Part shown: one piece after another, positions 1 to 64,000 of the stretch
Layout: every line of letters begins with the position of its first letter
Numbering within the stretch: the first letter of the stretch is position 1
IMG/VR virus record: IMGVR_UViG_3300042257_000126
Location: 1-64,000 of that record
Origin: a virus
Lineage: Duplodnaviria > Caudoviricetes
Length of the DNA stretch: 64,000 nt
Direction: 5' to 3' (one strand)
Made by a program: the position numbers and the translations under genes
Notes under the pieces: generated by a model
What the model saw: the letters and a program-made list of their open reading frames with translations, nothing else
What the model was told of the DNA's origin: nothing
Databases searched by the model: none

Positions 1-84
1 AACGTTCCGCAGGTAAATGCCGTGCCTGCACAATTTTCAAATCACGGCACAAACTTCAACAGCATGGCATTTGACCTGCTGTTA
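1..84. repeat. attC-like hairpin 0 (cut by window edge)
   Basis: AAC-GTTCC-GCAGGTAAATGCC...GGCATTTGACCTGC-T-GTTA, extra G in right arm. Confidence 0.8.
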
Positions 85-100
85 TAAAACGTTTTTAGCA

Positions 101-331
101 ATGGAAATTGAAGCGACAAATCTCAGAAAGGACTATAAATTTTTAACAATAAAATCACATTTTGGGAAATACTTGGTTGAGTATTATTCAAATAGAGTTC
201 CGGGACATAGGTCAGAAATATTTGCAACAATGCAAGCAGCAAAAAGATTTTGCACAATGGATATTCAAAACCCAAAATGGGGTAAAGATTATCCTAAATT
301 ACAGTGGCGTGCGAAAGCAAATGTTTTATAA
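101..331 (+). CDS. Cassette hypothetical protein (alternative start at 17, inside the hairpin)
   Basis: ORF fills cassette 81-332; its stop TAA is part of the TAAC core. Confidence 0.7.
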   Translation: MEIEATNLRKDYKFLTIKSHFGKYLVEYYSNRVPGHRSEIFATMQAAKRFCTMDIQNPKWGKDYPKLQWRAKANVL

Positions 332-455
332 CGTAAAAGCATTGCCGTCAGTGGCGGTTTAGAAGTACAAAAGTTTAATACCAGCACAAATGATTGATAG
401 AAGTACAAAAGTTGAAATAAAGAACGTCACCCGCCATTGCGGCAATGCAGTGTTA
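329..455. repeat. attC-like hairpin 1
   Basis: TAAC-GTAAAA-GCATTGCCGTCAGTGGCGG...CCGCCATTGCGGCAATGC-AGT-GTTA. Confidence 0.85.
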
Positions 456-1103
456 GGTGCAGTGCCTTATTCGGAAGTTTATTTGATGGACTGTGTCGCT
501 GGTTTGCGGCATTATCCAGACAATTATTTTGATTTGGCAGTAGTTGACCCGCCTTACGGGATAGGGATTGATGGGCAAAAGCAAAGTATTAATTTGAACA
601 ACCCGAAAGCAAACAGAAAAGAGCATAAATTCAGGGGATGGGATAATGATATACCTTCAAATGAATACTTTGATGAGCTGTGGCGTGTATCTAAAAATCA
701 AATCATTTGGGGTGCGAATTACTTTGTAGAACATTTAAACAAAGGCACAAAAGGGTGGATTGTCTGGTATAAAGGTCAAGAAGGATTAACAATGAGTGAT
801 GCAGAATTAGCATACAGTAGTTTTGATTGTGCCACAAGGGTTGTTAAAATAAACAGGGTTGAACTATTGAAGGACGGAACAATACACCCAACACAAAAGC
901 CTATAAAACTATATGATTGGATTTATGCTAATTATGCAAAGCAAGGAGATTTGATTTTAGATACACATTGCGGAAGCCAAGCCAGTCGAATTGCAGCGGA
1001 TAAGGCGGGTCTTAACTTTGTCGGATTTGAAATTGATGAGGAATATTTTAATGCCGCAAACAAGCGTTTTGATAACTTCAAATCGCAGACGAGGCTGTTT
1101 TAG
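390..1103 (+). CDS. DNA N6-adenine/N4-cytosine methyltransferase (beta-type motif order)
   Basis: DPPY catalytic motif, HPTQKP, ILDTHCGS SAM-binding variant, GFEID. Confidence 0.93.
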   Translation: MIDRSTKVEIKNVTRHCGNAVLGAVPYSEVYLMDCVAGLRHYPDNYFDLAVVDPPYGIGIDGQKQSINLNNPKANRKEHKFRGWDNDIPSNEYFDELWRVSKNQIIWGANYFVEHLNKGTKGWIVWYKGQEGLTMSDAELAYSSFDCATRVVKINRVELLKDGTIHPTQKPIKLYDWIYANYAKQGDLILDTHCGSQASRIAADKAGLNFVGFEIDEEYFNAANKRFDNFKSQTRLF

Positions 1104-1113
1104 GCATTGCACC

Positions 1114-1241
1114 TAACGTTTGACGGTAAACTCTCGTTGCCGTTCTAAATACGAGAGATAAATTTTCAAATTACTACAAAATGAAAAACGAAGCAGAAAA
1201 TATTGATAAACAACAAGGCGATGGAGTTTTACCGTGTGTTA
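1114..1241. repeat. attC-like hairpin 2
   Basis: TAAC-GTTTG-ACGGTAAACTC...GAGTTTTACCGT-GT-GTTA. Confidence 0.85.
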
Positions 1242-1387
1242 GCCGTAGTTTTATTGGCTTATTCATGCACTATGATAATGGCGATATGGTAAACATTCAA
1301 GATTTACCAAAACCAGAATACGAGAAATTTCTTGAACAAATGAACGCATTAAGAATGGCATACATCACCTTGGTTAGTCGTCCGTAA
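1181..1387 (+). CDS. Small cassette hypothetical protein
   Basis: 68 aa ORF starting inside hairpin 2 and ending at the cassette inverted repeat. Confidence 0.7.
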   Translation: MKNEAENIDKQQGDGVLPCVSRSFIGLFMHYDNGDMVNIQDLPKPEYEKFLEQMNALRMAYITLVSRP

Positions 1388-1395
1388 ATTACGGC

Positions 1396-1442
1396 TAACG
1401 GTGAGTGTAACAGGTCGTTTTAATGCCTGTTACACATTGTTA
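1396..1442. repeat. attC-like hairpin 3 (47 bp)
   Basis: TAAC-GGTGA-GTGTAACAGG...CCTGTTACAC-ATT-GTTA. Confidence 0.85.
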
Positions 1443-1474
1443 GGTGTAGTATGAACGGATTAAAAGAATGAAAG

Positions 1475-2059
1475 ATGAAAAAATATAAAACGATAATAGC
1501 AGACCCACCTTGGAAATATAAAGGGCGTGGTCCAGCATCAGCAAAAGAACACCGACCTAATAGTTACGGTGCTGCTCCAAGTAGTGAAGAACGCTATGGG
1601 GCAATGAGTATGGAAGAACTGAAACAACTGCCAATTAAGAATATGATTGAAGATAAAGCACACCTTTATTTGTGGGTAACAAACGCATTTATAGAACGTG
1701 GATGGCAGTTGTGTAAGGATTGGGGATTTGAGCCAAAAACAGTGGTTACGTGGGGGAAACTTAGAAAAGCAGACGGGCAACCAAGTATGAAAACAGGCTA
1801 CTATTTTAGAGGTGCGACTGAACACTTCATATTTGCAACCAAAGGTAACCTTAGATTAAAAGACAAAGCGGTTGAGCCAACACTGTTTTTGAGCGAAAGG
1901 CTGCCGCATAGCGTAAAGCCTGAATGGTTCTACGACCTTGTAGATAGGTGTTCTTTTGCAGACAAGTTAGAACTATTTTCGAGGCGTGAACGAAATGGGT
2001 GGGACTGCTGGGGCAACCAAGCTGAAAATAGCATTGACCTTAGTGAATATTACACCTAA
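1475..2059 (+). CDS. MT-A70 family adenine methyltransferase
   Basis: IIADPPW, LYLWVTN, WGF, TEH, HSVKP, LELFSR, GWDCWGNQ motifs. Confidence 0.93.
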   Translation: MKKYKTIIADPPWKYKGRGPASAKEHRPNSYGAAPSSEERYGAMSMEELKQLPIKNMIEDKAHLYLWVTNAFIERGWQLCKDWGFEPKTVVTWGKLRKADGQPSMKTGYYFRGATEHFIFATKGNLRLKDKAVEPTLFLSERLPHSVKPEWFYDLVDRCSFADKLELFSRRERNGWDCWGNQAENSIDLSEYYT

Positions 2060-2182
2060 CGTTTTGCGTGTATAAGAAGTGGTGGATTTAGAACCCGAAA
2101 CTTTCAATACAGCACTACACTTAATTTGAAAAACGAATGTTGAATATACCACTGAACACGCCATTTTTTATACACGCTGTTA
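2057..2182. repeat. attC-like hairpin 4
   Basis: TAAC-GTTTT-GCGTGTATAAGAAGTGG...CCATTTTTTATACACGC-T-GTTA. Confidence 0.85.
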
Positions 2183-2275
2183 TAAGCTGGTGCGGTTTAT
2201 TATCACAGAACTTGAATCGAAGAACGAAACCTTTTTCTTTTCTTTTTTGTGCAGTGGGAAAATAAAAATTTAATA

Positions 2276-2602
2276 ATGAAAGATAGAGAATATGTAACAA
2301 CTAATGGCAGAGCAGTATTTTACGCTGCTATGTGGAACGATTTAAGACAAGCTGCAATGGATAAAGGTTGGGCATTAGCCTTACACGGAAGCCTTGCAAG
2401 TGATATGGATATTATGGCGATGCCTTGGACAAAAGAAGCCACAAATGATAATGAAATGATAGAAGCAATTAAAAACTGTTTTACTGATTGCAGTAAAATA
2501 AAGGTGGAAATATCTAAAATGCCTAACAACAGGATTGTTTACACACTTTCAATATTTGGGGATTTTTATTTGGACATAAATATTATAAATAACAAAGGAT
2601 GA
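2276..2602 (+). CDS. Hypothetical protein, possible minimal nucleotidyltransferase fold
   Basis: ALHGSLASDMDI resembles the hGS..DhD Pol-beta NTase motif; ATG at 2276 follows an A-rich leader. Confidence 0.55.
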   Translation: MKDREYVTTNGRAVFYAAMWNDLRQAAMDKGWALALHGSLASDMDIMAMPWTKEATNDNEMIEAIKNCFTDCSKIKVEISKMPNNRIVYTLSIFGDFYLDINIINNKG

Positions 2603-3381
2603 ATATAGATTTAAGACAAGGAGAAGCACTCGCGGGAATGCAGAAAATGGTAGATGAAGGTATTGTTGTTGATATGATACTTGCAGACTTACCCTATGGA
2701 ACAACGAGTAATAAATGGGATGCAGTAATTCCGTTTGAACCAATGTGGGAACTTTATTGGAAGCTACTTAAACCAACAGGTGTAATTGTATTAACTGCTT
2801 CTCAGCCATTTTCAAGTGCCTTGATTATGAGCCAACCAAAATATTTTAAACACGAATGGATATGGTTGAAAAACAGAGGCAGTAATTTTGCAAATACAGT
2901 AAGAGAACCAATGAAGGAACACGAACATGTGTTGGTTTTTAGCAAGGGTAAATGGACTTACAATAAGCAAATGCAAGAAAGAACTGGTGCTGGACTTGAT
3001 AGAGTAAAATATAATGTGAAGTTTGAAAGTAAGTCTGAAAATTACAGAGAATTTGAAGGTAGGGTTGAAAACCAACTATCTGATTTGAGAGTTCCTTCAA
3101 GTTGGCAAAAATTCAATACCGATACAAGTGGATTGCACCCAACAATTAAACCTATACCGCTTTTTGAGTATATGATTAAGACATACACAAATGAAGGTGA
3201 AACGGTGTTGGATAACACAATGGGAAGTGGAACAACTGCAATAGCCTGTATGAATTTGAATAGAAATTTCATAGGTATTGAACTTGAAGAAAAATATTTT
3301 CAGGTAGCAAAAAAGAGGGTGGAAGAAAAAAGAAAAGAAAAAGATTTACAAGCAGGAACTCTATTCGGAGACGAAATGTAG
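2599..3381 (+). CDS. DNA N6-adenine/N4-cytosine methyltransferase
   Basis: DLPY, HPTIKP, VLDNTMGSGTT, GIEL motifs. Confidence 0.93.
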   Translation: MNIDLRQGEALAGMQKMVDEGIVVDMILADLPYGTTSNKWDAVIPFEPMWELYWKLLKPTGVIVLTASQPFSSALIMSQPKYFKHEWIWLKNRGSNFANTVREPMKEHEHVLVFSKGKWTYNKQMQERTGAGLDRVKYNVKFESKSENYREFEGRVENQLSDLRVPSSWQKFNTDTSGLHPTIKPIPLFEYMIKTYTNEGETVLDNTMGSGTTAIACMNLNRNFIGIELEEKYFQVAKKRVEEKRKEKDLQAGTLFGDEM

Positions 3382-3391
3382 CACTTGCTTA

Positions 3392-3517
3392 TAACGTATG
3401 GCGGTATGGTGTCGTAGCGGATTAGATGCACAAGCCTATCGAACTGTACGGAAGTAAATAGAAAGCAAAAAATATTGAATTAAACACTAAAACCGCTATG
3501 CACTATACCACGTGTTG
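3392..3517. repeat. attC-like hairpin 5
   Basis: TAAC-GTATGGC-GGTATGGTGTCGTAGCGG...CCGCTATGCACTATACC-ACGT-GTTG. Confidence 0.8.
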
Positions 3518-3539
3518 TAAACTGTAAATACGGTAAAAT

Positions 3540-4172
3540 ATGAACGAAATGAACTTAATAAATACAGACTGCTTACAAGCCTTACGAGAATGTAAAGACA
3601 AGCAATTCAACTTGGCATTAACTGACCCACCTTATAATGTAGGCAGAAAGTATAATGAATATGACGATACACGCCAAGCGAAAGAATACGAAAAATGGTG
3701 TAAAGATTGGTTAAATGAGCTTTTGAGAACTTGTGAAACTGTTGTAATGACTGTTGGTTATAAAAACCTAAAGTTTTGGATTAACCAAGACCCAAAACAT
3801 ATGATGATATGGCACAAACCAAACCAAAACAGTCCAAGCCCTTTAGGTGGATTTAATGCTTATGAACCTGTATTGTTTTGGGGTAAAAATCAAAAGCGAA
3901 TTGGACACGATATATTCAAAACAAATATTGCTATGCAAGAAGAAGCTGCTTGGCACGATTGCCCGAAACACCTGCCAAGTTGGACTAAATTACTTGATAT
4001 GATAGCTGATGAAGGAATGAATATAGTGGACCCGTTTTTAGGAAGCGGAACGACTGCAATTGCTTGTCATAAACTTAAAATGAATTTTACTGGATATGAA
4101 ATTGATAAGACGTATTATGATAAGGCTTGTAAGCGGATTAAACACTACACTTCGCAAATGGCACTATGGTAG
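3540..4172 (+). CDS. DNA N6-adenine/N4-cytosine methyltransferase
   Basis: TDPPY, HDCPK, VDPFLGSGTT, GYEID motifs. Confidence 0.93.
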   Translation: MNEMNLINTDCLQALRECKDKQFNLALTDPPYNVGRKYNEYDDTRQAKEYEKWCKDWLNELLRTCETVVMTVGYKNLKFWINQDPKHMMIWHKPNQNSPSPLGGFNAYEPVLFWGKNQKRIGHDIFKTNIAMQEEAAWHDCPKHLPSWTKLLDMIADEGMNIVDPFLGSGTTAIACHKLKMNFTGYEIDKTYYDKACKRIKHYTSQMALW

Positions 4173-4185
4173 TATTTATTGTTTA

Positions 4186-4279
4186 CAACGTAGATGCGGT
4201 ATGGTTAGTAAAGCCACCCACTATCGCAGCCTATGAAATACAAACTTTAATTGGCTTTATTAACTATGACCGCTTGTTA
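4186..4279. repeat. attC-like hairpin 6
   Basis: CAAC-GTAGAT-GCGGTATGGTTAGTAAAGCCA...TGGCTTTATTAACTATGACCGC-TT-GTTA, extra G in right arm. Confidence 0.85.
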
Positions 4280-4301
4280 GCGGTTGTTATTTACTTTACT
4301 T

Positions 4302-4511
4302 ATGGATAAATTAATAGCAGAAATAGGCGATACAATAAGTTGGACATTTGATGATAAGCCAACAGAGAGCGAAATGTTTAGAGGTAAAACATTTAGTGCA
4401 GAAGTGGCAATGGTAGATGTTGAAGAAAGGCACTACGGTGTATATGCGGATTACGGACAAGATTTAATACCATTTGAGCACGCCACTATTCAGCGGACTA
4501 ATAACCGCTAA
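4302..4511 (+). CDS. Small cassette hypothetical protein
   Basis: ORF fills cassette 4276-4512; its stop is part of the TAAC core. Confidence 0.7.
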   Translation: MDKLIAEIGDTISWTFDDKPTESEMFRGKTFSAEVAMVDVEERHYGVYADYGQDLIPFEHATIQRTNNR

Positions 4512-4544
4512 CTATGTTGTATATGTAATGCACACCCGTGCAAA
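4509..4544. repeat. Array-terminal conserved site, copy 1 (candidate attI-like site)
   Basis: TAACTATGTTGTATATGTAATGCACACCCGTGCAAA, 32/36 identical to 62746-62781. Confidence 0.7.
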
Positions 4545-4558
4545 CAAAACAAATAATT

Positions 4559-4789
4559 ATGAAACAACAACTTACACCAACAGAAATCAGGAAAATTCAA
4601 AATATATGTTTTCAAAATCCGGTCAGGGCTTGCACAGTTGCGCAAGTAATTTTAGATACGTGCCAGGTTGTGAGTTGTTCTACTTATGCAAGGTTGCACA
4701 AAAAAAGTAAGCGGACGGTTTTGTATCAATCAAAACACATGACCGGAGTGAATGTTGAGGACAGAAAGTTTATTGCATTATGTTCTTAA
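4559..4789 (+). CDS. Hypothetical protein, possibly DNA-binding
   Basis: Basic ORF after an A-rich leader; STYARLHKKSKRTV is HTH-like (weak). Confidence 0.55.
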   Translation: MKQQLTPTEIRKIQNICFQNPVRACTVAQVILDTCQVVSCSTYARLHKKSKRTVLYQSKHMTGVNVEDRKFIALCS

Positions 4790-5349
4790 AAGACAAACAA
4801 AACGATTTATTGACAAAAATGTCGGTGTTAAGAAATGGGTACTACACGAACTCAAACGGTAACACGGCACAGGGCAAACTGTGGCTGCTTGGCTACAATG
4901 ATTGCTGGCTATCTGGGTGTGAACTCAGGACGGCAAAAACAGGAATTCATTATATTGTGATCGAGTTAAAGCGAAAACCTGTTAACGTGGATGGGCTTAA
5001 AACAAAAGTGTCATTCGTGCCATACACCGATATTTTGTTCACGAAAGACCTAAAGAATTTCCTTGCAGGATTTGGTCACGCGCTTAAACCAAAGCCACCT
5101 GACATGAGCGAGAACACGTATATAAGGCACGTAAAGAACCGGGTGGATACTTTGATAGGTCAGAACATAAAAGTCGTTGTAACGTACTCCTACGAACCCA
5201 GACGGGACAAATACGGGTATCAGGTGGAGCGGAATAAGTACTACGACGAAAAAGAAAAAGTGTTTGATTGGCGTATGAATGTGTTTTATAACATAAACAG
5301 GGATTTGGATTGGAGGAAGATTTCAAGTGTTTTTGTTAAAGAATTGTAA
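4780..5349 (+). CDS. Hypothetical protein
   Basis: 189 aa ORF in the operon. Confidence 0.7.
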   Translation: MFLKDKQNDLLTKMSVLRNGYYTNSNGNTAQGKLWLLGYNDCWLSGCELRTAKTGIHYIVIELKRKPVNVDGLKTKVSFVPYTDILFTKDLKNFLAGFGHALKPKPPDMSENTYIRHVKNRVDTLIGQNIKVVVTYSYEPRRDKYGYQVERNKYYDEKEKVFDWRMNVFYNINRDLDWRKISSVFVKEL

Positions 5350-5395
5350 CGTACTTTGTGTTTTATTTATTATCTTTACAGAAAAATTTTAAATT

Positions 5396-5692
5396 ATGGG
5401 TTGGGGAACAATTTTAAAAGAAGTTTACATAAACAGGATTGTGCCAGAAGATGTTGAACACCTTATGGAAGAAGAAGAATCCTTAATAACAATGTATCGT
5501 GATGACTTGATGATGTTGGCGGCAGCCACACCGAGAGAAGTAAACGATGGCGACAGCGTTGAACCGTGGGAAGATTACGCATCAAGACGTGTTGGAGAAG
5601 CGATAGATGGATTAATGGAATGTGCCGTAAGGCGATACCAGTTTAATCTTATAAAGGAAGCAGACCCAAACGATATTGTGCATGATGCGTAA
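5396..5692 (+). CDS. Hypothetical protein
   Basis: Acidic 98 aa ORF with a good AT-rich leader. Confidence 0.7.
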   Translation: MGWGTILKEVYINRIVPEDVEHLMEEEESLITMYRDDLMMLAAATPREVNDGDSVEPWEDYASRRVGEAIDGLMECAVRRYQFNLIKEADPNDIVHDA

Positions 5693-6095
5693 GTACGTTG
5701 CACACCCACAGGATAAACACGATGCAAAGCAGGAGTTAGATCAGGTTCCATATCCTTATTTCCTGATGGCAGTGCGACACAAACCGGAAAAAGGAACAGA
5801 CGAATATGAGAAGTGGTTGCGGTCTAATTCGTTTTTTCATCGTTGCATTGTTCCAACGTTCTCTGAACTTAGTGGATTGGGGGAAAACGAAGCCAAAGAA
5901 GAACTGCAAAAAATGTTTGCATTGGTCAACGATTTACCGGACAGTTTTGAGGTAGAGAGCATAGCAGGAATGAGCCTACAACGGCTAACTCAGTTCAACG
6001 AAAACTGTCAGAATTTTTTAATAATGAATTACGGAGAACGGGCAGACGAACTTCTGCTGAATAATATTGGAAAAACAAAGAAGATTAAAAAATAA
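5676..6095 (+). CDS. Hypothetical protein (NinB-like resemblance, weak)
   Basis: Overlaps the previous stop; lies in the recombination cluster. Confidence 0.6.
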   Translation: MCMMRKYVAHPQDKHDAKQELDQVPYPYFLMAVRHKPEKGTDEYEKWLRSNSFFHRCIVPTFSELSGLGENEAKEELQKMFALVNDLPDSFEVESIAGMSLQRLTQFNENCQNFLIMNYGERADELLLNNIGKTKKIKK

Positions 6096-6112
6096 CTTTA
6101 AATTATAAAATC

Positions 6113-6280
6113 ATGGTATCAGACAAAAGTGCGCCTCATTCGCAGGCATTGACAATTTATTTTGACGCTGACATGAAGTCAAGTCAGGTAGTAAGACCAA
6201 CGAAACAGTTCGACGGTAGCTGGAAGCAGTTGGCAGATACGATTACAGGAGGAAACTATTACAAAATTAAAGTACAATAA
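6113..6280 (+). CDS. Small hypothetical protein (55 aa, below the ORF-track cutoff)
   Basis: ATG 6113 to TAA 6280 fills the intergenic gap; MVSDKSAPHSQ... Confidence 0.6.
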   Translation: MVSDKSAPHSQALTIYFDADMKSSQVVRPTKQFDGSWKQLADTITGGNYYKIKVQ

Positions 6281-6282
6281 TT

Positions 6283-6744
6283 ATGGATTTAGTAAAAGGA
6301 ATCATTCAGAAGATTAACGTTAAAGAACCGAAAGAAGGTAAGTACGGAAAATTCGCTGGTTACGGAGTTCAGGTTAACGGTGAGTGGTACAATGGACTTG
6401 CCAACGAGAAGAACGGCGAAGTGTGGCCTGTGGATAAAAACGGCAACAAAATGAAAGAAGGTCAGGAAGTGGAATTGCTTCTTGAAGAAAAGAACGGGTA
6501 CAAAAGTATTGTAACTAAAAGTTCAATGATACTCAGCGGTGGTTCGGCTGCACCACAACAACCTGCTCATCAACCACCTCAACAGGCAGTTACAGAGCAT
6601 CGTACAGCGTTTAAACCCGCCTTATGGGTGAATTGTCTTGATTCGGCTATCAACGCAGCTAAGGTTGCAGGAGCAGAAAAAGTTGATTCACAGCAACTAA
6701 TTCGTGTGGCAGATGTGTTTTTTAACGAAGCATTAAAAAAATGA
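6283..6744 (+). CDS. Hypothetical protein, possible OB-fold ssDNA-binding protein
   Basis: Beta-rich N-terminus, Q/P linker, close to ERF. Confidence 0.55.
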   Translation: MDLVKGIIQKINVKEPKEGKYGKFAGYGVQVNGEWYNGLANEKNGEVWPVDKNGNKMKEGQEVELLLEEKNGYKSIVTKSSMILSGGSAAPQQPAHQPPQQAVTEHRTAFKPALWVNCLDSAINAAKVAGAEKVDSQQLIRVADVFFNEALKK

Positions 6745-7034
6745 AAAAGCTAACGGAAGACTTGTACATCGACAGCGATCCCGATTGCTTTACGTTGTAC
6801 CAAAAGAGAACAGTAAAAGATAAAGACAGAAAGAACTTTGGCAAGGAATCGTTTCCTGTTGTCGGGTACTACGCTACTTACGAGCAGGTAAGTAAGAAGA
6901 TTGCTGAAATTGGAGTAAAAGAATATATTGATAAAGATTGGTTGCAGTGTGTGGAGTTTGTTAACGAAGCACACGAAAACTTTCTGAGTAACGTGAAAGA
7001 ACTTTTAAGTAAAAGATATGGAAAAACTAATTGA
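6741..7034 (+). CDS. Hypothetical protein
   Basis: ORF overlapping both neighbours. Confidence 0.7.
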   Translation: MKKLTEDLYIDSDPDCFTLYQKRTVKDKDRKNFGKESFPVVGYYATYEQVSKKIAEIGVKEYIDKDWLQCVEFVNEAHENFLSNVKELLSKRYGKTN

Positions 7035-7542
7035 AATACAAAGAACATTAAAAGCACCAAAGAACCAATTCAATAAATTTGGTAATTATAAGTATCGTTC
7101 AGCAGAAGATATACTTGAGGCCGCCAAACCATTGTGTACACAGAACGGTGCGTTGTTGACGCTTACTGATGATGTTGTTGAGATCGGTGGTAAGATATTT
7201 GTTAAGGCAACAGCTACGTTTCAACACGAATCGTTTACACACAGCGTTTCTGCTTTTGCTATGCACCCGGAAGATAGAAAGGGAATGGATGCAAGCCAGA
7301 TAACCGGAGCATCTTCGTCGTATGCAAGGAAATATGCTTTAAACGGGTTGTTCTGTATTGACGATGGGAAAGACAATGATTCCCTCGATTCTGCACACAA
7401 AAGAAAGCAAATTAAACTCCCAAGAGAAAAGGTTGACGACGCTGTAAAATTTATAAAAAGCGGTAAGACGATGGACGAACTAAAACAGTTTTATGACATT
7501 GACGCAGCCGTTGAAAAAGAAATTGTAAAGAAACTTGTATGA
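7018..7542 (+). CDS. erf: ERF family ssDNA-annealing protein
   Basis: KAPKNQFNKFGNYKYRSAEDILEA and QITGASSSYARKYALNGLF signatures. Confidence 0.92.
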   Translation: MEKLIEIQRTLKAPKNQFNKFGNYKYRSAEDILEAAKPLCTQNGALLTLTDDVVEIGGKIFVKATATFQHESFTHSVSAFAMHPEDRKGMDASQITGASSSYARKYALNGLFCIDDGKDNDSLDSAHKRKQIKLPREKVDDAVKFIKSGKTMDELKQFYDIDAAVEKEIVKKLV

Positions 7543-8162
7543 ATTTAAGATTTGACATAGAACAGGGAACACCCGAATGGCATGAGATTAAATACGGAAA
7601 GTTCAGTGCATCTGTGGCAGATAATCTACTAATGGGCGAGAACACCGCTGGCTACAACAGTTTAATTAGTCGTATTGTGGAGGAACGGTTTACCGGCAGA
7701 AAAACAGATGGTAAGTCTTTTAGCAATGGTTACATGGAACGTGGTATTGAAATGGAGGAAGAAGCTGTTGAATATTACGAGGCATTGCATTTATGTTCGA
7801 CACAAAAGATTGGTGTTATAGAGGTGGATGATTGGGTTGTGGTAAGTCCTGACCGACTTATTGGCGATGACGGATTGCTACAAATTAAGTGTCCTATATT
7901 CAATACACAGGTTGGATATTTGAAGTCAGGAAAAGTTCCGAACAACTACTTTAAACAAATGCAGTTTGAACTGTGGGCTTCCCAAAGGGATTATAATGTG
8001 TTTTTTTCCTATCATCCTGATTTACCACCATTGGAAGTTGTTGTTGAGCCAGACAAGAAAGTGTTTGAATTGATTGAAAGCAGACTTGAAAAAGCTAAAG
8101 AACAAGTCGTTGCTGATTGTGAATTTTTATCTAACTTAATGTTGAAATATGTTTCCACTTAG
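7539..8162 (+). CDS. YqaJ/lambda-exonuclease family nuclease
   Basis: EQGTPEW, SAS, MERGIEME, SPDRL, QIKCP, QMQ motifs. Confidence 0.9.
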   Translation: MNLRFDIEQGTPEWHEIKYGKFSASVADNLLMGENTAGYNSLISRIVEERFTGRKTDGKSFSNGYMERGIEMEEEAVEYYEALHLCSTQKIGVIEVDDWVVVSPDRLIGDDGLLQIKCPIFNTQVGYLKSGKVPNNYFKQMQFELWASQRDYNVFFSYHPDLPPLEVVVEPDKKVFELIESRLEKAKEQVVADCEFLSNLMLKYVST

Positions 8163-8514
8163 AGGCAAAGCACTAAAATATCGTGAACGGGACTACGATC
8201 CTGAGATTGATGCAGAATTAGGTTATGAAATAGGTTCAGTTGTGTACGAACCGTATTACGTGGACGGTGTGATTCTTGATGTTATCAAACTCACAGACGT
8301 AAAGGGTGATAAGGCATACGCGGGTAAAACCACAGACGAAAACGGTAAAGAAGTTGCAGAGTATCACGACGTATTCACACCTGTTTCCGGTGTGTATGTG
8401 ATCTTCGCTGAATACGATGAAAACATCTATCGGTTAGGTGTACACGACATTGCTAACATTCGGATTACAGATAAGACAATGATTGAATACGAAAAATTGA
8501 TGTGGAATGGATAG
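8149..8514 (+). CDS. Hypothetical protein
   Basis: ORF overlapping both neighbours. Confidence 0.7.
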   Translation: MFPLRGKALKYRERDYDPEIDAELGYEIGSVVYEPYYVDGVILDVIKLTDVKGDKAYAGKTTDENGKEVAEYHDVFTPVSGVYVIFAEYDENIYRLGVHDIANIRITDKTMIEYEKLMWNG

Positions 8515-9106
8515 TCGTGAAGAAGAAATGTTCTTTGAATACCTGACGGAGCTAAAAGATGCAGGATACATTACCGAGATAATCTACCAACCGGAATCAT
8601 TTGAATTAAGCCCTGAGAGGTGTGTAGGAGCGTCTGTAACGAAACGAAATGATGAAGTTGATAAAAGTATTGTCTTGGCGAAGAAACACGCTTATACAGC
8701 CGATTTTGACGTTACGTGGGATGAATCCGCACACGGGTTGTTTTACTGGCAGGAAGGCGGCGTGTATCCGAATAACTTTTATCCATATCGAAAGAGTTCA
8801 CATGACAGTTTTATACCATTTTTTGCTCAGCAGGGTTCTTCGTTGATTGATGTGAAGGGAGAGTTTATTGGCAGGAATAACACTTCTGCCATAACTTTCC
8901 CTATCAATCAGAAGTGGCTTCTAAGTCAGGGTGTGTACGTTCAAAAGGTGGTGGTGTCGTTAACAGAGAAGGGGATATTCGCACGAACATTTACACCGCA
9001 ATCCGTGGTTCAAAGTGAAGTTTACAAGGTAGGCGACAAAAAAGGGAGTAGTAAATTAAAATACAACTATATTAGTTTAGAAGAATATGTTCGTAATAGA
9101 GAATAG
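8507..9106 (+). CDS. PD-(D/E)xK endonuclease (DUF1064-like)
   Basis: DSREE, QPESFEL, YTADF, IDVKG motifs. Confidence 0.7.
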   Translation: MDSREEEMFFEYLTELKDAGYITEIIYQPESFELSPERCVGASVTKRNDEVDKSIVLAKKHAYTADFDVTWDESAHGLFYWQEGGVYPNNFYPYRKSSHDSFIPFFAQQGSSLIDVKGEFIGRNNTSAITFPINQKWLLSQGVYVQKVVVSLTEKGIFARTFTPQSVVQSEVYKVGDKKGSSKLKYNYISLEEYVRNRE

Positions 9107-9467
9107 AAGTATGGGTTTATCGTCAGACGATGTATTTGCGTGTGATGATCTGTTGCAATTAGAGGAGTGGTTAATGCAACAGCAGATGGATGTGGCTGCT
9201 ATTGATATGCAGTTGCTAAATGCAAAGCAATATTATGACGACACAGGAGAATATGAAAACACGCAACATTTTAACAAGATGCAAAAAGCAAAGTTGTTGC
9301 AGGGCAATCTATATAGTCTGTTGAAGAAAAAAATAGAAATGATTAAGGATGAAAGGGAATCTCTCGATTCTGCGTTAATCAAAATAATGAGAGAAAACAT
9401 AACAGACGAACATTGGAATGAGTTAGTTGATGAAGCAAAATTAAGATTGAAATGCGAAAGGCAATAG
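9087..9467 (+). CDS. Hypothetical helical protein (start may be 9111)
   Basis: ORF in the operon. Confidence 0.65.
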   Translation: MFVIENRSMGLSSDDVFACDDLLQLEEWLMQQQMDVAAIDMQLLNAKQYYDDTGEYENTQHFNKMQKAKLLQGNLYSLLKKKIEMIKDERESLDSALIKIMRENITDEHWNELVDEAKLRLKCERQ

Positions 9468-9649
9468 ACTTTTGGGACTTTATCGATCCTGACCTGTACT
9501 CTAATCCGAAGTACAAAGTAAAACAACAAACGTACTTTTTCTGGTCAGAAAAGAAACAAGAGTATCAGGAACATAAAGTCACAGAAGCATTGCAGTATAG
9601 GGATATTGAAGAATACGTTAAAAAGGGATTAATATGGTTGAATACATAA
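9452..9649 (+). CDS. Hypothetical protein
   Basis: ORF overlapping both neighbours. Confidence 0.65.
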   Translation: MRKAIDFWDFIDPDLYSNPKYKVKQQTYFFWSEKKQEYQEHKVTEALQYRDIEEYVKKGLIWLNT

Positions 9650-10101
9650 AAGGAAAGATAGCGTGGTTTCCGGCACACGAGTTAAAGAGGTTAAGCCCTG
9701 AAACACCGATGGACTTCTCTGACATAGGGGAATGGTACGACGTGCTTGAAGAAACGCTTCTTGAACAGGGGTTTATCCTACCCGAAAGCGACATTACGTT
9801 TCAGGAACAATACACAGAGAAAGGGTTTCATGTGTTTCGATACAATTGTGCGGTGGTTAAAACAACAAAACGCAACGAACAGTATATCTTACACGAAATT
9901 GGAATACAGTACTTGGGGATTAAGAAGTCGCGTGTAAGCGATTTGGATAAACTGAGCAACGTGTTAAACGTACTTAAAATGCCTGTGGACGGGAACGGGA
10001 ATCCTACACCGGAAGGTCAGGAAGCGTACAAGAATCTGAAAACGTATATCGAAAAAATGCGTGAACTTGGAGTTAGTAATCTTAAACAGTTGTTGAAATG
10101 A
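9634..10101 (+). CDS. Hypothetical protein
   Basis: ORF overlapping both neighbours. Confidence 0.7.
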   Translation: MVEYIKGKIAWFPAHELKRLSPETPMDFSDIGEWYDVLEETLLEQGFILPESDITFQEQYTEKGFHVFRYNCAVVKTTKRNEQYILHEIGIQYLGIKKSRVSDLDKLSNVLNVLKMPVDGNGNPTPEGQEAYKNLKTYIEKMRELGVSNLKQLLK

Positions 10102-10505
10102 GAGAAATAAAATTTAGGGGATTGACAGATGAAGGAAAGTGGAAAAAAGGAGAATGGGTTTACGGTGATTTATTTCATGCTGCAATAAATGACATTCAAA
10201 TATTTCCAATTGATTCGGATGATAGTTTTGCTGTTATTCCCGAAACAGTAGGTGAATATACAGGACTTAAAGACAAAAACGGGACTGAAATTTATGAGGG
10301 GGATATAGTAAAAGTGGATAAATTATATCCATTCACAGAAAAGATTTGTGTGATGGAGTGGTGTGAATGGCAAGTTGAGTTCGACTGGATGAAAAATAAG
10401 GCCGGATGGAATTTAAGAAAAATTTCAAATGGTTCTATGCAAATATGGACTAATAAAACAATTGAAGTTATCGGCAACATTCACCAAAACCCGGAATTGT
10501 TATGA
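10098..10505 (+). CDS. YopX family protein
   Basis: MREIKFRG...EYTGLKDKNGTEIYEGDIV...EVIGNIHQNPELL. Confidence 0.92.
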   Translation: MREIKFRGLTDEGKWKKGEWVYGDLFHAAINDIQIFPIDSDDSFAVIPETVGEYTGLKDKNGTEIYEGDIVKVDKLYPFTEKICVMEWCEWQVEFDWMKNKAGWNLRKISNGSMQIWTNKTIEVIGNIHQNPELL

Positions 10506-11365
10506 ACAAACTAATCATATCCGTTGACTTCGACGGTGTAATCGTAGTCGAGAACTACCCCGACATTGGAAACTTAATGACAGGGGCAAAAGAAACGATA
10601 AACAAGTGGTACAATCAGGGGCACACGATACTTATCAACACGTGCCGTGCAGGGGTGTTTTTAGAACGCTGTAAGGACTTTTTGTACGCAAACAGTATAA
10701 TGTTCCACCACCTCAACGAAAACCCGCCAGAACTGATAGAACGGTACGGTATGGACACACGAAAGCTATCTGCTGACATCTACATTGATGATCGAAACAT
10801 GGGTGGGTTCAGAGGGTGGAAACACGCTGACAAGTACGTTCATTGGATGGCATACAGAAAACCTTTAGTGATAGCTATCGTAGGTGAGTCCGGTTCAGGT
10901 AAATCCACACTTGCGGAATACATTCGGAACACCTTCGGGATACATTTGATTCAGAGTTACACCACACGACCACGACGCACACCCGACGAAGATGGACACA
11001 CATTTATTTCAGATGAAGAGTTCGACACGTTTGACGACATGATTGCGTTTACTGAGTTCGGTAAATACCGATACTGTTGCAGGGAGTCTGATGTGAAAAA
11101 AGAAAACACCTATGTAATAGACGAACACGGATTGCAGATGTTAAAGGCCAACTACGGTGAAGTGTACGACATAAAAACCATACGTGTACGTTGTGGAACG
11201 TCTGAACGTATTGACAGGGTTGGTGAAGAACGTGTTGCAAGGGACAAAGGACGCTTTAATATGCCCGCTGTGTTATTTGATTTAAATTTGCACACAGATA
11301 GTTGGCGTAAGCCATATCACGATGAACTGGATGAGTATGTCTTAAAATGGACTAATAGATTATAA
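10502..11365 (+). CDS. HAD-like hydrolase fused to a guanylate-kinase-like domain
   Basis: N-terminal SVDFDGVI, TCR, ADIYIDDR; C-terminal GESGSGKST, SYTTRPRR, YCC, YVID. Confidence 0.85.
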   Translation: MNKLIISVDFDGVIVVENYPDIGNLMTGAKETINKWYNQGHTILINTCRAGVFLERCKDFLYANSIMFHHLNENPPELIERYGMDTRKLSADIYIDDRNMGGFRGWKHADKYVHWMAYRKPLVIAIVGESGSGKSTLAEYIRNTFGIHLIQSYTTRPRRTPDEDGHTFISDEEFDTFDDMIAFTEFGKYRYCCRESDVKKENTYVIDEHGLQMLKANYGEVYDIKTIRVRCGTSERIDRVGEERVARDKGRFNMPAVLFDLNLHTDSWRKPYHDELDEYVLKWTNRL

Positions 11366-11367
11366 GC

Positions 11368-12609
11368 ATGGATTTTAACCAAGAATTATTTCAACAAATC
11401 CTTAACGACCCCCAAATGTCGTCAAGGCATACCGTTGCTGAAAAGTACGGCATGGGTGAACGAATAGCAGGATACTACTGGTGGCTTGTTCAAAATATAG
11501 ACTACGTGTCGAACATGTTTGAGACAGACAAGTCGCTGGTGGAACAAAACGTGCGATACCAAAAACAGAAGCAGCACATGATGGATATAAACAGGATAGA
11601 ACGCAAGTCTTTCCGCGAATATGCCAGAGTGGAAAATGCTGTTTCAGAGTACGCAAAAGAACTGATGCGTATATTCGATGATAATCCGTACAAAGTGGAA
11701 ACGGTTTATCACGATGTAGTTGGAGACGCCGTTGGTGTTATTCAGTTGTCAGACACCCACTTTAACGAACTGATAAACATTAAAGGGAATAAGTACGACT
11801 TCACGGTTGCATCACAGCGCATACACAAATTGGTTTCAGAAGCCATAAATTACTTTAACCTGTATAATGTAAGCGATGTGTTTGTATTTTTAGGTGGGGA
11901 CTTGATGAACAGCGACAGAAGGCTGGATGAATTAGTGTCAATGGCTACCAACAGGTCTAAAGCTACCTTCATTTCTGTTCAGATACTTGAACACGCAATA
12001 CTTCACTTAAACACACATTTTAACGTTCACGTAGCTGGAATAAACGGCAACGAATCCCGTGTTACAGGAAAAGAGTACAACTGGAGCAACGAACTCGTAT
12101 CCGACAACTATGACTTTACAATTTTCAACGTGTTGCGATATAAGCTAAAAGACAGCGATGGTATATCGTTTCTCGGACTATGCGACAAATATGAAGAAGT
12201 AGTTGATGTTAACGGTAAAAACTTTCTGCTTGTACACGGACACCAAATAGGAAAGGACATATCCAAAGACATTAGCAAGCTGATACGAAAGTACGCCGTT
12301 AAGGACATTTCGATTGACTTTGTTATTTGGGGGCACATACACGAAGCAATGATAGCTGATATGTATGCACGCAATTCGTCCGTGTGTGGTTCAAACAACT
12401 ACGCAGAAGATGCGCTTTTACTTGTAAGCAGGGCAAGCCAAAATCTGCACATCGTGTTTGACGGAGACAGAATTGATTCTATTAAGGTTGATTTGCAGGA
12501 CGTATCAGGGATCGAACCATACCCGACACAAGACTGGATAGATGCCTATAATCCAAAATCAGTAGATAAGGCACACAAACAAGAAACGATATTAAGAATA
12601 ACAATATGA
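11368..12609 (+). CDS. Calcineurin-like metallophosphoesterase
   Basis: LSDTH, GGDL, GNE, HGH, GHIH motifs. Confidence 0.85.
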   Translation: MDFNQELFQQILNDPQMSSRHTVAEKYGMGERIAGYYWWLVQNIDYVSNMFETDKSLVEQNVRYQKQKQHMMDINRIERKSFREYARVENAVSEYAKELMRIFDDNPYKVETVYHDVVGDAVGVIQLSDTHFNELINIKGNKYDFTVASQRIHKLVSEAINYFNLYNVSDVFVFLGGDLMNSDRRLDELVSMATNRSKATFISVQILEHAILHLNTHFNVHVAGINGNESRVTGKEYNWSNELVSDNYDFTIFNVLRYKLKDSDGISFLGLCDKYEEVVDVNGKNFLLVHGHQIGKDISKDISKLIRKYAVKDISIDFVIWGHIHEAMIADMYARNSSVCGSNNYAEDALLLVSRASQNLHIVFDGDRIDSIKVDLQDVSGIEPYPTQDWIDAYNPKSVDKAHKQETILRITI

Positions 12610-12878
12610 AAGAAGAATTTGAACTAATATCACCGCTGACACGATACAGGGCAAGTTTTGTAGCATCGTTTGGGTACGACTGCAAATTAGTGGAGAAAGC
12701 AGACAATTATTTAGACGACAGGATGAGGATTGTGACACCAAAAAGTTCACACGTGGTCAGCAGGAAGGGGTTGTTTGAGTTCATTCAGCGTCGCCACCCG
12801 GTTGTGCTTACAAACAAAAAACCTGAATTACATGTTATAGAACATCCAAATTGGTTTGAAAGTTTGCGATATATTTAG
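12606..12878 (+). CDS. Hypothetical protein
   Basis: ORF overlapping the previous stop. Confidence 0.6.
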   Translation: MKEEFELISPLTRYRASFVASFGYDCKLVEKADNYLDDRMRIVTPKSSHVVSRKGLFEFIQRRHPVVLTNKKPELHVIEHPNWFESLRYI

Positions 12879-12886
12879 TATCTTTG
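12855..12886 (+). promoter_or_regulatory. Bacteroidota housekeeping promoter for the tRNAs
   Basis: TTTG (12855), 20 bp spacer, TATCTTTG (12879); matches the -33/-7 consensus. Confidence 0.75.
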
Positions 12887-12902
12887 TTGAAGTTATTTAC
12901 AT

Positions 12903-12976
12903 TGCGGGGGAGTGAAACGGAAAATCATTCTGGTCTCATAAGCCAGAGATAGTGGGTTCGACTCCCACTCCCGCTA
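12903..12976 (+). tRNA. tRNA with CAT anticodon (Met, initiator-like 1:72 mismatch)
   Basis: Acceptor TGCGGGG/TCCCGCT, anticodon arm CTGGT-CTCATAA-GCCAG, T arm GTGGG-TTCGACT-CCCAC. Confidence 0.85.
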
Positions 12977-12980
12977 CTTT

Positions 12981-13053
12981 GCCGGATTAGCTCAGTTGGT
13001 AGAGCATGTGTTTTGTACTCACAGCGTCAGGGGTTCGATTCCTCTATCCGGCT
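12981..13053 (+). tRNA. tRNA-Thr(TGT)
   Basis: Acceptor GCCGGAT/ATCCGGC, D arm GCTC-AGTTGGTA-GAGC, loop TTTGTAC, TTCGA T loop. Confidence 0.9.
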
Positions 13054-13073
13054 CAACTTTTAAAATTTATGTT

Positions 13074-13220
13074 ATGAAGCCACTACCATTTATTTTAATA
13101 CCAGTTGTTTTAGGGTTTATTGCCTGCCTGTTTCTGCACCCCCCTTTTTGGGTCTGGGTGGTAACATGGATTGTATGTATTGGTGTTGGTCTTTGTTGGT
13201 TGTGGAAGAAGTCACAATAG
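13074..13220 (+). CDS. Small two-TM membrane protein
   Basis: MKPLPFILIPVVLG..., two hydrophobic stretches, ATG just after the tRNA. Confidence 0.6.
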   Translation: MKPLPFILIPVVLGFIACLFLHPPFWVWVVTWIVCIGVGLCWLWKKSQ

Positions 13221-13234
13221 GCCTCCAGACGCAA

Positions 13235-13308
13235 TTTAAGCCGTTTTGAGCCACTTTCTCAGTTGAAACGATAAAATATACCACGTATGATAAAAACACG
13301 CTTAAAAT
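13235..13308 (+). repeat. Dispersed tripartite element, copy A
   Basis: Shares an exact AAACGATAAAATATACCAC and flanking blocks with 21618-21692 (-). Confidence 0.65.
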
Positions 13309-13589
13309 ACACTTTTGAGAACCTCGTGTACGTTATTGAAACAAACTACTGCGGGGACAACTTTAAATGGAATGAAGAACTAATAGTGTTTGCAGACGCA
13401 GAGGTATATATCACAGGTGGAATATACGCAGACTATAAACACGACATGGGCGACTACTGGACACCACCGGATACGTCGCTTATCAATCGGTGGGCAGATA
13501 TTTATGAAGTTTTAATTATAATCAACGATGAAGAAAAAAGATTCACAGACGAAGAAATCTACGAACTGGAAGAACGTTTACGGGTTTAA
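13287..13589 (+). CDS. Hypothetical protein
   Basis: Acidic 100 aa ORF containing GDYWTPP. Confidence 0.65.
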   Translation: MIKTRLKYTFENLVYVIETNYCGDNFKWNEELIVFADAEVYITGGIYADYKHDMGDYWTPPDTSLINRWADIYEVLIIINDEEKRFTDEEIYELEERLRV

Positions 13590-13836
13590 GGTAAGCGATG
13601 TTCTTGGTTCGTTCAGCAGATGGTTTAGCGACGCCACAGACGGCGACGATGTTATGAGTAACACTCTGCGTGAAATAATGCTGAGGCAAGCACCACAGGA
13701 CTTTAAAGATGCTTATGAGTACTGCGAGTGGGTAGCACGGCAGAACGGGTTTGAGTTCAAAGAATTGACTGAGGCAGACTTTAAGAAAACAGGCAATCCG
13801 ATAAAAAAGTTGTTTAATAAAATATTTAAGAAATGA
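13528..13836 (+). CDS. Hypothetical protein
   Basis: ORF in the operon. Confidence 0.65.
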   Translation: MKKKDSQTKKSTNWKNVYGFKVSDVLGSFSRWFSDATDGDDVMSNTLREIMLRQAPQDFKDAYEYCEWVARQNGFEFKELTEADFKKTGNPIKKLFNKIFKK

Positions 13837-14084
13837 GTTGGAATTACAGAATGATGGTACAACCGGACAAAGACGATTACTTTTTCTCCGTTCACGAAGT
13901 ACACTACGAGAAAGATGGTACTCCGTATGCTTATTCAAAGGAACCTGCAAGTGTGGCTGGAAGCTGTATTGATGACTTAACATTTGCATTGAACAAAATG
14001 AAGGATGCTATTTTAAATAAACCCGTATTGTGGGCTAATGAAAGATTTCCAGAGGAATTTGATTACGATAAAAAAATGAAATGA
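13833..14084 (+). CDS. Hypothetical phage protein
   Basis: MSWNYR...HEVHY pattern; overlaps both neighbours. Confidence 0.75.
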   Translation: MSWNYRMMVQPDKDDYFFSVHEVHYEKDGTPYAYSKEPASVAGSCIDDLTFALNKMKDAILNKPVLWANERFPEEFDYDKKMK

Positions 14085-14635
14085 AACTACGCGAACTAAA
14101 GAAAGCAATCCGGGGTGTGTTCAAACAGCCTGTAAGAAAGTACTACTTCGGCAAAGCACGGATTGGCACACCGTATTTCTTCCCGTGGCACTACAACGGT
14201 AGTATCCTCACCATACGCAAACTAAAGCGTAGAACACACGAAGAATACGAACAGCACGTACACGGAAGATCGTGGCTGCGTGATAAACAGAGTTCTATCT
14301 ACAAAAACCTTCCAATGGTTCTACGAAACAAGTATTGGATTGTACGCGACTACTACATAGCTGTTGGCTGGCCTATCTCTATACATTGGACTAACTTGGG
14401 ATGGAAGGACAAATACGGAACACCACGCTTTGAGTGGCCGCCTCAGTTTTCTGTTTTTTTCTTTGGATTACAGTTCTGTGTTTGGTGGGTTGACCCGTGT
14501 GGTGATGATGATAGCTACTACGAACAAATACTTTGGTATCTGTATTACACCAACAGAACAGTAAAAGAGGCAGAAGAAACATGGCCGTGGACAAGCAAAG
14601 GTAAATCAACGTGGAATAAAGACTATTTATTATGA
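14081..14635 (+). CDS. Hypothetical Trp-rich protein
   Basis: 184 aa ORF overlapping both neighbours; LGWKDKYGTPRFEW. Confidence 0.75.
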   Translation: MKLRELKKAIRGVFKQPVRKYYFGKARIGTPYFFPWHYNGSILTIRKLKRRTHEEYEQHVHGRSWLRDKQSSIYKNLPMVLRNKYWIVRDYYIAVGWPISIHWTNLGWKDKYGTPRFEWPPQFSVFFFGLQFCVWWVDPCGDDDSYYEQILWYLYYTNRTVKEAEETWPWTSKGKSTWNKDYLL

Positions 14636-14967
14636 GAACACTACTATTATTTTTATTGCTTTCTTGGGGTGCAACAGCACAGGTCGCTTACACCGTACAC
14701 GTAGAACTGTTCCCCAAAGACTATGTGGGTGTGGGGTATCACATCTTCGTTCAAAACAGCGTGTACAGAGAAAACCTATACACGATGACCCCTGCCCAAA
14801 TTGATACGATTGCCAGACGGCAAACGGGGTTTAAAGTGAACACTTATCTAAAACTGCAAAACAACACGTTCTACGAGTTTCGTACCGACGATGTGTGGAT
14901 TGCCGTTGAGAAGAAACGTGTGTATAGGAAGAATGATAAATTAAAATACAAAAGATGGGTAAAATAA
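14632..14967 (+). CDS. Hypothetical exported protein
   Basis: Signal peptide MRTLLLFLLLSWGATA|Q. Confidence 0.7.
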   Translation: MRTLLLFLLLSWGATAQVAYTVHVELFPKDYVGVGYHIFVQNSVYRENLYTMTPAQIDTIARRQTGFKVNTYLKLQNNTFYEFRTDDVWIAVEKKRVYRKNDKLKYKRWVK

Positions 14968-15188
14968 TAGCCTGCATACCGGCAGACACAGAAAACAAGT
15001 TATTTATTAAAGATTTTCGTATGGACAACGACAGGGCGTTTGTCAAATACCGGAGTACGTATAACGATATACCGTTTGTTGAAACACAGATATATTCTGT
15101 TGACGGTGGGCAAAACGTTGCCATAACAGGTGACGATGGAACTATTTTATTTAGGTTTAGTATGAATTGGATTAATAAAATTAAATAA
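14955..15188 (+). CDS. Hypothetical protein
   Basis: ORF overlapping the previous stop. Confidence 0.6.
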   Translation: MGKIIACIPADTENKLFIKDFRMDNDRAFVKYRSTYNDIPFVETQIYSVDGGQNVAITGDDGTILFRFSMNWINKIK

Positions 15189-15189
15189 C

Positions 15190-15594
15190 ATGGAAGAGCA
15201 GCTTGAAAAATTCCTAAAAGAGAATGGTGTATTTGACAGGTTTTGGGCTAATGCAAAAGACGACTATGCCGATGTTATGTACGTTTATAGTGCAGACTTG
15301 TGGATATTACGGGCATTTGGATGGATTGATTCACCGGAAGGTTTTGAGTTTTGGAGCGACATAGATGATATGTGGCAGGATAAAATATCTGAATTAATTG
15401 CAACAGAAGACAGGGATATTGGGTTTAAGTACATGTTTCCACAATACAGCAAATCAGCCGTTTTAAGCAACGTTCTCCATCGGGGTGATAAAATATACCT
15501 CTCAGAGATTTTAAACGATTCTACGCTACCTAAAACGGCTGTGGTGGACGAATTGATACACGGGAAAGGTTACGTCGAAGTTTACTTGAGGTGA
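15190..15594 (+). CDS. Hypothetical protein
   Basis: AFGWIDSPEGFEFW motif; last + strand gene before the convergence point. Confidence 0.7.
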   Translation: MEEQLEKFLKENGVFDRFWANAKDDYADVMYVYSADLWILRAFGWIDSPEGFEFWSDIDDMWQDKISELIATEDRDIGFKYMFPQYSKSAVLSNVLHRGDKIYLSEILNDSTLPKTAVVDELIHGKGYVEVYLR

Positions 15595-15672
15595 ATCCGT
15601 TCATACAGTTTCCACCCCAAGTAACCTGACAAGATAATTACTGTTGCTACTAAAACCATGATAAGAGGGGAG

Positions 15673-15993
15673 CTATTTGCTCCCTTTTTTTGGTTTAACA
15701 ACTACGATAACATCTTTCCATTCGAGTACAGCTTCTTTTCCTGCTGCGATCACATCTTTCACGCTGCTCTCAACCAACTTGCCGTCGTCTTTAATTGCTT
15801 TGTCTGCTTCTGCAAATACATCTGACGTTTCTAAAAACGCCTCACCGATCTCTTTAGTGATCTTAGATGCTTTGCTAAAGATAGCTTTCAGGTTCACGCC
15901 CTTCTTTCTAAAGAACGTTACGATAACTCCTGCAACAGCTACGGCTACGCCGCCCATTGCCCATTCCGAAATGTTTAAAAATAGTAATTCCAT
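15673..15993 (-). CDS. Membrane protein, holin-like candidate
   Basis: One N-terminal TM segment followed by basic residues; end of the late operon. Confidence 0.55.
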   Translation of the reverse strand: MELLFLNISEWAMGGVAVAVAGVIVTFFRKKGVNLKAIFSKASKITKEIGEAFLETSDVFAEADKAIKDDGKLVESSVKDVIAAGKEAVLEWKDVIVVVKPKKGSK

Positions 15994-16421
15994 TATGCTA
16001 ATAATTCTGGTTCGTTATACGCTTCGTGTGTGGCTGTCAACGCTGTCCGGTAGTCCAACCCCGTTAGCTCCCTGTTTAATTCTGTCGCAATACCTAAGTA
16101 CAACAAGCTGCGACGTGCCTTGTTGTAGCTGTTGATCTTCGCTAACGATGCTTTTAACGCTTCTTCTTCGTTGATAGCATCGTCCCACTCTTCGAGTTCT
16201 TTAAGAATCTTCGGAAGTGCCTTGCGGACACGTTCAAGTATCTTGTTGTCAATTTCTGTGTTCACAGTTAGTTCGACGATAACATCAGCAATCTGTGAAT
16301 CGGTTATCTTTTTTATCACTTCTACTACTTTTATCCCAACCGGGATTAGTTTCTTCGCTGCACCTGTTATCTTCTGAAACAGTTCAACTACTTTGTTTTT
16401 TATTTTTGTTAGAAAGTTCAT
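15993..16421 (-). CDS. Hypothetical helical protein
   Basis: 142 aa ORF with an amphipathic N-terminus. Confidence 0.7.
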   Translation of the reverse strand: MNFLTKIKNKVVELFQKITGAAKKLIPVGIKVVEVIKKITDSQIADVIVELTVNTEIDNKILERVRKALPKILKELEEWDDAINEEEALKASLAKINSYNKARRSLLYLGIATELNRELTGLDYRTALTATHEAYNEPELLA

Positions 16422-16433
16422 AAAATCACTGAA

Positions 16434-17186
16434 TTATAATTGCTTCCACCCTGCCGGGTATGCATCCGGGCTCCAGGTGTTGTTATCAATCAGGCTTTCC
16501 CAGGTTTTGCCATTATACAGAACTTTTTCGCCGGTTTGGTAGGCATCATGTGCGCCAGTGGGTTGTACCCATTCGGTAATTTCGCCGGGTACACGGTATG
16601 CGGTATAGAGGCTTTTTGTGGTTTCGGGTAACCAATCTGCTTGTGAGGTGTGTGTCTGGATAACGCGAAAAAGCAGGCCGTCTTTTACGAATACTTCGTT
16701 GGCTTCGTAGTATTCGTTTATGCGCCACTTCGGGTAAATGGTGGCAAGGTCTGAAAGCTGCTGTTGGGTTACTGAATCACTTTCGAGTACATTTTTTGTA
16801 AGAATGCGGAGCAGGCGTTTCATGGCCATGATATCCATATCGATGTCTATGGCATCGAGAACAGCTTCTTTTTCGGCCTGTAATTCTTCCACTGTTTTAT
16901 CCAGTACCGGGTAAGTAACGGCATCCATGTCCTGGTTGTAATACCGTTGGCCGAGTTTTTGGGTAGTTGGGTCATATTCCGGCACAATTACATCACGCCA
17001 ACCGTCATTATAATGAATGCTATCATGTACATTTTTATACCCACCCCAATAAAAAGTGCCATCCTCGCAGGTAAACTTTTCTGGAATGCCGGTTTGGATA
17101 ATTTCATTATTTTTTATTAATGCTTTCTGCTGGCTGAATGCCGTAACAGAAAGGAAAAGTGATAGTATTAAAAGTGTTGTTTTCAT
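16434..17186 (-). CDS. Signal-peptide protein with C-terminal CBM5/12-like carbohydrate-binding modules
   Basis: MKTTLLILSLFLSVTAFS|Q; QTHTSQADWLP; WVQPTGAHDAY..GEKVLYNGKTWES..NTWSP. Confidence 0.8.
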   Translation of the reverse strand: MKTTLLILSLFLSVTAFSQQKALIKNNEIIQTGIPEKFTCEDGTFYWGGYKNVHDSIHYNDGWRDVIVPEYDPTTQKLGQRYYNQDMDAVTYPVLDKTVEELQAEKEAVLDAIDIDMDIMAMKRLLRILTKNVLESDSVTQQQLSDLATIYPKWRINEYYEANEVFVKDGLLFRVIQTHTSQADWLPETTKSLYTAYRVPGEITEWVQPTGAHDAYQTGEKVLYNGKTWESLIDNNTWSPDAYPAGWKQL

Positions 17187-17198
17187 GTTGTATAATTT

Positions 17199-18092
17199 TT
17201 AATAAGAATATTGTCTAAAATTATCACCTGTATAATCTTGAATAATGATTGTTCTTGAACCAGTATCTATTTCAAAGTCCCACGGATAACTAATACCACT
17301 TGCCTGGTCATTTGTAACATACCTATACGACGAAATACCATATGGGATTCTTAAATTTGCATGATAAAGCATACCCGAAGTATATGTTGTGCAAAAAAAG
17401 TCACAGCCATTATTTATAAACTTTATTGAGGGAATATTACTAATTCCACCTGTTATGTAGGTTGTTAAATCATCCATAGTATATAGTATAATATCGTATG
17501 TTGCACTTTCAATATCATAGGGAGTTGTTAGAACATACCTTAATACCCCAATAGTATTGTCTTGAATTAGTAAATGACTTCCGCTTTCAACAAAACTAAA
17601 AGTATATCCCAAGCTAAATTCGGTAAAATCAATATTTATTGCAGTTCCCTTTGTTGATAAGTCAAAGGGGGTTGATAAAACATATTTTTTAACATCATAG
17701 GTGCTGTTATATTCTAACATGTAAATCATAGTGCCGTCTGCACTAATTAATACATCCTGTGAGTTTTCTATACCTGCTGATAATAAAGTTTGACTGTACA
17801 CCATAGTACTTAAATCCCACGCTGTGGACATAGTATATTTATCAATATCATCTCCCGAGGAACCAGTTAAAAATAAAATCGTTCCATCCTCACTTATACA
17901 AGTCCCACGCCCAGTACTCTCTTGGGTTGAATAACCAAAAAAAGTACCCGTATAAGTCAATGTTGAATAACCCACATTATCACCGCAACTTGCAGTTTGT
18001 ATGCCCGGTATCTGAAATGCCCCAATGCTCGGCACCTGTCCATTACAGGCAAACGCAAAAAATAGACTGATTAATAAAATTAGATTTTTCAT
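17199..18092 (-). CDS. Signal-peptide beta-propeller-like protein (putative receptor binding)
   Basis: MKNLILLISLFFAFACNG|Q; repeats YTMSTAWDLST, YVLSTPFDLST, YVLTTPYDIES. Confidence 0.7.
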   Translation of the reverse strand: MKNLILLISLFFAFACNGQVPSIGAFQIPGIQTASCGDNVGYSTLTYTGTFFGYSTQESTGRGTCISEDGTILFLTGSSGDDIDKYTMSTAWDLSTMVYSQTLLSAGIENSQDVLISADGTMIYMLEYNSTYDVKKYVLSTPFDLSTKGTAINIDFTEFSLGYTFSFVESGSHLLIQDNTIGVLRYVLTTPYDIESATYDIILYTMDDLTTYITGGISNIPSIKFINNGCDFFCTTYTSGMLYHANLRIPYGISSYRYVTNDQASGISYPWDFEIDTGSRTIIIQDYTGDNFRQYSY

Positions 18093-18093
18093 T

Positions 18094-21000
18094 TTAACTT
18101 GCCTCTTTAGTTATGGATACTGTGAAAATTGAACTTGAAATACAGTGAATGTACACGTAAAATGTACCATCTTCCAATGTTGCCGAACCGTCCAGAATTT
18201 TAGCCGATGCTGGCCAGCTTATTGTTGCACCACTTAACGTGAGTACTACTGTTATACTTTTATTTACCTGATAATTTGAGAATGAAACAGTACCGCTTGA
18301 AGGCGTGCAGAAAATTATTCCGTTTGCCGAAAAGTCCCAAGTAAGGGTGTTGTTTGTGGTTGAACTTTTCAGTGTTTCATCCACATTGCCGTAATCAATT
18401 ACATTATCTGCTACTGTTGCAGCAACCGAACCAGTGCCGCTTGCTGTAACTTCACCGGTTAATGCAGTAATGCCATCGCCTCCTGAACTTAACCCGGCTA
18501 TACTGTCTGAAATTTCTCCACGCATTTGGGTGTAAGTAGGAATAAGGGTTGTGTCAACTTTTAGCACATTGCCGCTGGTTCCGTCGCCTGTTAGCGTAAT
18601 GTCTGAGTTTACTACATCATTACCCCAGTTATCTCCACCAGTAAGGATTATATTATCAACTGTAGCATCAATTTCATCAATTGCTGCTTGTACATCAGTA
18701 GCAGTAAGATTACTTGTAGTATTTGTATATGATACTTCTGCTGCAGTTTGGTCGTCGGTGCCCGAATCGCCCCATCGTGTAGTGTCGGCCTCCGTAATTT
18801 CGGTTTTGCTCCAATATCTTGTGCTATCAACACCAATCTCCACACCACCATTACCACCTAAATAAGTAAGAGAAATTCCATCTCCTGCGACCATATTCAA
18901 AGTATCAATGTCTTGATCTACTCGAACGCTGTCAATTAACAAGTCAAATCCTTTTGGAATATATGGCTGTTTGGGGTCACCACTTGAAGTATAATCGCTA
19001 TCGTAATAAACAAACGTAATAGCCGATTCTACTTTCGTAGCCCTTGTTAAAGCGTTGTTAACTACGTACACTTGTCTTTGCATAAACTGTTTTGGGTCTT
19101 CATCGTAGGCATGAAAATACACATAGCCCAAACCACCAACAATAACATTGACTCCTGTGTTAAACACACTTATAGTTACAGGCTGTGCGTGTATATCATA
19201 CACAAAATCGCTTATTGCTTGTTCGTAGGCGTAATCATCACTATACTCGATGGTATTATTCCGTGAAACATAAATACCCATATCTAATCTTGCTTTTACC
19301 GTTCCATAGTCTTCGCCTGCTATCGTAGAAACAATATTATACGACGTTGGTGTGGCCGACAATGGAGTTACAGGTGTAGATTCAAGCGTTATAATAGCGT
19401 CTGTATTGCCCTCTAAAAACTCTCTCCCAGAAGGAACCAAATATGTCTTAAAATCGCTTCTGTAATTCAAACAATCGCCACTGCCTGCTGTTAGGTACGA
19501 TGTGGATTCAAACACCTTAGTAACGTTGTTTTCGTCGTACACCCACCAATACGGGTCTGCTACACCAAAACCATGATGTGCATCTTCTCCTAACGAACAT
19601 GTGGTTGCTGTCCACGCATCATTGTCAAACCCCGAATGGTCTGACCTGATTTTCTTGTAATAGATTCTATCGTTAACGTCACTATACAAAACTAAGTATT
19701 CATCACCATCAACAACGCTCGTAGCTGCTGTTATATCATAATTCGTTACAGTACTTCCGTAAAACACGGGTGTTGGACTTGCCGATGTCTTATTTATATA
19801 ATACGCTTCTCCTCTTGATATAGCGTATATGCCATCACTTGCACCTATTAGCCACTGTATTTCGTTGTCTGCTGCTGGCAAAACAATGGTAGTATCGTTT
19901 TCTATGTCGTATCTATAAACAGATGTTCCACTGGCCGTCCAGATATAATTTTCCTCTGAGTATGATTTATTAGCAGCCCAGTCAGCCGTTGGTGCATTAC
20001 TTAAACTCAACGCTGTGCCTTCTGATATATCATAAGAATACAAATAACCCGAAAAAGCAATATAGGCATCTGGTTCGTGAATAAACCTATCGAGCGCAGA
20101 AGCAATATGAACCCTTCCCGGACTTGCATAGCTCAATACTATGTTCTTTCCGGCAACTAAATTAAGCGTATCTATGCTTGTTTCCTGCAAGGCATTATTT
20201 ATAAATAAATCTACACTTGGATCAACATCGCTTAAAAAATCTTCTACGTGAAGTTTGTAATGAATCCCTGCGGAAGCATCATAAAAAGCAAACCAGTCCG
20301 CAGCATTATCAACTGTACTGACAAAGGCAGGCAACGATGGGATACTTACAGCCAAGTTTATATCATTTTCCATAGAACCACCACCTGTCAATCCAGTTCC
20401 TGCGGTTATTGTTTTTAATGCCAAGTCTAAATCAATGGTGCTATCACCTGACGCAAGATTGACAGTAAGCAAGTCCGTCAAAGAAGCAATTCCCCTAAAG
20501 TCGAGTATAGTGTCTGTTTTTTGTTCAAACACCCCCACGCCACGACTATTAACATTCCTCGCAAGGTTGGTTTCCCCAAAACCAGAAGGTAAATCCTGCC
20601 ATACGGCAGTATCACCCGAAGCCACTAAGTACATTCCAGCCACAGCACCACCATTGTAGATGTTGGTATGACTTAGGCTGTCTTTGTCTATAAAAATATA
20701 CCCGTAAGTATTAATATCTCCCCCAACGTTCAAATCAAACGAATCTACCAATGCGGTATTTATGTGAACCTTCGTGCCGTAATCTTCGTTGTTGTAAATA
20801 TAGACACCATCGTTTAACCAATACCTTTCTAATCCTTCAAGGTCTAACACCTTCCACGTAAACTTAGCATCCGAAGATACACGCATCCATTTATCGGTAG
20901 CTGATGGATTTTTGCTCCATGTTACAGAATCGGAACTGAACTCATGGTACGTCACATCTGTCAAATAAACCGTTGTATCAGCCGACTTCATAAAATCCAC

Positions 21001-21114
21001 GTCAACAATAAGTGAATCCTTAGCCCGTATTAAATTATCGTAATACCCAAATATGACTTGACTATTAGAAGCCACAGCCAAAAACATAAACGCTATAAAA
21101 AGTATTTTCTTCAT
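18094..21114 (-). CDS. Tail fibre/spike-like protein with signal peptide (start reassigned to 21114)
   Basis: MKKILFIAFMFLAVASNS|Q directly after a -7 box at 21129-21136; fibre-type motifs AGTGLTGGG, LTATDVQAAIDEI, LTGDGT. Confidence 0.75.
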   Translation of the reverse strand: MKKILFIAFMFLAVASNSQVIFGYYDNLIRAKDSLIVDVDFMKSADTTVYLTDVTYHEFSSDSVTWSKNPSATDKWMRVSSDAKFTWKVLDLEGLERYWLNDGVYIYNNEDYGTKVHINTALVDSFDLNVGGDINTYGYIFIDKDSLSHTNIYNGGAVAGMYLVASGDTAVWQDLPSGFGETNLARNVNSRGVGVFEQKTDTILDFRGIASLTDLLTVNLASGDSTIDLDLALKTITAGTGLTGGGSMENDINLAVSIPSLPAFVSTVDNAADWFAFYDASAGIHYKLHVEDFLSDVDPSVDLFINNALQETSIDTLNLVAGKNIVLSYASPGRVHIASALDRFIHEPDAYIAFSGYLYSYDISEGTALSLSNAPTADWAANKSYSEENYIWTASGTSVYRYDIENDTTIVLPAADNEIQWLIGASDGIYAISRGEAYYINKTSASPTPVFYGSTVTNYDITAATSVVDGDEYLVLYSDVNDRIYYKKIRSDHSGFDNDAWTATTCSLGEDAHHGFGVADPYWWVYDENNVTKVFESTSYLTAGSGDCLNYRSDFKTYLVPSGREFLEGNTDAIITLESTPVTPLSATPTSYNIVSTIAGEDYGTVKARLDMGIYVSRNNTIEYSDDYAYEQAISDFVYDIHAQPVTISVFNTGVNVIVGGLGYVYFHAYDEDPKQFMQRQVYVVNNALTRATKVESAITFVYYDSDYTSSGDPKQPYIPKGFDLLIDSVRVDQDIDTLNMVAGDGISLTYLGGNGGVEIGVDSTRYWSKTEITEADTTRWGDSGTDDQTAAEVSYTNTTSNLTATDVQAAIDEIDATVDNIILTGGDNWGNDVVNSDITLTGDGTSGNVLKVDTTLIPTYTQMRGEISDSIAGLSSGGDGITALTGEVTASGTGSVAATVADNVIDYGNVDETLKSSTTNNTLTWDFSANGIIFCTPSSGTVSFSNYQVNKSITVVLTLSGATISWPASAKILDGSATLEDGTFYVYIHCISSSIFTVSITKEAS

Positions 21115-21142
21115 GTTTCTATTTTTAGCAAAGATACAACCT

Positions 21143-21625
21143 TTACACGAAGGATATATTTTTGCCTGTTTCAAACAGATACCACTCTGCTTCACGCCGC
21201 TTAACTAATCCGTTTAGCTTCACACCGCCTGCCGTAATGTAAGTTGACAACCACCAATCTTTTATGTTACCCCTTTCATTTACCAACCTGAACAGCGTTT
21301 CCGATCCACCTGTATTGTAAGTATGTGAAACAAGTGCATCGAACTCATGTTGTTTCAGTCCTTTTGTGTTCTTGAGTACAATCGCTTCATACCGTGGCAG
21401 GTCTTTCTTCAACAACGCCTCGGCTTCTTCTTCTGTTATCGTCATTAGATTTGGGTACTTCTTTGCCAGTTCTTCAAGACTGCCTTTCCCAAGTGCGTGT
21501 CCGTATCCTACTGTCCACACGCCGGCAGGACAAAGTTTCGGTTGTAGCCCAATCTTCGTTAAGTCTCCGTCGTGGGTTCCCTCAAAAAATTTTATAAGCT
21601 GTACGCCGTTTTCGCTTGTTTTCAT
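21143..21625 (-). CDS. Lysozyme (GH24 endolysin)
   Basis: IKFFEG...CPAGVWTVGYGH...FDALVS..YNTG...GLVKRREAE. Confidence 0.93.
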   Translation of the reverse strand: MKTSENGVQLIKFFEGTHDGDLTKIGLQPKLCPAGVWTVGYGHALGKGSLEELAKKYPNLMTITEEEAEALLKKDLPRYEAIVLKNTKGLKQHEFDALVSHTYNTGGSETLFRLVNERGNIKDWWLSTYITAGGVKLNGLVKRREAEWYLFETGKNISFV

Positions 21626-21692
21626 GCGTTATTTTATTTGAGTGGTATATTTTATCGTTTGCGTAGAGATCGTTGCTCAGATCGTCTTAAAC
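21618..21692 (-). repeat. Dispersed tripartite element, copy B
   Basis: Similar to 13235-13308; overlaps the lysozyme start. Confidence 0.65.
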
Positions 21693-21756
21693 GCCCTCTG
21701 ACAGCAAAAAGGCTGCCGAAGTAGCCCTGAATGTTTCTAATAGTTCCAAAGGTGAA

Positions 21757-22446
21757 CTAAATCACATACGGTTCCCAATACCTGTTATAAGGTATATCAC
21801 CATCGGGTTTAGTTGTATTAGCATTTATTTTATTTATCCATAATCCATCTTCTAATGTCGGATAATGAACAATAACGCCTGTTGCATAAGCATCATGCGC
21901 CCCGGTAGGTTGTACCCAAACCGGATAATCTTCTCCTGTATGTATTTTCGTCCATATTGCAGGAACTAAATCAGGTGTTTGCCCTTCCACTGTCAAGGTT
22001 TGACCCGCTCCTGTAAATTCGTACTGTTCACCATTATATACTCGCTTCCATCCGGGTTTTACATACTCATTTGGAATCCATTCTAAATCATCTGAATTTT
22101 CACGGAAATAAGTAAATAAAGTCGGTACAGTTTCCGGGTCAAAGTGTGCGTATTCTTCCCTATTGTGGTCTGAGGCAACAATTAACAAGTGCGAATAAGT
22201 TCCTTCATATCGGAAAATAGTACCCTTTGTAACCATGCCAGTTTCCGGTAATTCAACTATATCCTGAACATCACCGTTTGCCGCTTCAATCTTTACCTTT
22301 GCCTCTGACAAATCTTCATCTGACAAACAACGTTCAGGAATGATATAATTTCCGTCAGGTAGTGGGATAGGCTCAATTGCGCTATACTTGCCGTATCTGC
22401 CTTTAATTTGCTCGGCTTGTTGTGCTGAAATGATTATATGACTCAT
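21757..22446 (-). CDS. Protein with a C-terminal CBM5/12-like module
   Basis: WVQPTGAHDAY motif shared with 16434-17186; no signal peptide. Confidence 0.7.
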   Translation of the reverse strand: MSHIIISAQQAEQIKGRYGKYSAIEPIPLPDGNYIIPERCLSDEDLSEAKVKIEAANGDVQDIVELPETGMVTKGTIFRYEGTYSHLLIVASDHNREEYAHFDPETVPTLFTYFRENSDDLEWIPNEYVKPGWKRVYNGEQYEFTGAGQTLTVEGQTPDLVPAIWTKIHTGEDYPVWVQPTGAHDAYATGVIVHYPTLEDGLWINKINANTTKPDGDIPYNRYWEPYVI

Positions 22447-23318
22447 GATATTACTCCTTTCCCGTTAGAATCCATGTAGGCTTCGAAGGCATCGCAAACA
22501 ACATTGTTTTCTGCCGCAGTTAATGCTCGTGAAAAAAACGCAAAAGATATTTGTCGTTGCGAAAAAGCCAATGGTGTACCCCCATTGTTAGCAGAAAGCA
22601 AATACATTTCAAAGTCAGTCATCGCAATATCGGAATTATGTAGTTTTGTTCCCATTAGCGACTTATTATTATATACTTTTATACTTCCAGAATCTATTCT
22701 GTTTGCCGTGAACAATCCTGTCGTGTTTGAATTGGTCACAAGACTGTCGGGTGCACCTGCTGATGTGCCATTTATAATTGCTCTTATTGCATTGTCTGCA
22801 ATCATACTAAGTCCGAACACATTTACCTTAGATGAAGATGAATCGCGTCCTCCAATTTCATACTGGTCTTTTCCTATAATATTTGTCCTCGAATAAACCC
22901 CCATCCCAGCATCATTTAAGGTAAAGTTTACATGATTAGAAAGGGGCTTGTAGTTACTTCTAATGTAACTGTCTATAGCATTTCCTGCAAACCCTTCAAA
23001 TGCTGTGAAGGCAGGAGAATTAACAGCCGTGGCGTGGTGAGCATTTTTAACAAGGTTTCGCAATCCTGCCTCTGCTGTTTCATTTCCAAGAACGTACATT
23101 ACATCAAAAACATCCGACAAAGCATTTATGTTAAGTCCGGTTTTTAACGCCTTAATAAAGGTATCAAGTTTTATAACTTGTGCCGAAGAAAGTGGCGTTG
23201 TTAGTCCCGAAATGTAGGCTTCTATTTCAGGTGATAGGTTCAACTTTGAGCCAATGTGTGCGCCTTTCCCTATCACACGCCCTATCGTCTTATATAGTGG
23301 TCTTCCTATTGTTTTCAT
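22443..23318 (-). CDS. Putative tail-associated lectin/LamG-like protein
   Basis: C-terminal ISFAFFSRALTAAE pattern; lies in the fibre cluster. Confidence 0.6.
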   Translation of the reverse strand: MKTIGRPLYKTIGRVIGKGAHIGSKLNLSPEIEAYISGLTTPLSSAQVIKLDTFIKALKTGLNINALSDVFDVMYVLGNETAEAGLRNLVKNAHHATAVNSPAFTAFEGFAGNAIDSYIRSNYKPLSNHVNFTLNDAGMGVYSRTNIIGKDQYEIGGRDSSSSKVNVFGLSMIADNAIRAIINGTSAGAPDSLVTNSNTTGLFTANRIDSGSIKVYNNKSLMGTKLHNSDIAMTDFEMYLLSANNGGTPLAFSQRQISFAFFSRALTAAENNVVCDAFEAYMDSNGKGVIS

Positions 23319-23704
23319 TAGTTGTCGTTGTCACCCGGTTTGATAATATACGCTACGTTGCCCGTTTCTGTGGTTCTCGTTAAACTAATCCGACACAAAA
23401 CTCTACGCGGCACGTAGAACGATTCCACGGTTGCCGTATCCTTAACCAGTGTCCCTGTTATATCCGTGTCAGATGAATCTTTTGCTGTCGCCCAATTAGT
23501 TCCGTCTAAGCTAACCTGCAATGTCCACGTTACGCTGTCGCTAATGTCGTCTGAAAATAGTTGAAAAGTGAACTTCTCTGCTTTGTCTGCTTCTACATAT
23601 CCGTCAGCCAGCGTGCCGTTTCTCAATGTCAGTTGTGGAATTATAGTATCGACTGCGACATCTACTGTTCCCTTGTACCGTGTGTTGTTTTCGTTGTATA
23701 TCAT
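23318..23704 (-). CDS. Small beta-sandwich structural protein
   Basis: LQVSLDGTNW motif; -7 box at 23719-23726. Confidence 0.65.
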   Translation of the reverse strand: MIYNENNTRYKGTVDVAVDTIIPQLTLRNGTLADGYVEADKAEKFTFQLFSDDISDSVTWTLQVSLDGTNWATAKDSSDTDITGTLVKDTATVESFYVPRRVLCRISLTRTTETGNVAYIIKPGDNDN

Positions 23705-23770
23705 GTTCTATTTTTTTACAAATATATTACTATTATAGATTATTATCCAATAAGCCACACACACGTTTCA

Positions 23771-26119
23771 TTAATTCGATTCTCCGTATGTTAGCATTAC
23801 ATAGGTATTCGTGCCATCACTCACACAATCAAACGCTATCGAAGTGGTCTTATTCAGCGTTGACGATACGATTCCAAACTCTATTTCTGTTAGCCCAGTT
23901 AACCCCGCATCAGAAAATGTGTTGACTGTTATTCCGCTTGGATTAGTAGCGATATTAAGATATATCACACCACCAACCCCACTTGAAAGATTATGGATAT
24001 TCACAACCAACGCACCTGCGTTATCTACCCGATACGCTCCTACGTTGCCATTCATTACATCGTGGGTTATATCACCTGTCTCTGTCCCGCTTAACACGTC
24101 TTGTTTTAACATCTGAACAGTTAACGTACTGTCAAAATCAGCCGTGTTAGCACTGGTATTTCCAATCGCCAGCACATCATCCAAACTTTGAGAATTATAA
24201 TCCGTACCATCCACAGCAGCCGAAATACTCCCTGCACCGTTCGCTTTTACAATTCCATTGACTGCCCCAACGATAGGGTCTGTTTCCGCCTCAAGAAACC
24301 CTGTTATAACAGCATCAACACTCCCACCCGCATCTGTAACCGCAATCGTGTTTGTGCCATTATTCCAGCTCATTCCCGTGTTCAATTCATTGGTTGTTGA
24401 CCCGTCCACCTCTGTCGTCAAGTAGTTTTGGAGATCAGATATTTGGTTTTCTGTTATGAGGAAACCAGTTGTGTCGTAATCAGCAATCAAAGTGTTTAAA
24501 ATAGTATCACCCCCTATAAACAACGTGTCCAAGCTAAATGTAACATAAGTAGAATCTACCGTAGCACTAATATAAGGAGTAGGATCGTCATAAGTAAAGC
24601 TAACATGTCTCGTGTCTGCCAAAATATACCCAACAGCATCTTGTGCTTGTTCGTCTGTATAACCCCCTGCACCAATAGTCGTGCTATCCACGTAAGCCTT
24701 TGATGCCAATATTAAATTGTCAGCAAGACCTGGTGCTTCTTTTTGTATGGCTATGGCGGTGTCCCCTGACAGAAATAATGTATCCACAGACACCCACGTA
24801 AAAATAGAATCAATGCTACCTAAATTGGTTATCTGACTTTGATCTATTCTAAACCCAGTGGTGTCGTAGTTCGCTATTATGTTGTCAACGATAGTATCGC
24901 TCCCCACGAAAAGAGTATCTGTGTTTAGCCACACAAAAGTCGAATCATAACTTGCAGACAACAAATAAGCAGAAGCCGCCACGCCACCCAACGAATCTGC
25001 ATCAGGTGAGTTTATTACCGTCAACTCCTGATTGATTACTGTTATCGTAGAATCGTCCACACTTTGATTTAGGTATCCTATCGTAGTGTCTGTCGCGCTC
25101 GCATATACCCGACCAATATCTGCCACAGTTGACAACAACGAATCCACGTTTCTTATCGCAATATAATGCACCCACGCTGAATCAATAACCGATAAAACCT
25201 TAAATCCATCTGTCGCTAAACTATCGTACTGTAAGTCCTGTCTGTTACCGTTATCCAAAACAGCATAAAGAGAAGCCATGATATAGTCAGCGGCAGGTAG
25301 CGGTGAACTAAATTCTATATTCGTATCACCCGATGCTACCCTCACTGTATCTGTTCGCCAGTAATCATTTTCCCCGTTCACAGGGTCTAACGTCAAGTCA
25401 AGATACACTTTCCCTGCACCTAAATTCTCCAAGTGATCAGCCGGCACAACGAGTTCAACAACGTTTTCCACCGAAGGATCGTCATCAATCTCCGAAACAG
25501 TCAGTTCACCCGACGCCCCTGCACCAATCAAATCAGGGTGTGGCTCCCAGTTGCCTGTAATCTCATTGTACTTTAACACGTACCCATCTGCCACGCCTGT
25601 CGTGTCCACATCTTCGTTGTCACCTATATAGATAACCAATTCGTGTGTGTGTGTCAACGTGTCCTGATAGTTCACAGTAGAACCTGTTATTGTGTCTGGC
25701 TGTGGTATCTTAACAAATTCTCCCACCAACACGGTATCCACTAAAGTTCCATAGTCCACAAAGATTGTGTCAACGCTGCCACCACCCTCTTGTATCGCTC
25801 CGTTGCAGGTACAGAAGTTAAACACCCACCAGTCATCGTGATAACCCGACAGTCCTGTATAGGGATTGGTTGTGTTCGATGTCGTATTGGCAAACCGAAT
25901 ATAACAATCACCTTCTTGGAAGTCTTTTCTCCACGTTAGCGAGTCCGCACTAAATTCGTGGTAGGTTATATCCTGAACGGGTGTATAAGTCCCCTGATAG
26001 ACAAAATGCAGATTCGTCTGCAAAATTTCAATCGCACGCACGTACCTCTCCACAAGTCCTTGTGCGTTTGTTACGACCGTAACCATTACCAGTATAAACA
26101 ATATCCAAAGTTTCTTCAT
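23771..26119 (-). CDS. Tail fibre-like protein with signal peptide and internal repeats
   Basis: MKKLWILFILVMVTVVTNA|Q; DGYVLKYNEITGNW, YTDEQAQDAVG, ITENQISDL, ETDP, LDDVLAIGN fibre-type motifs. Confidence 0.75.
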   Translation of the reverse strand: MKKLWILFILVMVTVVTNAQGLVERYVRAIEILQTNLHFVYQGTYTPVQDITYHEFSADSLTWRKDFQEGDCYIRFANTTSNTTNPYTGLSGYHDDWWVFNFCTCNGAIQEGGGSVDTIFVDYGTLVDTVLVGEFVKIPQPDTITGSTVNYQDTLTHTHELVIYIGDNEDVDTTGVADGYVLKYNEITGNWEPHPDLIGAGASGELTVSEIDDDPSVENVVELVVPADHLENLGAGKVYLDLTLDPVNGENDYWRTDTVRVASGDTNIEFSSPLPAADYIMASLYAVLDNGNRQDLQYDSLATDGFKVLSVIDSAWVHYIAIRNVDSLLSTVADIGRVYASATDTTIGYLNQSVDDSTITVINQELTVINSPDADSLGGVAASAYLLSASYDSTFVWLNTDTLFVGSDTIVDNIIANYDTTGFRIDQSQITNLGSIDSIFTWVSVDTLFLSGDTAIAIQKEAPGLADNLILASKAYVDSTTIGAGGYTDEQAQDAVGYILADTRHVSFTYDDPTPYISATVDSTYVTFSLDTLFIGGDTILNTLIADYDTTGFLITENQISDLQNYLTTEVDGSTTNELNTGMSWNNGTNTIAVTDAGGSVDAVITGFLEAETDPIVGAVNGIVKANGAGSISAAVDGTDYNSQSLDDVLAIGNTSANTADFDSTLTVQMLKQDVLSGTETGDITHDVMNGNVGAYRVDNAGALVVNIHNLSSGVGGVIYLNIATNPSGITVNTFSDAGLTGLTEIEFGIVSSTLNKTTSIAFDCVSDGTNTYVMLTYGESN

Positions 26120-26124
26120 TATTT

Positions 26125-26712
26125 CTATGTATCTAATTCTGCTACATAATTAAGTGTTCCTGCCTCCAAAACATCATCATACACGAACCCGCTTGCGTAC
26201 TTCGCACTTACAACGATATTTCTCTGTTCGTATCCCGATGCTGTTTTTACATATACAGTAAGCCTGTAATTAGAACTTGCCAACGGCGAAGCTACTCCGT
26301 TTTTAATAAACGTTACAGTTCCGCTTCCTGCTGATACAGCAACTTCTCCTGCACGATAATGGTCGTCTGTTGTAGAATCAGTTCCGGGCACACACGTTCC
26401 ACTATCTCCGTCATCTGTTACCACGTTTGAGTAATCAGACAAATCTACGTCTGAAAATATGCCGTTGTAGTGCCATATCTTCCCGTTTAACGAAGCCAAA
26501 CTTGCACCTGATAGTTCGGTATCCCCAACGTATAAAAGTCCCCCAGATTCTCTTATTTCGCTTAACACGCCCCACAGGTAGTGTAATCTCAAACAGTGAT
26601 CCAGTATATCCGAAATCTCATCCGTGCCATTGAACATTGCATCTACCAATCCATTGCTGTACTGAACAAGTACACTGGCACAGTTTTCTTTTATGTATTC
26701 AAACTTAGTCAT
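26125..26712 (-). CDS. Hypothetical structural protein
   Basis: 195 aa ORF in the late operon. Confidence 0.7.
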   Translation of the reverse strand: MTKFEYIKENCASVLVQYSNGLVDAMFNGTDEISDILDHCLRLHYLWGVLSEIRESGGLLYVGDTELSGASLASLNGKIWHYNGIFSDVDLSDYSNVVTDDGDSGTCVPGTDSTTDDHYRAGEVAVSAGSGTVTFIKNGVASPLASSNYRLTVYVKTASGYEQRNIVVSAKYASGFVYDDVLEAGTLNYVAELDT

Positions 26713-27217
26713 ACTGCAATATTTGTTTTAACAGGGCAAGCCTCGAAGTGAAATCCACGCGTTTCTGCAACGTCGGGTCTTGATCTTCGATAGCGTCCAT
26801 CTCCGCAACGAGCATGTGCGCTGTGTGAAGCACCCTGTCAATCCGAAAGTCAGGTGCATACACATCAACGAATCCATGTTTACTGTAAACTTTTCCCTTA
26901 GCGGTCAGCGTGTACCCTATACCTGCTTTGTTGGACAGATAAGCATCACTATCCCCTGACAGTTCAAGTGAATAGAAATCGTCTGCCACGCTGCTGCCGA
27001 TAACATCTGACACCGCCAAAGACACTTCTCCATCTGCTTTCAGCGTTGCCAGTTCACCCGCTGTGAGCGTGTAGGTATTGTCTGCCGTTGAAAGGTCGTC
27101 TGAGTAAAGGTTAACAACCATAGACGACACGCTGGTCAGGCTTGTGCTATCTGTTTGCTTAACGGTAATTTCCGTCTGAGCCTTATTCTTTGAACATTTA
27201 ATTTTAAAAGTTGCCAT
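26705..27217 (-). CDS. Hypothetical structural protein
   Basis: 170 aa ORF overlapping both neighbours. Confidence 0.7.
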   Translation of the reverse strand: MATFKIKCSKNKAQTEITVKQTDSTSLTSVSSMVVNLYSDDLSTADNTYTLTAGELATLKADGEVSLAVSDVIGSSVADDFYSLELSGDSDAYLSNKAGIGYTLTAKGKVYSKHGFVDVYAPDFRIDRVLHTAHMLVAEMDAIEDQDPTLQKRVDFTSRLALLKQILQYD

Positions 27218-27639
27218 TATTCTTTTACGCTTCTTGATTTGTAATTAAAAATCCTCAACAATCCTTCCTTAGTTTTTTCATTAAACGCCTTAGCTTCGTC
27301 AACATATCCAGCACGATCAAGTGCATCAGTTTGCCGGTCAACAACCTCCCCCAAACTCATAAGCAATTCCTGTTTTGTTGCAAAATCAGCATCCACAAGA
27401 TTGTCAACGGTGTTCTTAATGGTAAAACCACCTATCACAAACGGAACAATCACCGTTATAAAAAATGTAATGGCGATGTTCCTGAATACCGATAGTGTCT
27501 TTTCCATGTGGTTAATTCTTTTATCAAGCAAATCCTGATACAATGCAATCTGCTTTTCGTTTACCTCAGCCTGCTGTTTTAGTTTGCCAAATAGTTCTCT
27601 CGCTTCACTAATTAGTTTACTTAATTCTTCGTCATACAT
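27217..27639 (-). CDS. Coiled-coil single-TM protein (start reassigned to 27639)
   Basis: -7 box at 27658-27665 lies inside the longer ORF; TM segment NIAITFFITVIVPFVIGGF. Confidence 0.65.
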   Translation of the reverse strand: MYDEELSKLISEARELFGKLKQQAEVNEKQIALYQDLLDKRINHMEKTLSVFRNIAITFFITVIVPFVIGGFTIKNTVDNLVDADFATKQELLMSLGEVVDRQTDALDRAGYVDEAKAFNEKTKEGLLRIFNYKSRSVKE

Positions 27640-27685
27640 GGGCTGGTACTTTTCACACAAAGATACACACTTAACCATGCTATAC

Positions 27686-27715
27686 AAAAAAAGCCCCACT
27701 TCAACAAGTGAGGCT
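27686..27715 (-). terminator. Intrinsic terminator
   Basis: Hairpin AGCCTCACTTG..AAGTGGGGCT plus T tract on the - strand. Confidence 0.75.
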
Positions 27716-27740
27716 ACAATCTCAAAACATTTTAATCAAA

Positions 27741-30700
27741 TCATTGAATAATTTCTGCATCCTTATCATATTTCACAGGAAAATCCTGTGATGCTGCAAA
27801 CACAGCTTTCTTGGCATTATCGACAATCTCCCTCCATGACTTATCCAAAAAGTCAACCATCTCCTGCCCTTCCAAACCATCATTTGCTGCCTGCTGAACA
27901 GCTTTCTCAAAAGCCATTCCAATTGCCTGATCGTAGTCGTTAAACAACTCTACCTCGTTTCTCCTGCCGAAACCTCCCTTTAATTTTCTTCTAACAATAT
28001 TACCGTCTTCGTCATATAGCAAAAACGATGTGTTATTCATTTCGTGAATAGGGCGTTTGTACCCATTATTAAGATAATACTGAATCAACGGATTCTCCTT
28101 ACTGTTGCCAATAATCGACTTAACAGAAAAAGCAGCCGGTATTTCGTATCCAAACACGTCTAACGCCGTTCTCCCGAATGGCTTCACCTTGCCATAAAAC
28201 GGTATGTATTGCAACAACTTTTCATATCCTGTAATGGCAGTCTTGTGTGGTTCTCCATTTACGGTGTCCCATATATCTTCAAAATCACTAAACACACGTG
28301 GAACAGGTATAAACCCCGTTCCCATGCCTCCTGTAAGTTGAAGTAACTTATTAAAACCATCATCTCCCCCTTTGGTTATATCAAAGAAAGCATCTGTCAA
28401 TTTCCTTAATCCAAATATAGGCGTAGTTTCCAATATAAGCGGAATACTAACCAACAATCCTTCGAGAAACAGTGCCATATCCGATTTTTCGCTACCCTGA
28501 TACCTCTGCTGATCCCTCATGTACCCAATAGCCATCAATGGGGGGGCAAATTGGCGAAGCAAGCGATAGTCAATATGGAAATCCTTTTCGCGATTAAAGG
28601 GGTTTGTAACAATAATAGAATACTGCCTCCATCCAGTCGGTTCTAATTCTTTTTTGTTTCGTTTATAATCACCAGTGCCATTAAGCGTAATCTGCAATAC
28701 AGGGTCTTCGTCATCCTCTCCGGGTTCTGTTAATATGTACAACAGGGTATATAGTGTGGCAAGCTGCCATATCCATCTTTTAGATGTCGTTTTTTCCAAC
28801 TCAGTCATTTCAACCCTATAAGGATCGTTTTTACCCAAAAATATTCCATACCTGCCCTTTCTCGCACGATCAATAGCGACCAACAAATGACCGCCCAATG
28901 CACCTGTGGCAACGTTAGCAACTATACGGGTAAATGCCATAACTAATGCCAGTGGCTTAACCTTAATTTCCTTTCCTTCCTGAAAAGTAAAAACAGGTCG
29001 TCCCTTTTTGGTTATGTTTTTTAGTTGGTAAATAGGCTTTCTGAACGTCGCTTCAACTTTTCGTAACATTTGATTAGACGCCACAGTAACCACTCTTCCA
29101 ATAAGCCCATACGGAGCGATATTACCCAAAGTCCTTCCTGCTATATCATACGCATCTTGAACAATGTTAATCGGTCTGGCCTCGTTAATCAGCTCATAAA
29201 CACGGATAGCTTTTCCCATTTTGGAGTAACCTGTTCGTGGTTCTCCCAACGATTCTTGCAGGTCGGCATATTCTTGTGATTCTTTTTCAACCTTCGCCTC
29301 AATTGTTGCACGTATGTCCGGTGTCAATGCCAACTTTATGTCAATTTCCTTCTGCACTTGTCTTCGCAATTCCTTTGTCATTTTCTGACCATAATGTGAG
29401 GCCAACACCTCTCTTGTAGCCATTACGTCTGCCGCTACTTCCTGTGCAGACGCATAAATAAGTGAATCGAATCCCGGAAGCAACCTTAAATTGTACTTCA
29501 ATGCGTTCTTGTACCAATTCAAAAGTGTCATATTCACCTTGCCTATTATACCGCTACCCTCTGCTGCTGCAAAATCACCCCTTTCCAAAATACCCGGAAT
29601 ATCGAATCGTTTCTGAATAGGGGTAACGCCTGTCCACATCGTCTCTCTAAGCCGAACACCGCCCTCTTTCCAATATCCCCTAAAGTGAGCCAATATAGCA
29701 CGTTTTAACACCATCGGGTTAAGTCCCGCCATCTTGAAAGTTTCTACCCAAGAACTAATGTAAGCCTCAAAATAGTTCTTCGTATGAGTTCCCATGCCAA
29801 ACAAAACATTACCGTACCAAAACCCAATCGCTACTTCTGCCGGATCAACCTTTTGAAGCGAATACACATACGACATCAACCTCTGTGCATTTTTGTGGCG
29901 TTCCTGTGGGCTTTTGGTTTTCTGAACTAACATAGAAAGATTCTTTATTCTTGTTTTTTCCTCTGAGGTTAAATTCCTAACGCCATACAAATCCAACATT
30001 AATTCGTTACCCTCGACGGTATCAAGAGCGCCTATGTTGACCAATTCAATAAGCCTTGCTACTTCGTCTTTGTGTTCTTTTTTTGTTTGCTTTTTGTTTT
30101 TCTTTCCTAAGTACCTGTCAACTATTTTTGTTCCCTTTTCGGCCATCAGGGTATTAAACGCATTATCAATCACATCTGCCAACTCCTGTGCCGCTTCCCC
30201 ATCAAGTCCGGCTCTTTTCTGTAAATCTCTTATAAGTTGTTGTTTGTGTAACTCCTTGCGATCGTAATGATCCCTGACAACATCGTCAATCGAAATGTTT
30301 TGTTCTCTTAACGTATCCCGGATCAACTGTTGAACCTGCCGTTCAGACACAGAGAACTCAGTGGCATTTTTATAAGCCTGAGCCACTCTTTCTTTGTACA
30401 ACTCTTTTTGTTCAGCAGACAAATCTTCGTTCCCGTCAATCAGGTCATCAACTTCTTTCTTGGCTGCCTTCCATACACTCATGTATTTATCCTTGTTGAC
30501 AATAGCCTCTGTAACTATGTCAAGGGCTGATTTTCTTTTTGGCTTTTCACCTTCTTCTGCTCTTTCCTTAAATTTAGACACAAGGACGTTAACCATTTGC
30601 AAGACCGGATCATCCTTCTTTGTCTTTTTGTCAGCCACGTGTCCAAATTCTTTTAACGCCAACCTTTCAGCGGCCTCTTGTATCGCCTGTTCTTTTTCTA

Positions 30701-33700
30701 ATGTTTCAACATCCTTCCCGTCAATTTTAGGAATAACACTTTTTGCCTGTTCGTCTGTTAAGGTCAATCCAACATCAGCAGCATCTTTCTTTAGCTTTTG
30801 AACCAACTGCTTAATATTGACAAATCCGAGTTTAACATACTCAACGGCAATGTTACCAAGTATTTCAATTTCCTCACTTGACAACCCGACAATAGACATA
30901 CTTGCAGAACCACGCCTTGCTGCCCTTAACTGATCTTTAAGTGAAGATATTCTATTGCGTATCTTTTCCTTTTCCGGGTCTTTCTTTCTGGTAGCTTTTT
31001 TCTTGGCTTCTACTACACGCTGTTGTTTCCCGACTTCTCTTAGCACACTTCTTCGCAAATCACTCAACTCGCCTTCAACAATAGTCTTGGTGTCCTTAAA
31101 GCTCTTACTCTTGCGAATATCATCACGACGATTGGTAATGCTTCTTTCTATTTGCCTTGCTGTTTTATACGGTGTAAGAATTTCCATGATAAGTTTATTG
31201 CCAAATATAGCAACGTCCTGACCCGATTCCTTAGCCAAATTATCCTGCATGGACTTCATCACAGCTTGCTCCCTGTCAATAAAGTCATCACCGTTTTTTA
31301 AATCACCTGCCTTTAAGAACTTCTCTGCATGATTTGAATATTCCTGTGCCAACAACGCACCTACAACAGTTCGTACCCTGCGTGGTAATTGTTTGTTGTC
31401 AAATATACGCTGAATCTTATCCAAATCATTCAGTTCCATTATCGACTTGGCAATGGCAATAACATCTTCCTGCTTCTCAGGATCGTATTCGTGAAGTCCT
31501 TTTGCTGCGTATTCCTCTTTTGCTTTCTCACTAAATCCTTCACCAAAGGCATAACGAACACCTAATCTTGATTCCTTTACGCCTTTTTTTGGTGGCTTGG
31601 TTTCCACCCTGTCTTTCTCATCGTCCCGTACACGTACCTGTCGCACCTCTTTTTGCTCAGTCCCTTTTTCTTGCACTGGCTTTTTAACTTTTTCTCCAAT
31701 TTCTTCGGCATAACTTTTACTTTTTGTTATTTCATTGTCCTGTAAATCTTCAACCGGAAGGTTGTTTTCCTTAACGAATGACTTCACGCGATCCACCAAC
31801 GCCTGCCCCGCTAATTCAAACTCCGTCTTAACGTACTCAATAATGTCGTCAATAAGCTGCTTGCGAATCTGTTTACGTTCATCACCTACAACGTCTTTTC
31901 TTGCACCCGTTAGCCTTGCAGCATTCTCAAATATACGCGCCAACCGTTCCTTGTTCTCTGCTTTTTTTGTTTCGCGTTCAAGTTTGGCACGTCTCTGTTC
32001 CATACTTACCCCAACCACATCTTCTCCTAACATAGCACTGTACACGGCACGCATCTCGTCGTTCAACTCCAAGTCAATTTCACTGCCTGTGATACCATTA
32101 TAAATGTCAGTCAACCACTCTTTAAACCTGTCAAACACTTTCTGCAACGCTGTGTTCGGTGCTTTCCCTTCTGCTAAATACTTCTCAAACCCACGTGCAA
32201 ACTTCTCACTTGTTTCTGTTGTCCATTCTTTGTGTTTAGCCCATTTTAATACAGCATCGCGTTCTGCCTTGCTCATGTATTTTTCGTACAAGTGTGCTAT
32301 TTCGTGTAGCGGTGTGCTGACATTCGGGTCTGTCAACGCATGGATAATAGCATTACCATCCTCTAAAAATTGGATTGCTCCTTTTGCACCCTGTCCGCGC
32401 TGAAATTTAATGTGTTCTTCTATTTCAGCTACGTTTTCATCAAATATTACATAGTTAAAACTTTCTTCATGTGTTCCCTTGCGGGTTATTTCAGTAGGGT
32501 ATTTTATTCCATCAATTTTAGCATCAAGTAAAAACAAGGACGCTTCTTTAGGTGAACCTAAGTAAGACTCTATATACTTATAAACATTTTTACCATCAAA
32601 ATTATCATTCCGAGCAGACGCAGGAACAACACCTTCATCTCTCCATCTTTCAAGATTTTCCCCTAAAGATTTATCCTTTTCTTTTATTCGCTGAATAACA
32701 TCATTGGAAACTTCTTTATCCCACCTCAAATAATTAAAGTCATCTATCGCTCGGTCGCCGTGTAGTTTTACTTTGTAGAGGTTGCGCTGCGGAGATTTTA
32801 TGTTTTTTTCATCTATGCTTAGCACATCATCTTTTATCTTTTGTGCTATATTCATTTCTCTTTTTACTGCATAATAATCAGTGCCTAAAACATCAAAGTC
32901 TTCATCCGTTAAAGAATCGTCTTCAATCAACTTTTTATTTGATTTGATTATTTTATCCAAACTGCTTATTAAATCTGCTTTGCTTTTTGATATATCAAGA
33001 AGTGGATTGTTCAAGAAAAACCTATCTGACGCAAATTCATTGCCAAGCAAGGAGGAAACATAATCTCTAAATTCAATACCATTTACTTTGATAACATTCC
33101 TGTTCCCCATCTTAGCATACCCCTCTGCTATGCCTTTTCTGTCAGTAAAATACAATCCCCACCCAAACGCCTGCGCACCTTCTCCTGTTCCTATCTTGTC
33201 TGTTGTGAATTTCTCAAACGCATGAGGACTTCCATGCCAAACCGCCTGATACAGATTTCTTGATTCTTTGCTTAAATCTTCAAGTGTACTTTTCCTGAAC
33301 TCTATTTCAGAATAAACTTTGGACTTATTCACACCTCTACGTTTTGCTATCTTGCCGATAATTCTATCTACAACGACAGCCTGTGCCAACGCCTGCGCCC
33401 TGTTCAATCCAAATACTTCACGACCCGCTTTGTACACATCACGAACATTCTTTGGTTTTATTCCTGCGCCTTGTTCAACTTTGGCTGCTTCGGCTTGCGT
33501 AGGGGCTGTTTCAGCCACTTTCTCTTTCTGTGGGGTAGTAACACCTTTTTCGGGAGAAACGCGGTCTGAGGGCTTCTGTGGGGCTGTGGTGGGCTTTATC
33601 AATTGTGCGCTCGCATCCCTATCCAGTACAGATAAAAACGAAGTAGCCATATCAATAGCATCCTGTTCCGATTTTGCCTCAACAATAGTATTATTGTATT

Positions 33701-36389
33701 CCACCGCAACAGAACCGTCATTACGCTTTATGACGTCAACGGAATTACGAACACCACCCTCAATGATTTTGTTCGGGTATTTCTTTTTAGACCACACACG
33801 AATACGCTCAAACATTTTGCCACCGCCTCGATCTTGTGGTGCAGCAACATCTTCTCTGTCTATTTCAACATCAAATTCTTCTTTTTCCAACTTGGTTGGA
33901 TCATAGAAGTTCGTTCCAGACTTGTTAGTTTCAATAGGCTTATTTACCGCTTCCTCCCCTGCCGCTTCAACTGCCTCTGCCGTTTCCTCACCTCTTTCGG
34001 TAACTTCGTCTTCGGGTTTCTGTACCCCTTGTTGCGCTCCTTCGCGCTCTTGCATTTCTTTGCCATCTTCTTTTATCTTTGGTTTAACTTCAACAACTTC
34101 TTCTGCTCCTCTTTCGGTAACTTCGCCAGTTTCAGTTTCGCCGACAAACTTACCCGTTTCTGCTTGTTCTTTTGCATAATTTTCTAATTTAGTTATTTCT
34201 TCACCTAAAAATTCCTGCATGGATTCAATCTGTTCTGTCGTGTAAACACGAGAATCAGACTGCTTCATTGCCTCTAATTCATTGTACTTTTCATACAACT
34301 CATCGCTGGCTTTCTTTAAAAACTCATTGGTAACAGGTTCACCATTATCAAGCTGCTCCAACGTCAATTCAGTGTCATCGCTTATCTCTACGTCAGGCGT
34401 TGTTTCCAACCCCAACCGTGCTTGTGCTTCTGCTATCTGTCCGTCTAATTCAGCGTTACCCTCTTTTATTGCTTTCACACGTTCCTGACGATACAACTTA
34501 TCCACGTCAGCCTCTTTGCTTCCATCGGGTACTTCTACACCACGCTCTTTCAGGTAATCCAACTGTGTTTGCATTTCACCGACAGGTTCAACTTTGCCTA
34601 CGGTCGGGGTTTCTGTTTCGGCAACACGTTGTTCTTGCCAATTTTCATTTTCTGCTGTTTCCTGAACCCTTTCTTTAACCTTAGCTTTGGCGTATCGCAA
34701 AACATTAGCAGCCATGTCAGCAGGGTTCTCACCAAGTTCCTCTTGTGTTGCCCTGTCGTTTACACTCTGAATAATTAAATCATATTGTTCTTTTACGCCT
34801 AATTCAGTATCACTAAGGATAACGTCAACTTCTTCACGTATATCTTTAGGAACAATATTCTCAAGACGTTTCATCTTAACCTGATCGTACACGCGACCTG
34901 CCTTATCTAAGGTTGTAACAGCCCCTCCCGGTGCACCTACCATTATGGACACAGACCCTAACGTAACCGCAAGATTTTCTTTGTCCACAAATTCATTCCA
35001 AAAAGAACGAAAGTCTTTGTAATCCTTCGGAGCAGTAGCAATCTCACTAAACTTTTCTTCGGTGTATTCTTCTGCAATATTCTTAACAACGCCAGCATAT
35101 CCCTTATCTGTTGCAAAGTTGATACCCATCCTTCTAAAAATCCTATCGGCTGCACTGAGGGCATCTTTGGTAGCAGGATTCTTTAAAAAGATACGTTCTG
35201 AAAGCGTTTCTGCACCAAGTTCCCAATAATTGTCCAACATCGACTTGCCAAACGATTCACCCTTAGACACGTCCAATGCAATGTTGCGATACAATGTAGG
35301 CATTGCAGCAACTTGTATTCCCGACTGTGCCAACTTAGCCCACGCTCCAACACCCATACGGCTTAACTTTCCCGCCCCCGCAAGTCCCCTAATGGTAGTT
35401 GCAGTGCCAGCACCGGCGCCTGCCGTAGCTGCAAACTCTGCCATAAATCCAATGGACTGACCAACGGCTTCACCTATCTTGAACGAAGTGGGAACTTGTT
35501 CTAACAACGATGCACGTGTTTGATAGTTGTCAACAATAGCACGTGCAAGTATTCGCTCATCGGTAGTAAGGGATTCCCAAAATTCTTTTTTATCTGGATT
35601 GTCCGAAAACAACTTATCTTCCATCTGTTTAACAGCGGGATTAGAACGCAAATCATCAGAAAACTTAGCCCAATCCACCAACCATTTTTCAAGCCCTTTG
35701 CCCGTTCCGCTAACAATCGATCCCACACCACCTTCCTCAGATGCAGCCTGACGAACATTTTTAGTGTCCATTAAAAGTCGTTCAGTTGCTAACGCCTGTG
35801 GATTCTTTAACACTTCTTGTTCGTAATTCGTCCAATTCGGGTTTCCTGTATTTACATCTCCCATCATACCAAAAGACACCGGGGGACTGTAAACCTTTCC
35901 TTCAATAGCATCAACAGATGCTTTAATAGATTCGATATTTAACGCATTAACATCTTTTAATTTAGACTTGATGGCTTCAACATCTGAACTAAGTTCAGGA
36001 AAATACTCTGGCAACGCATTTAGCCTACGTTTCATATTTTCCACATCAAACAAAAATTCAGTTGGACGCTCTGCTGACTTAGCAGCCTGATTAACCTGAT
36101 TGTAAAAATCTAAAGATACACCCAAACTGTTTGCCGCTTCAACCTTGTCCTTATTATCGAACAATCCCATATAATCAGGAACAGATTCACGCTCCTGTTC
36201 ACGAAACGACAATCCCTGAGTAGTTACGTCGTCAGTCCCAACCGAAGTAGAAGGTTCTTCCAAAGATTTTGAAACTTCCGTGGAAGGTTCTTTTTTTTTT
36301 GAATCTCCTTCTATATCTGGCAATGCCGAATAATCGACTTCCTCAATATCCGGTAAAGCGTTATAATCTATTTGTTGTTTCTTAGCCAT
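27741..36389 (-). CDS. Large polyvalent (cargo/ejection) protein with ART-like and zincin-like domains
   Basis: 2882 aa; WHGSPHAFEKF...GEGAQAFGWGLYFT...DGIKY...NYVIFD (ART-PolyVal-like); STPLHEIAH (HExxH). Confidence 0.8.
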   Translation of the reverse strand: MAKKQQIDYNALPDIEEVDYSALPDIEGDSKKKEPSTEVSKSLEEPSTSVGTDDVTTQGLSFREQERESVPDYMGLFDNKDKVEAANSLGVSLDFYNQVNQAAKSAERPTEFLFDVENMKRRLNALPEYFPELSSDVEAIKSKLKDVNALNIESIKASVDAIEGKVYSPPVSFGMMGDVNTGNPNWTNYEQEVLKNPQALATERLLMDTKNVRQAASEEGGVGSIVSGTGKGLEKWLVDWAKFSDDLRSNPAVKQMEDKLFSDNPDKKEFWESLTTDERILARAIVDNYQTRASLLEQVPTSFKIGEAVGQSIGFMAEFAATAGAGAGTATTIRGLAGAGKLSRMGVGAWAKLAQSGIQVAAMPTLYRNIALDVSKGESFGKSMLDNYWELGAETLSERIFLKNPATKDALSAADRIFRRMGINFATDKGYAGVVKNIAEEYTEEKFSEIATAPKDYKDFRSFWNEFVDKENLAVTLGSVSIMVGAPGGAVTTLDKAGRVYDQVKMKRLENIVPKDIREEVDVILSDTELGVKEQYDLIIQSVNDRATQEELGENPADMAANVLRYAKAKVKERVQETAENENWQEQRVAETETPTVGKVEPVGEMQTQLDYLKERGVEVPDGSKEADVDKLYRQERVKAIKEGNAELDGQIAEAQARLGLETTPDVEISDDTELTLEQLDNGEPVTNEFLKKASDELYEKYNELEAMKQSDSRVYTTEQIESMQEFLGEEITKLENYAKEQAETGKFVGETETGEVTERGAEEVVEVKPKIKEDGKEMQEREGAQQGVQKPEDEVTERGEETAEAVEAAGEEAVNKPIETNKSGTNFYDPTKLEKEEFDVEIDREDVAAPQDRGGGKMFERIRVWSKKKYPNKIIEGGVRNSVDVIKRNDGSVAVEYNNTIVEAKSEQDAIDMATSFLSVLDRDASAQLIKPTTAPQKPSDRVSPEKGVTTPQKEKVAETAPTQAEAAKVEQGAGIKPKNVRDVYKAGREVFGLNRAQALAQAVVVDRIIGKIAKRRGVNKSKVYSEIEFRKSTLEDLSKESRNLYQAVWHGSPHAFEKFTTDKIGTGEGAQAFGWGLYFTDRKGIAEGYAKMGNRNVIKVNGIEFRDYVSSLLGNEFASDRFFLNNPLLDISKSKADLISSLDKIIKSNKKLIEDDSLTDEDFDVLGTDYYAVKREMNIAQKIKDDVLSIDEKNIKSPQRNLYKVKLHGDRAIDDFNYLRWDKEVSNDVIQRIKEKDKSLGENLERWRDEGVVPASARNDNFDGKNVYKYIESYLGSPKEASLFLLDAKIDGIKYPTEITRKGTHEESFNYVIFDENVAEIEEHIKFQRGQGAKGAIQFLEDGNAIIHALTDPNVSTPLHEIAHLYEKYMSKAERDAVLKWAKHKEWTTETSEKFARGFEKYLAEGKAPNTALQKVFDRFKEWLTDIYNGITGSEIDLELNDEMRAVYSAMLGEDVVGVSMEQRRAKLERETKKAENKERLARIFENAARLTGARKDVVGDERKQIRKQLIDDIIEYVKTEFELAGQALVDRVKSFVKENNLPVEDLQDNEITKSKSYAEEIGEKVKKPVQEKGTEQKEVRQVRVRDDEKDRVETKPPKKGVKESRLGVRYAFGEGFSEKAKEEYAAKGLHEYDPEKQEDVIAIAKSIMELNDLDKIQRIFDNKQLPRRVRTVVGALLAQEYSNHAEKFLKAGDLKNGDDFIDREQAVMKSMQDNLAKESGQDVAIFGNKLIMEILTPYKTARQIERSITNRRDDIRKSKSFKDTKTIVEGELSDLRRSVLREVGKQQRVVEAKKKATRKKDPEKEKIRNRISSLKDQLRAARRGSASMSIVGLSSEEIEILGNIAVEYVKLGFVNIKQLVQKLKKDAADVGLTLTDEQAKSVIPKIDGKDVETLEKEQAIQEAAERLALKEFGHVADKKTKKDDPVLQMVNVLVSKFKERAEEGEKPKRKSALDIVTEAIVNKDKYMSVWKAAKKEVDDLIDGNEDLSAEQKELYKERVAQAYKNATEFSVSERQVQQLIRDTLREQNISIDDVVRDHYDRKELHKQQLIRDLQKRAGLDGEAAQELADVIDNAFNTLMAEKGTKIVDRYLGKKNKKQTKKEHKDEVARLIELVNIGALDTVEGNELMLDLYGVRNLTSEEKTRIKNLSMLVQKTKSPQERHKNAQRLMSYVYSLQKVDPAEVAIGFWYGNVLFGMGTHTKNYFEAYISSWVETFKMAGLNPMVLKRAILAHFRGYWKEGGVRLRETMWTGVTPIQKRFDIPGILERGDFAAAEGSGIIGKVNMTLLNWYKNALKYNLRLLPGFDSLIYASAQEVAADVMATREVLASHYGQKMTKELRRQVQKEIDIKLALTPDIRATIEAKVEKESQEYADLQESLGEPRTGYSKMGKAIRVYELINEARPINIVQDAYDIAGRTLGNIAPYGLIGRVVTVASNQMLRKVEATFRKPIYQLKNITKKGRPVFTFQEGKEIKVKPLALVMAFTRIVANVATGALGGHLLVAIDRARKGRYGIFLGKNDPYRVEMTELEKTTSKRWIWQLATLYTLLYILTEPGEDDEDPVLQITLNGTGDYKRNKKELEPTGWRQYSIIVTNPFNREKDFHIDYRLLRQFAPPLMAIGYMRDQQRYQGSEKSDMALFLEGLLVSIPLILETTPIFGLRKLTDAFFDITKGGDDGFNKLLQLTGGMGTGFIPVPRVFSDFEDIWDTVNGEPHKTAITGYEKLLQYIPFYGKVKPFGRTALDVFGYEIPAAFSVKSIIGNSKENPLIQYYLNNGYKRPIHEMNNTSFLLYDEDGNIVRRKLKGGFGRRNEVELFNDYDQAIGMAFEKAVQQAANDGLEGQEMVDFLDKSWREIVDNAKKAVFAASQDFPVKYDKDAEIIQ
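33497..33572 (+). repeat. Dispersed tripartite element, copy D (inside a CDS)
   Basis: TTCAGCCACTTTCTC-N9-GGTAGTAACACC...GAGAAACGCGG. Confidence 0.45.
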
Positions 36390-38071
36390 TAATCTACAAT
36401 TTTATATTGGTCTCCAAACCGTGCCTGAACTTGCGCCTTCGTATAGTTCTTTCCTTTAGCTTCATTGTATTTAGAAACAGAAAGCACGGGTTTTTCATTT
36501 CCTTCACCCCGACCAGTCTCACCCTTTGTTTCACCAACATCAATCGGTTGAAGATTCATAACATCCTTCCCTTCTACAAGAGCTTTTTTTCTCCACCCTG
36601 CCAACAAGGGCTTGTGCCTTTCATACGGCAACTTAAAAATACTTTCTGCCCCTACATCTTTTTTCTTTCTGAACCTATAAGTGAACGTTTCACGTTTCTT
36701 AAACTTATCCCTTTTACTATCTCTGGTTCTATAATCAACAGTGCCAGACACCACAATTATATCGCCTTCTTCCCTCATGGGATTTAAAGATACATTATCC
36801 ACAACAATATTTCGATTGCCCTTTTCCCTTCTAAGTGTACTCTCAACCGCAGGTTGCATTTTGGAAATATCCTTCAAATCATCAACAGTAGCCAATTTTT
36901 TGTTGGCTGCCTCCTCTGAATCAATAGAAGTTCTCGTACCAATACCACCAGCAGTATCTAACGCTTCATACCCAACCTTCCCGTCTTTCATCACATATCC
37001 ACCTTCACCCTGCGCTAAGATGACCGGTTCCCCCGTTTTTTTGTCGTAACCAACACCCATTATACGGATAGGTTGCCTTCCGCTTATTGGCTTTCCTGTG
37101 GTTGTATTAATAGCACCAGATTCTTCCCCTATTATAGTTGGCTTTTCTGGTGTAGCAACGTCTCCGGGCGTACCTACCATTAAAAATTCCTGATCGCCAA
37201 ACGATACGTCCTGTAAATCATAATTTGTAGCACCCTTGTAGAAACCGCTATCACCTGTACTCTGACGATACGGCTTCATTTCTTCCAATATCCGTGTGAT
37301 GTTATCTTCCACAGCCTGCTTTTCACGTGCATACGCTTCTGGATTAAGAGAACCGTCAGGATTTGTGTAACGATATTTTATACGCGGGTCTTCCAACAAT
37401 CTGTCACGCAAATTAACCGCTTTCTCTGTTAATGCCTGTGTTTTCGGATCAAGACCAACCAATTCCGTCTGTTTAAACACATTTCCACTAAATCCACCAA
37501 CTGCGTATTGCTCTAATGATTTTAATTCGTTTCCGTAAAACTTCGACACAATATCACCAACGCTGGCCGGCACTCTGTTTTTCACAACCATTGCCAGCGG
37601 ATCACCAATAAACTCGCCTCTATCCAACGCTTCTTCTGCTTGCCTCAACTCATCAACAACACGCGGGTCATAAGAATCATAATTAGCAACAATCATGTCC
37701 TGTGCCTTCGCCAACTGCTTCAACTGAAAAACGTCTGCCGCCTGCCGTTTCTGTAAATCAACAAACCCGTCCTGTATTTCACGTTCATCGTCTAACGACA
37801 ATTTCCCCTGATTGCTTATTAATTTATTTCTTACATTATCACGATATTTTTCTATCTCTTTCTGATAACGAACACGCATATTTTGCGACAACCCTTCTAT
37901 TGTAGAAATAGACATTGCCTTCAATGCTTTCTTTACGTTTTCGCTTACCTCTAACTTATTAGCTTCTATTTCAGCCAAACGAGTTTCAACAGCAGAACGC
38001 ATGAATATCTGTCCTGCCGAAGCTATATCAAGTGGTGTGCTGCTTACGCCTGTTGCAAATCCGTTTGCCAT
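36389..38071 (-). CDS. Putative cargo/ejection protein
   Basis: 560 aa; sits between a small Gly/Gln-rich protein and the giant protein. Confidence 0.6.
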   Translation of the reverse strand: MANGFATGVSSTPLDIASAGQIFMRSAVETRLAEIEANKLEVSENVKKALKAMSISTIEGLSQNMRVRYQKEIEKYRDNVRNKLISNQGKLSLDDEREIQDGFVDLQKRQAADVFQLKQLAKAQDMIVANYDSYDPRVVDELRQAEEALDRGEFIGDPLAMVVKNRVPASVGDIVSKFYGNELKSLEQYAVGGFSGNVFKQTELVGLDPKTQALTEKAVNLRDRLLEDPRIKYRYTNPDGSLNPEAYAREKQAVEDNITRILEEMKPYRQSTGDSGFYKGATNYDLQDVSFGDQEFLMVGTPGDVATPEKPTIIGEESGAINTTTGKPISGRQPIRIMGVGYDKKTGEPVILAQGEGGYVMKDGKVGYEALDTAGGIGTRTSIDSEEAANKKLATVDDLKDISKMQPAVESTLRREKGNRNIVVDNVSLNPMREEGDIIVVSGTVDYRTRDSKRDKFKKRETFTYRFRKKKDVGAESIFKLPYERHKPLLAGWRKKALVEGKDVMNLQPIDVGETKGETGRGEGNEKPVLSVSKYNEAKGKNYTKAQVQARFGDQYKIVD

Positions 38072-38073
38072 AA

Positions 38074-38838
38074 TTAACCTCCTATTGGTTGAACGGGTTG
38101 ACGATTGTAGTTAATATTCAAAGTAGGTTGCTGATACCCCATATTATTAGACGGCAAACCCTGTCTCGATGGCTGATTCATAACATTGCCCCAATATTGG
38201 TTTTGTGGTGGTGTTAATCCGTATTGTTGCATCATAGCATCGTACTGATTTTGTGCACTTGCTACCTGCGCTGCTCCTGCTGCTGTACTTCCCAACGCAG
38301 ACATACCCATTCCTATTTCCTGCGTGCCTCTTGTTTGATACGCTTCTGCCTGTCCCAACATTTGATTGTAAGGATAAAGAACATTATACTGCCACTTCTG
38401 ATCTTCATATTGTGCCATTTGTCCTAACGCGCCTTGCAATTGGTTCTGCATCGTGTCGTACCGTCTGGCTCCCTGCATTACAATATCTTGTTCTCCTAAC
38501 ATCTGATTACCAAACACGGACGCTAACACGCCAAGAACATCACTTGAACTTGTTGCCGCTTGCTTAGCCTGACCCACTGCCTGTCCAGTCACCTGACCCA
38601 TCCGTTCACGTGCAATATCCTCACCGGGCATCCTCAATCCACTTGCCTGTCGTTCAGCTACCCCTAACGCAGCCTTAGCGGATTCAGGTATCTTGTATTT
38701 ATTTTTTTCGTAAAATGACTGTGCTTCTTTTAGCTTACGCGATCCTTTTACCCTGTCGGCAATGCCCAAACCAGTCTGCGCTAATCCGGTTACACCACCC
38801 ACAATAAGTCCTGCTGTCATTAATCCACCTAAAGGCAT
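38074..38838 (-). CDS. Putative cargo/ejection protein
   Basis: Gly/Ala/Gln-rich with a hydrophobic N-terminus, typical of podovirus internal proteins. Confidence 0.65.
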   Translation of the reverse strand: MPLGGLMTAGLIVGGVTGLAQTGLGIADRVKGSRKLKEAQSFYEKNKYKIPESAKAALGVAERQASGLRMPGEDIARERMGQVTGQAVGQAKQAATSSSDVLGVLASVFGNQMLGEQDIVMQGARRYDTMQNQLQGALGQMAQYEDQKWQYNVLYPYNQMLGQAEAYQTRGTQEIGMGMSALGSTAAGAAQVASAQNQYDAMMQQYGLTPPQNQYWGNVMNQPSRQGLPSNNMGYQQPTLNINYNRQPVQPIGG

Positions 38839-38839
38839 A

Positions 38840-39262
38840 TTATATTGTGTTAAATTTATACGCTACTCCACCATCAACTTCATAAAACTTAACACCACCG
38901 TTCTTTTCAAAAAAACGAATAGCGTTATAGTTGTCACTCCACACGCAAATAAAAAACGAATATCCAAGCAATTCTCTTAATGCCTCCCAGAACAATTCCT
39001 TTTTATCGCGGTGTTCTACCTTTATTCCAAAAGACCTGACAACGCTTAATTCTTTATCAACAGCAACAAAACCATATTCGTCACCATAAGAATAAACTTC
39101 TACGTTACCAAATCCATCAAACAAAGAACTCATGGTGTGGCGAACAAGCCCGTCTAAAGTTTTATCGTCTCCGTGCCATCTTCTTAAATACAAATCTTCA
39201 TCTGTACTAAACACGTTCCGAATAAGAACTTCTATTTCATCACCAAAGACTTGTTTCACCAT
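38840..39262 (-). CDS. GNAT-like protein (start reassigned to 39262)
   Basis: VWSDNYNAIRFFEKNG GNAT-type motif; -7 box at 39273-39280. Confidence 0.6.
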   Translation of the reverse strand: MVKQVFGDEIEVLIRNVFSTDEDLYLRRWHGDDKTLDGLVRHTMSSLFDGFGNVEVYSYGDEYGFVAVDKELSVVRSFGIKVEHRDKKELFWEALRELLGYSFFICVWSDNYNAIRFFEKNGGVKFYEVDGGVAYKFNTI

Positions 39263-39300
39263 ATTTTTAACACAAAGATACAATGTTAATGTATCGCAAT

Positions 39301-39329
39301 AAAAAAAGCCCCGTTACAAGAACGAGGCT
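39301..39329 (-). terminator. Intrinsic terminator
   Basis: AGCCTCGTT..AACGGGGCT plus T tract on the - strand. Confidence 0.7.
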
Positions 39330-39381
39330 AAAAAACCAAATGAATATGAAAAAATCTCCCACTACAAATATACAAAACAAA

Positions 39382-39741
39382 TCACAAACCGTCTTGATTC
39401 AACATAAATCCTTTTTTCTTGTCAAAATGAAGAACGTTATTATCATACACGTAACCAACACCATCAAACGCGGCTCTACAAGCATCATTTTCATACAAAA
39501 TATTAATATTGGGATAATAAACATAAACAATAACAAATTCATCTGTCATCCAAACAATAGGTTTAAAATTTTTTATTGTTTTTGTATTCGTACAAACCCA
39601 AACAATCAAACCGCCTTTCGCATGTGGATATTCCAGAACCTTATCAAAATGCAATTTCCTTTTTGTCAAAAAATCAATGACTTTGTGCGTTGCTGTTGTC
39701 CTTTGGGGAATCATAAGACGATTGTCATTAATGTTATTCAT
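39382..39741 (-). CDS. Hypothetical protein in its own transcription unit (moron-like)
   Basis: -7 box at 39760-39767 upstream, terminator downstream. Confidence 0.55.
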   Translation of the reverse strand: MNNINDNRLMIPQRTTATHKVIDFLTKRKLHFDKVLEYPHAKGGLIVWVCTNTKTIKNFKPIVWMTDEFVIVYVYYPNINILYENDACRAAFDGVGYVYDNNVLHFDKKKGFMLNQDGL

Positions 39742-39825
39742 AATATTTTGTTTACATGACAAATATACAAAACAAATCCTCATCAACAAAACATTTTACA
39801 AATTATCAGCAAAATACTTTACAGA

Positions 39826-42800
39826 TTACCTGTTAACAGTAAATCCTGCCGTTGCTAATCGTAACTGAAACTCAGTCGTTCCATCATCTTCAAACGTAAT
39901 CTCAAAGTAACGACCCGTCATATCCACGCCTGAATGTATCAAACTTAAATCTTCTACGCCACCTGCCCTTAAAATATTGCTATACACAGCCGACGTGTAA
40001 CCACCTTCTCTCAATCTAAACGATTCAGGGTACAACACAGTTTTTTGCCCTACCGTTCTTGTACTTGTAACAGGCGAAGTAATTATAACGTTTGCCGCCC
40101 TGTTTGAATCCGTTTGAAGCGATCTGAGGCACTTTTCTTCGTTGGGGTAGGTATTTAATAGTCCAGTTACAGAAAGTGGCTTAGAATCGCCAAAAAACAC
40201 ATTGTACGTCGTTCCTGACTCAAACTTCCATACATAACCAGATTTAAGCCCTATCGTCAGCGTATCCAAGTTGCCGTAACAATCAACAATGTTTCCAGAT
40301 GAATCCGTGTAGTCCCTGCGTTCAGTCCAAACATTTGCACCTTCTTTAAAAACCCACGATTCAGCAGTCCCTCTTATATCAAATGTAATAACAAACTCAT
40401 CGTTTTTTAAATCATAGTGCCCCAACACAACAACGCTTCTGCTATCAACGGATAACGCATCGTCAATGTCTCTTTTTATACGCAGAAACTCAGATTTCAT
40501 GTTGTAATCAGAAATAGGTATCTGTCCGTTAGGAGATGAACGTATCACCTGACCCCTGTCGTTATCCCAATAGTACAAATCACGATTGTTCTTTACGACA
40601 CTCAACGGAAACCGTGTGCCATATTCTGTTTGCATAGGATAAACAGTACCGATAAACTCATTGGTGTTCACAAGGCTCAACGTGCCGTCTGCATTGCTTA
40701 TCTGCTGCTTGCCTATGTACATGGACGTTTCCTTGTTGTCCTGAATCACTTTCAACACATCACCAACCAACTTAATACGCTGTATCTGTCCGTCTTTTTC
40801 ATCTAACTGTTTTCTGTTGACAGCCGAAAAGAAAGATATTCCGTTTATTTTTGTGTTGTCTAAATAAGGTTCACTCCACACGAAATCCTGTAAGTTAACC
40901 TGACCTTGTGTGTCGAACTCTACAAGCACACGACCCCTGCTCCACGCACGAATACCGTCGTCAACATTTATATAGAAATCTTCTACGGCCTCAGTGGTAG
41001 TTACTTTCTTCGGTTCCGTTTCAGAACCATTAAAATATTCAAACTTCCTTTCAACAAACCACGCATCACCCTCTCCTACATATCCGGTTGTCGTATTAAA
41101 CCCTGTTGCCGAAGTATCGTAGGTTGTGAAATCTTCGTAGTAGATTAGATTTTCAACTTCTGACTTCGGTCTGTATATGTACGCCACAGAATCAAGGTAA
41201 TCAGCAACGGCTTCTTCGCCTTTTGGAAGTATCAACCAAAACCCTGAGTATTCTGTTCCACTTACATCAATCAATGTACGTGTTCCAATTATAGTTTTTA
41301 CTATCGTAGTTATTTCTGAACCCGAATCTTTTTCAAGTTGAACGTAATCTCCTTTGGCAAACTCATAGCTCAGATTCTCAGGAAGCCGAATGGCTATCAC
41401 TTGTTTGCCGTCAATAAACACATCATCAAACGCGTTTTCACCTGCTGTGTTCCCCGTAACAAACGGATACACACCTGCAAAGTTCACCGACTCTGTAACA
41501 GCAAACCTGAACCTCGTAGCCCAACTTGGTACGGTCGGACTGTTCAGCGTGAATTTTATCCTTGCTCTTTTATTTCTGTCTGCGTAATCTCTTTCACCGT
41601 TGGACGGAATGTAAATACGCTGTGGACTTAACACGCCCGATGTTCGGCTTCTTTCATCATAAAACACACCGCCTACGTTATAATAGCTTCCAGACTTATA
41701 TGTGGCAACCCCTTCTGGCACTGTTTCAACAGTAAACTGAGAACCACGTGTTCCTGCTCTTGTTTTATAAGACCCATCGGTCACTCCGGGTGCATCTCCA
41801 CCAGAAGCACTATAACACCCAACAACTGCTAACGTAATATCATATCCACCATAGTCAGCAACTCCTTGTATCAAATAATCCGTACCATACAAGGCCGTGG
41901 CAGTTTCAAGGTCTGTTGATATAAATTCTGCATTATTATTTATGTCATTAATAATTGCGTTCTTAATATCAATTTGTGTATCACCATCCGCAACAATATA
42001 AGAAAAAGAATATCCGAGCATGAAATTATAACGCAATGAACTCCAGTATTGCTCATAAGACCGAGACAAACCAACATTAATCACAGTTCCAACAACCGGC
42101 ACATCAGGAACATTAAAAGAAACATAAAACATATTCATTCCCGCATCAACCCCATACGTTGAATCCAAATCAGAAGAATTTCCACTAACATAAACATCAG
42201 CATACTCCACCTCAACAGAAAAATTAAAATCTGTCTTATCGTACCCTTTTGTTACATTTGCCAATCCTATCCTATTCTGAACAGCAACAACGGTCTTTGC
42301 TTTCAACGGCACATCGCTGTACAACGCCAACGCTTTATCTATCGGTATAAACTCTCTGGCTCTATCATTGTAAAACGAAATAGTCCTGCTTGTTTCGGTA
42401 GATGCTTTGTCGTACTCATCAACTTTAAACCAACTTCCCGTGTTACCCTCTCTTGCCAATAAAACAACAGACTGAACATCTGTACCACCTAAACCATAGG
42501 ACACAGACAAATAATTACCAATGTAGTTGTCTTCATAGGTATTATCTTCTGCTGAAAACACGGACGTACTCACCGCTACCTTGCTGTAAGGCGACAGAAC
42601 AGAGTACGTGTAATCATTATAAACAAAATAGGTAGCAAACTGAAAGGTCTTTCCTATTAATTTGTTTATTTTTCTCGAAGAATCACTTCCTACAACGAAC
42701 TCAGGTGCATCAACGGGGTGCTTGCGTGCTAATTGAATAGAATCAGATGTTACAGACGACAACGAGCCAGATCCTACACGGGAACTGCCGTTTCCAACAC

Positions 42801-43215
42801 GAATTTTGCGTGGTGGATTTAAACCATCCGTAAACACACACCAATCACCCATAAAAGCAGCATCAACTAAATATTCAGGATTGAAATTAAGAACACCGCT
42901 CTGAACACCTAAATTAATAACGCTATTTCCGGTAAACAAATAAATACCGTCGTTGCCATTGGAATTATAGTTAAACAACACGCCGATTTCTCGTTCCTTA
43001 TCTTCTGCATATCCTACAAAAATATTAGTTCCAGAAGGTAGATTTGCATTCACGGAAACCATGCTCGGTATCGACACATTAACACCAACACGCCCCCCAT
43101 CAGCCGAATGTACCCTGCAATTCTGCCTGCTCAAAACCTCTCCCCTTGCCGTGTCTATCAACAATGGGTGTACGTCCTTATTTATCCCGCCGTTCATCGG
43201 CATTAATGCTTTCAT
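39826..43215 (-). CDS. Tail stabilisation/muzzle protein (crAss/P22 gp10-like)
   Basis: 1129 aa; GGINKD N-terminus, FTDGLNPPRKI, FQFATYFVYND.TYSVLSPYS, YYWD; follows the ring genes. Confidence 0.8.
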   Translation of the reverse strand: MKALMPMNGGINKDVHPLLIDTARGEVLSRQNCRVHSADGGRVGVNVSIPSMVSVNANLPSGTNIFVGYAEDKEREIGVLFNYNSNGNDGIYLFTGNSVINLGVQSGVLNFNPEYLVDAAFMGDWCVFTDGLNPPRKIRVGNGSSRVGSGSLSSVTSDSIQLARKHPVDAPEFVVGSDSSRKINKLIGKTFQFATYFVYNDYTYSVLSPYSKVAVSTSVFSAEDNTYEDNYIGNYLSVSYGLGGTDVQSVVLLAREGNTGSWFKVDEYDKASTETSRTISFYNDRAREFIPIDKALALYSDVPLKAKTVVAVQNRIGLANVTKGYDKTDFNFSVEVEYADVYVSGNSSDLDSTYGVDAGMNMFYVSFNVPDVPVVGTVINVGLSRSYEQYWSSLRYNFMLGYSFSYIVADGDTQIDIKNAIINDINNNAEFISTDLETATALYGTDYLIQGVADYGGYDITLAVVGCYSASGGDAPGVTDGSYKTRAGTRGSQFTVETVPEGVATYKSGSYYNVGGVFYDERSRTSGVLSPQRIYIPSNGERDYADRNKRARIKFTLNSPTVPSWATRFRFAVTESVNFAGVYPFVTGNTAGENAFDDVFIDGKQVIAIRLPENLSYEFAKGDYVQLEKDSGSEITTIVKTIIGTRTLIDVSGTEYSGFWLILPKGEEAVADYLDSVAYIYRPKSEVENLIYYEDFTTYDTSATGFNTTTGYVGEGDAWFVERKFEYFNGSETEPKKVTTTEAVEDFYINVDDGIRAWSRGRVLVEFDTQGQVNLQDFVWSEPYLDNTKINGISFFSAVNRKQLDEKDGQIQRIKLVGDVLKVIQDNKETSMYIGKQQISNADGTLSLVNTNEFIGTVYPMQTEYGTRFPLSVVKNNRDLYYWDNDRGQVIRSSPNGQIPISDYNMKSEFLRIKRDIDDALSVDSRSVVVLGHYDLKNDEFVITFDIRGTAESWVFKEGANVWTERRDYTDSSGNIVDCYGNLDTLTIGLKSGYVWKFESGTTYNVFFGDSKPLSVTGLLNTYPNEEKCLRSLQTDSNRAANVIITSPVTSTRTVGQKTVLYPESFRLREGGYTSAVYSNILRAGGVEDLSLIHSGVDMTGRYFEITFEDDGTTEFQLRLATAGFTVNR

Positions 43216-43952
43216 AATCTCCTTACATTTTGAGATGAAGTTTCCATTATCATATCCGCTAATTCATCCAACGACGGTAAATTCAGCGCATCGTACATAT
43301 TCACCTCTTCCCTGTAATTTTCTTTCTTATCTGCTATGTAGAAACGACTATATTTGTCGGGTCTTGATTCCACCAATTTATATTCAATATACGAAATCAA
43401 AAGGTTAGCGGCTTCGTTTGGAATATAGGTCGTATCCAAATCGTCAACACCCGTCGAAACATATCTAACCAAAACCTCACTTCTGTCAGCAAATCTCGTC
43501 CGGTCAACAGCTAACCTGCCTAAAACTATCCTACGTTTATTTGGCTCGTCTTTATAATAATACTCAACATTTGACCCTTTAGTCCCATACCCGTCTGTCG
43601 GTGTGCGTTCAAGTGAATCATCTTCTTCCCTGTCAGTATCAAACACCGCATCTATCGGACTTGATATGGGTGAAATCATCTTATCAGACCGCGTGAAAGT
43701 AAACAACTCTTTATTTACAGATACACCAACGGTAATAACCCTCATTACATCTTCTGGATAATTTACAGTGTTTATAGCAGTTATTGGCAGCCACGCTTCC
43801 TTTACGCACCCGGCTTCGTGAAACAGTTTAAAAGTCCTGAACCCTCTAAGAAAGTACATCGCTGCCTCGTTATAATACTTGCGTTCAAAATCCTGAACAC
43901 CCGCAAGCGATTCATCTATTATCTGATTTGCTGTATAAAACCCTTTCATCAC
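43212..43952 (-). CDS. Tail ring/adaptor protein
   Basis: VNYPEDVMRV motif; position between capsid and muzzle genes. Confidence 0.65.
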   Translation of the reverse strand: MMKGFYTANQIIDESLAGVQDFERKYYNEAAMYFLRGFRTFKLFHEAGCVKEAWLPITAINTVNYPEDVMRVITVGVSVNKELFTFTRSDKMISPISSPIDAVFDTDREEDDSLERTPTDGYGTKGSNVEYYYKDEPNKRRIVLGRLAVDRTRFADRSEVLVRYVSTGVDDLDTTYIPNEAANLLISYIEYKLVESRPDKYSRFYIADKKENYREEVNMYDALNLPSLDELADMIMETSSQNVRRL

Positions 43953-44566
43953 TGATTATTGTTAGTTTTATCTTGGTACACGCCTGCCATCCAAGCTAAT
44001 GTCAATTCCATTATCCCGTCAATCCTACCGCCGGGTACTCTGATTTCTTCATCATCGTCATACGCTGAAAACGCCCTGACAATTCCATAATCAACAGTTC
44101 TTACGTCAGTAAACGGACTGTTGCCTATTTCTTCAAATATTATCTGTATGTTATCTGAAATGTTTCCTAATCTCCAATAGGTTTCGTTTATTACTTTGCC
44201 AACAGGGAGGTTTCTGAAAAACGCGACACTTGGCCTGCGTGCCTGTGAAAACGGCTTGCCACCACCCGAAGGCTGAACGTACCACACCCCTCTACCTTCA
44301 CCAACGGGAACAACAGCATCGGACACACCAACGTATCTGTACCCGCTGGACTTATACACAGGTTGATTGTAATAGTGCTTAACAAAGTATTGTTCTACTT
44401 GCAATTTGCCATCTTCATTCATTGGCATCTGTCCCAACAAAGTGTCAAACGCATACCCAACACCCTGTTCAACCCGTTTGAAGTGTACGGTCTTTTGGTT
44501 GTCTGCTACTGCTTCACTTTTTAATATGGCAGTACGAACAAATTCAACTAATGCTTTTTTATTCAT
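43949..44566 (-). CDS. Tail ring/adaptor protein
   Basis: Position; C-terminal QDKTNN. Confidence 0.6.
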   Translation of the reverse strand: MNKKALVEFVRTAILKSEAVADNQKTVHFKRVEQGVGYAFDTLLGQMPMNEDGKLQVEQYFVKHYYNQPVYKSSGYRYVGVSDAVVPVGEGRGVWYVQPSGGGKPFSQARRPSVAFFRNLPVGKVINETYWRLGNISDNIQIIFEEIGNSPFTDVRTVDYGIVRAFSAYDDDEEIRVPGGRIDGIMELTLAWMAGVYQDKTNNNQ

Positions 44567-45242
44567 TGCTTACCCTTTCCCCTAAAGCTACAACATCCTG
44601 CCGTTCTATATTTGTTCCTGCGTCCCTTAAAATACGATACGCGATCTCCACAAGCTGTTCATCGTACCACTCAGGCGTAGAACTGTTCACCGAATCAAAT
44701 TCTTCTAACAACGTTGTTGAGTTCGTTGTGGTTTGTATAACAGCGTCGTCCGGTTGCTTGTAATACGTTATGCTGATTGAAGTAATAGTACTTGGGTAAA
44801 TAGCTATTGAATTTGCCCCTGTCCACACAAACGCCGGATCATCAGTAGTTGGTGCAACAACAGCACTTCCAATCCTGTCTGCCAGTTCATCAGGTTCTAA
44901 TTCATCAAACCCCCTACCCGTTACTGTTGTAGGATTGATAGCAACCAAATATCCCAATGTTTCATCCAAATTTGTAAAACTGAACGCACCACCTGTTATT
45001 GTTTTTGTTTCCCTTCGAAGAAACGGTCTTAGTTCCTGTGAAATCTTTCTGGACACGCCAACACCCCTGCGTGCTATCGGTGCATTTAACTGATATTCGT
45101 TTGGAAGTCCTAACTTCTCTGCAAACAGCATGTGACTGTTAGCATTAAACAACGACTGAAACTCTGCTGCCGTGAAAGCACGACCGTTCAAGTCCTTGTT
45201 TAAAACCGTGTTGACTATATTGATTACATCACCGTATGTCAT
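44559..45242 (-). CDS. Tail ring/adaptor protein
   Basis: LNKDLNG.AFTAAEF, IAIYP, ITYYKQP motifs of crAss-like ring proteins. Confidence 0.7.
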   Translation of the reverse strand: MTYGDVINIVNTVLNKDLNGRAFTAAEFQSLFNANSHMLFAEKLGLPNEYQLNAPIARRGVGVSRKISQELRPFLRRETKTITGGAFSFTNLDETLGYLVAINPTTVTGRGFDELEPDELADRIGSAVVAPTTDDPAFVWTGANSIAIYPSTITSISITYYKQPDDAVIQTTTNSTTLLEEFDSVNSSTPEWYDEQLVEIAYRILRDAGTNIERQDVVALGERVSNE

Positions 45243-45259
45243 CGTATCTTATTTTAACA

Positions 45260-45318
45260 CAAAGATACGCATGAAAGGGTACAACACAAAAAAAGCCCCA
45301 CTCCAACGAGCAGGGCTT
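45260..45318 (-). promoter_or_regulatory. Terminator (45288-45318) followed by a TATCTTTG -7 box (45260-45267)
   Basis: Hairpin plus T tract, then the Bacteroidota -7 consensus upstream of ATG 45242. Confidence 0.7.
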
Positions 45319-45337
45319 GCACTACGAGAAGAAACTA

Positions 45338-46372
45338 CTATGCAGACTTGGGCTGATATTCCAATTCCATATATTCACACAATTTTTTCAATAAATCTTC
45401 TTTCTTGTCGCTGTTCGTGGTTGTCAACCCCCTGTCGTTTGCCATTCGCATTAACGTCGGTCGATCTAACTCACGTAAGTCGTCAAGATTATAACTTTCA
45501 TCTTCACCCATAGCTGCAAACAATCGACTCTTAATGTTAGAGTTGTTAATCACCTCCTGAATGAACACTTCGTTTCTGTCCTCAATTTCATCTGACTTGA
45601 ATCCCATCAGCTTCTCAGCATATTCACGTCCTTCTTTCAACCACATGGCTCTGTCTTTATAGCCAACAATGCCATCCTGAATAGCCCTGCGTGCAACAAA
45701 CGCTGCCTTGCGCTTTTGGTTACCTTCTGTCAGTTCTTCAAATTTCTCAAAGTTAATAAACCTGTCTTTTCGTTTCTGTCCGTCAAGGATAGTATTATAC
45801 AGGTCTAAACGCACTTCATCAATACTACGACGCTCTACGTCCTTAACACCAAAAATCTCTGCTGCCTGTTTGATGAGTGTTTTGTCTTTGGCAATGGGTG
45901 ATGTTTTACCCATGATCATGTACTTAATGTCAGCATCACTTGACATTACCTCAATTTGTTTCTTGGCTTCTTCTTCCAAGTTCTCAATCACAATACGTCC
46001 TGAACGAACTGCGGATGCCTTGTATTCCAAGAACCACACAAACTCAATGTCCTTTTCAGTATAGAACGTTTTCCACGTCACAAACCTGTGGTGGTCGTCG
46101 TATTCACGCTGACCGTTCTTAATTCGTGGTCTGCTTTTTGAATACCGCCACACACCGTCAGGGCTTGTTAGCTCAATCGGGAACTTCTTCAAAACACCAA
46201 ATGTTCTGAAATCTCCTTCCGGTCGTCCCTTCGGATAAATGAGTGTTACTTTTCCTAATGTGTTTGGTGAGAAATACTTGGCCTGAATTTTTTCCATCTC
46301 CTTCTTGACCTGCATGTCAATGTCAGATCGCCCATGTTTCCAATTAACTTCTTCGTCTAAATAGAAAATCAT
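45338..46372 (-). CDS. Capsid-region hypothetical protein with a C-terminal Rho-N/HeH-like motif
   Basis: 344 aa; LRELDRPTLMRMANDRGL...KKEDLLKKL. Confidence 0.7.
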   Translation of the reverse strand: MIFYLDEEVNWKHGRSDIDMQVKKEMEKIQAKYFSPNTLGKVTLIYPKGRPEGDFRTFGVLKKFPIELTSPDGVWRYSKSRPRIKNGQREYDDHHRFVTWKTFYTEKDIEFVWFLEYKASAVRSGRIVIENLEEEAKKQIEVMSSDADIKYMIMGKTSPIAKDKTLIKQAAEIFGVKDVERRSIDEVRLDLYNTILDGQKRKDRFINFEKFEELTEGNQKRKAAFVARRAIQDGIVGYKDRAMWLKEGREYAEKLMGFKSDEIEDRNEVFIQEVINNSNIKSRLFAAMGEDESYNLDDLRELDRPTLMRMANDRGLTTTNSDKKEDLLKKLCEYMELEYQPKSA

Positions 46373-46429
46373 ATCTGCATATTTTAGTTTCTTCTACAAA
46401 AAAATGGAAGGGGGACTAAGCCCCCTATC

Positions 46430-46936
46430 CTATTTCACAAGTTTAATCTCTAATTCCTTCAATAGTGAGTTCTGCGTGCTGTCTGTTTCAGCTTCTACAT
46501 AAAATCTGTAAAAGCGATACGGCTGAACAGTTGTGGAATTCACGTACAGAGAAGTATCTGCGCCTGTAATACTCGTTACCGAGGCAGTATCAATTCCTGT
46601 CCATGAATCATCCCAGAACGTCTTGCCTTGCAAGATAGCACTAAACGCGGCTTCACCACTTACTGTATCTACTTTAAAACGCGTGTACACAGCTAATTTG
46701 TCATACAAATTGTCAATGGCAAAGGTGTACGCAAAAGTAGAATCAGCTACGCTGGATAACGTATCGGCAGAAGAAAAATACTTATGCCAATAGGTTACAG
46801 GTGTTGCAAGCAAATTACCTTTCACATCCAGAACAACATCAACGTCGTTCTTGTGATTGGTAATGTTGTCAATAGTCTGTCCGTAGCTAATAACTGCGAA
46901 CAGCAACGATGTCAATATGAAAGCTATTCTTTTCAT
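46430..46936 (-). CDS. Signal-peptide protein directly after the major capsid gene (decoration-like)
   Basis: MKRIAFILTSLLFAVISYG|Q; PYRFYRF beta-sandwich ending; overlaps the capsid stop. Confidence 0.75.
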   Translation of the reverse strand: MKRIAFILTSLLFAVISYGQTIDNITNHKNDVDVVLDVKGNLLATPVTYWHKYFSSADTLSSVADSTFAYTFAIDNLYDKLAVYTRFKVDTVSGEAAFSAILQGKTFWDDSWTGIDTASVTSITGADTSLYVNSTTVQPYRFYRFYVEAETDSTQNSLLKELEIKLVK

Positions 46937-48363
46937 TATGCACCTCCTCCTTCTGTTGCGTCTTTCTCAACAAGAATTGCTTTGTGCAGGTGAGTGAAGA
47001 TAGGCATAACGTGTGCAAGTGTGTAGAATTTAACACCATCGTATCCGTTAGCCACAACATCTCCCATGCCAGCAAATCCATTCATACCCGGCTCAATTTT
47101 GAAGATACGTTTGCGATCTTCGCCGTTATTCTGAGGATAACCCAACGTCAGGTGAGGCAAGCGGAAGTTTTCTTTCATGCCAGCACCTTCAAGGGTTGCT
47201 TTGTATTCTCCCTGTGGCAGCAAGAAGCCCATATCACGATAGCCGTAAGAATCCAAACCGAATTTGTTCGGGTTAGAGAAAGACGACAGTTCGTTAATGT
47301 AGAACTTCACACCGTTAATCAGAACCTCACGCACATTGAATCCAACGCTGTTCAACTCCATGTAGAAGTTATGTCCGGCAGACGTGGCTTTCAACCAGTC
47401 AATCATTGACGTTTCAATAGAAGCGTTCAGGTTTGTTCCAACGAAGAAGTCAACGTTTTTGTTAACAATACCTACGTTTTCCAACAACACTTTAACCGCC
47501 CTGAATTTCTCAATGTCATACGCGGTTGTCCAAGTTTGTTCCTGTGACAACGCTTTCATTGTTTTAACCAAACCGTCTGCTGACGGAATAGCTGCTGTGT
47601 TACCGGAGACAGAAGTAGCGGTCAGGTTTGATGTGTTCCCGTTGGCAACACCTGTTAACAGAAATGAATCAATCTGGTCGTCAAGACGGAAGTCCATTTC
47701 ACCAAGTGAACGTGTCCAGATACCTTTTTTACCGTTAGACAGCTCAACTTCTTCCCAGCTTTCCTGAAATACAACACCGCCTTCAACACCTGCTGTATCT
47801 TTCAAGATACGAGTGTTGGTTGTACGGCTGTACATTCCAGAAGCCATCGGTTCGGGTTGGTTGGTTCCATATCCCCAAGACGAAGCACCCAAGAAGCAAA
47901 TAACATCTGACAACGCAGTTGTAATCTGAACGTCATCTTCATACGGTGTTCCAGTCCAAGTTGATTCGGAAACGGTCAAACGCAACGGAACGTCATAATC
48001 TTTGTTGGTGTATGCTTTTGGCACAATCAGGTCAAACCCTGCACGTACATAGTCGTCTGAGTCATCTGCTGCCGAAAAGGTTACGGTTACACCAGCCGAA
48101 GCATCAGCCGATGTGCCAATAGAGCAGGTTACCGGACGTGTCGGTGCGCCTTGTTCAAAAATGGTGATAGTATTACTCTTAACCGGCATCACCTGTCCCG
48201 CCATGTTAAGGAAGTTAGTCACAGACAAGCCTTCGCCGTATCTCTGAATTATTTTACCGAGTGTCTGTGGCTTTAACTCAAGGTCATAAAGCGACCTAAA
48301 CGTTGAATCATACCACGATTGGGTTAAGGTAGATTCCCTGTAATTACTGTTTACTAAAGCCAT
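46936..48363 (-). CDS. Major capsid protein
   Basis: 475 aa, downstream of portal and scaffold, biased codon use; no diagnostic motif verified. Confidence 0.75.
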   Translation of the reverse strand: MALVNSNYRESTLTQSWYDSTFRSLYDLELKPQTLGKIIQRYGEGLSVTNFLNMAGQVMPVKSNTITIFEQGAPTRPVTCSIGTSADASAGVTVTFSAADDSDDYVRAGFDLIVPKAYTNKDYDVPLRLTVSESTWTGTPYEDDVQITTALSDVICFLGASSWGYGTNQPEPMASGMYSRTTNTRILKDTAGVEGGVVFQESWEEVELSNGKKGIWTRSLGEMDFRLDDQIDSFLLTGVANGNTSNLTATSVSGNTAAIPSADGLVKTMKALSQEQTWTTAYDIEKFRAVKVLLENVGIVNKNVDFFVGTNLNASIETSMIDWLKATSAGHNFYMELNSVGFNVREVLINGVKFYINELSSFSNPNKFGLDSYGYRDMGFLLPQGEYKATLEGAGMKENFRLPHLTLGYPQNNGEDRKRIFKIEPGMNGFAGMGDVVANGYDGVKFYTLAHVMPIFTHLHKAILVEKDATEGGGA

Positions 48364-48383
48364 GATTTATCTTTTTAATTTCG

Positions 48384-49475
48384 TTACCACGCGTTCAAAA
48401 TCTGCGTATCCCTGTCAACGGACTTATTTGTCGGTTTGGTAGCATTACTCAACGGACGGTCATTGTGGATTTCAGCACGAAGTTCTGATTTTATTTTTTC
48501 CCTTAAATCAGATTCAATCGACTTAACCACCTTGTCCATGTTACGCTCCAATATTCGGCTTCTTGCGTTACCAACGGCGTTTGCAAGTGCTTCTTCACTT
48601 GGCTTAACACCGCTTACTAACAACTCTGCCATGATTTCCTGCTCCAATCCTTCACGCATAGACTGGTCAACCACAAAGTCAATACCTTCTGCAATCTCAA
48701 TTTTGTCTAATCCTTCAATCGCTGCTTGCAATGGCTTTGACCACGATTCCTTCAACTGTCCTCGTGTGGCTTCCCAGTCTGTCTGTTCAGGAATAGTTAT
48801 TCCATCATACATTTTCGACAAACGACTTTTAGCCTCGTTAACCGAAATCTTCATCTTGGCTTTCGTGCTAATATCAAGTTCCTCGCCTTCTTCGATACCG
48901 TACTCGCTGTTAACATAGGCTTGGGCTTCTTCCCGTGTAAGACCACTGTTAACCACAAGGTCGGTAATCAACGCGGAGGCTCCATCCAGTTTCTTTACCT
49001 TTTCAGGGGTCAACGAAGACAAAGCATCAATAGCCTCGCTACTTAACTTATCTTTGTTGTTTTTCAAAAACTGCTGGCGAATGTACTCATCTTCGTTTAC
49101 AAAGTATGATAGGGGGTTAACACCTTCTGCTATCTTTTTATACTCTGACAACTTCTGATTGAGTTCTTCACTTGACGTCTTTAATCCGTCGTATTGGTCA
49201 GCTTTCTCAATGAACGCTTTTATTTCTTCTTCACTTTTAAACTCTTTGCCAGACCACTGACTGAACATCGAAACAGGGTCTGGTTTGTCAACCGGATTTT
49301 CAACCTTTGGTTCTTCTTTCGTTTCTGCCTTCGGTTCGGTTGGCTTTACCGTTTCTTTCTCAACTTGTGTTTCTTTTGGCAATTCGGAATTAGATTCCTT
49401 TGCCGTACCTTCAAGCACTTGTCCCATTAATTGTGCTTTTTCCTCTGCTGATACTTCTCTGCCTACTTCTGCCAT
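48384..49475 (-). CDS. Putative scaffolding protein
   Basis: Acidic helical protein with a disordered N-terminus between portal and capsid genes. Confidence 0.65.
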   Translation of the reverse strand: MAEVGREVSAEEKAQLMGQVLEGTAKESNSELPKETQVEKETVKPTEPKAETKEEPKVENPVDKPDPVSMFSQWSGKEFKSEEEIKAFIEKADQYDGLKTSSEELNQKLSEYKKIAEGVNPLSYFVNEDEYIRQQFLKNNKDKLSSEAIDALSSLTPEKVKKLDGASALITDLVVNSGLTREEAQAYVNSEYGIEEGEELDISTKAKMKISVNEAKSRLSKMYDGITIPEQTDWEATRGQLKESWSKPLQAAIEGLDKIEIAEGIDFVVDQSMREGLEQEIMAELLVSGVKPSEEALANAVGNARSRILERNMDKVVKSIESDLREKIKSELRAEIHNDRPLSNATKPTNKSVDRDTQILNAW

Positions 49476-49536
49476 TTTGTTTCTTCTTTAATGCGTTACA
49501 AAAATATAGTGTTAATTTTTATTCCTTAAAAAAGGC

Positions 49537-51927
49537 TTACACGACTTCCTCCTGAGTTGGCATCACGCGCTCAGGCTCTTGAATAAGTCCCTGTTCCTGT
49601 TGTGGTTGCTGTGGCTGTTCAGGCTGAACATTACCCAACATAGTCAACGCTTCCTGCCATGTCATTTGTCCCTCAGCTACCGCCTTCTCTATCACATCAG
49701 CACGTCCTCTTGCGTTTTCAACAGCAATATCAGCTTGCATTTTATCCATTACCTCCTGACGTTTGGCTGCTGAATTGACCTGTGCTGTTTGCTGCTGTTG
49801 TTGGCTGTTCATCTGAATGAATCTCATTTCTTTTGCTTCTGCTTCTTCTTTTGCTTTTCTGTTTGCAAAGTCCAATAACAAGGCAACACGTTTCAAACTT
49901 GCACCTGAGTTAATCATTGAGAAGAACCTCACAGCATCAGCCTCCGTAATACCGACCTTGCCGTCCCTACCGTTTTTCAACGACAGCATAATCATTTCTT
50001 TCAGTTCAGCTACGTCTTGTTCGGTTGGACGTGCGTGTGTGCGTATTCCATATTTAATATCGCCCCCCTCAGCGATTTTAAGCAGTTCTAAGGCACTTTC
50101 TCCTACCACATCGACATAAGCATCATACGCACGCTTATCGTGTCTTATAACGTGCTGTAAACGCAAACACATAGCTCTGGCTGTATCTGATTTAATGTCG
50201 TTGGCTTTCTTTAATACATTGTATAAAACATTGTTTGTTCCCGAAATAGCGTATTCGGTTACAGCTTTCCCTATACCGGGATCGGGCTGTGAACCCAACG
50301 CCACAGGATTAATTCCAGTCAACTGTTCAATCTGGTTCATGGCTAAGTCCATAACCTGAACTGATTCGGCTATCACAGCACCAGCACCACCGGGCAACTG
50401 CTCTATCGGTCTGGTTATCATTCCGGGGTTTGGACGTCCTGCTACATCGGTAGGCTTGAAGAACAATGTTCCTGTTTGCCTCCAAAATCTTAATACCTCT
50501 TTGGGCGACATTTTCTTACCACCCATGCTAAGGTTTGACACAGCATCCATGTTAATAGCATAGCCATTCATAGCCGCCATACTTATACCCTGCTGTAACC
50601 TCATCCATGCGTTCATATATTGGTCTAACGCCGGGATCAGTCGTGGAATAATAGGACGGCCTGATACTTTTACCATGTGCAACGGAAGTACTGGTTCTGA
50701 CATTCCATCTCTACCCTGAAATTCACACTTACCGTAATCGTAAACTATATCGCTTCCGATAACCCAACTTACTTCTCTGACTGTTTTGATTCGCGTTTGG
50801 AGTAACTTTTCTCTTTCTTTTGATTTGTATTTTGCATCAACATCTTTTGTTCTTACTTTTCCCTGACGGTTCTTGTATTCTTTTTCGTGTTTAAAATCTA
50901 CGTCAATCCACTTCACTACAAACACGGGAACGGTGAAGGCATCATAACCTCTATTGTACACCTGCTGTCCGTCTTTGTTCTGTGCGTTCCAATCTCCAAT
51001 ATTAGGGTTGCCGTAAAGATTTGAAAATGTTTTAGCAATGCCATACAACTCTTTATCCTTAAATCCCATTCTACGAAGTGTAGAAAGTTTTTCCCACTTC
51101 ACATAAAATCCATAGTCGGGATTGCGGTAAGAGGATTCCTGCGTAAACTGAACACCTGCGTATTGTGCGTCCCTGTATTCAGTCTTAACGTGTCCTGTTG
51201 TTTTGTCGTACACATCTTCCACAACAGCGAACCCAACGGTAACCAAGTCAAACAAAACTTTTTCAAGTATGTGTTCATCCCAATAAGAATGTTCAAACGC
51301 GAATTTCAACAGGCGTTCCATCACTTCTTCGTAGCCCAGCTTAAACCCACCTTCGGCTTCATACAGGTTCAGTTCCTCTATGCTACGCGGCGTGTAACCA
51401 ACGTCCTGCTGAGGAAGTGCCATCATTGCCCTGAGTGCATTGAATTCTTTTCGGAACTTACCGTCAACGTATGTTCCCCATTTAAGTTCTTCACGTCTTG
51501 CACCGCTGTAACGGTCAGTAGCATCAACGGAAACCCTGTTTACCAGTTTGGATAACGCCCCTATAATCGCATCCATAACACGTGGCATTGGGGATTGTAT
51601 ATCAAAATTTAGATTGGCATACGCATTTCTGCGTGATTTGCGTGAAGTGTCCTGACCCATGTTTTCCAGCACGTTCCCGGTTTGCTCTTTGCCGAAAAAG
51701 GTATCTTTGTACTTTTCCTGCGACTGCATACCGAGAGCGTAGTTGCGATTGGTGGTAACTGAATCGTACCAATCGTGATCTACATACGTCCCTCCACGTG
51801 AAAACTGTGAGTAAACATATTGTGCAACTTCCAATGCGTATTCGCGTGAGTCCTTATCACGCTTCGCATCTTCCCTGTCGGGCATTGTATATGTCCCGTG
51901 TGCATACTTGCTTGCTTCAAATAACAT
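49537..51927 (-). CDS. Portal protein
   Basis: 796 aa; NRNYALGMQSQEKYK, VSVDATD, IEQLTGIN, Gln-rich coiled C-terminus, as in crAss-like portals. Confidence 0.85.
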   Translation of the reverse strand: MLFEASKYAHGTYTMPDREDAKRDKDSREYALEVAQYVYSQFSRGGTYVDHDWYDSVTTNRNYALGMQSQEKYKDTFFGKEQTGNVLENMGQDTSRKSRRNAYANLNFDIQSPMPRVMDAIIGALSKLVNRVSVDATDRYSGARREELKWGTYVDGKFRKEFNALRAMMALPQQDVGYTPRSIEELNLYEAEGGFKLGYEEVMERLLKFAFEHSYWDEHILEKVLFDLVTVGFAVVEDVYDKTTGHVKTEYRDAQYAGVQFTQESSYRNPDYGFYVKWEKLSTLRRMGFKDKELYGIAKTFSNLYGNPNIGDWNAQNKDGQQVYNRGYDAFTVPVFVVKWIDVDFKHEKEYKNRQGKVRTKDVDAKYKSKEREKLLQTRIKTVREVSWVIGSDIVYDYGKCEFQGRDGMSEPVLPLHMVKVSGRPIIPRLIPALDQYMNAWMRLQQGISMAAMNGYAINMDAVSNLSMGGKKMSPKEVLRFWRQTGTLFFKPTDVAGRPNPGMITRPIEQLPGGAGAVIAESVQVMDLAMNQIEQLTGINPVALGSQPDPGIGKAVTEYAISGTNNVLYNVLKKANDIKSDTARAMCLRLQHVIRHDKRAYDAYVDVVGESALELLKIAEGGDIKYGIRTHARPTEQDVAELKEMIMLSLKNGRDGKVGITEADAVRFFSMINSGASLKRVALLLDFANRKAKEEAEAKEMRFIQMNSQQQQQTAQVNSAAKRQEVMDKMQADIAVENARGRADVIEKAVAEGQMTWQEALTMLGNVQPEQPQQPQQEQGLIQEPERVMPTQEEVV

Positions 51928-51945
51928 CTACGTCTAATTTTGAAA

Positions 51946-52005
51946 CAAAGATACACACAAGACACTAAGGCATAAAAAAAGCCCTACCATTGACAGTGGT
52001 AGGGC
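51946..52005 (-). promoter_or_regulatory. Terminator (51974-52005) then a -7 promoter box (51946-51953) for the portal
   Basis: GCCCTACCA..TGGTAGGGC plus T7; TATCTTTG. Confidence 0.75.
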
Positions 52006-52176
52006 ATGAGGTGTAAATATGAACAAATCTGAATCTCGTTACAAATATAAGCAATTAATCGTTATGATCCAAATTTTAACACGTTGTATATGCATTTTTT
52101 TCAAAATGCACATACAACAACGTTAGCGCAAATATTGAAAAGAAAACACGAGGATAATGCTTAAAATGATTTAAAA

Positions 52177-52596
52177 ATGGATACACAAAAAATTGAACAA
52201 GTCTTTTCAATGGCAAATAAAATAGCCTTTCATCCGACAAGAAATGTTCAAAAAGAACCATCTGTTGTCGGATTGGAATTTCACAAAAACTTATTAGGAG
52301 AAGCAATAGATTGCTATTCAAACTTAAAAAATGAATTAACACATAGAGACTTGGTGTTTACGTTTAAAAGAATTAAAAACGGAATAAAAGCATCAATAAT
52401 ATCAAAATCAAAAGGAGAAGTAATGTCATTTAGAATAAGTCAAGAAAAAGGAATGACTGAATTTGCCAAAGAAACAAATCCAAATCATCCTTTCGCTTTT
52501 GTAATATTACAGCCATCTAACGACGGATATCATCTTGTTCCTGATTCAAATCCTTATCAACCGATTGTTTTCGACAAATATGTTTTGATAGAATAA
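52177..52596 (+). CDS. Hypothetical protein inside cassette
   Basis: 139 aa A-rich ORF, antisense to the late operon. Confidence 0.65.
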   Translation: MDTQKIEQVFSMANKIAFHPTRNVQKEPSVVGLEFHKNLLGEAIDCYSNLKNELTHRDLVFTFKRIKNGIKASIISKSKGEVMSFRISQEKGMTEFAKETNPNHPFAFVILQPSNDGYHLVPDSNPYQPIVFDKYVLIE

Positions 52597-52669
52597 ACTT
52601 TCCATTAGGTGATTCTTTTACCAGAATATCTCTACCGTTTTTAGCAAATATAAAATCTACTCTTTTCAT
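52517..52669 (-). CDS. Small hypothetical protein (50 aa)
   Basis: MKRVDFIFAKNGRDILVKESPNGKF..., convergent with and overlapping 52177-52596. Confidence 0.4.
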   Translation of the reverse strand: MKRVDFIFAKNGRDILVKESPNGKFILSKHICRKQSVDKDLNQEQDDIRR

Positions 52670-52716
52670 ATAACAAAAATACAACACAAAAAAGAAACCG
52701 ATAAAAAAGCAGTAAA

Positions 52717-53088
52717 ATGGGACTATTCAGTTTTAACGAAGATGTATTAACAGAATTATATTTTCACGATACAGGAACAAGTATAAAACAAACAGTAGTA
52801 GGCAAAAACAAGGAAGAACTAATTGCCCAAAACGCAATTACTTTTATCGTCCACTACTTTTCAATTGTAAAAAACAATGAAGAAAAAATGGAATTACAAC
52901 TACAAAGAGATTATAAAACAAGTCACCTGTGTAAACGATTTCGCCTCATTGCTTTTATATTGTTCCATATACGCCAAAAACCAATAGTAAGATTAACAAA
53001 ACAGAGCGCATATAACACAGCAATATTAATTGCGTCTTTAGCGATGATCATGATAATGATAATCACAATCATTATGACGATTGAATAG
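52717..53088 (+). CDS. Hypothetical protein with a C-terminal TM segment
   Basis: 123 aa ORF with a hydrophobic tail. Confidence 0.6.
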   Translation: MGLFSFNEDVLTELYFHDTGTSIKQTVVGKNKEELIAQNAITFIVHYFSIVKNNEEKMELQLQRDYKTSHLCKRFRLIAFILFHIRQKPIVRLTKQSAYNTAILIASLAMIMIMIITIIMTIE

Positions 53089-53114
53089 ATAGACTTTTTT
53101 ATTGCAGTAATCAT
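52923..53114 (-). CDS. Small hydrophobic protein
   Basis: 63 aa, AT-rich leader, overlaps the 3' end of 52717-53088. Confidence 0.45.
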   Translation of the reverse strand: MITAIKKSIYSIVIMIVIIIIMIIAKDAINIAVLYALCFVNLTIGFWRIWNNIKAMRRNRLHR

Positions 53115-53136
53115 TAACTTTTAAATTTTATAAATT

Positions 53137-53364
53137 ATGAAACTTAATTACACCAAAAATCTCGACGAACTAACCGAAAAAGAATTAATGCAATTTATAA
53201 TCGGAACACAAACGTTAATTCTTCGCAGACTTGATGACATTGAATCAAAAATCAAAGACCGCAAAGAGCAAACACACCAAGAAACTGTTGACGAAATACT
53301 ATTCAAAGTAGAATCAAACATTGACAGAATAAACGAAACACTTGAAAGAAAAGCTACAAATTAA
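53137..53364 (+). CDS. Small coiled-coil protein
   Basis: 75 aa with a good leader. Confidence 0.6.
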   Translation: MKLNYTKNLDELTEKELMQFIIGTQTLILRRLDDIESKIKDRKEQTHQETVDEILFKVESNIDRINETLERKATN

Positions 53365-53551
53365 TGCTGTATCGCATCTTGACCATATAACAATCAGCAG
53401 TGGGATGGTCGTCTGCTTTTGGATAGGCAGTAATCATATTAATTTTAGCATCTACAATTTTTCGGTTTAGCAAATCAACTGTTTGTTCAATGTCCGCCTT
53501 GATGTTATCAATTTTTTCTTGCGTTAATTGGTCAATGACACTTACTGACAT
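53354..53551 (-). CDS. Small hypothetical protein
   Basis: ATG 53551 just inside the cassette boundary. Confidence 0.55.
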   Translation of the reverse strand: MSVSVIDQLTQEKIDNIKADIEQTVDLLNRKIVDAKINMITAYPKADDHPTADCYMVKMRYSINL

Positions 53552-53707
53552 ATTACTTATTTTTAAAAACAAGCAAATTGACTAAAAAGACAAAATACTT
53601 GCGCTAACACTGTGCAAATGCCACTCGCCTCTTAGCTTTTACGGCAGTTCCATCTCGTTAGCTGGTTATGCGCCTCTAATTATTGTTGACGGAAAAGCGA
53701 GAGGCAC

Positions 53708-53908
53708 TTGCACTTATCCGTCAAAAAGCACACAGGTGCAAAATGGGATAGAGACATGTCAACATATATTGAATATGTCAACATGAGAATGAACAATCAG
53801 AATGCACAAATCAATGAAGCTCTTCTAAACGATTACAGACTACTAATAAACGAGTTGTTTGCAAAAATAGAAGAGCTTCAAAAACAAATAATCAGGACAA
53901 AGGGATAG
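53708..53908 (+). CDS. Small coiled-coil protein (start uncertain)
   Basis: ORF convergent with 53892-54083. Confidence 0.45.
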   Translation: MHLSVKKHTGAKWDRDMSTYIEYVNMRMNNQNAQINEALLNDYRLLINELFAKIEELQKQIIRTKG

Positions 53909-54083
53909 TGTCATCATATAGCACTGCGCCTCTGTCAAACTGAGGAGACACGTACAGCTTGCCGTTCTTGTTTGAAATTTTTACCATATCAACCAATGGG
54001 AGCTTACGAAAGTTGTCAATCAATAAATTAAGCTCTTTGTTCAATTCATCTCTTCTTTGAAAAACGTAGTCGTATTGAGACAT
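53892..54083 (-). CDS. Small hypothetical protein
   Basis: ATG about 25 bp after the hairpin GTTA, AT-rich leader. Confidence 0.6.
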   Translation of the reverse strand: MSQYDYVFQRRDELNKELNLLIDNFRKLPLVDMVKISNKNGKLYVSPQFDRGAVLYDDTIPLS

Positions 54084-54254
54084 GACTAATAATTTAAAAC
54101 CGCCCTATAACACTCTGTATATAACACGCTTGGTGTCGTAGTACGGTGATAATACTTTATTTTAATTAACTCTTGCGGTTCGTATGAAATGATACAGATT
54201 TTAATACAAGCGCATTACATACAGTAACCGTTACAAATATACAAAAAAAATCAC

Positions 54255-56567
54255 TTACGTCCAAATAAAATCATTGTAATCGTAATCGAAATCCTCAATT
54301 CTTTTCAAAATATCTGTATAAGCACTTTTCGCCCCAAGCAATGCGACACCCCCTGCTGCCAACAAGTCATAATGCCTCATTTCTTCCATACCCCGAATAT
54401 CCTTTAATTCTTTCAATAATTCCATGTGCTGTTCAACACACGACCTGTTTTCAATATAATCACGCCACAACGCAAACATTTCCTGCTTGCTGCGTTCTAA
54501 CGAATCAACACCCGGCTTTTCTTTTACCCTACCTGTATATTTATCTATGTCATACAATAAGTAACCACCAAAACGGTGTCTAATCACATATTCATACGTT
54601 GCAGGAATATTGGTTTCAGGATATATAGACGCTCCAAAAAATATGGCAGCCTTAATCACATCTTCGTTGTACTCATCCGTGTTAGCAGCCCGAAAACGAT
54701 AAGTCAGCACGAACTTGTAAGTATCCCACTTTTCGGCAGATTTATTTCCGTCAATAGCCTTGTCGTAATTCCTTAAAATGGCAATACCGCCATCACTAAG
54801 TCTGGACTTTTTACCCAACTTCATTCCAACCTTTTCGTCTTGTTTGTTGCCAAACTTAAACGGGTCTGCCCCTAACGTGTACATTCCGGGATACATTGGT
54901 CGCCACATATCCACATTTTTCCCTTCAAAGGTACTGTAATGAGAAACACGAATCTTTCTGTTAGACACAGAATCAGGCGGCATTTCGGATATGGTAAACC
55001 TGCCGTGTTCCTCATCCTGAACAAATTCAACATCACCGCCAAATATTCCACCAACCCACTCCAACCGTCCTTTTAAAACGTCGCTGTGTCGTCTTAGTCT
55101 ATGAATAGCTGCATCTATCTTTTCAATGTTAAACCCAATAGAACCAGCTTCCCCAAGCCAACAATCTTCGTATTTTAACGGGAATAATTTCTTTTCTTCC
55201 CTTAACAGCCTTTGCGATTCAGAACTGTTATCACGCTGCAACGAATCTCGCTTGCCACGCAAATATTCTTCTGCTGTTTGCGTGAATCCCTCTGCACGCT
55301 GGTAATCTTCAATTTTGTCTTTTACGCTAAAACCATACGAATCAATAAACCCATCTAACCCCTCTGTGGCGGGAATAAATAACCTGAATATACCCGAATA
55401 AGTCTGTCCACTTGACTTAATCCTTCTGTAAAAATTAGATGTATTAGACAACGCCCGATAATACGCCGCACCTTCCGACACCTCAGACACTGTACTCGGA
55501 GCATCGCAATATCCATGTATCAACCGTCCATTTCCCTGAGACAGCGTGTTTTTTGACACCTCGTGGCGCATGGCTATATCAACCTCCGATGTTTTTCCAC
55601 TTTCTTCTATAAGAAGATACATCATCTTTTTGGAATCGTAGAATTTTTCAGAAGCCGTAGTAGCATAAGTACACTGTGTCTGTAATGCCACATCACCATA
55701 CTCGTTTTTCCCTACATTAAATTTCAAAGCATCTGATGTCCTTCCAGAAGTAGTGTTCGGCTTTAACCATATAGGCCAACTGTCAAACGCTGGCATCAAC
55801 AAGTTGTCAAAAGTCTCTTTGGCGTTTTGGTTGGAAAAACTTTGAATACCCATCCCGTGATTCAACATAGAACGGGTAACATATTCAAGTCCATTAGATA
55901 TACCTTTGTTGGTATTACCTGAACGACGATTTTTGGGTTGCATTTTACCATAACACACACGACGACCAACGTCAATCATTTTGTAACTGCCGTCTGGTTC
56001 AGCTATCGCATATCCATCTTCATCCAGCCGCTCAAATGTTTCGGTAGTAGTCAAACAGTAATGGGCAAAAATATATTCCTTCCAATCCCTGTGGCGAAAG
56101 TCGGGTCTATTCGTACCACTGTCGGTATTCATCGTATGAACATTCAAATAGAAAAAATGCCACGGTGAAATCCAATATGGCTTTCCTTTTATAAACGTCC
56201 AATAGCCATTCACCCGGAACCACCAAAACCTCCGTATAAACGCTATCTCTTTCTTCATAGACTTGTGCCGCTCCCTCAACAACTCCCAGAACTTCTTCTG
56301 AATCTTCAACAGCGTTACAACGTTATTTTTGTTCGTGCTTAAATCCTCTTTGGTTTTCAACACGGCCTCGGCCTCTAAGTCGATTAATTTACGCGGTATT
56401 TCCAAACGCTGAAAACGCTGTTCCTCTGGTGGCAGTCCATACCCGTCAATCAAATGTAGCGGTGGTGGTTTAGGCAAACTCAATACGATTGGACGTAGAT
56501 CAGGGTCGTTGTCGTTTAATACAACATACTTGTCTGCTTCTTCGTATTCGTATGGTAGTTTCTTCAT
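54255..56567 (-). CDS. terL: Terminase large subunit
   Basis: 770 aa; KNRRSGNT Walker A-like, LLIEESGK Walker B, LGADPF nuclease motif, PETN, YDLLAAGG. Confidence 0.88.
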   Translation of the reverse strand: MKKLPYEYEEADKYVVLNDNDPDLRPIVLSLPKPPPLHLIDGYGLPPEEQRFQRLEIPRKLIDLEAEAVLKTKEDLSTNKNNVVTLLKIQKKFWELLRERHKSMKKEIAFIRRFWWFRVNGYWTFIKGKPYWISPWHFFYLNVHTMNTDSGTNRPDFRHRDWKEYIFAHYCLTTTETFERLDEDGYAIAEPDGSYKMIDVGRRVCYGKMQPKNRRSGNTNKGISNGLEYVTRSMLNHGMGIQSFSNQNAKETFDNLLMPAFDSWPIWLKPNTTSGRTSDALKFNVGKNEYGDVALQTQCTYATTASEKFYDSKKMMYLLIEESGKTSEVDIAMRHEVSKNTLSQGNGRLIHGYCDAPSTVSEVSEGAAYYRALSNTSNFYRRIKSSGQTYSGIFRLFIPATEGLDGFIDSYGFSVKDKIEDYQRAEGFTQTAEEYLRGKRDSLQRDNSSESQRLLREEKKLFPLKYEDCWLGEAGSIGFNIEKIDAAIHRLRRHSDVLKGRLEWVGGIFGGDVEFVQDEEHGRFTISEMPPDSVSNRKIRVSHYSTFEGKNVDMWRPMYPGMYTLGADPFKFGNKQDEKVGMKLGKKSRLSDGGIAILRNYDKAIDGNKSAEKWDTYKFVLTYRFRAANTDEYNEDVIKAAIFFGASIYPETNIPATYEYVIRHRFGGYLLYDIDKYTGRVKEKPGVDSLERSKQEMFALWRDYIENRSCVEQHMELLKELKDIRGMEEMRHYDLLAAGGVALLGAKSAYTDILKRIEDFDYDYNDFIWT

Positions 56568-57277
56568 AGCTCAGGCACGTGATCCCCTACGAATTTAATT
56601 TTATCCACAACGTATCCGACGCCATAAGGCGAATCGGCACGCAAATCATCTCCGTTAGCTAAACCCTTCGCATAGTCCTCTGGTCGTAGTGCAAGCCTGC
56701 TTTGCTCAATCTGATAGTAGAATCTCGACACAAATTCTTCTGTTTCTTCAAACACGTGTCCGACTTCATTGCTTACTTTCTTGATCTCATCGTAAATCAA
56801 CCGAACCTCTTTACGCTCCTTGCTGTCCTGCTTAACCCCTGACAGAACATCGTGAGTGTATTGCATTAATGATTCCTGTAAGTAAACAAGGTGATTCCAC
56901 CGGGTGTTGTTCATCCACGCCAACACGAATATCACCATGTCTGCAATCTTCTCATCCTTCCCAATTACCATGTCAAGAACCCTGTCGTCAAAACGAGTGT
57001 GACCGTCCCGGCTTTTCTTCAACTCAAACCCGGCGTAAGCTGCTGATTCAAACTTCTTTGAATACCAATCCAACGAGTGCATTGACTGAATGGGACTGTT
57101 CGGGTCGTATTGCAGAATAATGTAACGATAAACCATAGCTTTAGTAAACCCTTTCTTCCATTCGTAGTCAACGCTGCCCAACTTCGGTATGTTTTCTTCC
57201 ATAAATTTTACCAACTGTGGGCTGTTGGGGTGAATTCTCATTTTGTCGCAATCAAGTGCTTTTACGTCGTACTGCAT
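56564..57277 (-). CDS. Protein overlapping the terL start, possible small terminase (start reassigned to 57277)
   Basis: -7 box at 57295-57302 inside the longer ORF; YIILQYDPNSP. Confidence 0.6.
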   Translation of the reverse strand: MQYDVKALDCDKMRIHPNSPQLVKFMEENIPKLGSVDYEWKKGFTKAMVYRYIILQYDPNSPIQSMHSLDWYSKKFESAAYAGFELKKSRDGHTRFDDRVLDMVIGKDEKIADMVIFVLAWMNNTRWNHLVYLQESLMQYTHDVLSGVKQDSKERKEVRLIYDEIKKVSNEVGHVFEETEEFVSRFYYQIEQSRLALRPEDYAKGLANGDDLRADSPYGVGYVVDKIKFVGDHVPEL

Positions 57278-57667
57278 ATAGTAGTTTTTTACCACAAAGA
57301 TAAACACACTCAAATAAACACACAAAAAAGCACGTAAAATGCTGATAATAAAACCTATAATCAAAAGCTTATAGCCCGCAAATTTATTATCAAGTTTTTC
57401 CTTATTAAGACTCATGTTAAGATTTTGAACAGATTGTAAATTTAATAATTTGCAGTGATTATCTATGACTTATGTTTGTTTTATATGAGCAAAATATGCC
57501 TTTTTTATTTCCTTACCAATTGTAATGTATATTTATAATACGTTGGCTAAAGGGCAGTGAATTGATGGCTTAGATAGCGGCAATGTTTTTAAAGTTTATT
57601 GTTTTGCTGTAGCTGTCCTCGCTGAGGTGAAAAGTTTTTTTTCATAATTTATAAAATTTAAATATTA

Positions 57668-57853
57668 ATGAAACAAAAAGGTTATCGTAATATTGGTTAC
57701 TCGTTTTGGTATCAATTTAAGGAGTCGATTAAAGATGGAGTTGTTAATATTTTTGTCGTGCTATCTTGTTGGCAGTTTTGGGTGTTTTGCTTGACCGTTT
57801 TTTTTGGGACAATACTTGTTTCTTTTTTAACTGATTTAATTATTTCTTGGTAA
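57668..57853 (+). CDS. Small membrane protein in an AT-rich insert
   Basis: 61 aa with a hydrophobic C-terminus; ends at a terminator hairpin. Confidence 0.5.
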   Translation: MKQKGYRNIGYSFWYQFKESIKDGVVNIFVVLSCWQFWVFCLTVFFGTILVSFLTDLIISW

Positions 57854-57855
57854 AT

Positions 57856-57883
57856 AAAAAAGGTGTACATTTCTGCACACCTT
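57856..57883 (-). terminator. Intrinsic terminator
   Basis: AAGGTGTGCAG..TGTACACCTT plus T tract. Confidence 0.7.
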
Positions 57884-58024
57884 AATCCAAACTCCTATTA
57901 AATTCCCAATTCCTTATCTTATTTATCGTTTCAAACGCCTTCCTGAGTGATTCTTCCTCTGTGTCTGTTTCTACAAACTTCAAAAACAACAACACAACGC
58001 ACAGTTCTTTTAAGTCTGAATCCA

Positions 58025-58717
58025 TCATAGCTTCCCTATTATCCAACAACGCTGAACAAAACCCAAATCTTCTTCCAACGTAGCAACTTCCTGCTGCTCC
58101 AACTCCGTCCAAAACGATCCCTCAAACACCACTTTGTCGCCTACCTCTACGTCAGCATCAACGGCGTCAGTGCCGTAGTATGCAGCGTTTTTCATGCCTA
58201 CATATCTTACGACACCAACCCGTTTGTTGTGAAAATCACCAAAATCCAGTACCAACCCGTTTCTTCTCATTTTCTCAGTGACTTTCTCTACTATTGCGTA
58301 TCCGTTCAGTGGGTATATTTCTTTGTTTCTTACACGCATGATGAGTTCTCCGTAAGGGATTAAATAGTACAAATCTTCACCAACGCGAATCGCCGGTGCA
58401 TTGGCACTAATTATCTTCCCGAAGAACACCACATCTCCTTCCTGTATTTCAATTTCTGTCAGCCATTCCATCGTTGCATCAAAAGCTTTCTGCTTTCGCC
58501 AGATTAACCGCTTTGGAACTTTAACAACTGTTCCATATCTTGCCACTCTTGCACCTTCATTCCAATCACTTCCCCCAATGATAACACCGGATTTGAGTTT
58601 GTATCCGTCCTCTGGCACAACGTCAATCTTCACCAGCACCCGATTGTTTAACATCGGTCTGTCGCTCAACTTATCTAAATGTATTATTTGTCTTGGCTCT
58701 GCACTCATTCTTCCCAA
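58025..58717 (-). CDS. Tandem GroES-like domain protein
   Basis: Two units: LNNRVLVK..GVIIG..GTVVKV..IQEGDVVFF and PLNGYAIVEK..GVVRYVG..VEVGDKVVF. Confidence 0.75.
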   Translation of the reverse strand: MGRMSAEPRQIIHLDKLSDRPMLNNRVLVKIDVVPEDGYKLKSGVIIGGSDWNEGARVARYGTVVKVPKRLIWRKQKAFDATMEWLTEIEIQEGDVVFFGKIISANAPAIRVGEDLYYLIPYGELIMRVRNKEIYPLNGYAIVEKVTEKMRRNGLVLDFGDFHNKRVGVVRYVGMKNAAYYGTDAVDADVEVGDKVVFEGSFWTELEQQEVATLEEDLGFVQRCWIIGKL

Positions 58718-58941
58718 TATAAAACTTTATTAACCGCAACTACTTTAACACCATCGTTGGTGAAACACTTCAACCCAAAGTACATCACGCTGCTGCCGGT
58801 AGGTACAACGTCGTTTCCGTCCACAACTTCACCCCACTCTATACGCGGGTCTTTAGCTGTTTCTGGCACGATTATACCACTTGCCAACACGCGTTCACGT
58901 GGCTTTGGTTTTATCAATATGTTATTTCCTAATGCTTTCAT
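58705..58941 (-). CDS. GroES-like co-chaperonin
   Basis: MKALGNNILIKP...SGIIVPETAK...GEVV. Confidence 0.85.
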   Translation of the reverse strand: MKALGNNILIKPKPRERVLASGIIVPETAKDPRIEWGEVVDGNDVVPTGSSVMYFGLKCFTNDGVKVVAVNKVLYWEE

Positions 58942-59059
58942 ACAATCGCTAAATCAAATTTATCCACCAACTTTCTGTAATTATCATTTTCCATAAACAC
59001 CTCGTGTGTGTCAAAGGGGGTTAACAGCACCTCTTGTTTAGGCGGGTCGCTTTCCTTTG

Positions 59060-59470
59060 CTAAAAAGGCAGGTCATCTGCACCACCGTCTTCAACACCAC
59101 CACCCAACAACGCCTGTATCTCCCGTTCTTTCTTTTTCGCTTCTTCCTGTGTCATTCGGTTCATATCTTCCTGCTCAATCACGAGGCTCCTATCCTCTTT
59201 AATTACCTCAACTTTATACGCAGTAGCAGACGTAAACCACTTGTCCTGCCAAGCACGGCTCGACACGTCAAACCAAACACGTATGTCCGATTCCAAATTG
59301 GTGTCTGACACAAATTGAATAACTTCGCTGTTCAGCGTTTCAAAATAAACACTCTTTGGGTACTTGCTTTCAACTTTTACTACAAAACCAAGTTTACTCC
59401 ACTGATTTCCTTTTTTCGACACACCGGATTGTATGTCTGTTTTCTGTATTAATTTACCTACTAAGTCCAT
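59060..59470 (-). CDS. DUF3127 family protein (Bacteroidota SSB-like)
   Basis: SGVSKKGNQWSK, YPK, SSRAWQDKWFTS, acidic DDLPF tail. Confidence 0.85.
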   Translation of the reverse strand: MDLVGKLIQKTDIQSGVSKKGNQWSKLGFVVKVESKYPKSVYFETLNSEVIQFVSDTNLESDIRVWFDVSSRAWQDKWFTSATAYKVEVIKEDRSLVIEQEDMNRMTQEEAKKKEREIQALLGGGVEDGGADDLPF

Positions 59471-59629
59471 ACTTTTTATTAAATCGTTTTAAATATTCTA
59501 AATTAATCAATGCTAATTGGGCATCAACAAAAACCTCGTCCTTGCAATCTTCACACACAGCGATACCCTCAATGTCAATGTCGGGACGTATCCTAAAATG
59601 TGCATCGTTTCCGCATTTTATACACTTTT

Positions 59630-60208
59630 TCATTTTATTCCGTACATTTCAAACCTGTCATCAAACTCCAAATCAACAGTAGTAATTTTATCAGGGTGCT
59701 CAAACAACGGCCTCGCTGCGTTCAGTAACATAGCTGATGCCTCAAAACAAAACACCTTCTTTCCTTTCTTATCATCCTTCGGCGACCAATCAACTTTCCC
59801 GTTAGACAAAATATAAGGTATCCACCACAGAAAATTAGTTATCTCATATTCAATATTCCCAAACGCCAACCTTAACGCTTCGTAGTAGATGTTGATACGC
59901 TCAGTAGTGTTCAACTGGTCTTTCAGTTTAAACACAACGATATTTTCAGGAACATGGAAGTCAACCAGTTCCCTGATGATATACCCACGTGCAACGGCTT
60001 CCGCAACGTGCGCAACCCGAACTCCGTCAACTTGTGGAACCATAACCACAGTCATTGTGTGATTATAATACTTGTCCAACTTTTTCCCGTAACGAATCTT
60101 AGCCCACTTCTTCATAAAATACTGAATCCCCTTTGGAAGAAACCCACTCCTGTTATGAACCGCTAAAATATCTCCTGTCCTTAATTCCGAAATGCTAATT
60201 TTGTCCAT
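59630..60208 (-). CDS. Permuted papain-like NlpC/P60 (YiiX/YebB-like) enzyme
   Basis: LRTGDIL, YNH, EA, EY, FCFE (His before Cys). Confidence 0.75.
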   Translation of the reverse strand: MDKISISELRTGDILAVHNRSGFLPKGIQYFMKKWAKIRYGKKLDKYYNHTMTVVMVPQVDGVRVAHVAEAVARGYIIRELVDFHVPENIVVFKLKDQLNTTERINIYYEALRLAFGNIEYEITNFLWWIPYILSNGKVDWSPKDDKKGKKVFCFEASAMLLNAARPLFEHPDKITTVDLEFDDRFEMYGIK

Positions 60209-60286
60209 TTTAAGCCACTTTTATTTTAGAGTTGATATATTATGCCACTAAGACAGAGAAAGTCGTTTATACACGCCCTACGAGGC
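60207..60286 (-). repeat. Dispersed tripartite element, copy C
   Basis: AAACGACTTTCTC-N9-GGCATAATATATC..ATAAAAGTGGCTTAAAAT. Confidence 0.55.
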
Positions 60287-60395
60287 TTTGGTGAGCATTT
60301 TTGAGATGTGGTAGCATTCCATAATCCTGATACGAATTTCTTCCACCTTGTCAGGGCGTGTTTTCTTTGCCTCTGCCAACGCATCTGACAACTCC

Positions 60396-60659
60396 CTAAT
60401 CCGCTTCTTGAGTATTGGGTTCATGATCAAAGTTTGGTGTGTAAATCTTGCCGGTAAATCCATATTCAACAACCTGATCTGTTATGTCCCATTCGTAAAC
60501 AGGCAACATATCGTCCTCTAATATCTGCTGGTCATAAAACCGACCCCAGTGATACACAGCCAACGCCATCCCCAATTTGTTCCAGTTGTCCCCAACGGTT
60601 ACAACACAAATGCTGCCGTTCTTTAAATCAACATCGTCCCGTTTGTCTTTAAACTCCAT
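60396..60659 (-). CDS. Hypothetical protein
   Basis: -7 box at 60687-60694 upstream. Confidence 0.65.
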   Translation of the reverse strand: MEFKDKRDDVDLKNGSICVVTVGDNWNKLGMALAVYHWGRFYDQQILEDDMLPVYEWDITDQVVEYGFTGKIYTPNFDHEPNTQEAD

Positions 60660-60767
60660 TTTTCTTCTCGTTTATTATTATGCCTACAAAGATAACTATA
60701 TTAACACACGCCACCAAATCAAAACGTATGTTGTGCAACATAAATTCGTGATTCTCAAATTGCAAAT

Positions 60768-60950
60768 TCAAGTATTAACATTTTTTTTGTTGTTAAACCG
60801 AATTCCATATTCTCCGTCATACAACTTCAAAATACGCCTTGAACTTTTCATTTTTTCGCTCGGTGTGATATGAAACAAAGTTTTTGTCGTGTCGGCAAGA
60901 AACTTTGGGTCTTCCTGCATATACCTAAAAAAATCAGTTAAACTTCCCAT
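60768..60950 (-). CDS. Small hypothetical protein
   Basis: -7 box at 60968-60975 upstream. Confidence 0.55.
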   Translation of the reverse strand: MGSLTDFFRYMQEDPKFLADTTKTLFHITPSEKMKSSRRILKLYDGEYGIRFNNKKNVNT

Positions 60951-61023
60951 AATTAATTATTTTCCAACAAAGATAACATTTTAAACGTGAAAGTGTGCCG
61001 ACAAGAATATGTTTTACAACATA

Positions 61024-61512
61024 TCAAGCCTCATCGTAATATCCATTAAACGTGTCTTTGCAAAATTTCTTCAATTCGCCTTCATAGCGAAACCATTCTC
61101 CACGAGACCTATTTGCCCAAAAGCGTTTATGAAAATTTCTTTCAACCACACGATCTCCTTCCACAAAACCAAGGATTCTTAAACTAAAAGGACAACCGCT
61201 CTGTAATGATTCAATCCTACTCAAAGGATTTTTACTATAACCAATTTTGCAAAAACCATAGTCCTCATTTACAAAAAAATATACATAATCTCCTTCAAGA
61301 TTTTGTTTTTTTCTCATTTGTTTCGCTTCACTGACTTTGTCCCAATATTCCAAAAAAGGAATTTGAAAAACATCCTCAAATAATTGAAATAAATGTTTTT
61401 TCTTTAAGTAAGATAATGGTTTTCCTTGATGGAATATAATTCTCTTTTCTCTTAATTTATTCCTACAAAGTTTAAGTTGTTGTTGAGATAAACTGTAATT
61501 GCTTTTTTTCAT
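61024..61512 (-). CDS. GIY-YIG family, T5orf172/MUG113-like protein
   Basis: YVYF..KIGYS..RIESLQSGCP..ERNFH..RGEWF. Confidence 0.88.
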   Translation of the reverse strand: MKKSNYSLSQQQLKLCRNKLREKRIIFHQGKPLSYLKKKHLFQLFEDVFQIPFLEYWDKVSEAKQMRKKQNLEGDYVYFFVNEDYGFCKIGYSKNPLSRIESLQSGCPFSLRILGFVEGDRVVERNFHKRFWANRSRGEWFRYEGELKKFCKDTFNGYYDEA

Positions 61513-62093
61513 TTGTATGACACTTTTGAACTCGTATCTTTTTCCGTGAAGGATATAGAAAGTCCTTTAGGGCATGAAAATGCTCTTTTTGTTGTTACTT
61601 TTTTTTTATCCTTCACGAAGGTTTTGCTTGCTTTGTTTGACACTTCGTCGCCCGTAGAGCCCCCTCCATGTTCGGCTACAAAGAAATATATGGACTTTGT
61701 AGCTTGCGTTCATATTAACCCATATCGCCTATACAGCCTGAACGCCTCATTTCAGCTTCGTTCCTTGCGTATTTTGTCCTGCGTGGTAAGAACGATTTAT
61801 TTGTGTACCCCACCGTTAATATTTTTTTGTTCCGTCGATACACAAAAAAACCACCCTCTTACACGAAGAAGGTGGAATGTTTCTATGCGAAAACCGTCAG
61901 AACGATTTTTTTTCAATTTAATATGTAACTCAAGTTTTCGCATAAAAAACTATTTTTAACACCGCAAATATAATAAAAAAAAATTAACCACCAAAAAAAG
62001 GTTTAAAAAAAGTTGTCAGCGTGTATTTAAAGTACAAAAACCCACGCCGACCGGGGACACCCCAATCCTTTGCGTGGGTCTTTTTAAGGGATA

Positions 62094-62219
62094 CTACCCT
62101 TTGCGTTTTTTCAGGTATTCTTCACCGGAAATTTTGTTACGCACAAATGCGGACAAAAGTTGGTCTTTTGCTCTCTTGCTTCTTCCGATTTTTTTGCTAC
62201 CTTTTTTTGAATTTTTCAC
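62094..62219 (-). CDS. Small basic protein (41 aa)
   Basis: GTG start, MKNSKKGSKKIGRSKRAKDQ..., -7 box at 62278-62285, hairpin plus T tract downstream. Confidence 0.4.
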   Translation of the reverse strand: MKNSKKGSKKIGRSKRAKDQLLSAFVRNKISGEEYLKKRKG

Positions 62220-62339
62220 GACGTTCTATTTTATAGTTTTACGTCATGTGTGCCTCCTTTCGTTTTTTGTGTTGTGGCAAATATAGTAAAATGTGTTGTA
62301 AAACATATAAAAGGTCTGCATATTTTGTTACAAAAATGT

Positions 62340-62347
62340 TACCTTTG
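62340..62347 (+). promoter_or_regulatory. -7 box of a rightward promoter next to the cassette hairpin
   Basis: TACCTTTG, divergent from the -7 box at 62278-62285. Confidence 0.65.
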
Positions 62348-62349
62348 TA

Positions 62350-62781
62350 TAAAGGTACTGCCGTATGAGACGTGCCGAGTAATTAATAACTAAAAAAAAA
62401 AATAATATGAAAACAAATTGTGGAAGTTCCCCTGATAGTTCAACAAAGCCGGAAGTCATGGATTATGACGGCATGTTAACAACTGGCTTTTATTGGCATC
62501 CGAGATACAGCCAGACCGATGAGCCAGACAAACAAGGACGGTGGTCGAGGCTTTGCTTTTATCGTAAATTTCTAATTGCATGGATAAGTAGGCAACAAGT
62601 GAACGAAACTGTAATGTATGTTGTAACTGATTTTTTCCCGACAAATGGAAATAGTAACCCATGCTTTGTGGAAGCTACCGAAGATTTTGAAAAAGCAAAA
62701 GAAGGGGTGGAAAAACGTTTCAACGAGTTTCTTAAAGCTTGTTGTTAACTATGTTGTATGTGTAATGCGCACTTGTGCAAA
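62350..62781 (+). mobile_element. Third cassette locus: hairpin 62350-62478, one cassette 62475-62749, terminal site 62746-62781
   Basis: TGCCGTATGA...TTATGACGGCA-T-GTTA; GTTAACAACTGGCTTT / AAAGCTTGTTGTTAAC; 36 bp site shared with 4509. Confidence 0.8.
62407..62748 (+). CDS. Cassette hypothetical protein
   Basis: Starts inside the hairpin and stops at the TAAC core. Confidence 0.7.
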   Translation: MKTNCGSSPDSSTKPEVMDYDGMLTTGFYWHPRYSQTDEPDKQGRWSRLCFYRKFLIAWISRQQVNETVMYVVTDFFPTNGNSNPCFVEATEDFEKAKEGVEKRFNEFLKACC

Positions 62782-62847
62782 TGTTTTTATGTGGTAAAAC
62801 ATGAAAAAAGTTTTCTGTCGTTGTGGAATGTTTTGTATATTTGTAAA

Positions 62848-63015
62848 ATGAAAATTAAATACATACCAGCAATCATTCTTTCGGTCATCGCCGGAGTTAT
62901 TTTTCTGGTGTACTGGTTGCTTGGCGCGTGTTTTCTTATTTTCACGGAAATATTGGAATATGGAATAAAGTTGTATTATAAAGTTAAACGTCCACGGCTG
63001 CGTGGACACAAATAA
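62848..63015 (+). CDS. Small membrane protein
   Basis: MKIKYIPAIILSVIAG..., TATATTTG at 62836. Confidence 0.5.
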   Translation: MKIKYIPAIILSVIAGVIFLVYWLLGACFLIFTEILEYGIKLYYKVKRPRLRGHK

Positions 63016-63025
63016 ATAATGAACA

Positions 63026-63445
63026 ATGAGTTTAGACGTAATGTTAGAGCGCAAGCGTTGGTTTACTTACGACAAGGTTAACTTTGATGAGGATAACGAA
63101 AGGTTGTATTCAGCAAATATTACACACAACCTCAATGTAATGGCAGAGGAAGCGGGTATTTACGAAGCATTGTGGCGACCACACCGATTGCAGCCCGGTT
63201 ATGATATTCCAGACGGGAATCATGAATTGGAATGGGCTTTTGAGGATGCGTGTGAAATAACAGCAAGTGAAATCATTCCATTGCTGGAAAAAGGATTGGC
63301 AGATTTAAAAGCACGTCCAGAACACTTCAAGCAGTTTGACAGTCCGAATGGGTGGGGAACGTATGTACACTTTGTTCCATTTGTGGAAGAATATCTAAAT
63401 GCCTGCAAGAAATACCATGATGCAATCGTAAGAGTTTCGAGATGA
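63026..63445 (+). CDS. Hypothetical phage protein
   Basis: ANITHNL..MA..AGIY..LW and PNGWGTY motifs. Confidence 0.8.
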   Translation: MSLDVMLERKRWFTYDKVNFDEDNERLYSANITHNLNVMAEEAGIYEALWRPHRLQPGYDIPDGNHELEWAFEDACEITASEIIPLLEKGLADLKARPEHFKQFDSPNGWGTYVHFVPFVEEYLNACKKYHDAIVRVSR

Positions 63446-63663
63446 AAAACTACTTAATCGAATACACGGTCAAGGACTATCGCGGCGTTGTCGTAAAACA
63501 CGGCAAGTACCGCGTGAAAAACAAGATGAGCGACTTTGAAGCTAAAGTCACGTTTGAGGCATTTTTAAAACGCAAACACCCGAAGTTTGGCAGCTTGATT
63601 ATACACTCGTGCGTTGAAGATAATGATATATTTTCATTTTTTGGCGACATCTTTAAATCTTGA
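63442..63663 (+). CDS. Hypothetical protein
   Basis: ORF overlapping the previous stop. Confidence 0.65.
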   Translation: MKNYLIEYTVKDYRGVVVKHGKYRVKNKMSDFEAKVTFEAFLKRKHPKFGSLIIHSCVEDNDIFSFFGDIFKS

Positions 63664-63940
63664 TTATCTTTACACAAAAATTATTATGGCAGTATCAGAT
63701 TTAGATTTAGACGTAAAATTGCAGGGTGAACGTATTATGGCTTCTGAACAGGGTGCAATGTTATATATTCGTCTGGATGAAGAAAGTAAAGTCACTTATT
63801 CTTTTGCAGGAGACGTTGTTGATGTTGCACGTGCGCTGATGTCTGCTATGCTAAACGATGAGGACGGCGTACTGTATGAAATAGTTGTTGCAGCGTTGGA
63901 TACATTTGAAGAATCGTTTACGTATCACAACGTGAATTGA
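63614..63940 (+). CDS. Hypothetical protein (true start probably MAVSDLD)
   Basis: Acidic ORF. Confidence 0.6.
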   Translation: MKIMIYFHFLATSLNLDYLYTKIIMAVSDLDLDVKLQGERIMASEQGAMLYIRLDEESKVTYSFAGDVVDVARALMSAMLNDEDGVLYEIVVAALDTFEESFTYHNVN

Positions 63941-64000
63941 TGAACGAAGTTTGATACCATAAGTCCTATTTTTGAGTGATAGTTCTGACAAGCAGGTTTG

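Follow-up and report, generated by a model that had tools for sequence, protein, structure and literature searches.

A probable orphan integron-like cassette array with putative DNA methyltransferase genes in a tailed phage of Bacteroidota

Positions 1-4512 of the window (the whole stretch of 64,000 nucleotides that was analysed) are probably what remains of an orphan, integron-like array of cassettes carried by a tailed Bacteroidota phage. The genome to which the window belongs, 73.6 kb long (a ~74-kb phage), was recognised as that of a phage by its terminase and portal genes. If this reading is true, the phage holds seven small accessory-gene cassettes that can be swapped, four of them with methyltransferases. 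The array is a real further instance of a kind that has been partly published, and the kind itself is not new.

A repeat scan of the genome resolved 1-4512 into seven abutting units with matched arms, and the seven inverted repeats listed in the preliminary description (81/332 through 4276/4512; Table 1) were all present. On the + strand each unit consists, in order, of an inner hairpin, GTT with an arm of 11-15 nt, one or two genes, and an arm ending in AAC, so that the cassette arms measure 14-18 nt; a T precedes GTT and a G.T pair occupies arm position 11 in all seven. Under a strict rule (GTT... and ...AAC arms no shorter than 12 nt, with mismatch tolerated only at positions 10-11 and with G facing T at position 11) the genome contained 11 pairs; with both strands counted together, 200 shuffles averaged 0.61 and never exceeded 3. 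Eight of these lie on the + strand, namely the seven array units and 62475-62749, and three on the - strand, of which one (52122-53608) is convincing. The contig opens on the AAC of a site (position 1), so that its start truncates the array.

Table 1. Features of the array, its dock and the outlying units (positions in the phage record)
Feature	Position	Strand	Details
AAC...GTT segments	1-83, 330-454, 1115-1240, 1397-1441, 2058-2181, 3393-3516, 4187-4278	+	each with an inner stem beside the borders
First putative recombination site	1-83	+	AAC 1-3, inner hairpin, GTT 81-83; fold -16.1 kcal/mol, z -2.25
Cassette 1	4-332	+	hairpin 4-80; GTT-arm 81-94; ORF 101-331 (76 aa, no family); arm-AAC 319-332
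Cassette 2	333-1117	+	hairpin 333-451; GTT-arm 452-467; N6_N4 methyltransferase ORF 390-1103 (Pfam N6_N4_Mtase), probable start 486; arm-AAC 1102-1117
Cassette 3	1118-1399	+	hairpin 1118-1237; GTT-arm 1238-1251; small ORF 1181-1387, beginning within the hairpin loop; arm-AAC 1386-1399
Cassette 4	1400-2060	+	short hairpin 1400-1438 (fold z -5.0), conserved loop TCGTTTTAATG; GTT-arm 1439-1452; MT-A70 methyltransferase 1475-2059 (Pfam, 4e-29); arm-AAC 2047-2060
Cassette 5	2061-3395	+	hairpin 2061-2178; GTT-arm 2179-2193; ORF 2249-2602 (phrog_31354, function not assigned in PHROGs); N6_N4 methyltransferase 2599-3381 (Pfam, PHROGs); arm-AAC 3381-3395
Cassette 6	3396-4189	+	hairpin 3396-3513; GTT-arm 3514-3531; N6_N4 methyltransferase 3540-4172 (Pfam N6_N4_Mtase); arm-AAC 4172-4189
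Cassette 7 (last)	4190-4512	+	hairpin 4190-4275; GTT-arm 4276-4289; ORF 4284-4511 (no family); arm-AAC 4499-4512
attI-like dock	4513-4558	+	starts TATGTTGTATATGTAATGCACAC; directly 3' of the last AAC; no hairpin after
Lone unit and second dock copy	62475-62787	+	GTT-arm 62475-62490; arm-AAC 62734-62749; within ORF 62407-62748
Second, smaller array	52064-54232	-	opposite orientation; between portal and terminase genes
Second array, terminal hairpin site	52078-52124	-	fold of 52064-52135, z -4.25
Second array, multi-gene unit	52122-53608	-	1.5 kb; G.T at position 11 as read on the - strand
Second array, hairpin	53609-53727	-	stem found in 53597-53740; a degenerate unit also in the array
Second array, doubtful hairpin	54109-54232	-	fold of 54098-54244 gives no support

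The preliminary description correctly placed AAC...GTT hairpins between the units, but they span 45-126 nt with AAC and GTT counted in, not 47-128 bp. The seven sites have almost no common sequence (43% mean column identity), and the evidence supports the view that they keep structure rather than sequence, with the two ends of each cassette complementary. Taken alone in their array context the segments gave fold z-scores of -5.0 to +0.1 against shuffles, only some being better than shuffles. The circular junctions rebuilt from the coordinates each fold into one long hairpin, with the + strand more stable than the - strand in seven of seven; and in six of six comparisons folding was better with the arms that belong to the cassette than in array context. 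The mobile unit is a gene cassette, as first described, but its hairpin travels upstream of the gene and not downstream, a polarity that the data support as opposite to that of classical integrons. The insertion end is likewise supported as the right end, at 4512, which cassette 7 adjoins.

Pfam assigns to the cargo the four DNA methyltransferases of the preliminary description, all predicted to be orphan. Its statement that the cassettes carry single genes holds for most, though cassette 5 carries two. Judged from family only, the four enzymes probably protect the phage from host restriction enzymes and would thus form a changeable anti-restriction kit.

Comparison with relatives, proposed in the preliminary description, revealed replaced cassettes and, in one relative, a different cassette order. 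A relative 96-98% identical downstream (G001) has a different last cassette in place of cassette 7, the break falling exactly between ...CTAAC and TATGTTG. Cassette 6 recurs in a viral contig (L209) with 99.6% identity over 3391-4190, both breaks coming directly after AAC, and another contig (L210) contains units like cassettes 6 and 2 together with hairpin relatives, in an order that differs from that of the phage array. Between the phage and L005-L007 the protein of the MT-A70 cassette, 89-94% identical, is the sole one shared, and the cassette recurs in several otherwise unrelated viral contigs; its upstream hairpin moves along with it, with compensatory changes in the stem, and homology ends at AAC on both sides. 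In contigs from other samples (runs X7 and X3) the backbone is joined at 4508/4509 to two other last cassettes. Contigs of run X10 have their ends at 333 (one of them covering 1-333), 1117 and 2061. These alignments support the conclusion that the differences between relatives are entire cassettes and that the breaks fall precisely after AAC. The assembled contigs contained no excised-circle junction of this phage.

The dock has a second copy at 62750-62787 (two matches in a genome search, none expected), directly after the lone unit, for which folding revealed no clear inner hairpin upstream; the dock at 4513-4558 resembles docks lying between array and recombinase gene in other phages, such as L141 and L157. 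From 52064 on, the second array is missing from G001. A relative carries a TnpB-like gene where the second array sits.

In other viral genomes such arrays accompany a tyrosine recombinase that is compact (~270 aa) and XerA-like, being nearest to archaeal XerA (4a8e). Its 80 viral loci had 226 strict cassette pairs upstream on the recombinase strand; the three remaining sectors had 3, 6 and 0, and shuffled loci 8. Of the 67 viral loci with 500 bp or more of upstream sequence, 63 had at least one cassette pair directly upstream of the recombinase gene; from the last AAC to its start codon the distance was 33-124 nt in 43 of the 63, and docks began with TAT at 32 of 43 recombinase loci. With no rule imposed at position 11, G.T was found there in 221 of 266 pairs and A.C in one, and the longest ORF lay on the site strand in 212 of 236 units. 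From this association in other genomes we infer that the enzyme may act on the sites; a link of such arrays to a non-IntI recombinase was not found in the literature searched.

The region of Polaribacter phage P12002L (L040) has the architecture of the phage array, with AAC-hairpin-GTT sites, arms specific to each cassette and the short hairpin whose loop is TCGTTTTAATG. Its gp38 lies in a methyltransferase cassette homologous, arms included, to that of cassette 5 (2599-3381), and the layout of gp37 matches cassette 3. This array has been published as a phage CALIN, a cluster of attC sites without an integrase, with methyltransferases as cargo of a phage that lacks an integrase (Qi et al. 2023, Front Microbiol, PMC9892861); in the accessible portion of that paper only two attC sites are predicted, treated as classical attC, and no long cassette-specific arms, G.T marker, reversed polarity, dock or non-IntI recombinase are given.

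It is unlikely that the array is a classical integron remnant of this type, with ordinary attC hairpins and cassettes moved by a host IntI. The AAC/GTT cores, the imperfect palindromes of 45-126 nt and the complementary cassette ends fit classical attC, as do the sites predicted in the homologous P12002L array, and the accessible part of the same paper (PMC9892861) reports IntI1-mediated attC x attI1 recombination in E. coli for one of the two P12002L sites tested, the second site showing none. Like classical integrons, too, these arrays link single-gene cassettes through folded sites that conserve structure, with the crossover at AAC/GTT and with the folded site asymmetric between strands, and in related phages one insertion site lies beside a tyrosine recombinase gene. 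However, the full GTTRRRY core occurs in only two of eight left arms; the outer stem is of 14-18 bp, against 7 bp in classical sites; the site stands at the 5' end of the gene; and the strand is marked by the G.T wobble and not (only) by extrahelical bases. The related recombinases, whose genes lie downstream of the array in the same direction as the cassette genes, unlike those of classical integrons, scored 150-162 bits on TIGR02249, under the integron-integrase cut-off of 265, and aligned to IntI4 (2a3v) only to residue 181. In the accessible text on IntegronFinder 2.0 (PMC9024848), complete integrons in Bacteroidetes are given only for Salinibacter ruber. The integron-like reading of the preliminary description is supported, except that related arrays are associated with a XerA-like recombinase in place of the classical integrase.

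We regard as quite improbable that there is no dedicated recombinase, the hairpins being promoter or terminator units between which homologous or illegitimate exchange takes place. The short hairpin type is near-identical in many phages and could support homologous exchange, some genes begin within hairpin loops, which suggests a role in expression, and the phage has exonuclease or recombination genes (phrog_284, phrog_149/434). Against this, the sites of the array are nearly devoid of common sequence, and homologous exchange leaves unexplained the complementary, co-varying cassette ends 160-1200 nt apart, the strand-asymmetric G.T and the fixed position of the tyrosine recombinase beside arrays. 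The PeSL (promoter-early stem-loop) cassettes of T4-type phages offer a precedent, with small accessory genes in hyperplastic regions, stem-loop units between them and modular exchange among related phages; but as described in the accessible portions of the reports (PMC2839356, PMC4122927) they are sequence-conserved motifs thought to act by homologous recombination, whereas the phage sites differ in sequence, have exact AAC breakpoints and are linked to a tyrosine recombinase. Serial insertion into hairpin targets, by a transposase in trans, of small transposons with 14-18 nt terminal inverted repeats is very improbable: each unit has its own GTT...AAC repeats and there is the TnpB-like gene in a relative, but the mobile unit, which has AAC as its end and includes the hairpin upstream, does not have the two repeats as its bounds, no target-site duplications and, in the phage, no transposase families were found, and arrays are tied to a tyrosine recombinase.

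For an orphan integron-like array, the circularised cassette would form one long imperfect hairpin with an outer stem of ~11 bp or longer ending in AAC/GTT; further in, a small spacer left unpaired (G(T)... / ...T) would precede the inner stem and its loop. Integron attC sites have this topology, but with a shorter outer stem. It would be the + strand of the site that folds; the conserved wobble at arm position 11 may favour this, since G.T on the + strand is an A.C mismatch on the other. A tyrosine recombinase would cut within or directly beside AAC, and the cassette would leave as a circle and enter at the dock after the last AAC. Most likely the enzyme is the compact XerA-like recombinase, which many other phages encode 33-124 nt past the dock. 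Searches of the phage genome for tyrosine and serine recombinases, Y1 transposases and TnpB found none, so the array is orphan and the recombinase would need to be supplied in trans by the host or by a co-infecting phage; as the contig is estimated to be 92% complete, a recombinase gene could be present in the remainder.

Xer-type tyrosine recombinases supplied in trans, as proposed for the phage, also serve the XerC/XerD-dependent pdif modules of Acinetobacter plasmids, in which inverted recombinase-binding arms of ~11 bp bracket small gene modules. The pdif sites are double-stranded, of 28 bp with a 6-bp spacer, and not hairpins of 45-126 nt, and to our knowledge they have neither cassette-specific complementary ends nor a dock.

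The sites are members of a family that is widespread in Bacteroidota and their phages: the short-hairpin site pattern was found in 34 bacterial contigs, 32 of them Bacteroidota according to their record titles, and in 40 viral contigs. Relatives of the recombinase in five bacterial genomes have another layout, three of ten loci having a cassette on the opposite strand, past the 3' end of the gene.

The cassette array occupies positions 1-4512, and the seven inverted-repeat pairs on which the preliminary description had based it were all recovered at the positions assigned to them. In every pair the left arm begins with GTT and the right arm ends with AAC, and the claim that the two ends of a cassette are complementary is borne out, since the pairing spans 14-18 nt, the length of the arms in 7/7 pairs. 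At position 11 of the arms, counted from GTT or AAC, a G on the left stands opposite a T on the right in all seven pairs; in two of the seven, position 10 has T opposite T. A T precedes GTT in 7/7 units, and a G follows AAC in six of the seven, the exception being the last AAC, which is followed by an attI-like segment, here termed the dock. Under a strict rule that requires 12-nt arms, allows mismatches only at positions 10-11 and demands G.T at position 11, the + strand of the whole genome yields eight pairs, namely the seven of the array and a further one at 62475-62749, and the - strand yields three, one at 52122-53608 and two that look like chance occurrences. In 200 shuffles of the genome the mean number of strict pairs was 0.61 and the maximum 3.

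The segments that run from AAC to GTT between units are 45-126 nt long, one of them falling below the classical attC range. Each contains an inner stem, often with a one-base bulge, which starts 1-9 nt inside the borders, and an unpaired G(T).../...T spacer lies beside AAC and GTT. Folded alone in their array context, only some of these segments beat shuffled sequences, with z values from -5.0 to +0.1. In an alignment of long hairpins (ten ranges, of which those from locus L001 and from Polaribacter phage P12002L are off register) the mean column identity is 43%, and the shared sequence is limited to AAC-G and T-GTT. A scan of positions 1-5400 against Rfam gave two matches, both at chance level, and no known RNA family. 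The contig starts exactly at an AAC, and no hairpin follows the last AAC at 4512, so that insertion is taken to occur at the right end. Three cassette ORFs (1181-1387 and 62407-62748 in the window, and 4872-5162 in the P12002L region) begin in the hairpin loop and read through the GTT-arm, which in two of them encodes V-(S/G)-(R/S)-S-F. The motif AGCACAAATG..TTGA..AGTACAAA, perhaps a promoter or an element bound by a protein, is common to the loops at 380-420 in the window and at 125-160 in the viral locus L007, whose long hairpins are otherwise unrelated.

Comparison with other phages supports the interpretation as a cassette array. The preliminary description had placed the breakpoints expected between relatives at AAC/GTT, and they do fall at AAC| in four independent comparisons: with the close relative contig G001, with the MT-A70 cassette, with L209 and with contigs from other samples. 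The MT-A70 cassette is present in three viral contigs (L005, L006 and L007) at 89-94% protein identity, and its product is the only protein common to them and to this phage. On the right, homology stops exactly after ...CCTAAC, beyond which there are three different sequences; on the left it takes in the short upstream hairpin, with compensatory changes in the stem, and ends at the AAC of the preceding unit, whichever that is. Cassette 6 (3391-4190) is 99.6% identical in L209, a 37-kb viral contig, and both breaks are at AAC|. G001 is 96-98% identical to the window from 4505 on and carries a different last cassette, with the break at ...CTAAC|TATGTTG; none of positions 1-4512 was found in it. 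It follows from these three comparisons that the mobile unit consists of hairpin, GTT-arm, gene or genes and arm-AAC, in that order, and that crossover takes place within or right beside AAC, the presumed point of cleavage. Single cassettes have spread between unrelated phages, and the order is changed in locus L210, where cassette 6, the cassette 4 hairpin, the cassette 2 methyltransferase and the cassette 6 hairpin all have relatives.

Logan assembled contigs from four other sequencing runs were mapped to positions 1-5400; alternative junctions are visible in such data, from which circles, strand and depth cannot be judged. In run X7 an 11.4-kb contig links backbone position 4508 with the end of a G001-type cassette, and in run X3 a contig leads from the backbone at 4509 into a third sequence. 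Contigs of run X10 stop at 333, 1117 and 2061, each at most one base from a cassette end; coverage gaps in the X7 and X10 contigs, for example at 3601-4500, carry no information. Three joints in X10 (712-948, 2199-3375 and 3423-3493), whose sides measure 21-23 nt, may derive from other organisms. On the 70-kb viral contig of L007, positions 1-98 are the same as 1478-1575, the end of the third cassette being followed by the hairpin of the first and joined to it at AAC, an arrangement compatible with a circle of three cassettes or with a tandem copy. Cassettes would probably move by way of circular intermediates.

The presumed circular junctions were rebuilt by coordinates, each from a cassette's own arm-AAC, own hairpin and own GTT-arm. 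Every cassette then folds as one long imperfect hairpin, which is stabler on the + strand than on the - strand in 7/7 cases, by 1.5-6.4 kcal/mol, and in 6/6 cassettes the own arms fold better than the array context. Part of the asymmetry between the strands arises because the G.T wobble becomes A.C on the other strand. According to these models, the + strand would be the one that folds. It corresponds to the 'bottom' strand of integrons, and relative to the classical arrangement the genes are antisense.

Integrons are the textbook bacterial gene-capture system and are defined by one integrase family, tyrosine recombinases with an IntI-specific additional domain around patch III. The classical attC site, in which structure is conserved rather than sequence, is an imperfect palindrome about 55-141 nt long that has an unpaired spacer, extrahelical bases and the cores RYYYAAC (R'') and GTTRRRY (R'). 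Cassettes are bounded at G|TT, or AA|C on the opposite strand; each begins with bases that can pair with R'' of the attC belonging to it, and the gene, read from the attI side, precedes its attC, so that the site lies at the 3' end of the gene. The present array is like a classical integron in that its sites are imperfect palindromes with an unpaired spacer, in which structure is kept rather than sequence, and in that its boundaries are at AAC| and its cassette ends are complementary. AAC and GTT are invariant in 8/8 units, and the full GTTRRRY is found in 2/8 left arms (452 and 1439). It differs in that neither an integrase in this contig nor an IntI-type recombinase beside related arrays was found, and in that the hairpin moves together with the gene that follows it. 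To our knowledge, integrons are regarded as nearly absent from the Bacteroidota.

The accessible part of the IntegronFinder 2.0 paper (PMC9024848) gives Salinibacter ruber as the only case of a complete integron in the Bacteroidetes. Clusters of attC sites without an integron integrase (CALINs) are known from phages: the accessible part of Qi et al. 2023 (PMC9892861) counts 17, including one in Polaribacter phage P12002L that encodes two methyltransferases. According to the same text, HattCI predicted one of its two attC sites and HattCI + Infernal the other; in the presence of IntI1, recombination with attI1 took place at attC2 and not at attC1. The P12002L array has the same architecture and the same short hairpin type as the array in the window, and cassette 5 has a homologous methyltransferase cassette there, so that an array of this kind has already been published. 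No description of long cassette-specific arms, of the G.T marker, of reversed polarity or of the dock was found in the accessible part of PMC9892861 or in a literature search, and the search, to which subscription journals and supplements were closed, found no paper that links such arrays in Bacteroidota or their phages to a recombinase other than IntI.

The short hairpin of cassette 4, which has a conserved loop, was searched for in bacterial and viral contigs as a gapped pattern with 24 specified bases. The pattern is present in 34 bacterial and 40 viral contigs; by record title, 32 of the 34 bacterial contigs are from Bacteroidota, the others being a Cloacimonadota MAG and a Kordiimonadaceae MAG. 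In the sequence flanking the sites, A12-T11...AAC and GTT...G11-T12 are retained. Clustering of the ORFs at these loci brought out a tyrosine recombinase of ~270 aa, situated 0.4-1.5 kb from the site in four viral loci, and recombinase fragments in two bacterial loci. A profile search with this compact recombinase gave 105 viral contigs, from which 80 loci were kept. Across them, 226 strict pairs lie upstream of the recombinase gene on the same strand, compared with 3 upstream on the opposite strand, 6 downstream on the same strand, none downstream on the opposite strand, and 8 on both strands of shuffled loci. At least one strict pair is found in 63 of the 67 viral loci with at least 500 bp of upstream sequence, and in 43 of these 63 the last AAC lies 33-124 nt before the recombinase start codon; the intervening spacer is ATATAT-rich and starts with TAT in 32 of the 43. 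When position 11 is left unconstrained it is G.T in 221 of 266 family pairs and A.C in one; T precedes GTT in 238 of the 266, and the longest ORF lies on the site strand in 212 of the 236 units of recombinase-linked arrays. The association of arrays with a compact XerA-like recombinase is family-wide, and the family features (arms of at least 12 nt, G.T at position 11, T before GTT, and abutting AAC-hairpin-GTT sites) are all present in 7/7 units of the window array.

The NCBIfam model that best matches the compact recombinase is that of archaeal XerA (172-196 bits, cut-off 220). The integron-integrase model TIGR02249 gives 150-162 bits (cut-off 265), its best stretch being model positions 3-181 of 315. 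Against solved structures, the protein aligns over its full length to XerA (4a8e), and to IntI4 (2a3v) only at 18-178 against 17-181. With only 266-271 aa, it would have no room for the IntI-specific insertion. In five bacterial genomes the layout differs from that in phages: in 3/10 loci a unit lies on the opposite strand after the 3' end of the recombinase gene. At loci L196, L197, L205 and L206 (genomes G007 and G008) the opposite-strand unit starts 50-95 nt after the gene's 3' end, and G008 has three units within 18 kb. High-scoring relatives of the recombinase in five bacterial genomes have no array upstream.

A six-frame search of the whole contig with PF00589, PF07282, PF01797, PF00239 and the compact-recombinase profile A3 (threshold E<=1 for PF00589 and A3) gave no matches. 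No gene for a tyrosine or serine recombinase, for a Y1 transposase or for TnpB was found in the contig, nor any for a relative of the compact recombinase, and no gene of the last kind lies beyond the window dock at the family position, 33-124 nt on. The ORFs after that dock, 4559-4789 and 4780-5349, match no Pfam, PHROGs or NCBIfam family, and the genes after the two docks of this genome are unrelated small ORFs. ORF 4559-4789 was considered as a recombinase relative and discarded (comparison probability 1%), as was the idea, formed by eye, that it is an HTH gene shared with the small ORF after the L007 array, for which there was no alignment. Unless a gene for the enzyme lies in the ~8% of the genome that is missing, the array is an orphan, on which a recombinase would act in trans. 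A divergent tyrosine recombinase of 303 aa is encoded towards the opposite end of the L007 contig.

The array and its relatives suggest that Bacteroidota and their phages run the integron scheme of folded single-strand sites, circular cassettes and one dock with another, smaller recombinase, and that virulent phages trade DNA methyltransferases through such a system. We lean towards the broader view that Bacteroidota and their phages possess a second, phylum-wide integron-like system, in which a compact XerA-like integrase without the IntI domain acts on folded sites with 11-bp Xer-type arms and a G.T strand marker; polarity would be reversed, the site providing the 5' end of the gene, insertion would take place at a sequence-conserved dock, phages would share a market in anti-restriction methyltransferases, and orphan arrays would be serviced in trans by the recombinases of co-infecting phages or of the host. 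If true, this would account for the quick change of phage protection against restriction and for the breaks in assemblies of such phages in cassette regions, and would offer a compact recombinase-and-site pair that is directly testable. From the window alone less is gained, namely a clean orphan example of seven cassettes for which relatives document the exact breakpoints.

The two docks, at 4513 and 62750, both begin TATGTTGTAT(A/G)TGTAATG. They resemble the family docks (AAC|TAT.ATATAT-like), most of all those of L141 and L157, which have TATATGTAATG in common; in IMG/VR the exact dock motif was found only in G001.

Positions of the array, docks and phage genes in the window
Feature	Position	Strand or setting
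Paired arms of cassettes 1-7	81/332, 452/1117, 1238/1399, 1439/2060, 2179/3395, 3514/4189, 4276/4512	+
Dock	4513-4558	directly after last AAC
Portal gene	49537-51927	-
Second, smaller array	52064-54232	between portal and terminase genes; opposite orientation
Large terminase subunit gene	54255-56567	-
Lone unit, matched 16-nt arms, then second dock copy	62475-62787	inside ORF 62407-62748

For the lone unit at 62475, folding gives no support to an inner hairpin on its upstream side. The one intact unit of the second array is 1.5 kb long and has several small ORFs without a PHROG match; the hairpin at 54109-54232 is present in the stem scan and absent from the fold. G001 is without the whole second-array segment from 52064 on. 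At that position, in the last 1,073 nt of its reverse-complemented contig, it has an open frame running off the contig end, which by eye reads like a TnpB / IS605 OrfB-type gene.

Pfam agrees with the earlier count of four methyltransferases among the seven cassettes, whose role would presumably be anti-restriction. Cassette 5 has an additional ORF of 117 aa, phrog_31354, listed in PHROGs as of unknown function. A 22-nt inverted repeat, 95% complementary, has one half in the leader of this cassette (2227-2248) and the other in the 3' part of its methyltransferase gene (3326-3347), and both halves also occur in P12002L. Contigs of runs X3, X6 and X7 part from the window at 2297 and rejoin it at 3312-3468, which suggests variants of cassette 5 with common ends and differing content.

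The source of the window is a tailed phage, and the IMG/VR record, of 73,569 bases, of which the window takes up the first 64,000, is linear with a CheckV completeness estimate of 92%. Its host is probably a member of the Bacteroidota, to which both the resemblance of the methyltransferases to those of Flavobacterium and Polaribacter phages and the near confinement of one site type to Bacteroidota contigs point. A circular contig was considered and finds no support: the final 127 nt (73443-73569) copy 69592-69718 and not the contig start, and the ends cannot be joined with confidence. The 3' end looks like an assembly break at this repeat, which spans the leader and first 24 codons of an ORF. 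Two differences from G001 are not linked to sites: a 395-nt gene at 10107-10502 is present only in the window, and G001 has an insertion of ~880 nt between AACACAAAGATAC repeats (window 45285-45296), which resemble reverse-strand Bacteroidota promoters (motif TAnnTTTG).

Follow-up and report, generated by a model that had tools for sequence, protein, structure and literature searches.

Gene cassettes of integron type in a phage genome, likely with genes inverted relative to the recombination site and with the hairpin loop as a gene start

Integron cassettes and their attC sites, as known from class 1 and sedentary chromosomal integrons, share many traits with the phage array analysed here. In both, the sites are imperfect hairpins bounded by inverted AAC/GTT core sites, the cassette ends pair with each other, exchange falls within the AAC/GTT triplet, and the cassettes are promoterless units of one or a few genes in one-directional arrays; as in chromosomal integrons, site families are uniform in length and share internal sequence. 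Unlike in integrons, however, the phage genes lie on the strand inferred to fold and recombine, so that each site precedes its gene. Moreover, the phage array has no IntI, its spacers are asymmetric (5–6 nt versus 1–3 nt), the classical extrahelical bases are mostly missing or on the other arm, and the pairing of cassette ends reaches ca. 15 bp, with a fixed G·T at position 11; the phage arrays are also located within the early operon, and their downstream end is a conserved site without a hairpin.

Phage clusters of attC sites lacking integrase (CALINs), found in virulent phages and with methyltransferases as cargo, have already been published (Qi et al. 2023, Front Microbiol, PMC9892861), and our array resembles them in these respects. 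Polaribacter phage P12002L, one of the phages in that study, has hairpins that belong to the same family as ours, with an identical loop in the short sites. The sections of that paper that we consulted mention the 'divergent directions' of the two P12002L sites but otherwise describe no polarity of genes versus sites, and they contain no in-site starts, bacterial counterpart arrays or non-IntI recombinase; likewise, we found no description of flipped polarity or in-hairpin starts in the literature searched. ORF-11, ORF-17 and ORF-18 of attI1 offer a precedent for a recombination site that supplies translation signals to the neighbouring cassette gene (PMC8876359). Nevertheless, these and the short ORFs of attC are separate ORFs, acting by translational coupling at attI1 or relieving attC stem-loops (PMC8876359), whereas the loop of the phage site would hold the start of the gene itself, with the 3' arm and core inferred to be protein-coding. 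Xer recombination also acts on folded single-stranded DNA, for instance in the integration of CTX phage at dif. The resemblance here would be a tyrosine recombinase of Xer type that lacks the integron-specific insertion, with a folded single-stranded hairpin as substrate, although the phage sites contain no dif-like 28-bp site and are many, in cassette arrays, instead of one phage attachment site.

The window, i.e. the whole stretch of DNA that was analysed, comprises bases 1–64,000 of a virus contig of 73,569 nt. Seven cassettes, with AAC...GTT hairpins between them, occupy positions 1–4512, and there are two single-cassette loci, at 52078–53608 and 62350–62749; the cargo consists of DNA methyltransferases and small genes. 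The features are as follows, with sites given on the + (coding) strand from the start of AAC to the end of GTT:

1–83, + strand: hairpin site A, attC-like; the GTT-side arm has a G bulge
101–331, + strand: cassette ORF of 76 aa (104 aa if ATG 17, inside site A, is used)
330–454, + strand: hairpin site B, long (125 nt), with ATG 390 in the loop; the AAC-side arm has a T bulge
390–1103, + strand: N6_N4 DNA methyltransferase, with its ca. 21 first codons within site B and the frame open through GTT
1115–1240, + strand: hairpin site C, long (126 nt), with ATG 1181 in the loop; the GTT-side arm has a T bulge
1181–1387, + strand: 68-aa ORF, with 115 homologue clusters
1397–1441, + strand: hairpin site D, short (45 nt), bulge-free, with loop TCGTTTTAATG
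1475–2059, + strand: MT-A70 family methyltransferase, starting 34 nt past GTT and stopping at the TAA of TAAC (2057–2059)
2058–2181, + strand: hairpin site E, long, bulge-free
2276–3381, + strand: two-gene cassette, with a 108-aa ORF (2276–2602) and an N6_N4 methyltransferase (2599–3381)
3393–3516, + strand: hairpin site F, long; the AAC-side arm has a T bulge
3540–4172, + strand: N6_N4 DNA methyltransferase, starting past GTT
4186–4278, + strand: hairpin site G; the GTT-side arm has a G bulge
4302–4511, + strand: last cassette ORF, starting at TTG 4284 or ATG 4302 and stopping at the TAA of TAAC (4509–4511)
4509–4544, + strand: array end, TAAC followed by conserved sequence, without a closing hairpin
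52078–53608, + strand: single cassette of several genes; its left end is a 47-nt hairpin (52078–52124) and its right end plain GCGCTAAC
62350–62749, + strand: single cassette, with hairpin 62350–62477 and ORF 62407–62748, ending in the TAA of TAAC (62746–62748)

The first base of the contig is also the start of the AAC of site A, the ORF at 101–331 matches no Pfam family, and the loop TCGTTTTAATG of site D was found again in related short sites. As claimed in the initial annotation, the ORFs ending at 331 (TAA at 329–331), 2059, 4511 and 62748 use the TAA of TAAC as their stop; the remaining four cassette-ORF stops fall 10–14 nt ahead of an AAC. In both single-cassette loci the hairpin lies upstream of the gene(s), and the opposite end is a bare AAC; hairpin 62350–62477 lacks the 5' AAC, and its loop contains an A-rich leader and ATG 62407. 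The array-end sequence at 4509–4544 reappears at 62746–62781 and, adjoining a different cassette, in the relative L001; we infer that it might be a landing (attI-like) site.

The initial annotation had also proposed that the mobile unit is a hairpin plus its downstream gene. After removal of duplicates, we examined where blocks of homology start and stop in 51 oriented loci. Left block ends coincided with a 5' AAC in 14 cases (in both partners for 13, in one partner for the other), with a GTT once (L040 versus L041, with 81% identity) and with the inside of a site once; right block ends were located at an AAC in 11 cases and never at a GTT. A further 28 block ends lay away from any site, and those at an AAC were drawn from about five to six cassette families. 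In close relatives (≥93% nt identity) the hairpin and its downstream gene occur together next to a different upstream neighbour: hairpin 330–454 and the 390 methyltransferase appear in four distinct upstream contexts, and hairpin 3393–3516 and the 3540 methyltransferase, both kept in L035, appear in two. Likewise, hairpin 1397–1441 and the MT-A70 gene have two additional upstream neighbours among metagenome contigs. Independent metagenome contigs break at 1396/1397, 2061 and 4508/4509, which account for five of the 21 listed loose ends, none of them at a GTT end. Because block ends and metagenome breaks are located at AACs, each hairpin travels with its downstream gene, and no hairpin retained with its upstream gene was found among the compared loci; sequence comparison thus shows the boundaries of the cassette unit and its orientation rule, and the proposed unit held in close relatives. 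The block ends on AAC share only 3–5 bases and have unrelated flanks, and L039 and L043 have AA/T junctions where no hairpin is present, which puts the exchange point just behind the AA. At larger distances, the comparison shows that hairpins and genes re-associate, with the hairpin swapped in two of three comparisons at 85–90% identity: between the window and L002/L003 (85% nt) the hairpins differ, one having replaced the other with a boundary near GTT, and between the window and L036 (90% nt) the replaced segment is the hairpin plus both end repeats.

Defining site polarity by the long spacer, which follows AAC, the gene strand agreed with that of the site for 94 ORFs versus 3 in 25 loci from phage-type contigs; the canonical orientation appears in some viral or MAG cassettes (L006, L086). 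The same site family occurs in chromosomes of Flavobacteriales, adjoining an Xer/IntI-like recombinase and with the genes on the opposite strand. An array of 11 sites in an isolate genome (G001:C22:244174-259285) contains 16 ORFs antisense to the polarity versus 2 sense, L151 contains 12 versus 0, and L150 contains one long antisense ORF (265 aa) and two short sense ones (85 and 64 aa). This contrast in gene strand between phages and bacteria is shown by sequence comparison, and, since genes in the bacterial arrays of this family are on the opposite strand, the reversal holds against the canonical form of the family itself and not just relative to class 1 integrons. In the canonical control, aadA1 from plasmid R100, the attC lies downstream of the gene and has its bulges on the coding-strand AAC arm.

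Homologues of the bacterial recombinase are located upstream of such sites: in 30 homologue loci, all five sites found are downstream of the gene and have one polarity, and 12 of the 30 contigs terminate ≤735 nt downstream of the gene. The recombinase of the bacterial arrays scores under the cut-offs of the XerA, IntI, XerC and XerD models. IntI was not found in the phage contig (92% complete), whose search with PF00589 returned no matches, and an array-bearing relative rated as 100% complete (G309) likewise has no recombinase.

ORFs 390–1103, 1181–1387 and 62407–62748 have their ATG in the hairpin loop and a frame that continues across GTT, as first annotated; only three of the nine sites in the contig carry such a start. 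In long hairpins, the gene frame was open from an in-hairpin ATG through GTT+30 in 36 of 50 cases versus 8 of 100 for the other frames, and the 390 frame is open from a loop ATG in the diverged homologues L040, L041 and L043. These open frames are shown by sequence comparison, while translation from the loop ATG is inferred, as there are no transcript or protein data; with this reservation, the frame enrichment supports the annotated idea that the site carries translation signals and N-terminal codons. In the family of the 68-aa ORF at 1181, many differing hairpin-encoded leaders precede a single conserved protein core that starts at the GTT codon. As the frame offers no start codon from GTT up to this core, the start of translation must lie within the hairpin in this family, a deduction not backed by translation data; Met 29 is not a conserved residue. 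In addition, several cassettes have no ATG within 150 nt past GTT, and in front of the loop ATGs lie A-rich leaders resembling those of other genes in the phage, whereas the alternative starts at or just past GTT (GTG 450, ATG 62473) sit in GC-richer stem sequence.

We consider it likely that these are integron-type cassettes with genes inverted relative to the recombination site and with the hairpin loop acting as a gene start. On the coding strand, the mobile unit would read C-hairpin-GTT-gene(s)-...AA, with an exchange point between AA and C of the AAC on the 5' side of the hairpin; on the non-coding strand it would read as a classical TT...AAC-hairpin-G cassette with its gene reversed, so that the strand that folds and recombines would be the coding one. 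New cassettes would enter where the array ends downstream, at a target bearing an AAC, in this contig putatively the TAAC plus conserved sequence at 4509–4544 and 62746–62781. Because the site precedes the gene, hairpins of the ca. 125-nt class may have been co-opted as gene 5' ends, the AT-rich loop supplying leader and ATG and a short, variable N-terminal tail being translated from the 3' arm, spacer and GTT core; with short hairpins (ca. 45 nt), the gene start would simply come after. The contig does not encode the recombinase, which, by inference, is probably an Xer/IntI-like tyrosine recombinase without the integron-specific insertion, as beside the bacterial arrays with the same sites.

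It is nonetheless possible that the polarity is as described but that translation starts at or just past GTT, at GTG 450, ATG 62473 or rare starts, in which case the loop ATGs would merely reflect a conserved loop motif and the preference of gene callers for long ORFs. Indeed, the ATG belongs to a motif common to many long hairpins, including site E (2058–2181), where it opens only a 42-aa ORF that terminates ahead of the next gene. Also, the start of L083, a hairpin-less homologue of the 62407 protein, coincides exactly with the end of the hairpin-encoded tail; such tails are polar and poorly conserved, and the few tail substitutions between the window and L037 are all non-synonymous. Against this reading stand the excess of open gene frames, the cassettes devoid of a nearby ATG past GTT, the conservation of the 1181 family from the GTT codon onwards and the A-rich leaders ahead of the loop ATGs.

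Very unlikely, in our view, is that the hairpins work chiefly as RNA, by stabilising the mRNA, marking where it is processed or serving as platforms for translation, with shuffling by phage homologous recombination, in which ERF and YqaJ (7018–8162) would act on short conserved flanks in place of a site-specific recombination of folded DNA. In its favour, the folded strand is mRNA-sense, so that the hairpins and the G·T (G·U) pair exist in the transcript, the array is followed, 2.5 kb downstream, by the genes for ERF and YqaJ, and the contig lacks a site-specific recombinase. However, this does not agree with block ends at AAC that share so few bases, with AA/T junctions at hairpin-less sites, with the tyrosine recombinase adjoining bacterial arrays of the same site family, or with the recombination by IntI1 of a site from P12002L, a phage with hairpins of this family in its array (Qi et al. 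2023). All but excluded is a canonical polarity, with the hairpin belonging to the upstream gene as in class 1 integrons and the reversal being an artefact of few comparisons. Stops overlapping TAAC are typical of canonical cassettes too, and it could also draw on the single left end at GTT and on the boundary near GTT versus L002; but the block ends, with 14 left and 11 right ones at AAC and no right one at GTT, the closing of arrays with a bare TAAC, the upstream hairpin of single cassettes and the metagenome breaks at AACs all contradict it. The reversed polarity of the initial annotation is thus confirmed as an observation and supported as an interpretation: in close relatives the hairpin went with the downstream gene, and neither an association with the upstream gene nor true starts downstream of GTT, either of which would have refuted it, was seen.

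The architecture of the sites gave mixed support to the annotated arguments for polarity. The longer spacer is on the AAC side in all seven array sites, as claimed, with spacers after AAC and before GTT of, respectively, 5/1, 6/3, 5/2, 5/3, 5/1, 7/4 and 6/2 nt for sites A to G. Of the three sites said to have an unpaired G in the GTT-side arm, folding confirmed only 1–83 and 4186–4278; that at 62350–62477 can be drawn (6 bp, G, 2 bp), but energy-minimised folds choose otherwise. The extrahelical-G argument is weak and not general, because among 113 sites the first bulge lay in the AAC arm 24 times and in the GTT arm 6 times, with neither arm having it in 75, and under the classical bulge rule sites B and F resemble top strands. 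The + strand is more stable in seven of nine sites, with a mean margin of only ca. 1 kcal/mol, and G:T counts within hairpins (6 on the + strand versus 9) show no + strand preference; single-strand folding of the sites is an inference. Comparable hairpins with such flanks are rare elsewhere in the contig, with one candidate (−12.9) at a duplex energy of −12.8 or lower and three further ones at −12.3 to −12.6. Every cassette lies between the matched halves of an inverted repeat (GTT.../...AAC) of 10–18 nt, and position 11 of the matched ends is a G·T pair on the coding strand in 58 of 69 cassettes; in integrons, G:T pairs are enriched on the recombined strand (PMC5027507).

The cassette array occupies the window from its first base to 4512 and comprises seven cassettes with eight genes, all on the + strand, in a contig of 73.6 kb that is rated 92% complete and begins inside a site. 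Four of the eight encode DNA methyltransferases, of which three are N6_N4 enzymes and one belongs to MT-A70. The genes are separated by hairpins that open with AAC and close with GTT, some of around 45 nt and others of around 92–126 nt, and an imperfect inverted repeat brackets each cassette, running as GTT... past the upstream hairpin and as ...AAC ahead of the next one. The array terminates at 4509-4512 in a bare TAAC, after which comes a conserved sequence that is found again at 62746, closing a single cassette; at 52078-53608 there is a third cassette, with several genes. In both single cassettes the hairpin is at the gene-upstream end and a plain AAC at the opposite end. Sites were called with a duplex-energy finder, adopted over an exact-stem finder and an end-repeat finder, which were too noisy or missed sites.

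Cassette sites and loci in the window
1-4512, + strand genes: array of seven cassettes
1-83: hairpin site A
330-454: hairpin site B
1115-1240: hairpin site C
1397-1441: hairpin site D
2058-2181: hairpin site E
3393-3516: hairpin site F
4186-4278: hairpin site G
52078-53608: single multi-gene cassette, hairpin at 52078-52124
62350-62749: single cassette, hairpin at 62350-62477, without a 5' AAC

The sites have the architecture of attC, with inverted AAC/GTT cores around an imperfect hairpin and mutually complementary cassette ends, and seven of them fall within 4.3 kb, as judged with a structural finder and homology to the sites of Polaribacter phage P12002L, not with the published attC models. 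Compared with an integron formed by IntI, attI and attC, this attC architecture is shared, but no intI was found in the contig and the gene follows its site. Phage CALINs (clusters of attC sites that lack an integron integrase) with methyltransferase cargo have already been published, including that of P12002L (PMC9892861), whose hairpins are members of the same family as those in the window. For that phage, Qi et al. 2023 reported IntI1-mediated recombination of P12002L_attC2, although we have not identified which hairpin and strand were used (PMC9892861).

In canonical cassettes the exchanged AAC is on the recombined bottom strand and the cassette ORF is on the opposite strand, upstream of the site (PMC5027507); our control, the aadA1 attC of plasmid R100, matched this published layout, with the site after the gene. 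In the window, on the contrary, the hairpin precedes its gene on the coding strand. We defined site polarity as the strand with the long spacer after AAC, and a gene as sense when it lies on that strand. A Flavobacteriales isolate genome (G001) contains 11 sites over 15 kb, all with one polarity and matching this family in length classes, flanks and internal motifs; window sites B and E agree with the sites in C22 in length, flanks and internal motifs. This bacterial array has 16 ORFs antisense to site polarity versus 2 sense, with tyrosine-recombinase pseudogene fragments at its AAC-side end and inside the array. The same layout was present in two more chromosomal loci, found through homologues of a 392-aa recombinase that adjoins such sites in another genome (G003); one of these loci, L151, has 12 ORFs antisense and none sense. 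The phage-type contigs show the opposite, with 94 ORFs sense versus 3 antisense in 25 loci, some of them redundant and some MAG contigs of phage-derived appearance. All eight array genes of the window are sense, without a recombinase, and the bacterial layout of antisense genes with a recombinase at the AAC-side end is absent. Thus, the phage sites belong to the same hairpin family as the Bacteroidota chromosomal arrays (length classes, internal motif and spacer asymmetry) but have the genes on the opposite strand, and the reversal is real relative to the canonical form of the site family itself. The initial annotation had proposed this reversed polarity, with the hairpin plus its downstream gene as the mobile unit, and comparative evidence supports it. 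As a separate observation, L151 (741-14812, from G102:C7) lies beside an Xer/IntI-like recombinase, and its multi-gene cassettes are very large, with sites around 5.5 kb and 8.5 kb apart, in contrast to the single-gene phage cassettes.

We then compared the cassettes with viral-contig homologues of four cassette proteins, one locus with the array-end sequence, and 18 genome-collection loci with the loop motif of the short sites, a motif for which about one locus was expected by chance. Hairpin 330-454 and the methyltransferase gene at 390 are kept at 89–96% identity in L037/L038, L039 and L040, in each of which the DNA upstream of TAAC is unrelated and homology ends at the next AAC; hairpin 3393-3516 and the methyltransferase gene at 3540 show the same pattern in L035, at 99.6% identity. 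Close relatives therefore fit the proposal that the hairpin travels with its downstream gene. Overall, ends of homology blocks cluster at AAC, as tabulated here, with 28 further block ends away from any site; the AAC ends are not all independent, as they represent some five or six cassette families.

Ends of homology blocks in 51 loci oriented by site polarity, duplicates removed
Left block ends: at the 5' AAC, 13 in both partners and 1 in one partner; at GTT, 1; inside a site, 1
Right block ends: at AAC, 11; at GTT, 0; inside a site, 0

In L039 and L043 a T replaces the C after the cassette, and this AA|T junction places the exchange point after AA. Exchange would then occur inside the conserved triplet, as AA|C on the recombined strand and G|TT on the other, an inference from sequence comparison alone. 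Likewise, assembled contigs from four other metagenome runs have loose ends at 1396/1397, 2061 and 4508/4509, and none at a GTT end, although 16 of the 21 loose ends listed fall outside site boundaries. Together, the block ends, the AA|T junctions, the metagenome loose ends and the layout of the single cassettes show, by sequence comparison, that the mobile unit is C-hairpin-GTT-gene-AA on the coding strand.

The association is weaker at 85–90% identity: of three comparisons, two show a replaced hairpin, and in L036 the end repeats on both sides changed along with it. Also, leaders of many kinds precede the one core of the 68-aa family of the ORF at 1181. Once a cassette is circular, its complete site and both end repeats form one continuous stretch; we infer that replacement of the entire site, or a rare exchange on the other strand, would account for these swaps. 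Apart from this, the arrays of L037 (1367-2156 and 3820-4609) and L038 (2439-3228 and 4892-5681) each contain twice the same hairpin-plus-methyltransferase cassette, 96.5% identical to window 328-1117, which is a duplication within a phage array. Contigs from all four metagenome runs have in common short stretches that end at window 2297 and that start at 3468, beyond which they enter the same unrelated sequence, at higher depth, for which we found no explanation; a joint from 922 to 3271, with a short side of 20 nt, is also unexplained.

The initial annotation had based the reversal on an unpaired G in the arm next to GTT, as well as on the longer spacer after AAC. All its observations, including ORFs that start inside hairpins or stop in the TAA of TAAC, were correct, with the qualification that the sequence of 62350-62477 permits the G bulge, which energy-minimised folds do not choose. 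Four sites of the contig (A, C, G and 62350-62477) follow the classical rule, with a bulge in the GTT-side arm; in B and F a T bulge is in the AAC arm instead, and three others have none. Among 113 distinct sites of the family, however, the first bulge is on the AAC arm in 24, on the GTT arm in only 6 and on neither in 75, so that bulge side is unusable here as a polarity marker. The conclusion was right, but it rests on the comparative evidence and not on the extrahelical G. Minimum free energies and G:T counts between strands within hairpins were weak or mixed. More reliable polarity markers are the spacer asymmetry, with 5–6 nt after AAC versus 1–3 nt before GTT, and the paired cassette ends. 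Of 69 cassettes, chosen solely for a perfect 9/9 Watson-Crick core, 58 have a G.T pair at position 11 on the coding strand; pairing resumes at positions 12–14 in 60–61 of the 69 and at position 15 in 50. Cassette ends in the window (81-4512 and 62475-62749) and in related loci pair over about 15 bp, with a motif A-G-T after GTT-N6 opposite A-T-T before N6-AAC; by eye, two cassette ends of the bacterial array in G001 show T opposite T at position 11.

The claim that genes start inside the hairpins was also supported, albeit without expression data. An ATG opening an ORF of at least 80 codons occurs in 30 of 57 distinct long hairpins, and, among 50 long hairpins with a clear downstream gene, an in-hairpin ATG stays open through GTT+30 in the gene frame in 36, versus 8/100 for the other two frames. 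For the ORF at 1181, with 115 homologue clusters, the conserved core extends from the GTT codon on, the methionine at position 29 is not conserved, and there is no in-frame start between that codon and the core; translation must hence begin in the hairpin, as inferred from sequence alone, even though the hairpin-encoded leaders differ widely among homologues. The frame of 390 is likewise open from the loop ATG in diverged homologues. Against hairpin starts, the tails encoded by hairpins vary, one hairpin-less homologue of the 62407 protein begins at the end of the tail, alternative starts exist at GTT (GTG at 450 and ATG at 62473), the loop ATG of site E opens only a dead-end ORF of 42 aa, and in this contig a start is carried by three of the nine sites.

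Neither TIGR02249 (IntI) nor, at E ≤ 1, PF00589 matched anything in the contig, although a recombinase gene in its missing part is not excluded. Pfam searches of 20 further ORFs, including the neighbours of both array ends, identified ERF, YqaJ, P-loop kinase-like, phosphoesterase, Cpn10, DUF3127 and T5orf172/MUG113 nuclease-like products, and no site-specific recombinase among them. IntI above cut-off was not detected in five site-bearing bacterial genomes, nor in 301 genomes from the order to which G001 belongs, and hardly any integrons have been reported in Bacteroidetes (PMC9024848). The bacterial arrays are downstream of a recombinase that scores under the XerA, IntI, XerD and XerC model cut-offs, and whose match to the IntI model skips the segment holding the IntI insertion. 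Homologues occur in 145 of the 301 genomes; sites were present in 4 of 30 fetched homologue loci, always downstream of the gene and with one polarity, and 12 of the 30 contigs break just downstream of the recombinase gene. A host-supplied member of this Xer/IntI-like family is probably what acts on the phage sites, which we infer but have not shown. In one related phage contig (G306, 69054-69965; L113 1081-1992), which has overlapping ends and is rated 99% complete, the gene directly upstream of, and co-directional with, the cassette array specifies a divergent tyrosine recombinase of 303 aa. This recombinase scores 26.7 bits with PF00589, just below cut-off, a scan of viral contigs matched only itself, and NCBIfam gave nothing. 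Four other related contigs, one of them rated 100% complete, have no such recombinase, and we therefore do not claim it as the enzyme.

The literature that we searched, which did not cover subscription papers or the supplements of Qi et al. 2023, contains phage CALINs, attC strand rules and the ORF-11 of attI1; attI1 is also known to contain translation signals, and attC sites to contain short ORFs (PMC8876359). The searched literature does not describe flipped gene polarity, start or N-terminal codons inside an attC site, bacterial arrays that correspond to those of the phages, Xer-like integrons in Bacteroidota, or an enzyme other than IntI serving such arrays. In integron biology, IntI is assumed to set promoterless genes in sense behind one promoter through its choice of strand. 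Here, a site of this type is combined with a flipped gene, in a phage operon whose transcription runs in the direction of the presumed landing site, and no IntI is in sight; this offers a testable system for the control of cassette orientation and for the question of whether an integron can be driven by Xer-like enzymes. The array illustrates how phages stock and exchange DNA methyltransferases, which likely serve as anti-restriction genes, and the in-site start codons provide a compact example of a single sequence constrained both by recombination structure and by coding. A bolder reading, against which we lean slightly, is that phages of Flavobacteriales-type hosts run a mirror-image integron, with a cassette pool built for sense-strand folding, a single hairpin serving as DNA recombination site and as start-codon platform on the mRNA, and an Xer-like tyrosine recombinase without the integron-specific insertion as the enzyme. 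If true, integron-type capture of single-stranded hairpin cassettes would not be bound to IntI, and phages would hold an anti-restriction cassette pool of their own, not interchangeable in sense with that of their hosts.

Other features of these loci were also observed. At hairpin-less array ends, the terminal AAC is mostly followed by TA (L001, L006, L065, L066, L068, L086, L089, L096 and the window, at 4513 and 62750), so that a weak target preference is possible. We did not find an empty version of the 52078-53608 cassette site, as its left-flank string was unmatched in viral contigs. The close relative G308 was rejected as an empty site, since it shares the left flank only up to window 52063; from 52064 onward (L118 1-1080) it has unrelated DNA with a long reverse-strand coding region in place of the cassette, so that the spot is a variable hotspot. 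Past the window, at contig 69200-73569, a second type of repeated intergenic element lies between small genes and consists of a GC-rich hairpin followed by CAGCCACAAAT; the final ~130 bases of the contig duplicate 69580-69710, suggesting that the assembly broke inside a repeat. Lastly, the ORF at 61024-61512 (− strand), which precedes the single cassette at 62350 by about 850 nt, has T5orf172/MUG113 domains, nuclease-like as in homing endonucleases.

What the first reader, a model, noticed from the sequence alone, without database searches (positions are those of the whole stretch)
81..62749. Invariant G:T mismatch at position 11 of every matched cassette terminal repeat
Seen: in all nine cassettes with matching ends (seven in 81-4512, plus 52122-53608 and 62475-62749), base 11 counted from GTT is G on the left end while the pairing base on the right end is T. 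Three also have T:T at position 10. Pairing resumes for at least 3 more bp. The repeats are 14-18 bp, much longer than the 7 bp integron R box. Inference: a fixed defect in otherwise unrelated sequences points to a folded single-stranded substrate read by shape, or to a footprint of how the cassettes are made.
Basis: seen in the sequence. Interest (0 to 1): 0.75.

Follow-up and report, generated by a model that had tools for sequence, protein, structure and literature searches.

The report
Fixed wobble pair in phage cassette ends
Swappable gene cassettes in this Bacteroidota phage have matching ends that always carry a G·T or T·T pair, never a normal pair, at the 11th position; this probably tells a recombination enzyme which DNA strand to use.

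Summary

- **In the window:** all nine cassettes have matching ends (GTT… and …AAC). Position 11 is G on the gene-start end opposite T on the gene-stop end, followed by at least 3 more pairs. I found 9 such pairs, against 1 in total across 100 shuffles.
- **One caveat:** cassette 52122-53608 fits only when read on the minus strand.
- **In other DNA:** I selected 79 further cassettes from other viral contigs and Bacteroidota genomes on positions 1-9 only. Position 11 is G·T in 61, T·T in 16, unclear in 2, and never Watson-Crick.
- **The conserved base:** the T at -11 of the stop end is present in 83 of 91 sites.
- **Control:** a true integron (Colwellia, IntI present) has 8-12 nt of end complementarity that simply stops near position 11. 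So 7 bp is too low a baseline; what is new here is the non-canonical pair plus a 3-4 bp outer clamp.
- **What the sites are:** attC-like hairpins of an integron-like system. Polaribacter phage P12002L's copy is published as a CALIN.
- **Polarity is reversed:**
  - hairpins travel with the downstream gene;
  - G·T pairs favour the sense strand;
  - in relatives a Xer-like recombinase, not IntI, sits after the last cassette.
- **Best reading (not shown):** the pair is a mark for strand choice or recognition at the outer edge of the recombinase-binding arm.

This scan has noted the cassette system on other genomes before. The notes shown to me do not mention the position-11 pair.

The parts
81..332 (+). 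Cassette 1. Start-side end (LE) is 81-94 and stop-side end (RE) is 319-332. G91 lies opposite T322.
452..1117 (+). Cassette 2, N6_N4 DNA methyltransferase (ORF 390-1103). LE 452-467, RE 1102-1117. G462 lies opposite T1107.
1238..1399 (+). Cassette 3. LE 1238-1251 lies inside ORF 1181-1387, whose start codon is in the upstream hairpin. RE 1386-1399. G1248 lies opposite T1389.
1439..2060 (+). Cassette 4, MT-A70 methyltransferase (ORF 1475-2059). LE 1439-1452, RE 2047-2060. G1449 lies opposite T2050. About 50 nt at the start and 45 nt at the stop are nearly identical to relatives, while the gene interior is far more diverged.
2179..3395 (+). Cassette 5 (ORF 2249-2602 and N6_N4 methyltransferase 2599-3381). 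LE 2179-2193, RE 3381-3395. T:T at position 10; G2189 lies opposite T3385.
3514..4189 (+). Cassette 6, N6_N4 methyltransferase (ORF 3540-4172). LE 3514-3531, RE 4172-4189. T:T at position 10; G3524 lies opposite T4179.
4276..4512 (+). Cassette 7 (ORF 4284-4511), the last of the array. LE 4276-4289, RE 4499-4512. G4286 lies opposite T4502.
4..80 (+). attC-like hairpin before cassette 1. The window starts with AAC, so the array is cut by the contig end.
   Evidence: stem read by eye
333..451 (+). attC-like hairpin between cassettes 1 and 2. Layout: AAC | about 6 nt | imperfect stem | loop | stem | 3 nt | GTT.
1118..1237 (+). Hairpin-like spacer before cassette 3; it holds the ATG of ORF 1181-1387. 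Its terminal stem was seen by eye only; the predicted fold did not show it.
1400..1438 (+). Short attC-like hairpin with the conserved 11-nt loop. This family was used to collect sites elsewhere.
2061..2178 (+). attC-like hairpin between cassettes 4 and 5.
3396..3513 (+). attC-like hairpin between cassettes 5 and 6.
4190..4275 (+). attC-like hairpin between cassettes 6 and 7.
4513..4544 (+). Conserved flank that follows the last AAC of the array. It recurs at 62750 and in relative G001, where a different last cassette precedes it.
52122..53608 (-). Solo cassette in inverted orientation. On the minus strand LE is 53608-53594 (G opposite C53598) and RE is 52136-52122 (T opposite A52132).
62475..62749 (+). 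Solo cassette. LE 62475-62490 lies inside ORF 62407-62748. RE 62734-62749. T:T at position 10; G62485 lies opposite T62739.
62750..62781 (+). Second copy of the conserved flank, after the last AAC.
7018..8162 (+). Erf-like single-strand annealing protein (7018-7542) and exonuclease (7539-8162). These are the only recombination genes I found among the 20 window ORFs screened against PHROGs.

Best explanation
**What the array is (shown).** It belongs to an integron-like cassette system of Bacteroidota phages and their hosts. Each unit is a folding attC-like hairpin, then a start-side end beginning GTT (LE), then the gene, then a stop-side end finishing AAC (RE).

**How the ends fold (inferred).** When a unit is single-stranded and closed on itself, RE and LE pair around the hairpin. 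They form a 9-10 bp helix next to the AAC/GTT crossover triplets, then one obligatory non-Watson-Crick pair at position 11, then a 3-4 bp outer clamp. The T of that pair sits on the RE arm and is nearly invariant. Its partner on the LE arm is G in about four of five cases and otherwise T.

**What the pair does (inferred).** It sits about one helical turn from the cleavage site. That is where end complementarity simply stops in a classical integron, so it lies at the outer edge of the arm that one tyrosine-recombinase monomer would cover. G·T and T·T keep the sense strand helical, while the antisense strand gets C·A or A·A. The pair therefore marks which strand folds and is recombined, and it may be read directly by the recombinase.

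**The enzyme (inferred).** The recombinase is probably Xer-like and lacks the IntI insert. It is encoded after the last cassette in some related phages and is absent from this 92 % complete record.

**Shown versus inferred.**
- Shown: the pattern, its generality, the covariation, the strand bias, and the recombinase next to arrays in relatives.
- Inferred: folding in vivo, cleavage at AA|C of the sense strand, and the role of the pair.
For: **Pattern in the window.** Nine of nine cassettes show it, against 1 full-pattern pair in 100 shuffles.

**A close relative.** G001 carries a different last cassette with T:T at position 10 and G:T at position 11, next to the same flank.

**Larger set.**
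Of 127 hits, 71 (69 unique) have the AAC-hairpin-GTT architecture.
- Of 120 genome stretches, 22 have it. By record title, 20 of the 22 are Bacteroidota.
- Partners chosen without regard to mismatch position scored at least 13 of 16 in 48 cases, against 3 in the wrong-direction control.
- Among the 44 unique pairs from that search, position 11 is mismatched in 42, while positions 12-14 are mismatched in only 2, 2 and 1.
- Selection on positions 1-9 alone gave 79 unique pairs, with 5 in the wrong-side control: G·T 51 plus 10 with a 1-nt bulge, T·T 16, other 2, Watson-Crick 0.

**Sequence conservation.** RE -11 is T in 83 of 91 sites. LE position 11 is A in only 6 of 85.

**Conserved through divergence.** Window cassette 5 and its P12002L homologue (67.9 % DNA identity) differ at positions 4 and 7, with compensating changes on the other end. 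Both keep the T:T and G:T pairs (read by eye).

**Classical control.** Colwellia cassettes have 8-12 identical nt and then random sequence.

**Strand bias in predicted folds.**
- Phage-family hairpins have 1.31 G:T pairs on the sense strand and 0.12 on the antisense strand (n=72).
- Colwellia attC sites have 0.25 and 2.28 (n=36). This matches the published 0.39 on the top strand and 1.24 on the bottom, recombined, strand (Nivina 2016, passages).
- Closed-unit folds are more stable on the sense strand in 7 of 7 window cassettes.

**Polarity.**
- 22 site pairs share the downstream end but have unlike upstream ends. In 11-12 of them the hairpin is also the same. No site pair shares the upstream end.
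- A Xer-like recombinase lies downstream and co-oriented in viral loci L031, L091 and L119.
- In L119 it starts 41 nt after the last AAC. It scores 151 bits against the 265-bit integron-integrase cut-off.
Against: - **No recombination, circle or folding was observed.** The metagenome joint 328->4509 is weak: depth 3, 26 nt on one side, contigs only.
- **The unpaired bases point the other way.** In the hairpins the arm next to RE's AAC carries more unpaired bases (5.49 against 3.17; 71 of 72). The Colwellia integron has the same orientation. By the IntI rule this would make the antisense strand the substrate.
- **Hairpins are not strictly linked to the downstream cassette.** About half of the 22 pairs have different hairpins, and the MT-A70 cassette has three different hairpins on each side.
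- **Sequence motifs may be part of the answer.** The T at -11 and its neighbours are sequence-conserved, so part of the signal could be a plain sequence motif.
- **Exception.** One of the four P12002L cassettes has ends that do not match beyond GTTAG.
- **No recombinase in this phage record**.
- **Sampling.** The larger set comes from one hairpin-loop family, and about 5 of the 79 pairs may be false.
Confidence: 0.5

Rival explanations
1. The helix is an RNA feature. The 5' and 3' ends of each gene's transcript pair, with G·U or U·U at position 11, and the hairpins are RNA elements in front of each gene. They would serve processing, stability or translation. The DNA-level resemblance to attC would be secondary or additional.
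For: - All non-canonical pairs are of the kinds RNA helices tolerate (G·U, U·U), and they lie on the sense strand.
- Hairpins sit in front of genes and travel with them.
- Two window ORFs (1181-1387 and 62407-62748) start inside the upstream hairpin.
- About 50 nt at the start and 45 nt at the stop of the MT-A70 cassettes are conserved far better than the coding interior.
- The 11-nt hairpin loop was the fixed search word, so its identity in every collected site shows only that the motif is widespread with covarying stems.
Against: - Exchange boundaries between phages fall exactly at AAC| and |GTT.
- A tyrosine recombinase abuts the array in relatives.
- An attC site of the homologous P12002L array was recombined by IntI1 (Qi 2023, section 3.4 read).
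- No Rfam family matches window 1-6000.
- The two ends lie up to 1.2 kb apart.
- No RNA data were examined.
Confidence: 0.15
2. There is no functional mismatch. RE and LE each carry their own short conserved motif ([A/C]TT at -12..-10; [A/T]G[T/G] at 10..12). These are read on duplex DNA by two differently bound recombinase subunits, or are needed so that the ends of neighbouring, unrelated cassettes can still pair at three positions inside the array. The G/T clash is then a by-product of two different consensus sequences.
For: - RE -11 T (83 of 91), -12 A (66 of 91) and -10 T (57 of 91), and LE position 11 G (57 of 85), are conserved at the sequence level regardless of partner.
- In the array, RE of one cassette faces LE of the next, and the majority forms could pair at positions 10-12 (inference).
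- Asymmetric half-sites are usual for Xer-type recombinases (general knowledge, not tested here).
Against: - Positions 12-14 covary with their own partner: T:A or G:C, mismatched in only 2, 2 and 1 of 44 pairs. The helix therefore runs through position 11.
- If pairing alone mattered, A at LE 11 would serve better, yet it is avoided (6 of 85; 0 of 79 Watson-Crick).
- In array-context folds the outer helix forms in only 2 of 6 window junctions.
Confidence: 0.15
3. The cassettes are shuffled by the phage's own homologous-recombination genes (Erf-like annealing protein plus exonuclease), using conserved boundary sequences. This resembles the promoter/stem-loop boundary elements reported in T4-type phages (recalled, not checked). 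The end complementarity and its mismatch would have no role in recombination.
For: - The Erf-like protein and the exonuclease lie 2.5 kb from the array.
- This phage record has no site-specific recombinase.
- Hairpins and 45-50 nt cassette ends are conserved across phages, while gene interiors and neighbours differ.
- Contigs from other samples join cassette 5's interior to other start-side ends at 2215.
Against: - This does not explain why each cassette's two ends covary (46 hexamers).
- It does not explain a fixed non-canonical pair.
- It does not explain the invariant AAC/GTT at boundaries.
- It does not explain the Xer-like recombinase next to arrays in relatives.
Confidence: 0.1
4. The G/T difference is a footprint: a mutational or copying bias left when cassettes are generated or inserted, for example a base always miscopied at a fixed distance from the junction.
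For: The fixed distance from the junction in sequences that are otherwise unrelated. No direct support.
Against: - The pair is kept in homologous cassettes that have diverged to 68 % identity, with compensated neighbours.
- Two alternative partners (G or T) and an optional 1-nt bulge occur, but never a Watson-Crick pair. That looks like selection, not a single copying error.
- No known mechanism.
Confidence: 0.05

Closest known systems
Integron attC sites and gene cassettes (IntI / attI / attC), including the G:T mispair bias and extrahelical bases that select the recombined strand (Nivina et al. 2016, NAR, PMC5027507; passages read)
   Same: - RYYYAAC...GTTRRRY-type boundaries around an imperfect hairpin.
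- The cassette start is complementary to its own stop-side box.
- G:T mispairs are enriched on one strand of the fold. My Colwellia control reproduces the published bias.
   Different: - The non-canonical pair is at one fixed position outside the 7-bp R box and is followed by a 3-4 bp clamp. Classical cassettes just stop pairing at 8-12 nt.
- G:T pairs lie on the gene's sense strand, not the antisense strand.
- The hairpin precedes its gene.
- There is no IntI. Associated recombinases score below the integron-integrase cut-off and lack the middle of the model.
Clusters of attC sites lacking an integrase (CALINs) in phages: Polaribacter phage P12002L with two methyltransferase cassettes (Qi et al. 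2023, Front Microbiol, PMC9892861; section 3.4 and passages read)
   Same: - The P12002L array is homologous to this one: methyltransferase DNA is 65-68 % identical, and it has the same short hairpin with the same loop.
- One of its attC sites was recombined by IntI1 in their assay.
   Different: - The parts of the paper I read do not mention end complementarity beyond the R box, a fixed G:T, or reversed polarity. It does note 'divergent directions' of the two predicted sites.
Single-strand hairpin substrates with functional mispairs in other systems: IS200/IS605 transposon ends and the folded attachment site of the cholera-toxin phage used by XerCD
   Same: A recombinase or transposase reads a folded single strand in which unpaired or mispaired bases, not sequence, give specificity and strand choice.
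   Different: Different enzymes, different site architecture and no gene-cassette arrays. No homology was tested here.

Membership tests
Integron (IntI, attI, attC cassettes) | An integron integrase: a tyrosine recombinase with the IntI-specific extra domain, scoring above the TIGR02249 cut-off | tested here: not met
   - No PF00589 match in the 73.5-kb record.
- 0 of 5 Bacteroidota genomes carrying these sites score over the cut-off; their hits skip model positions 181-237.
- The recombinase beside the L119 array scores 151 bits against a 265-bit cut-off, in two stretches.
- The positive control works: Colwellia and Pseudoalteromonas score 457 and 483 bits.
Integron (IntI, attI, attC cassettes) | attC architecture: ...AAC, an imperfect hairpin with unpaired bases, then GTT... 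| tested here: met
   - Seven junctions in the window: six folded (five show the terminal stem; 1118-1237 does not) and 4-80 read by eye.
- 71 of 127 viral and 22 of 120 genomic pattern hits keep the architecture, with covarying stems.
Integron (IntI, attI, attC cassettes) | The first bases of a cassette are complementary to its own stop-side (inverse core) box | tested here: met
   Nine of nine window cassettes, 79 pairs elsewhere and 30 Colwellia control cassettes.
Integron (IntI, attI, attC cassettes) | attC follows its ORF, and the recombined (G:T-rich) strand is antisense to the ORF | tested here: not met
   - The hairpin co-occurs with the downstream end in 11-12 of 22 informative site pairs and never with the upstream end.
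- G:T pairs are 1.31 on the sense strand and 0.12 on the antisense strand, against 0.25 and 2.28 in Colwellia.
- Conflicting cue: the side carrying the extra unpaired bases is the same as in Colwellia.
Integron (IntI, attI, attC cassettes) | An insertion site (attI) next to the integrase at the growing end of the array | tested here: inconclusive
   - A conserved flank follows the last AAC at 4513 and 62750 and in G001, and the cassette next to it differs between G000 and G001.
- In L119 the recombinase gene starts 41 nt after the last AAC.
- No empty site was found.
Integron (IntI, attI, attC cassettes) | Demonstrated site-specific recombination of the sites | not testable with these tools
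   - Only the literature bears on this: P12002L_attC2 was recombined by IntI1 (Qi 2023).
- One weak contig joint, 328->4509, in a metagenome run.
CALIN (cluster of attC sites lacking an integrase) | Two or more attC sites with no integron integrase nearby, as called by IntegronFinder | tested here: inconclusive
   Seven attC-like junctions and no recombinase in the record. IntegronFinder itself could not be run. The homologous P12002L array was called a CALIN by its authors.
Known structured RNA family (Rfam) | A match to a curated covariance model | tested here: not met
   Window 1-6000 in E-value mode gave only one chance-level match, at E = 0.12.

The most novel reading that the evidence does not exclude
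Bacteroidota phages and their hosts run a second kind of integron. A Xer-like recombinase lacking the IntI insert recombines folded sense-strand sites. The job done in classical integrons by extrahelical bases, choosing the strand and holding the synapse, is here taken over by one obligatory T·G or T·T wobble at the outer edge of an extended 11-bp R arm, closed by a short clamp helix. The wobble would then be the key recognition element of a new structure-specific recombination system, one that could be used as a tool alongside attC/IntI.
Probability: 0.3. Interest if true: 0.8.

Novelty: new variant of a known kind. Interest (0 to 1): 0.6.

Why it matters
**For the biology.** Integron recombination is the textbook case of a recombinase reading the shape of single-stranded DNA, and how the strand is chosen decides whether captured genes can work. 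This finding shows a large natural family of such sites. They occur in dozens of viral contigs and in Bacteroidota genomes, and mostly carry DNA-modification genes that phages use against host restriction. In this family a single non-canonical pair is fixed at one position, apparently on the opposite strand from the classical system and with a different recombinase.

**For experiments.** It yields a sharp, cheap test: mutate one base and measure frequency and strand choice. It could also explain how phages swap anti-restriction methyltransferases.

**A side result.** Classical cassettes pair over 8-12 nt rather than 7. That matters for anyone delimiting cassette boundaries.

Tried and rejected
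- **Close phage relatives in GenBank phages:** none for window 36000-56000. Only methyltransferase-gene matches for 1-5000.
- **Anchor-protein scan of viral contigs:** one close relative only.
- **First stem filter:** it was mis-registered and passed 16 sites. Corrected.
- **First detection of Colwellia attC sites:** it missed most sites and mis-paired cassettes. Redone. The runs of 3-5 nt that remain there are probably still mis-paired.
- **Rfam:** nothing.
- **Metagenome contigs.**
  - All four runs are contigs, so no read-level ends, circles or strand information.
  - The joints 712->948, 922->3271 and 3423->3493 look like assembly through conserved methyltransferase motifs or other organisms. 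I dropped them.
  - Stretches without cover mean nothing.
- **Is the hairpin linked to the upstream cassette, as the classical model predicts?** No site pair shares an upstream end, so that link could not even be scored.
- **Which strand is used, judged from unpaired bases:** this conflicts with the G:T bias and is left unresolved.
- **Promoter or terminator reading of the hairpins:** not tested. The available scan covers sigma-70-type sites only.
- **Literature searches for prior description:** I saw listings and abstract starts only. One search returned nothing relevant. I found no paper describing a fixed mispair at position 11 or a Xer-like integron system in Bacteroidota phages. That absence rests on these four searches alone.
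- **Supplementary tables of Qi et al. 2023** (primer sequences and attC coordinates) are closed. They could show which physical strand of the P12002L site recombined.
- **The dif-like or Xer-site idea for the terminal flank:** considered from memory only and not pursued.

Full report
**1. The observation.**

The window is the first 64 kb of a 73.6-kb IMG/VR virus record that is linear and estimated 92 % complete. It is a tailed phage, with terminase, portal and an Erf-like annealing protein.

Positions 1-4512 hold seven units. Each begins with GTT and ends with AAC, and its first 14-18 nt are the reverse complement of its last 14-18 nt. Two more units lie at 52122-53608 and 62475-62749.

- In eight of the nine, position 11 counted from GTT is G on the left end and T on the right end.
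- The ninth shows the same pattern only when read on the minus strand, so it is an inverted unit.
- Position 10 is T:T in three units.
- Pairing resumes for 3-7 nt after position 11.

The window contains 49 GTT...AAC pairs identical over positions 1-9, and nine of them have the whole pattern. One hundred dinucleotide shuffles produced one such pair in all.

**2. What the units are.**

The units are separated by 39-120-nt spacers. Each spacer has the form AAC | 4-6 nt | imperfect stem | loop | stem | 1-3 nt | GTT. This is the layout of an integron attC site.

The ORFs include three N6_N4 DNA methyltransferases and one MT-A70 methyltransferase.

The methyltransferase region matches an array in Polaribacter phage P12002L. 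Qi et al. 2023 published that array as a cluster of attC sites without an integrase, and they showed that one of its sites is recombined by IntI1 (section 3.4 and passages read).

In P12002L I read four cassettes by eye:
- one with G:T at position 11;
- one with T:T and G:T after a 1-nt bulge;
- one with T:T at positions 10 and 11;
- one whose ends do not match.

A 96-98 % identical relative of the window's phage (G001) carries a different last cassette, with T:T at position 10 and G:T at position 11, in front of the same flank.

**3. A larger, independent sample.**

The short hairpin at 1400-1438 has an 11-nt loop.

Of 127 hits, 71 (69 unique) keep the AAC-stem-loop-stem-GTT architecture, with covarying stems.
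Twenty-two have the true architecture. By record title, all but two are Bacteroidota.

For each site I looked for the partner of the flanking end within 4 kb.

- *Position-blind score over 16 nt.* Forty-eight partners reached at least 13 of 16, against 3 in a wrong-direction control. In the 44 unique pairs, the mismatch counts at positions 1-16 are 0, 0, 0, 1, 0, 0, 2, 0, 3, 18, 42, 2, 2, 1, 12 and 27.
- *Selection on positions 1-9 only.* This says nothing about later positions. It gave 79 unique pairs, with 5 in the wrong-side control. Position 11 is G·T in 51, G·T after a 1-nt bulge in 10, T·T in 16, unclear in 2, and Watson-Crick in 0. Mismatch fractions are 0.56, 0.92, 0.23, 0.27, 0.35 and 0.51 at positions 10-15, and about 0.7 (random) from position 16 on. 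Forty-six different hexamers occupy positions 4-9.

That is clearly not the case.

**4. The defect is also a sequence motif.**

Among 91 unique stop-side ends, -11 is T in 83, -12 is A in 66 and -10 is T in 57. Among 85 start-side ends, position 11 is G in 57, T in 17 and A in only 6, and some of those are register shifts.

So the T is nearly invariant. Its partner is G or T, and the base that would pair properly is avoided.

**5. Comparison with a real integron.**

Colwellia asteriadis has an integron integrase above the curated cut-off and an array of 36 attC sites. Its 30 unique cassettes show identical starts and stops for 8-12 nt, most often 10-11. After that the sequence is random, and pairing does not resume.

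Two points follow.
- The usual 7-bp figure understates the complementarity of classical cassettes.
- In the phage family, position 11 is exactly where the classical helix ends.

The phage family therefore has a helix of classical length, then an obligatory non-canonical pair, then a 3-4 bp clamp.

**6. Which strand?**

Nivina et al. 2016 report that G:T mispairs are enriched on the recombined bottom strand of attC sites (1.24 against 0.39) and stabilise it relative to the other strand, which has C and A there (passages read).

- My folding reproduces this for Colwellia: 0.25 on the top strand and 2.28 on the bottom, with the bottom strand 2.46 kcal/mol more stable.
- In the phage family it is the reverse. 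There are 1.31 G:T pairs on the strand that is sense for the genes and 0.12 on the other (n=72).
- Closed-unit folds of all seven window cassettes are more stable on the sense strand.
- The pairs at positions 10 and 11 follow the same logic. G·T and T·T on the sense strand become C·A and A·A on the antisense strand. The intermediate options (T·C, which is A·G on the other strand) are not used.

Other evidence points to reversed polarity.
- Among pairs of sites from different contigs, 22 share the downstream end with an unlike upstream end. In 11-12 of these the hairpin is the same too. No pair shares the upstream end.
- The cassette next to the conserved 3' flank is the one that differs between G000 and G001.
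- A weak contig joint removes 333-4512 exactly from AAC| to AAC|.
- Three viral contigs have a Xer-like tyrosine recombinase 1-2 kb downstream of the site and co-oriented with it.
- In L119 it begins 41 nt after the last cassette. That cassette has a 22-nt end repeat broken only by G/A at position 11.
- That recombinase and the one beside a cassette in Natronoflexus score below the integron-integrase cut-off, in two stretches. They lack the middle part of the model. None of five Bacteroidota genomes with these sites has a true IntI.

One cue disagrees. The arm next to the stop-side AAC carries more unpaired bases, in the same orientation as in Colwellia. By the IntI rule this would make the antisense strand the substrate. 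I leave this open, since a recombinase without the IntI insert may follow other rules.

**7. Further anatomy.**

- Three MT-A70 cassettes (the window, L058 and L126) are nearly identical over about 50 nt at the start and 45 nt at the stop. Their coding interiors are far more diverged (roughly half identical by eye), and their flanking hairpins differ. The ends are therefore conserved as sites, and hairpins can be exchanged.
- Contigs from other samples attach other start-side ends to the interior of cassette 5 at position 2215.
- I took the longest ORF of at least 80 codons inside the 79 pairs (window cassettes left out), which gave 49 ORFs, and sampled 10. They include five N6_N4 methyltransferases, one C-5 methyltransferase fragment, one TET-associated glycosyltransferase and one class I aminoacyl-tRNA-synthetase-like protein. 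Two have no match (L007 and L011) and one more (L079) also has none, making three without a family.
- The cargo is thus mostly DNA modification, which fits counter-defence against restriction.

**8. Explanation and rivals.**

*Best reading (confidence 0.5).* The pair is a strand-selecting and possibly directly recognised element at the outer edge of an 11-bp recombinase arm. It acts in the folded sense strand of a closed unit.

*Rivals.*
- An RNA-level helix with G·U or U·U (0.15).
- Two independent half-site motifs, with the clash as a by-product (0.15).
- Boundary sequences for the phage's Erf/exonuclease recombination, with the complementarity incidental (0.1).
- A mutational footprint (0.05).

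The covariation through positions 12-14, the avoidance of the pairing base, and the retention of the pair in diverged homologues with compensated neighbours argue against the last three. Nothing here excludes an added RNA role.

**9. Known or new.**

- The existence of attC clusters with methyltransferases in phages is published (Qi 2023).
- G:T mispairs as a strand-stabilising feature of attC sites are published (Nivina 2016).
- This scan's earlier notes on at least seven other genomes describe the same cassette system, its backward-facing genes and Xer-like recombinases. These are unchecked AI notes. I reached the polarity reading from my own before reading them, and I tested the recombinase lead.
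- In four literature searches (listings only) and in the papers I read, I did not find the fixed non-canonical pair at position 11, its T-strand invariance, or the clamp beyond it.

I class it as a new variant of a known kind.

**10. Limits.**

- No experiment and no read-level data were available.
- About 5 of the 79 pairs may be false.
- Several structural statements about individual hairpins were read by eye.
- The supplementary tables of Qi et al. could not be opened.

Noticed in passing
L259 (Colwellia asteriadis chromosomal integron, G010:C8:15600-35560): Classical integron cassettes have starts and stops identical over 8-12 nt (mode 10-11), not just the 7-nt R box. One repeated roughly 296-bp cassette type has an imperfect 20-nt match.
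   Followed up: partly
window 1181-1387 and 62407-62748; L006 4872-5162; L119 2054-2317: Small ORFs start inside the hairpin upstream of their cassette and run through the GTT end. The recombination site therefore supplies the start codon and the N-terminus.
   Followed up: partly
window 1439-2060 versus L058 and L126: In MT-A70 cassettes about 50 nt at the start and 45 nt at the stop are nearly identical, third codon positions included, while the gene interior is far more diverged.
   Followed up: partly
window 1400-1438 and about 90 sites in L006-L245: The 11-nt hairpin loop, with its closing G-C pairs, was the fixed search word. It recurs in dozens of viral contigs and in Bacteroidota genomes while the stems covary. 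What reads this loop is unknown.
   Followed up: no
window 502/1061 and 51680/53273: Two perfect 13-nt GTT...AAC inverted repeats without the position-11 defect. One lies inside the methyltransferase gene of cassette 2; the other spans the portal-gene end and the inverted cassette. About 0.1 would be expected by chance (my estimate).
   Followed up: no
window 52063 onward versus L004 (G001): The close relative diverges from the window at 52063, between the portal and terminase genes. It carries other DNA there, so this spot with the inverted solo cassette is a second variable site.
   Followed up: no
window 1-3 and the contig ends of G000 and G001: Both assemblies break inside the cassette array. 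The window starts with the AAC of a missing cassette, so the array is longer than seen and probably variable within the samples.
   Followed up: no
window 1-6000 in runs X1-X24: Parts of the array occur in 24 wastewater, oil-field and subsurface metagenome runs, with shares from 1.0 down to 0.18. This suggests many array variants of one phage lineage. Only four runs were laid.
   Followed up: partly
L154 4654-6681 (Natronoflexus pectinivorans): A 675-aa protein with a C-terminal Xer-like recombinase domain and about 390 unexplained N-terminal residues. It lies convergent to a single cassette, 330 bp away.
   Followed up: partly
L108 3893-5149 and L117 5595-6440: Cassette cargo is not only methyltransferases. 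There is a class I aminoacyl-tRNA-synthetase-like protein of 418 aa and a TET-associated glycosyltransferase.
   Followed up: no
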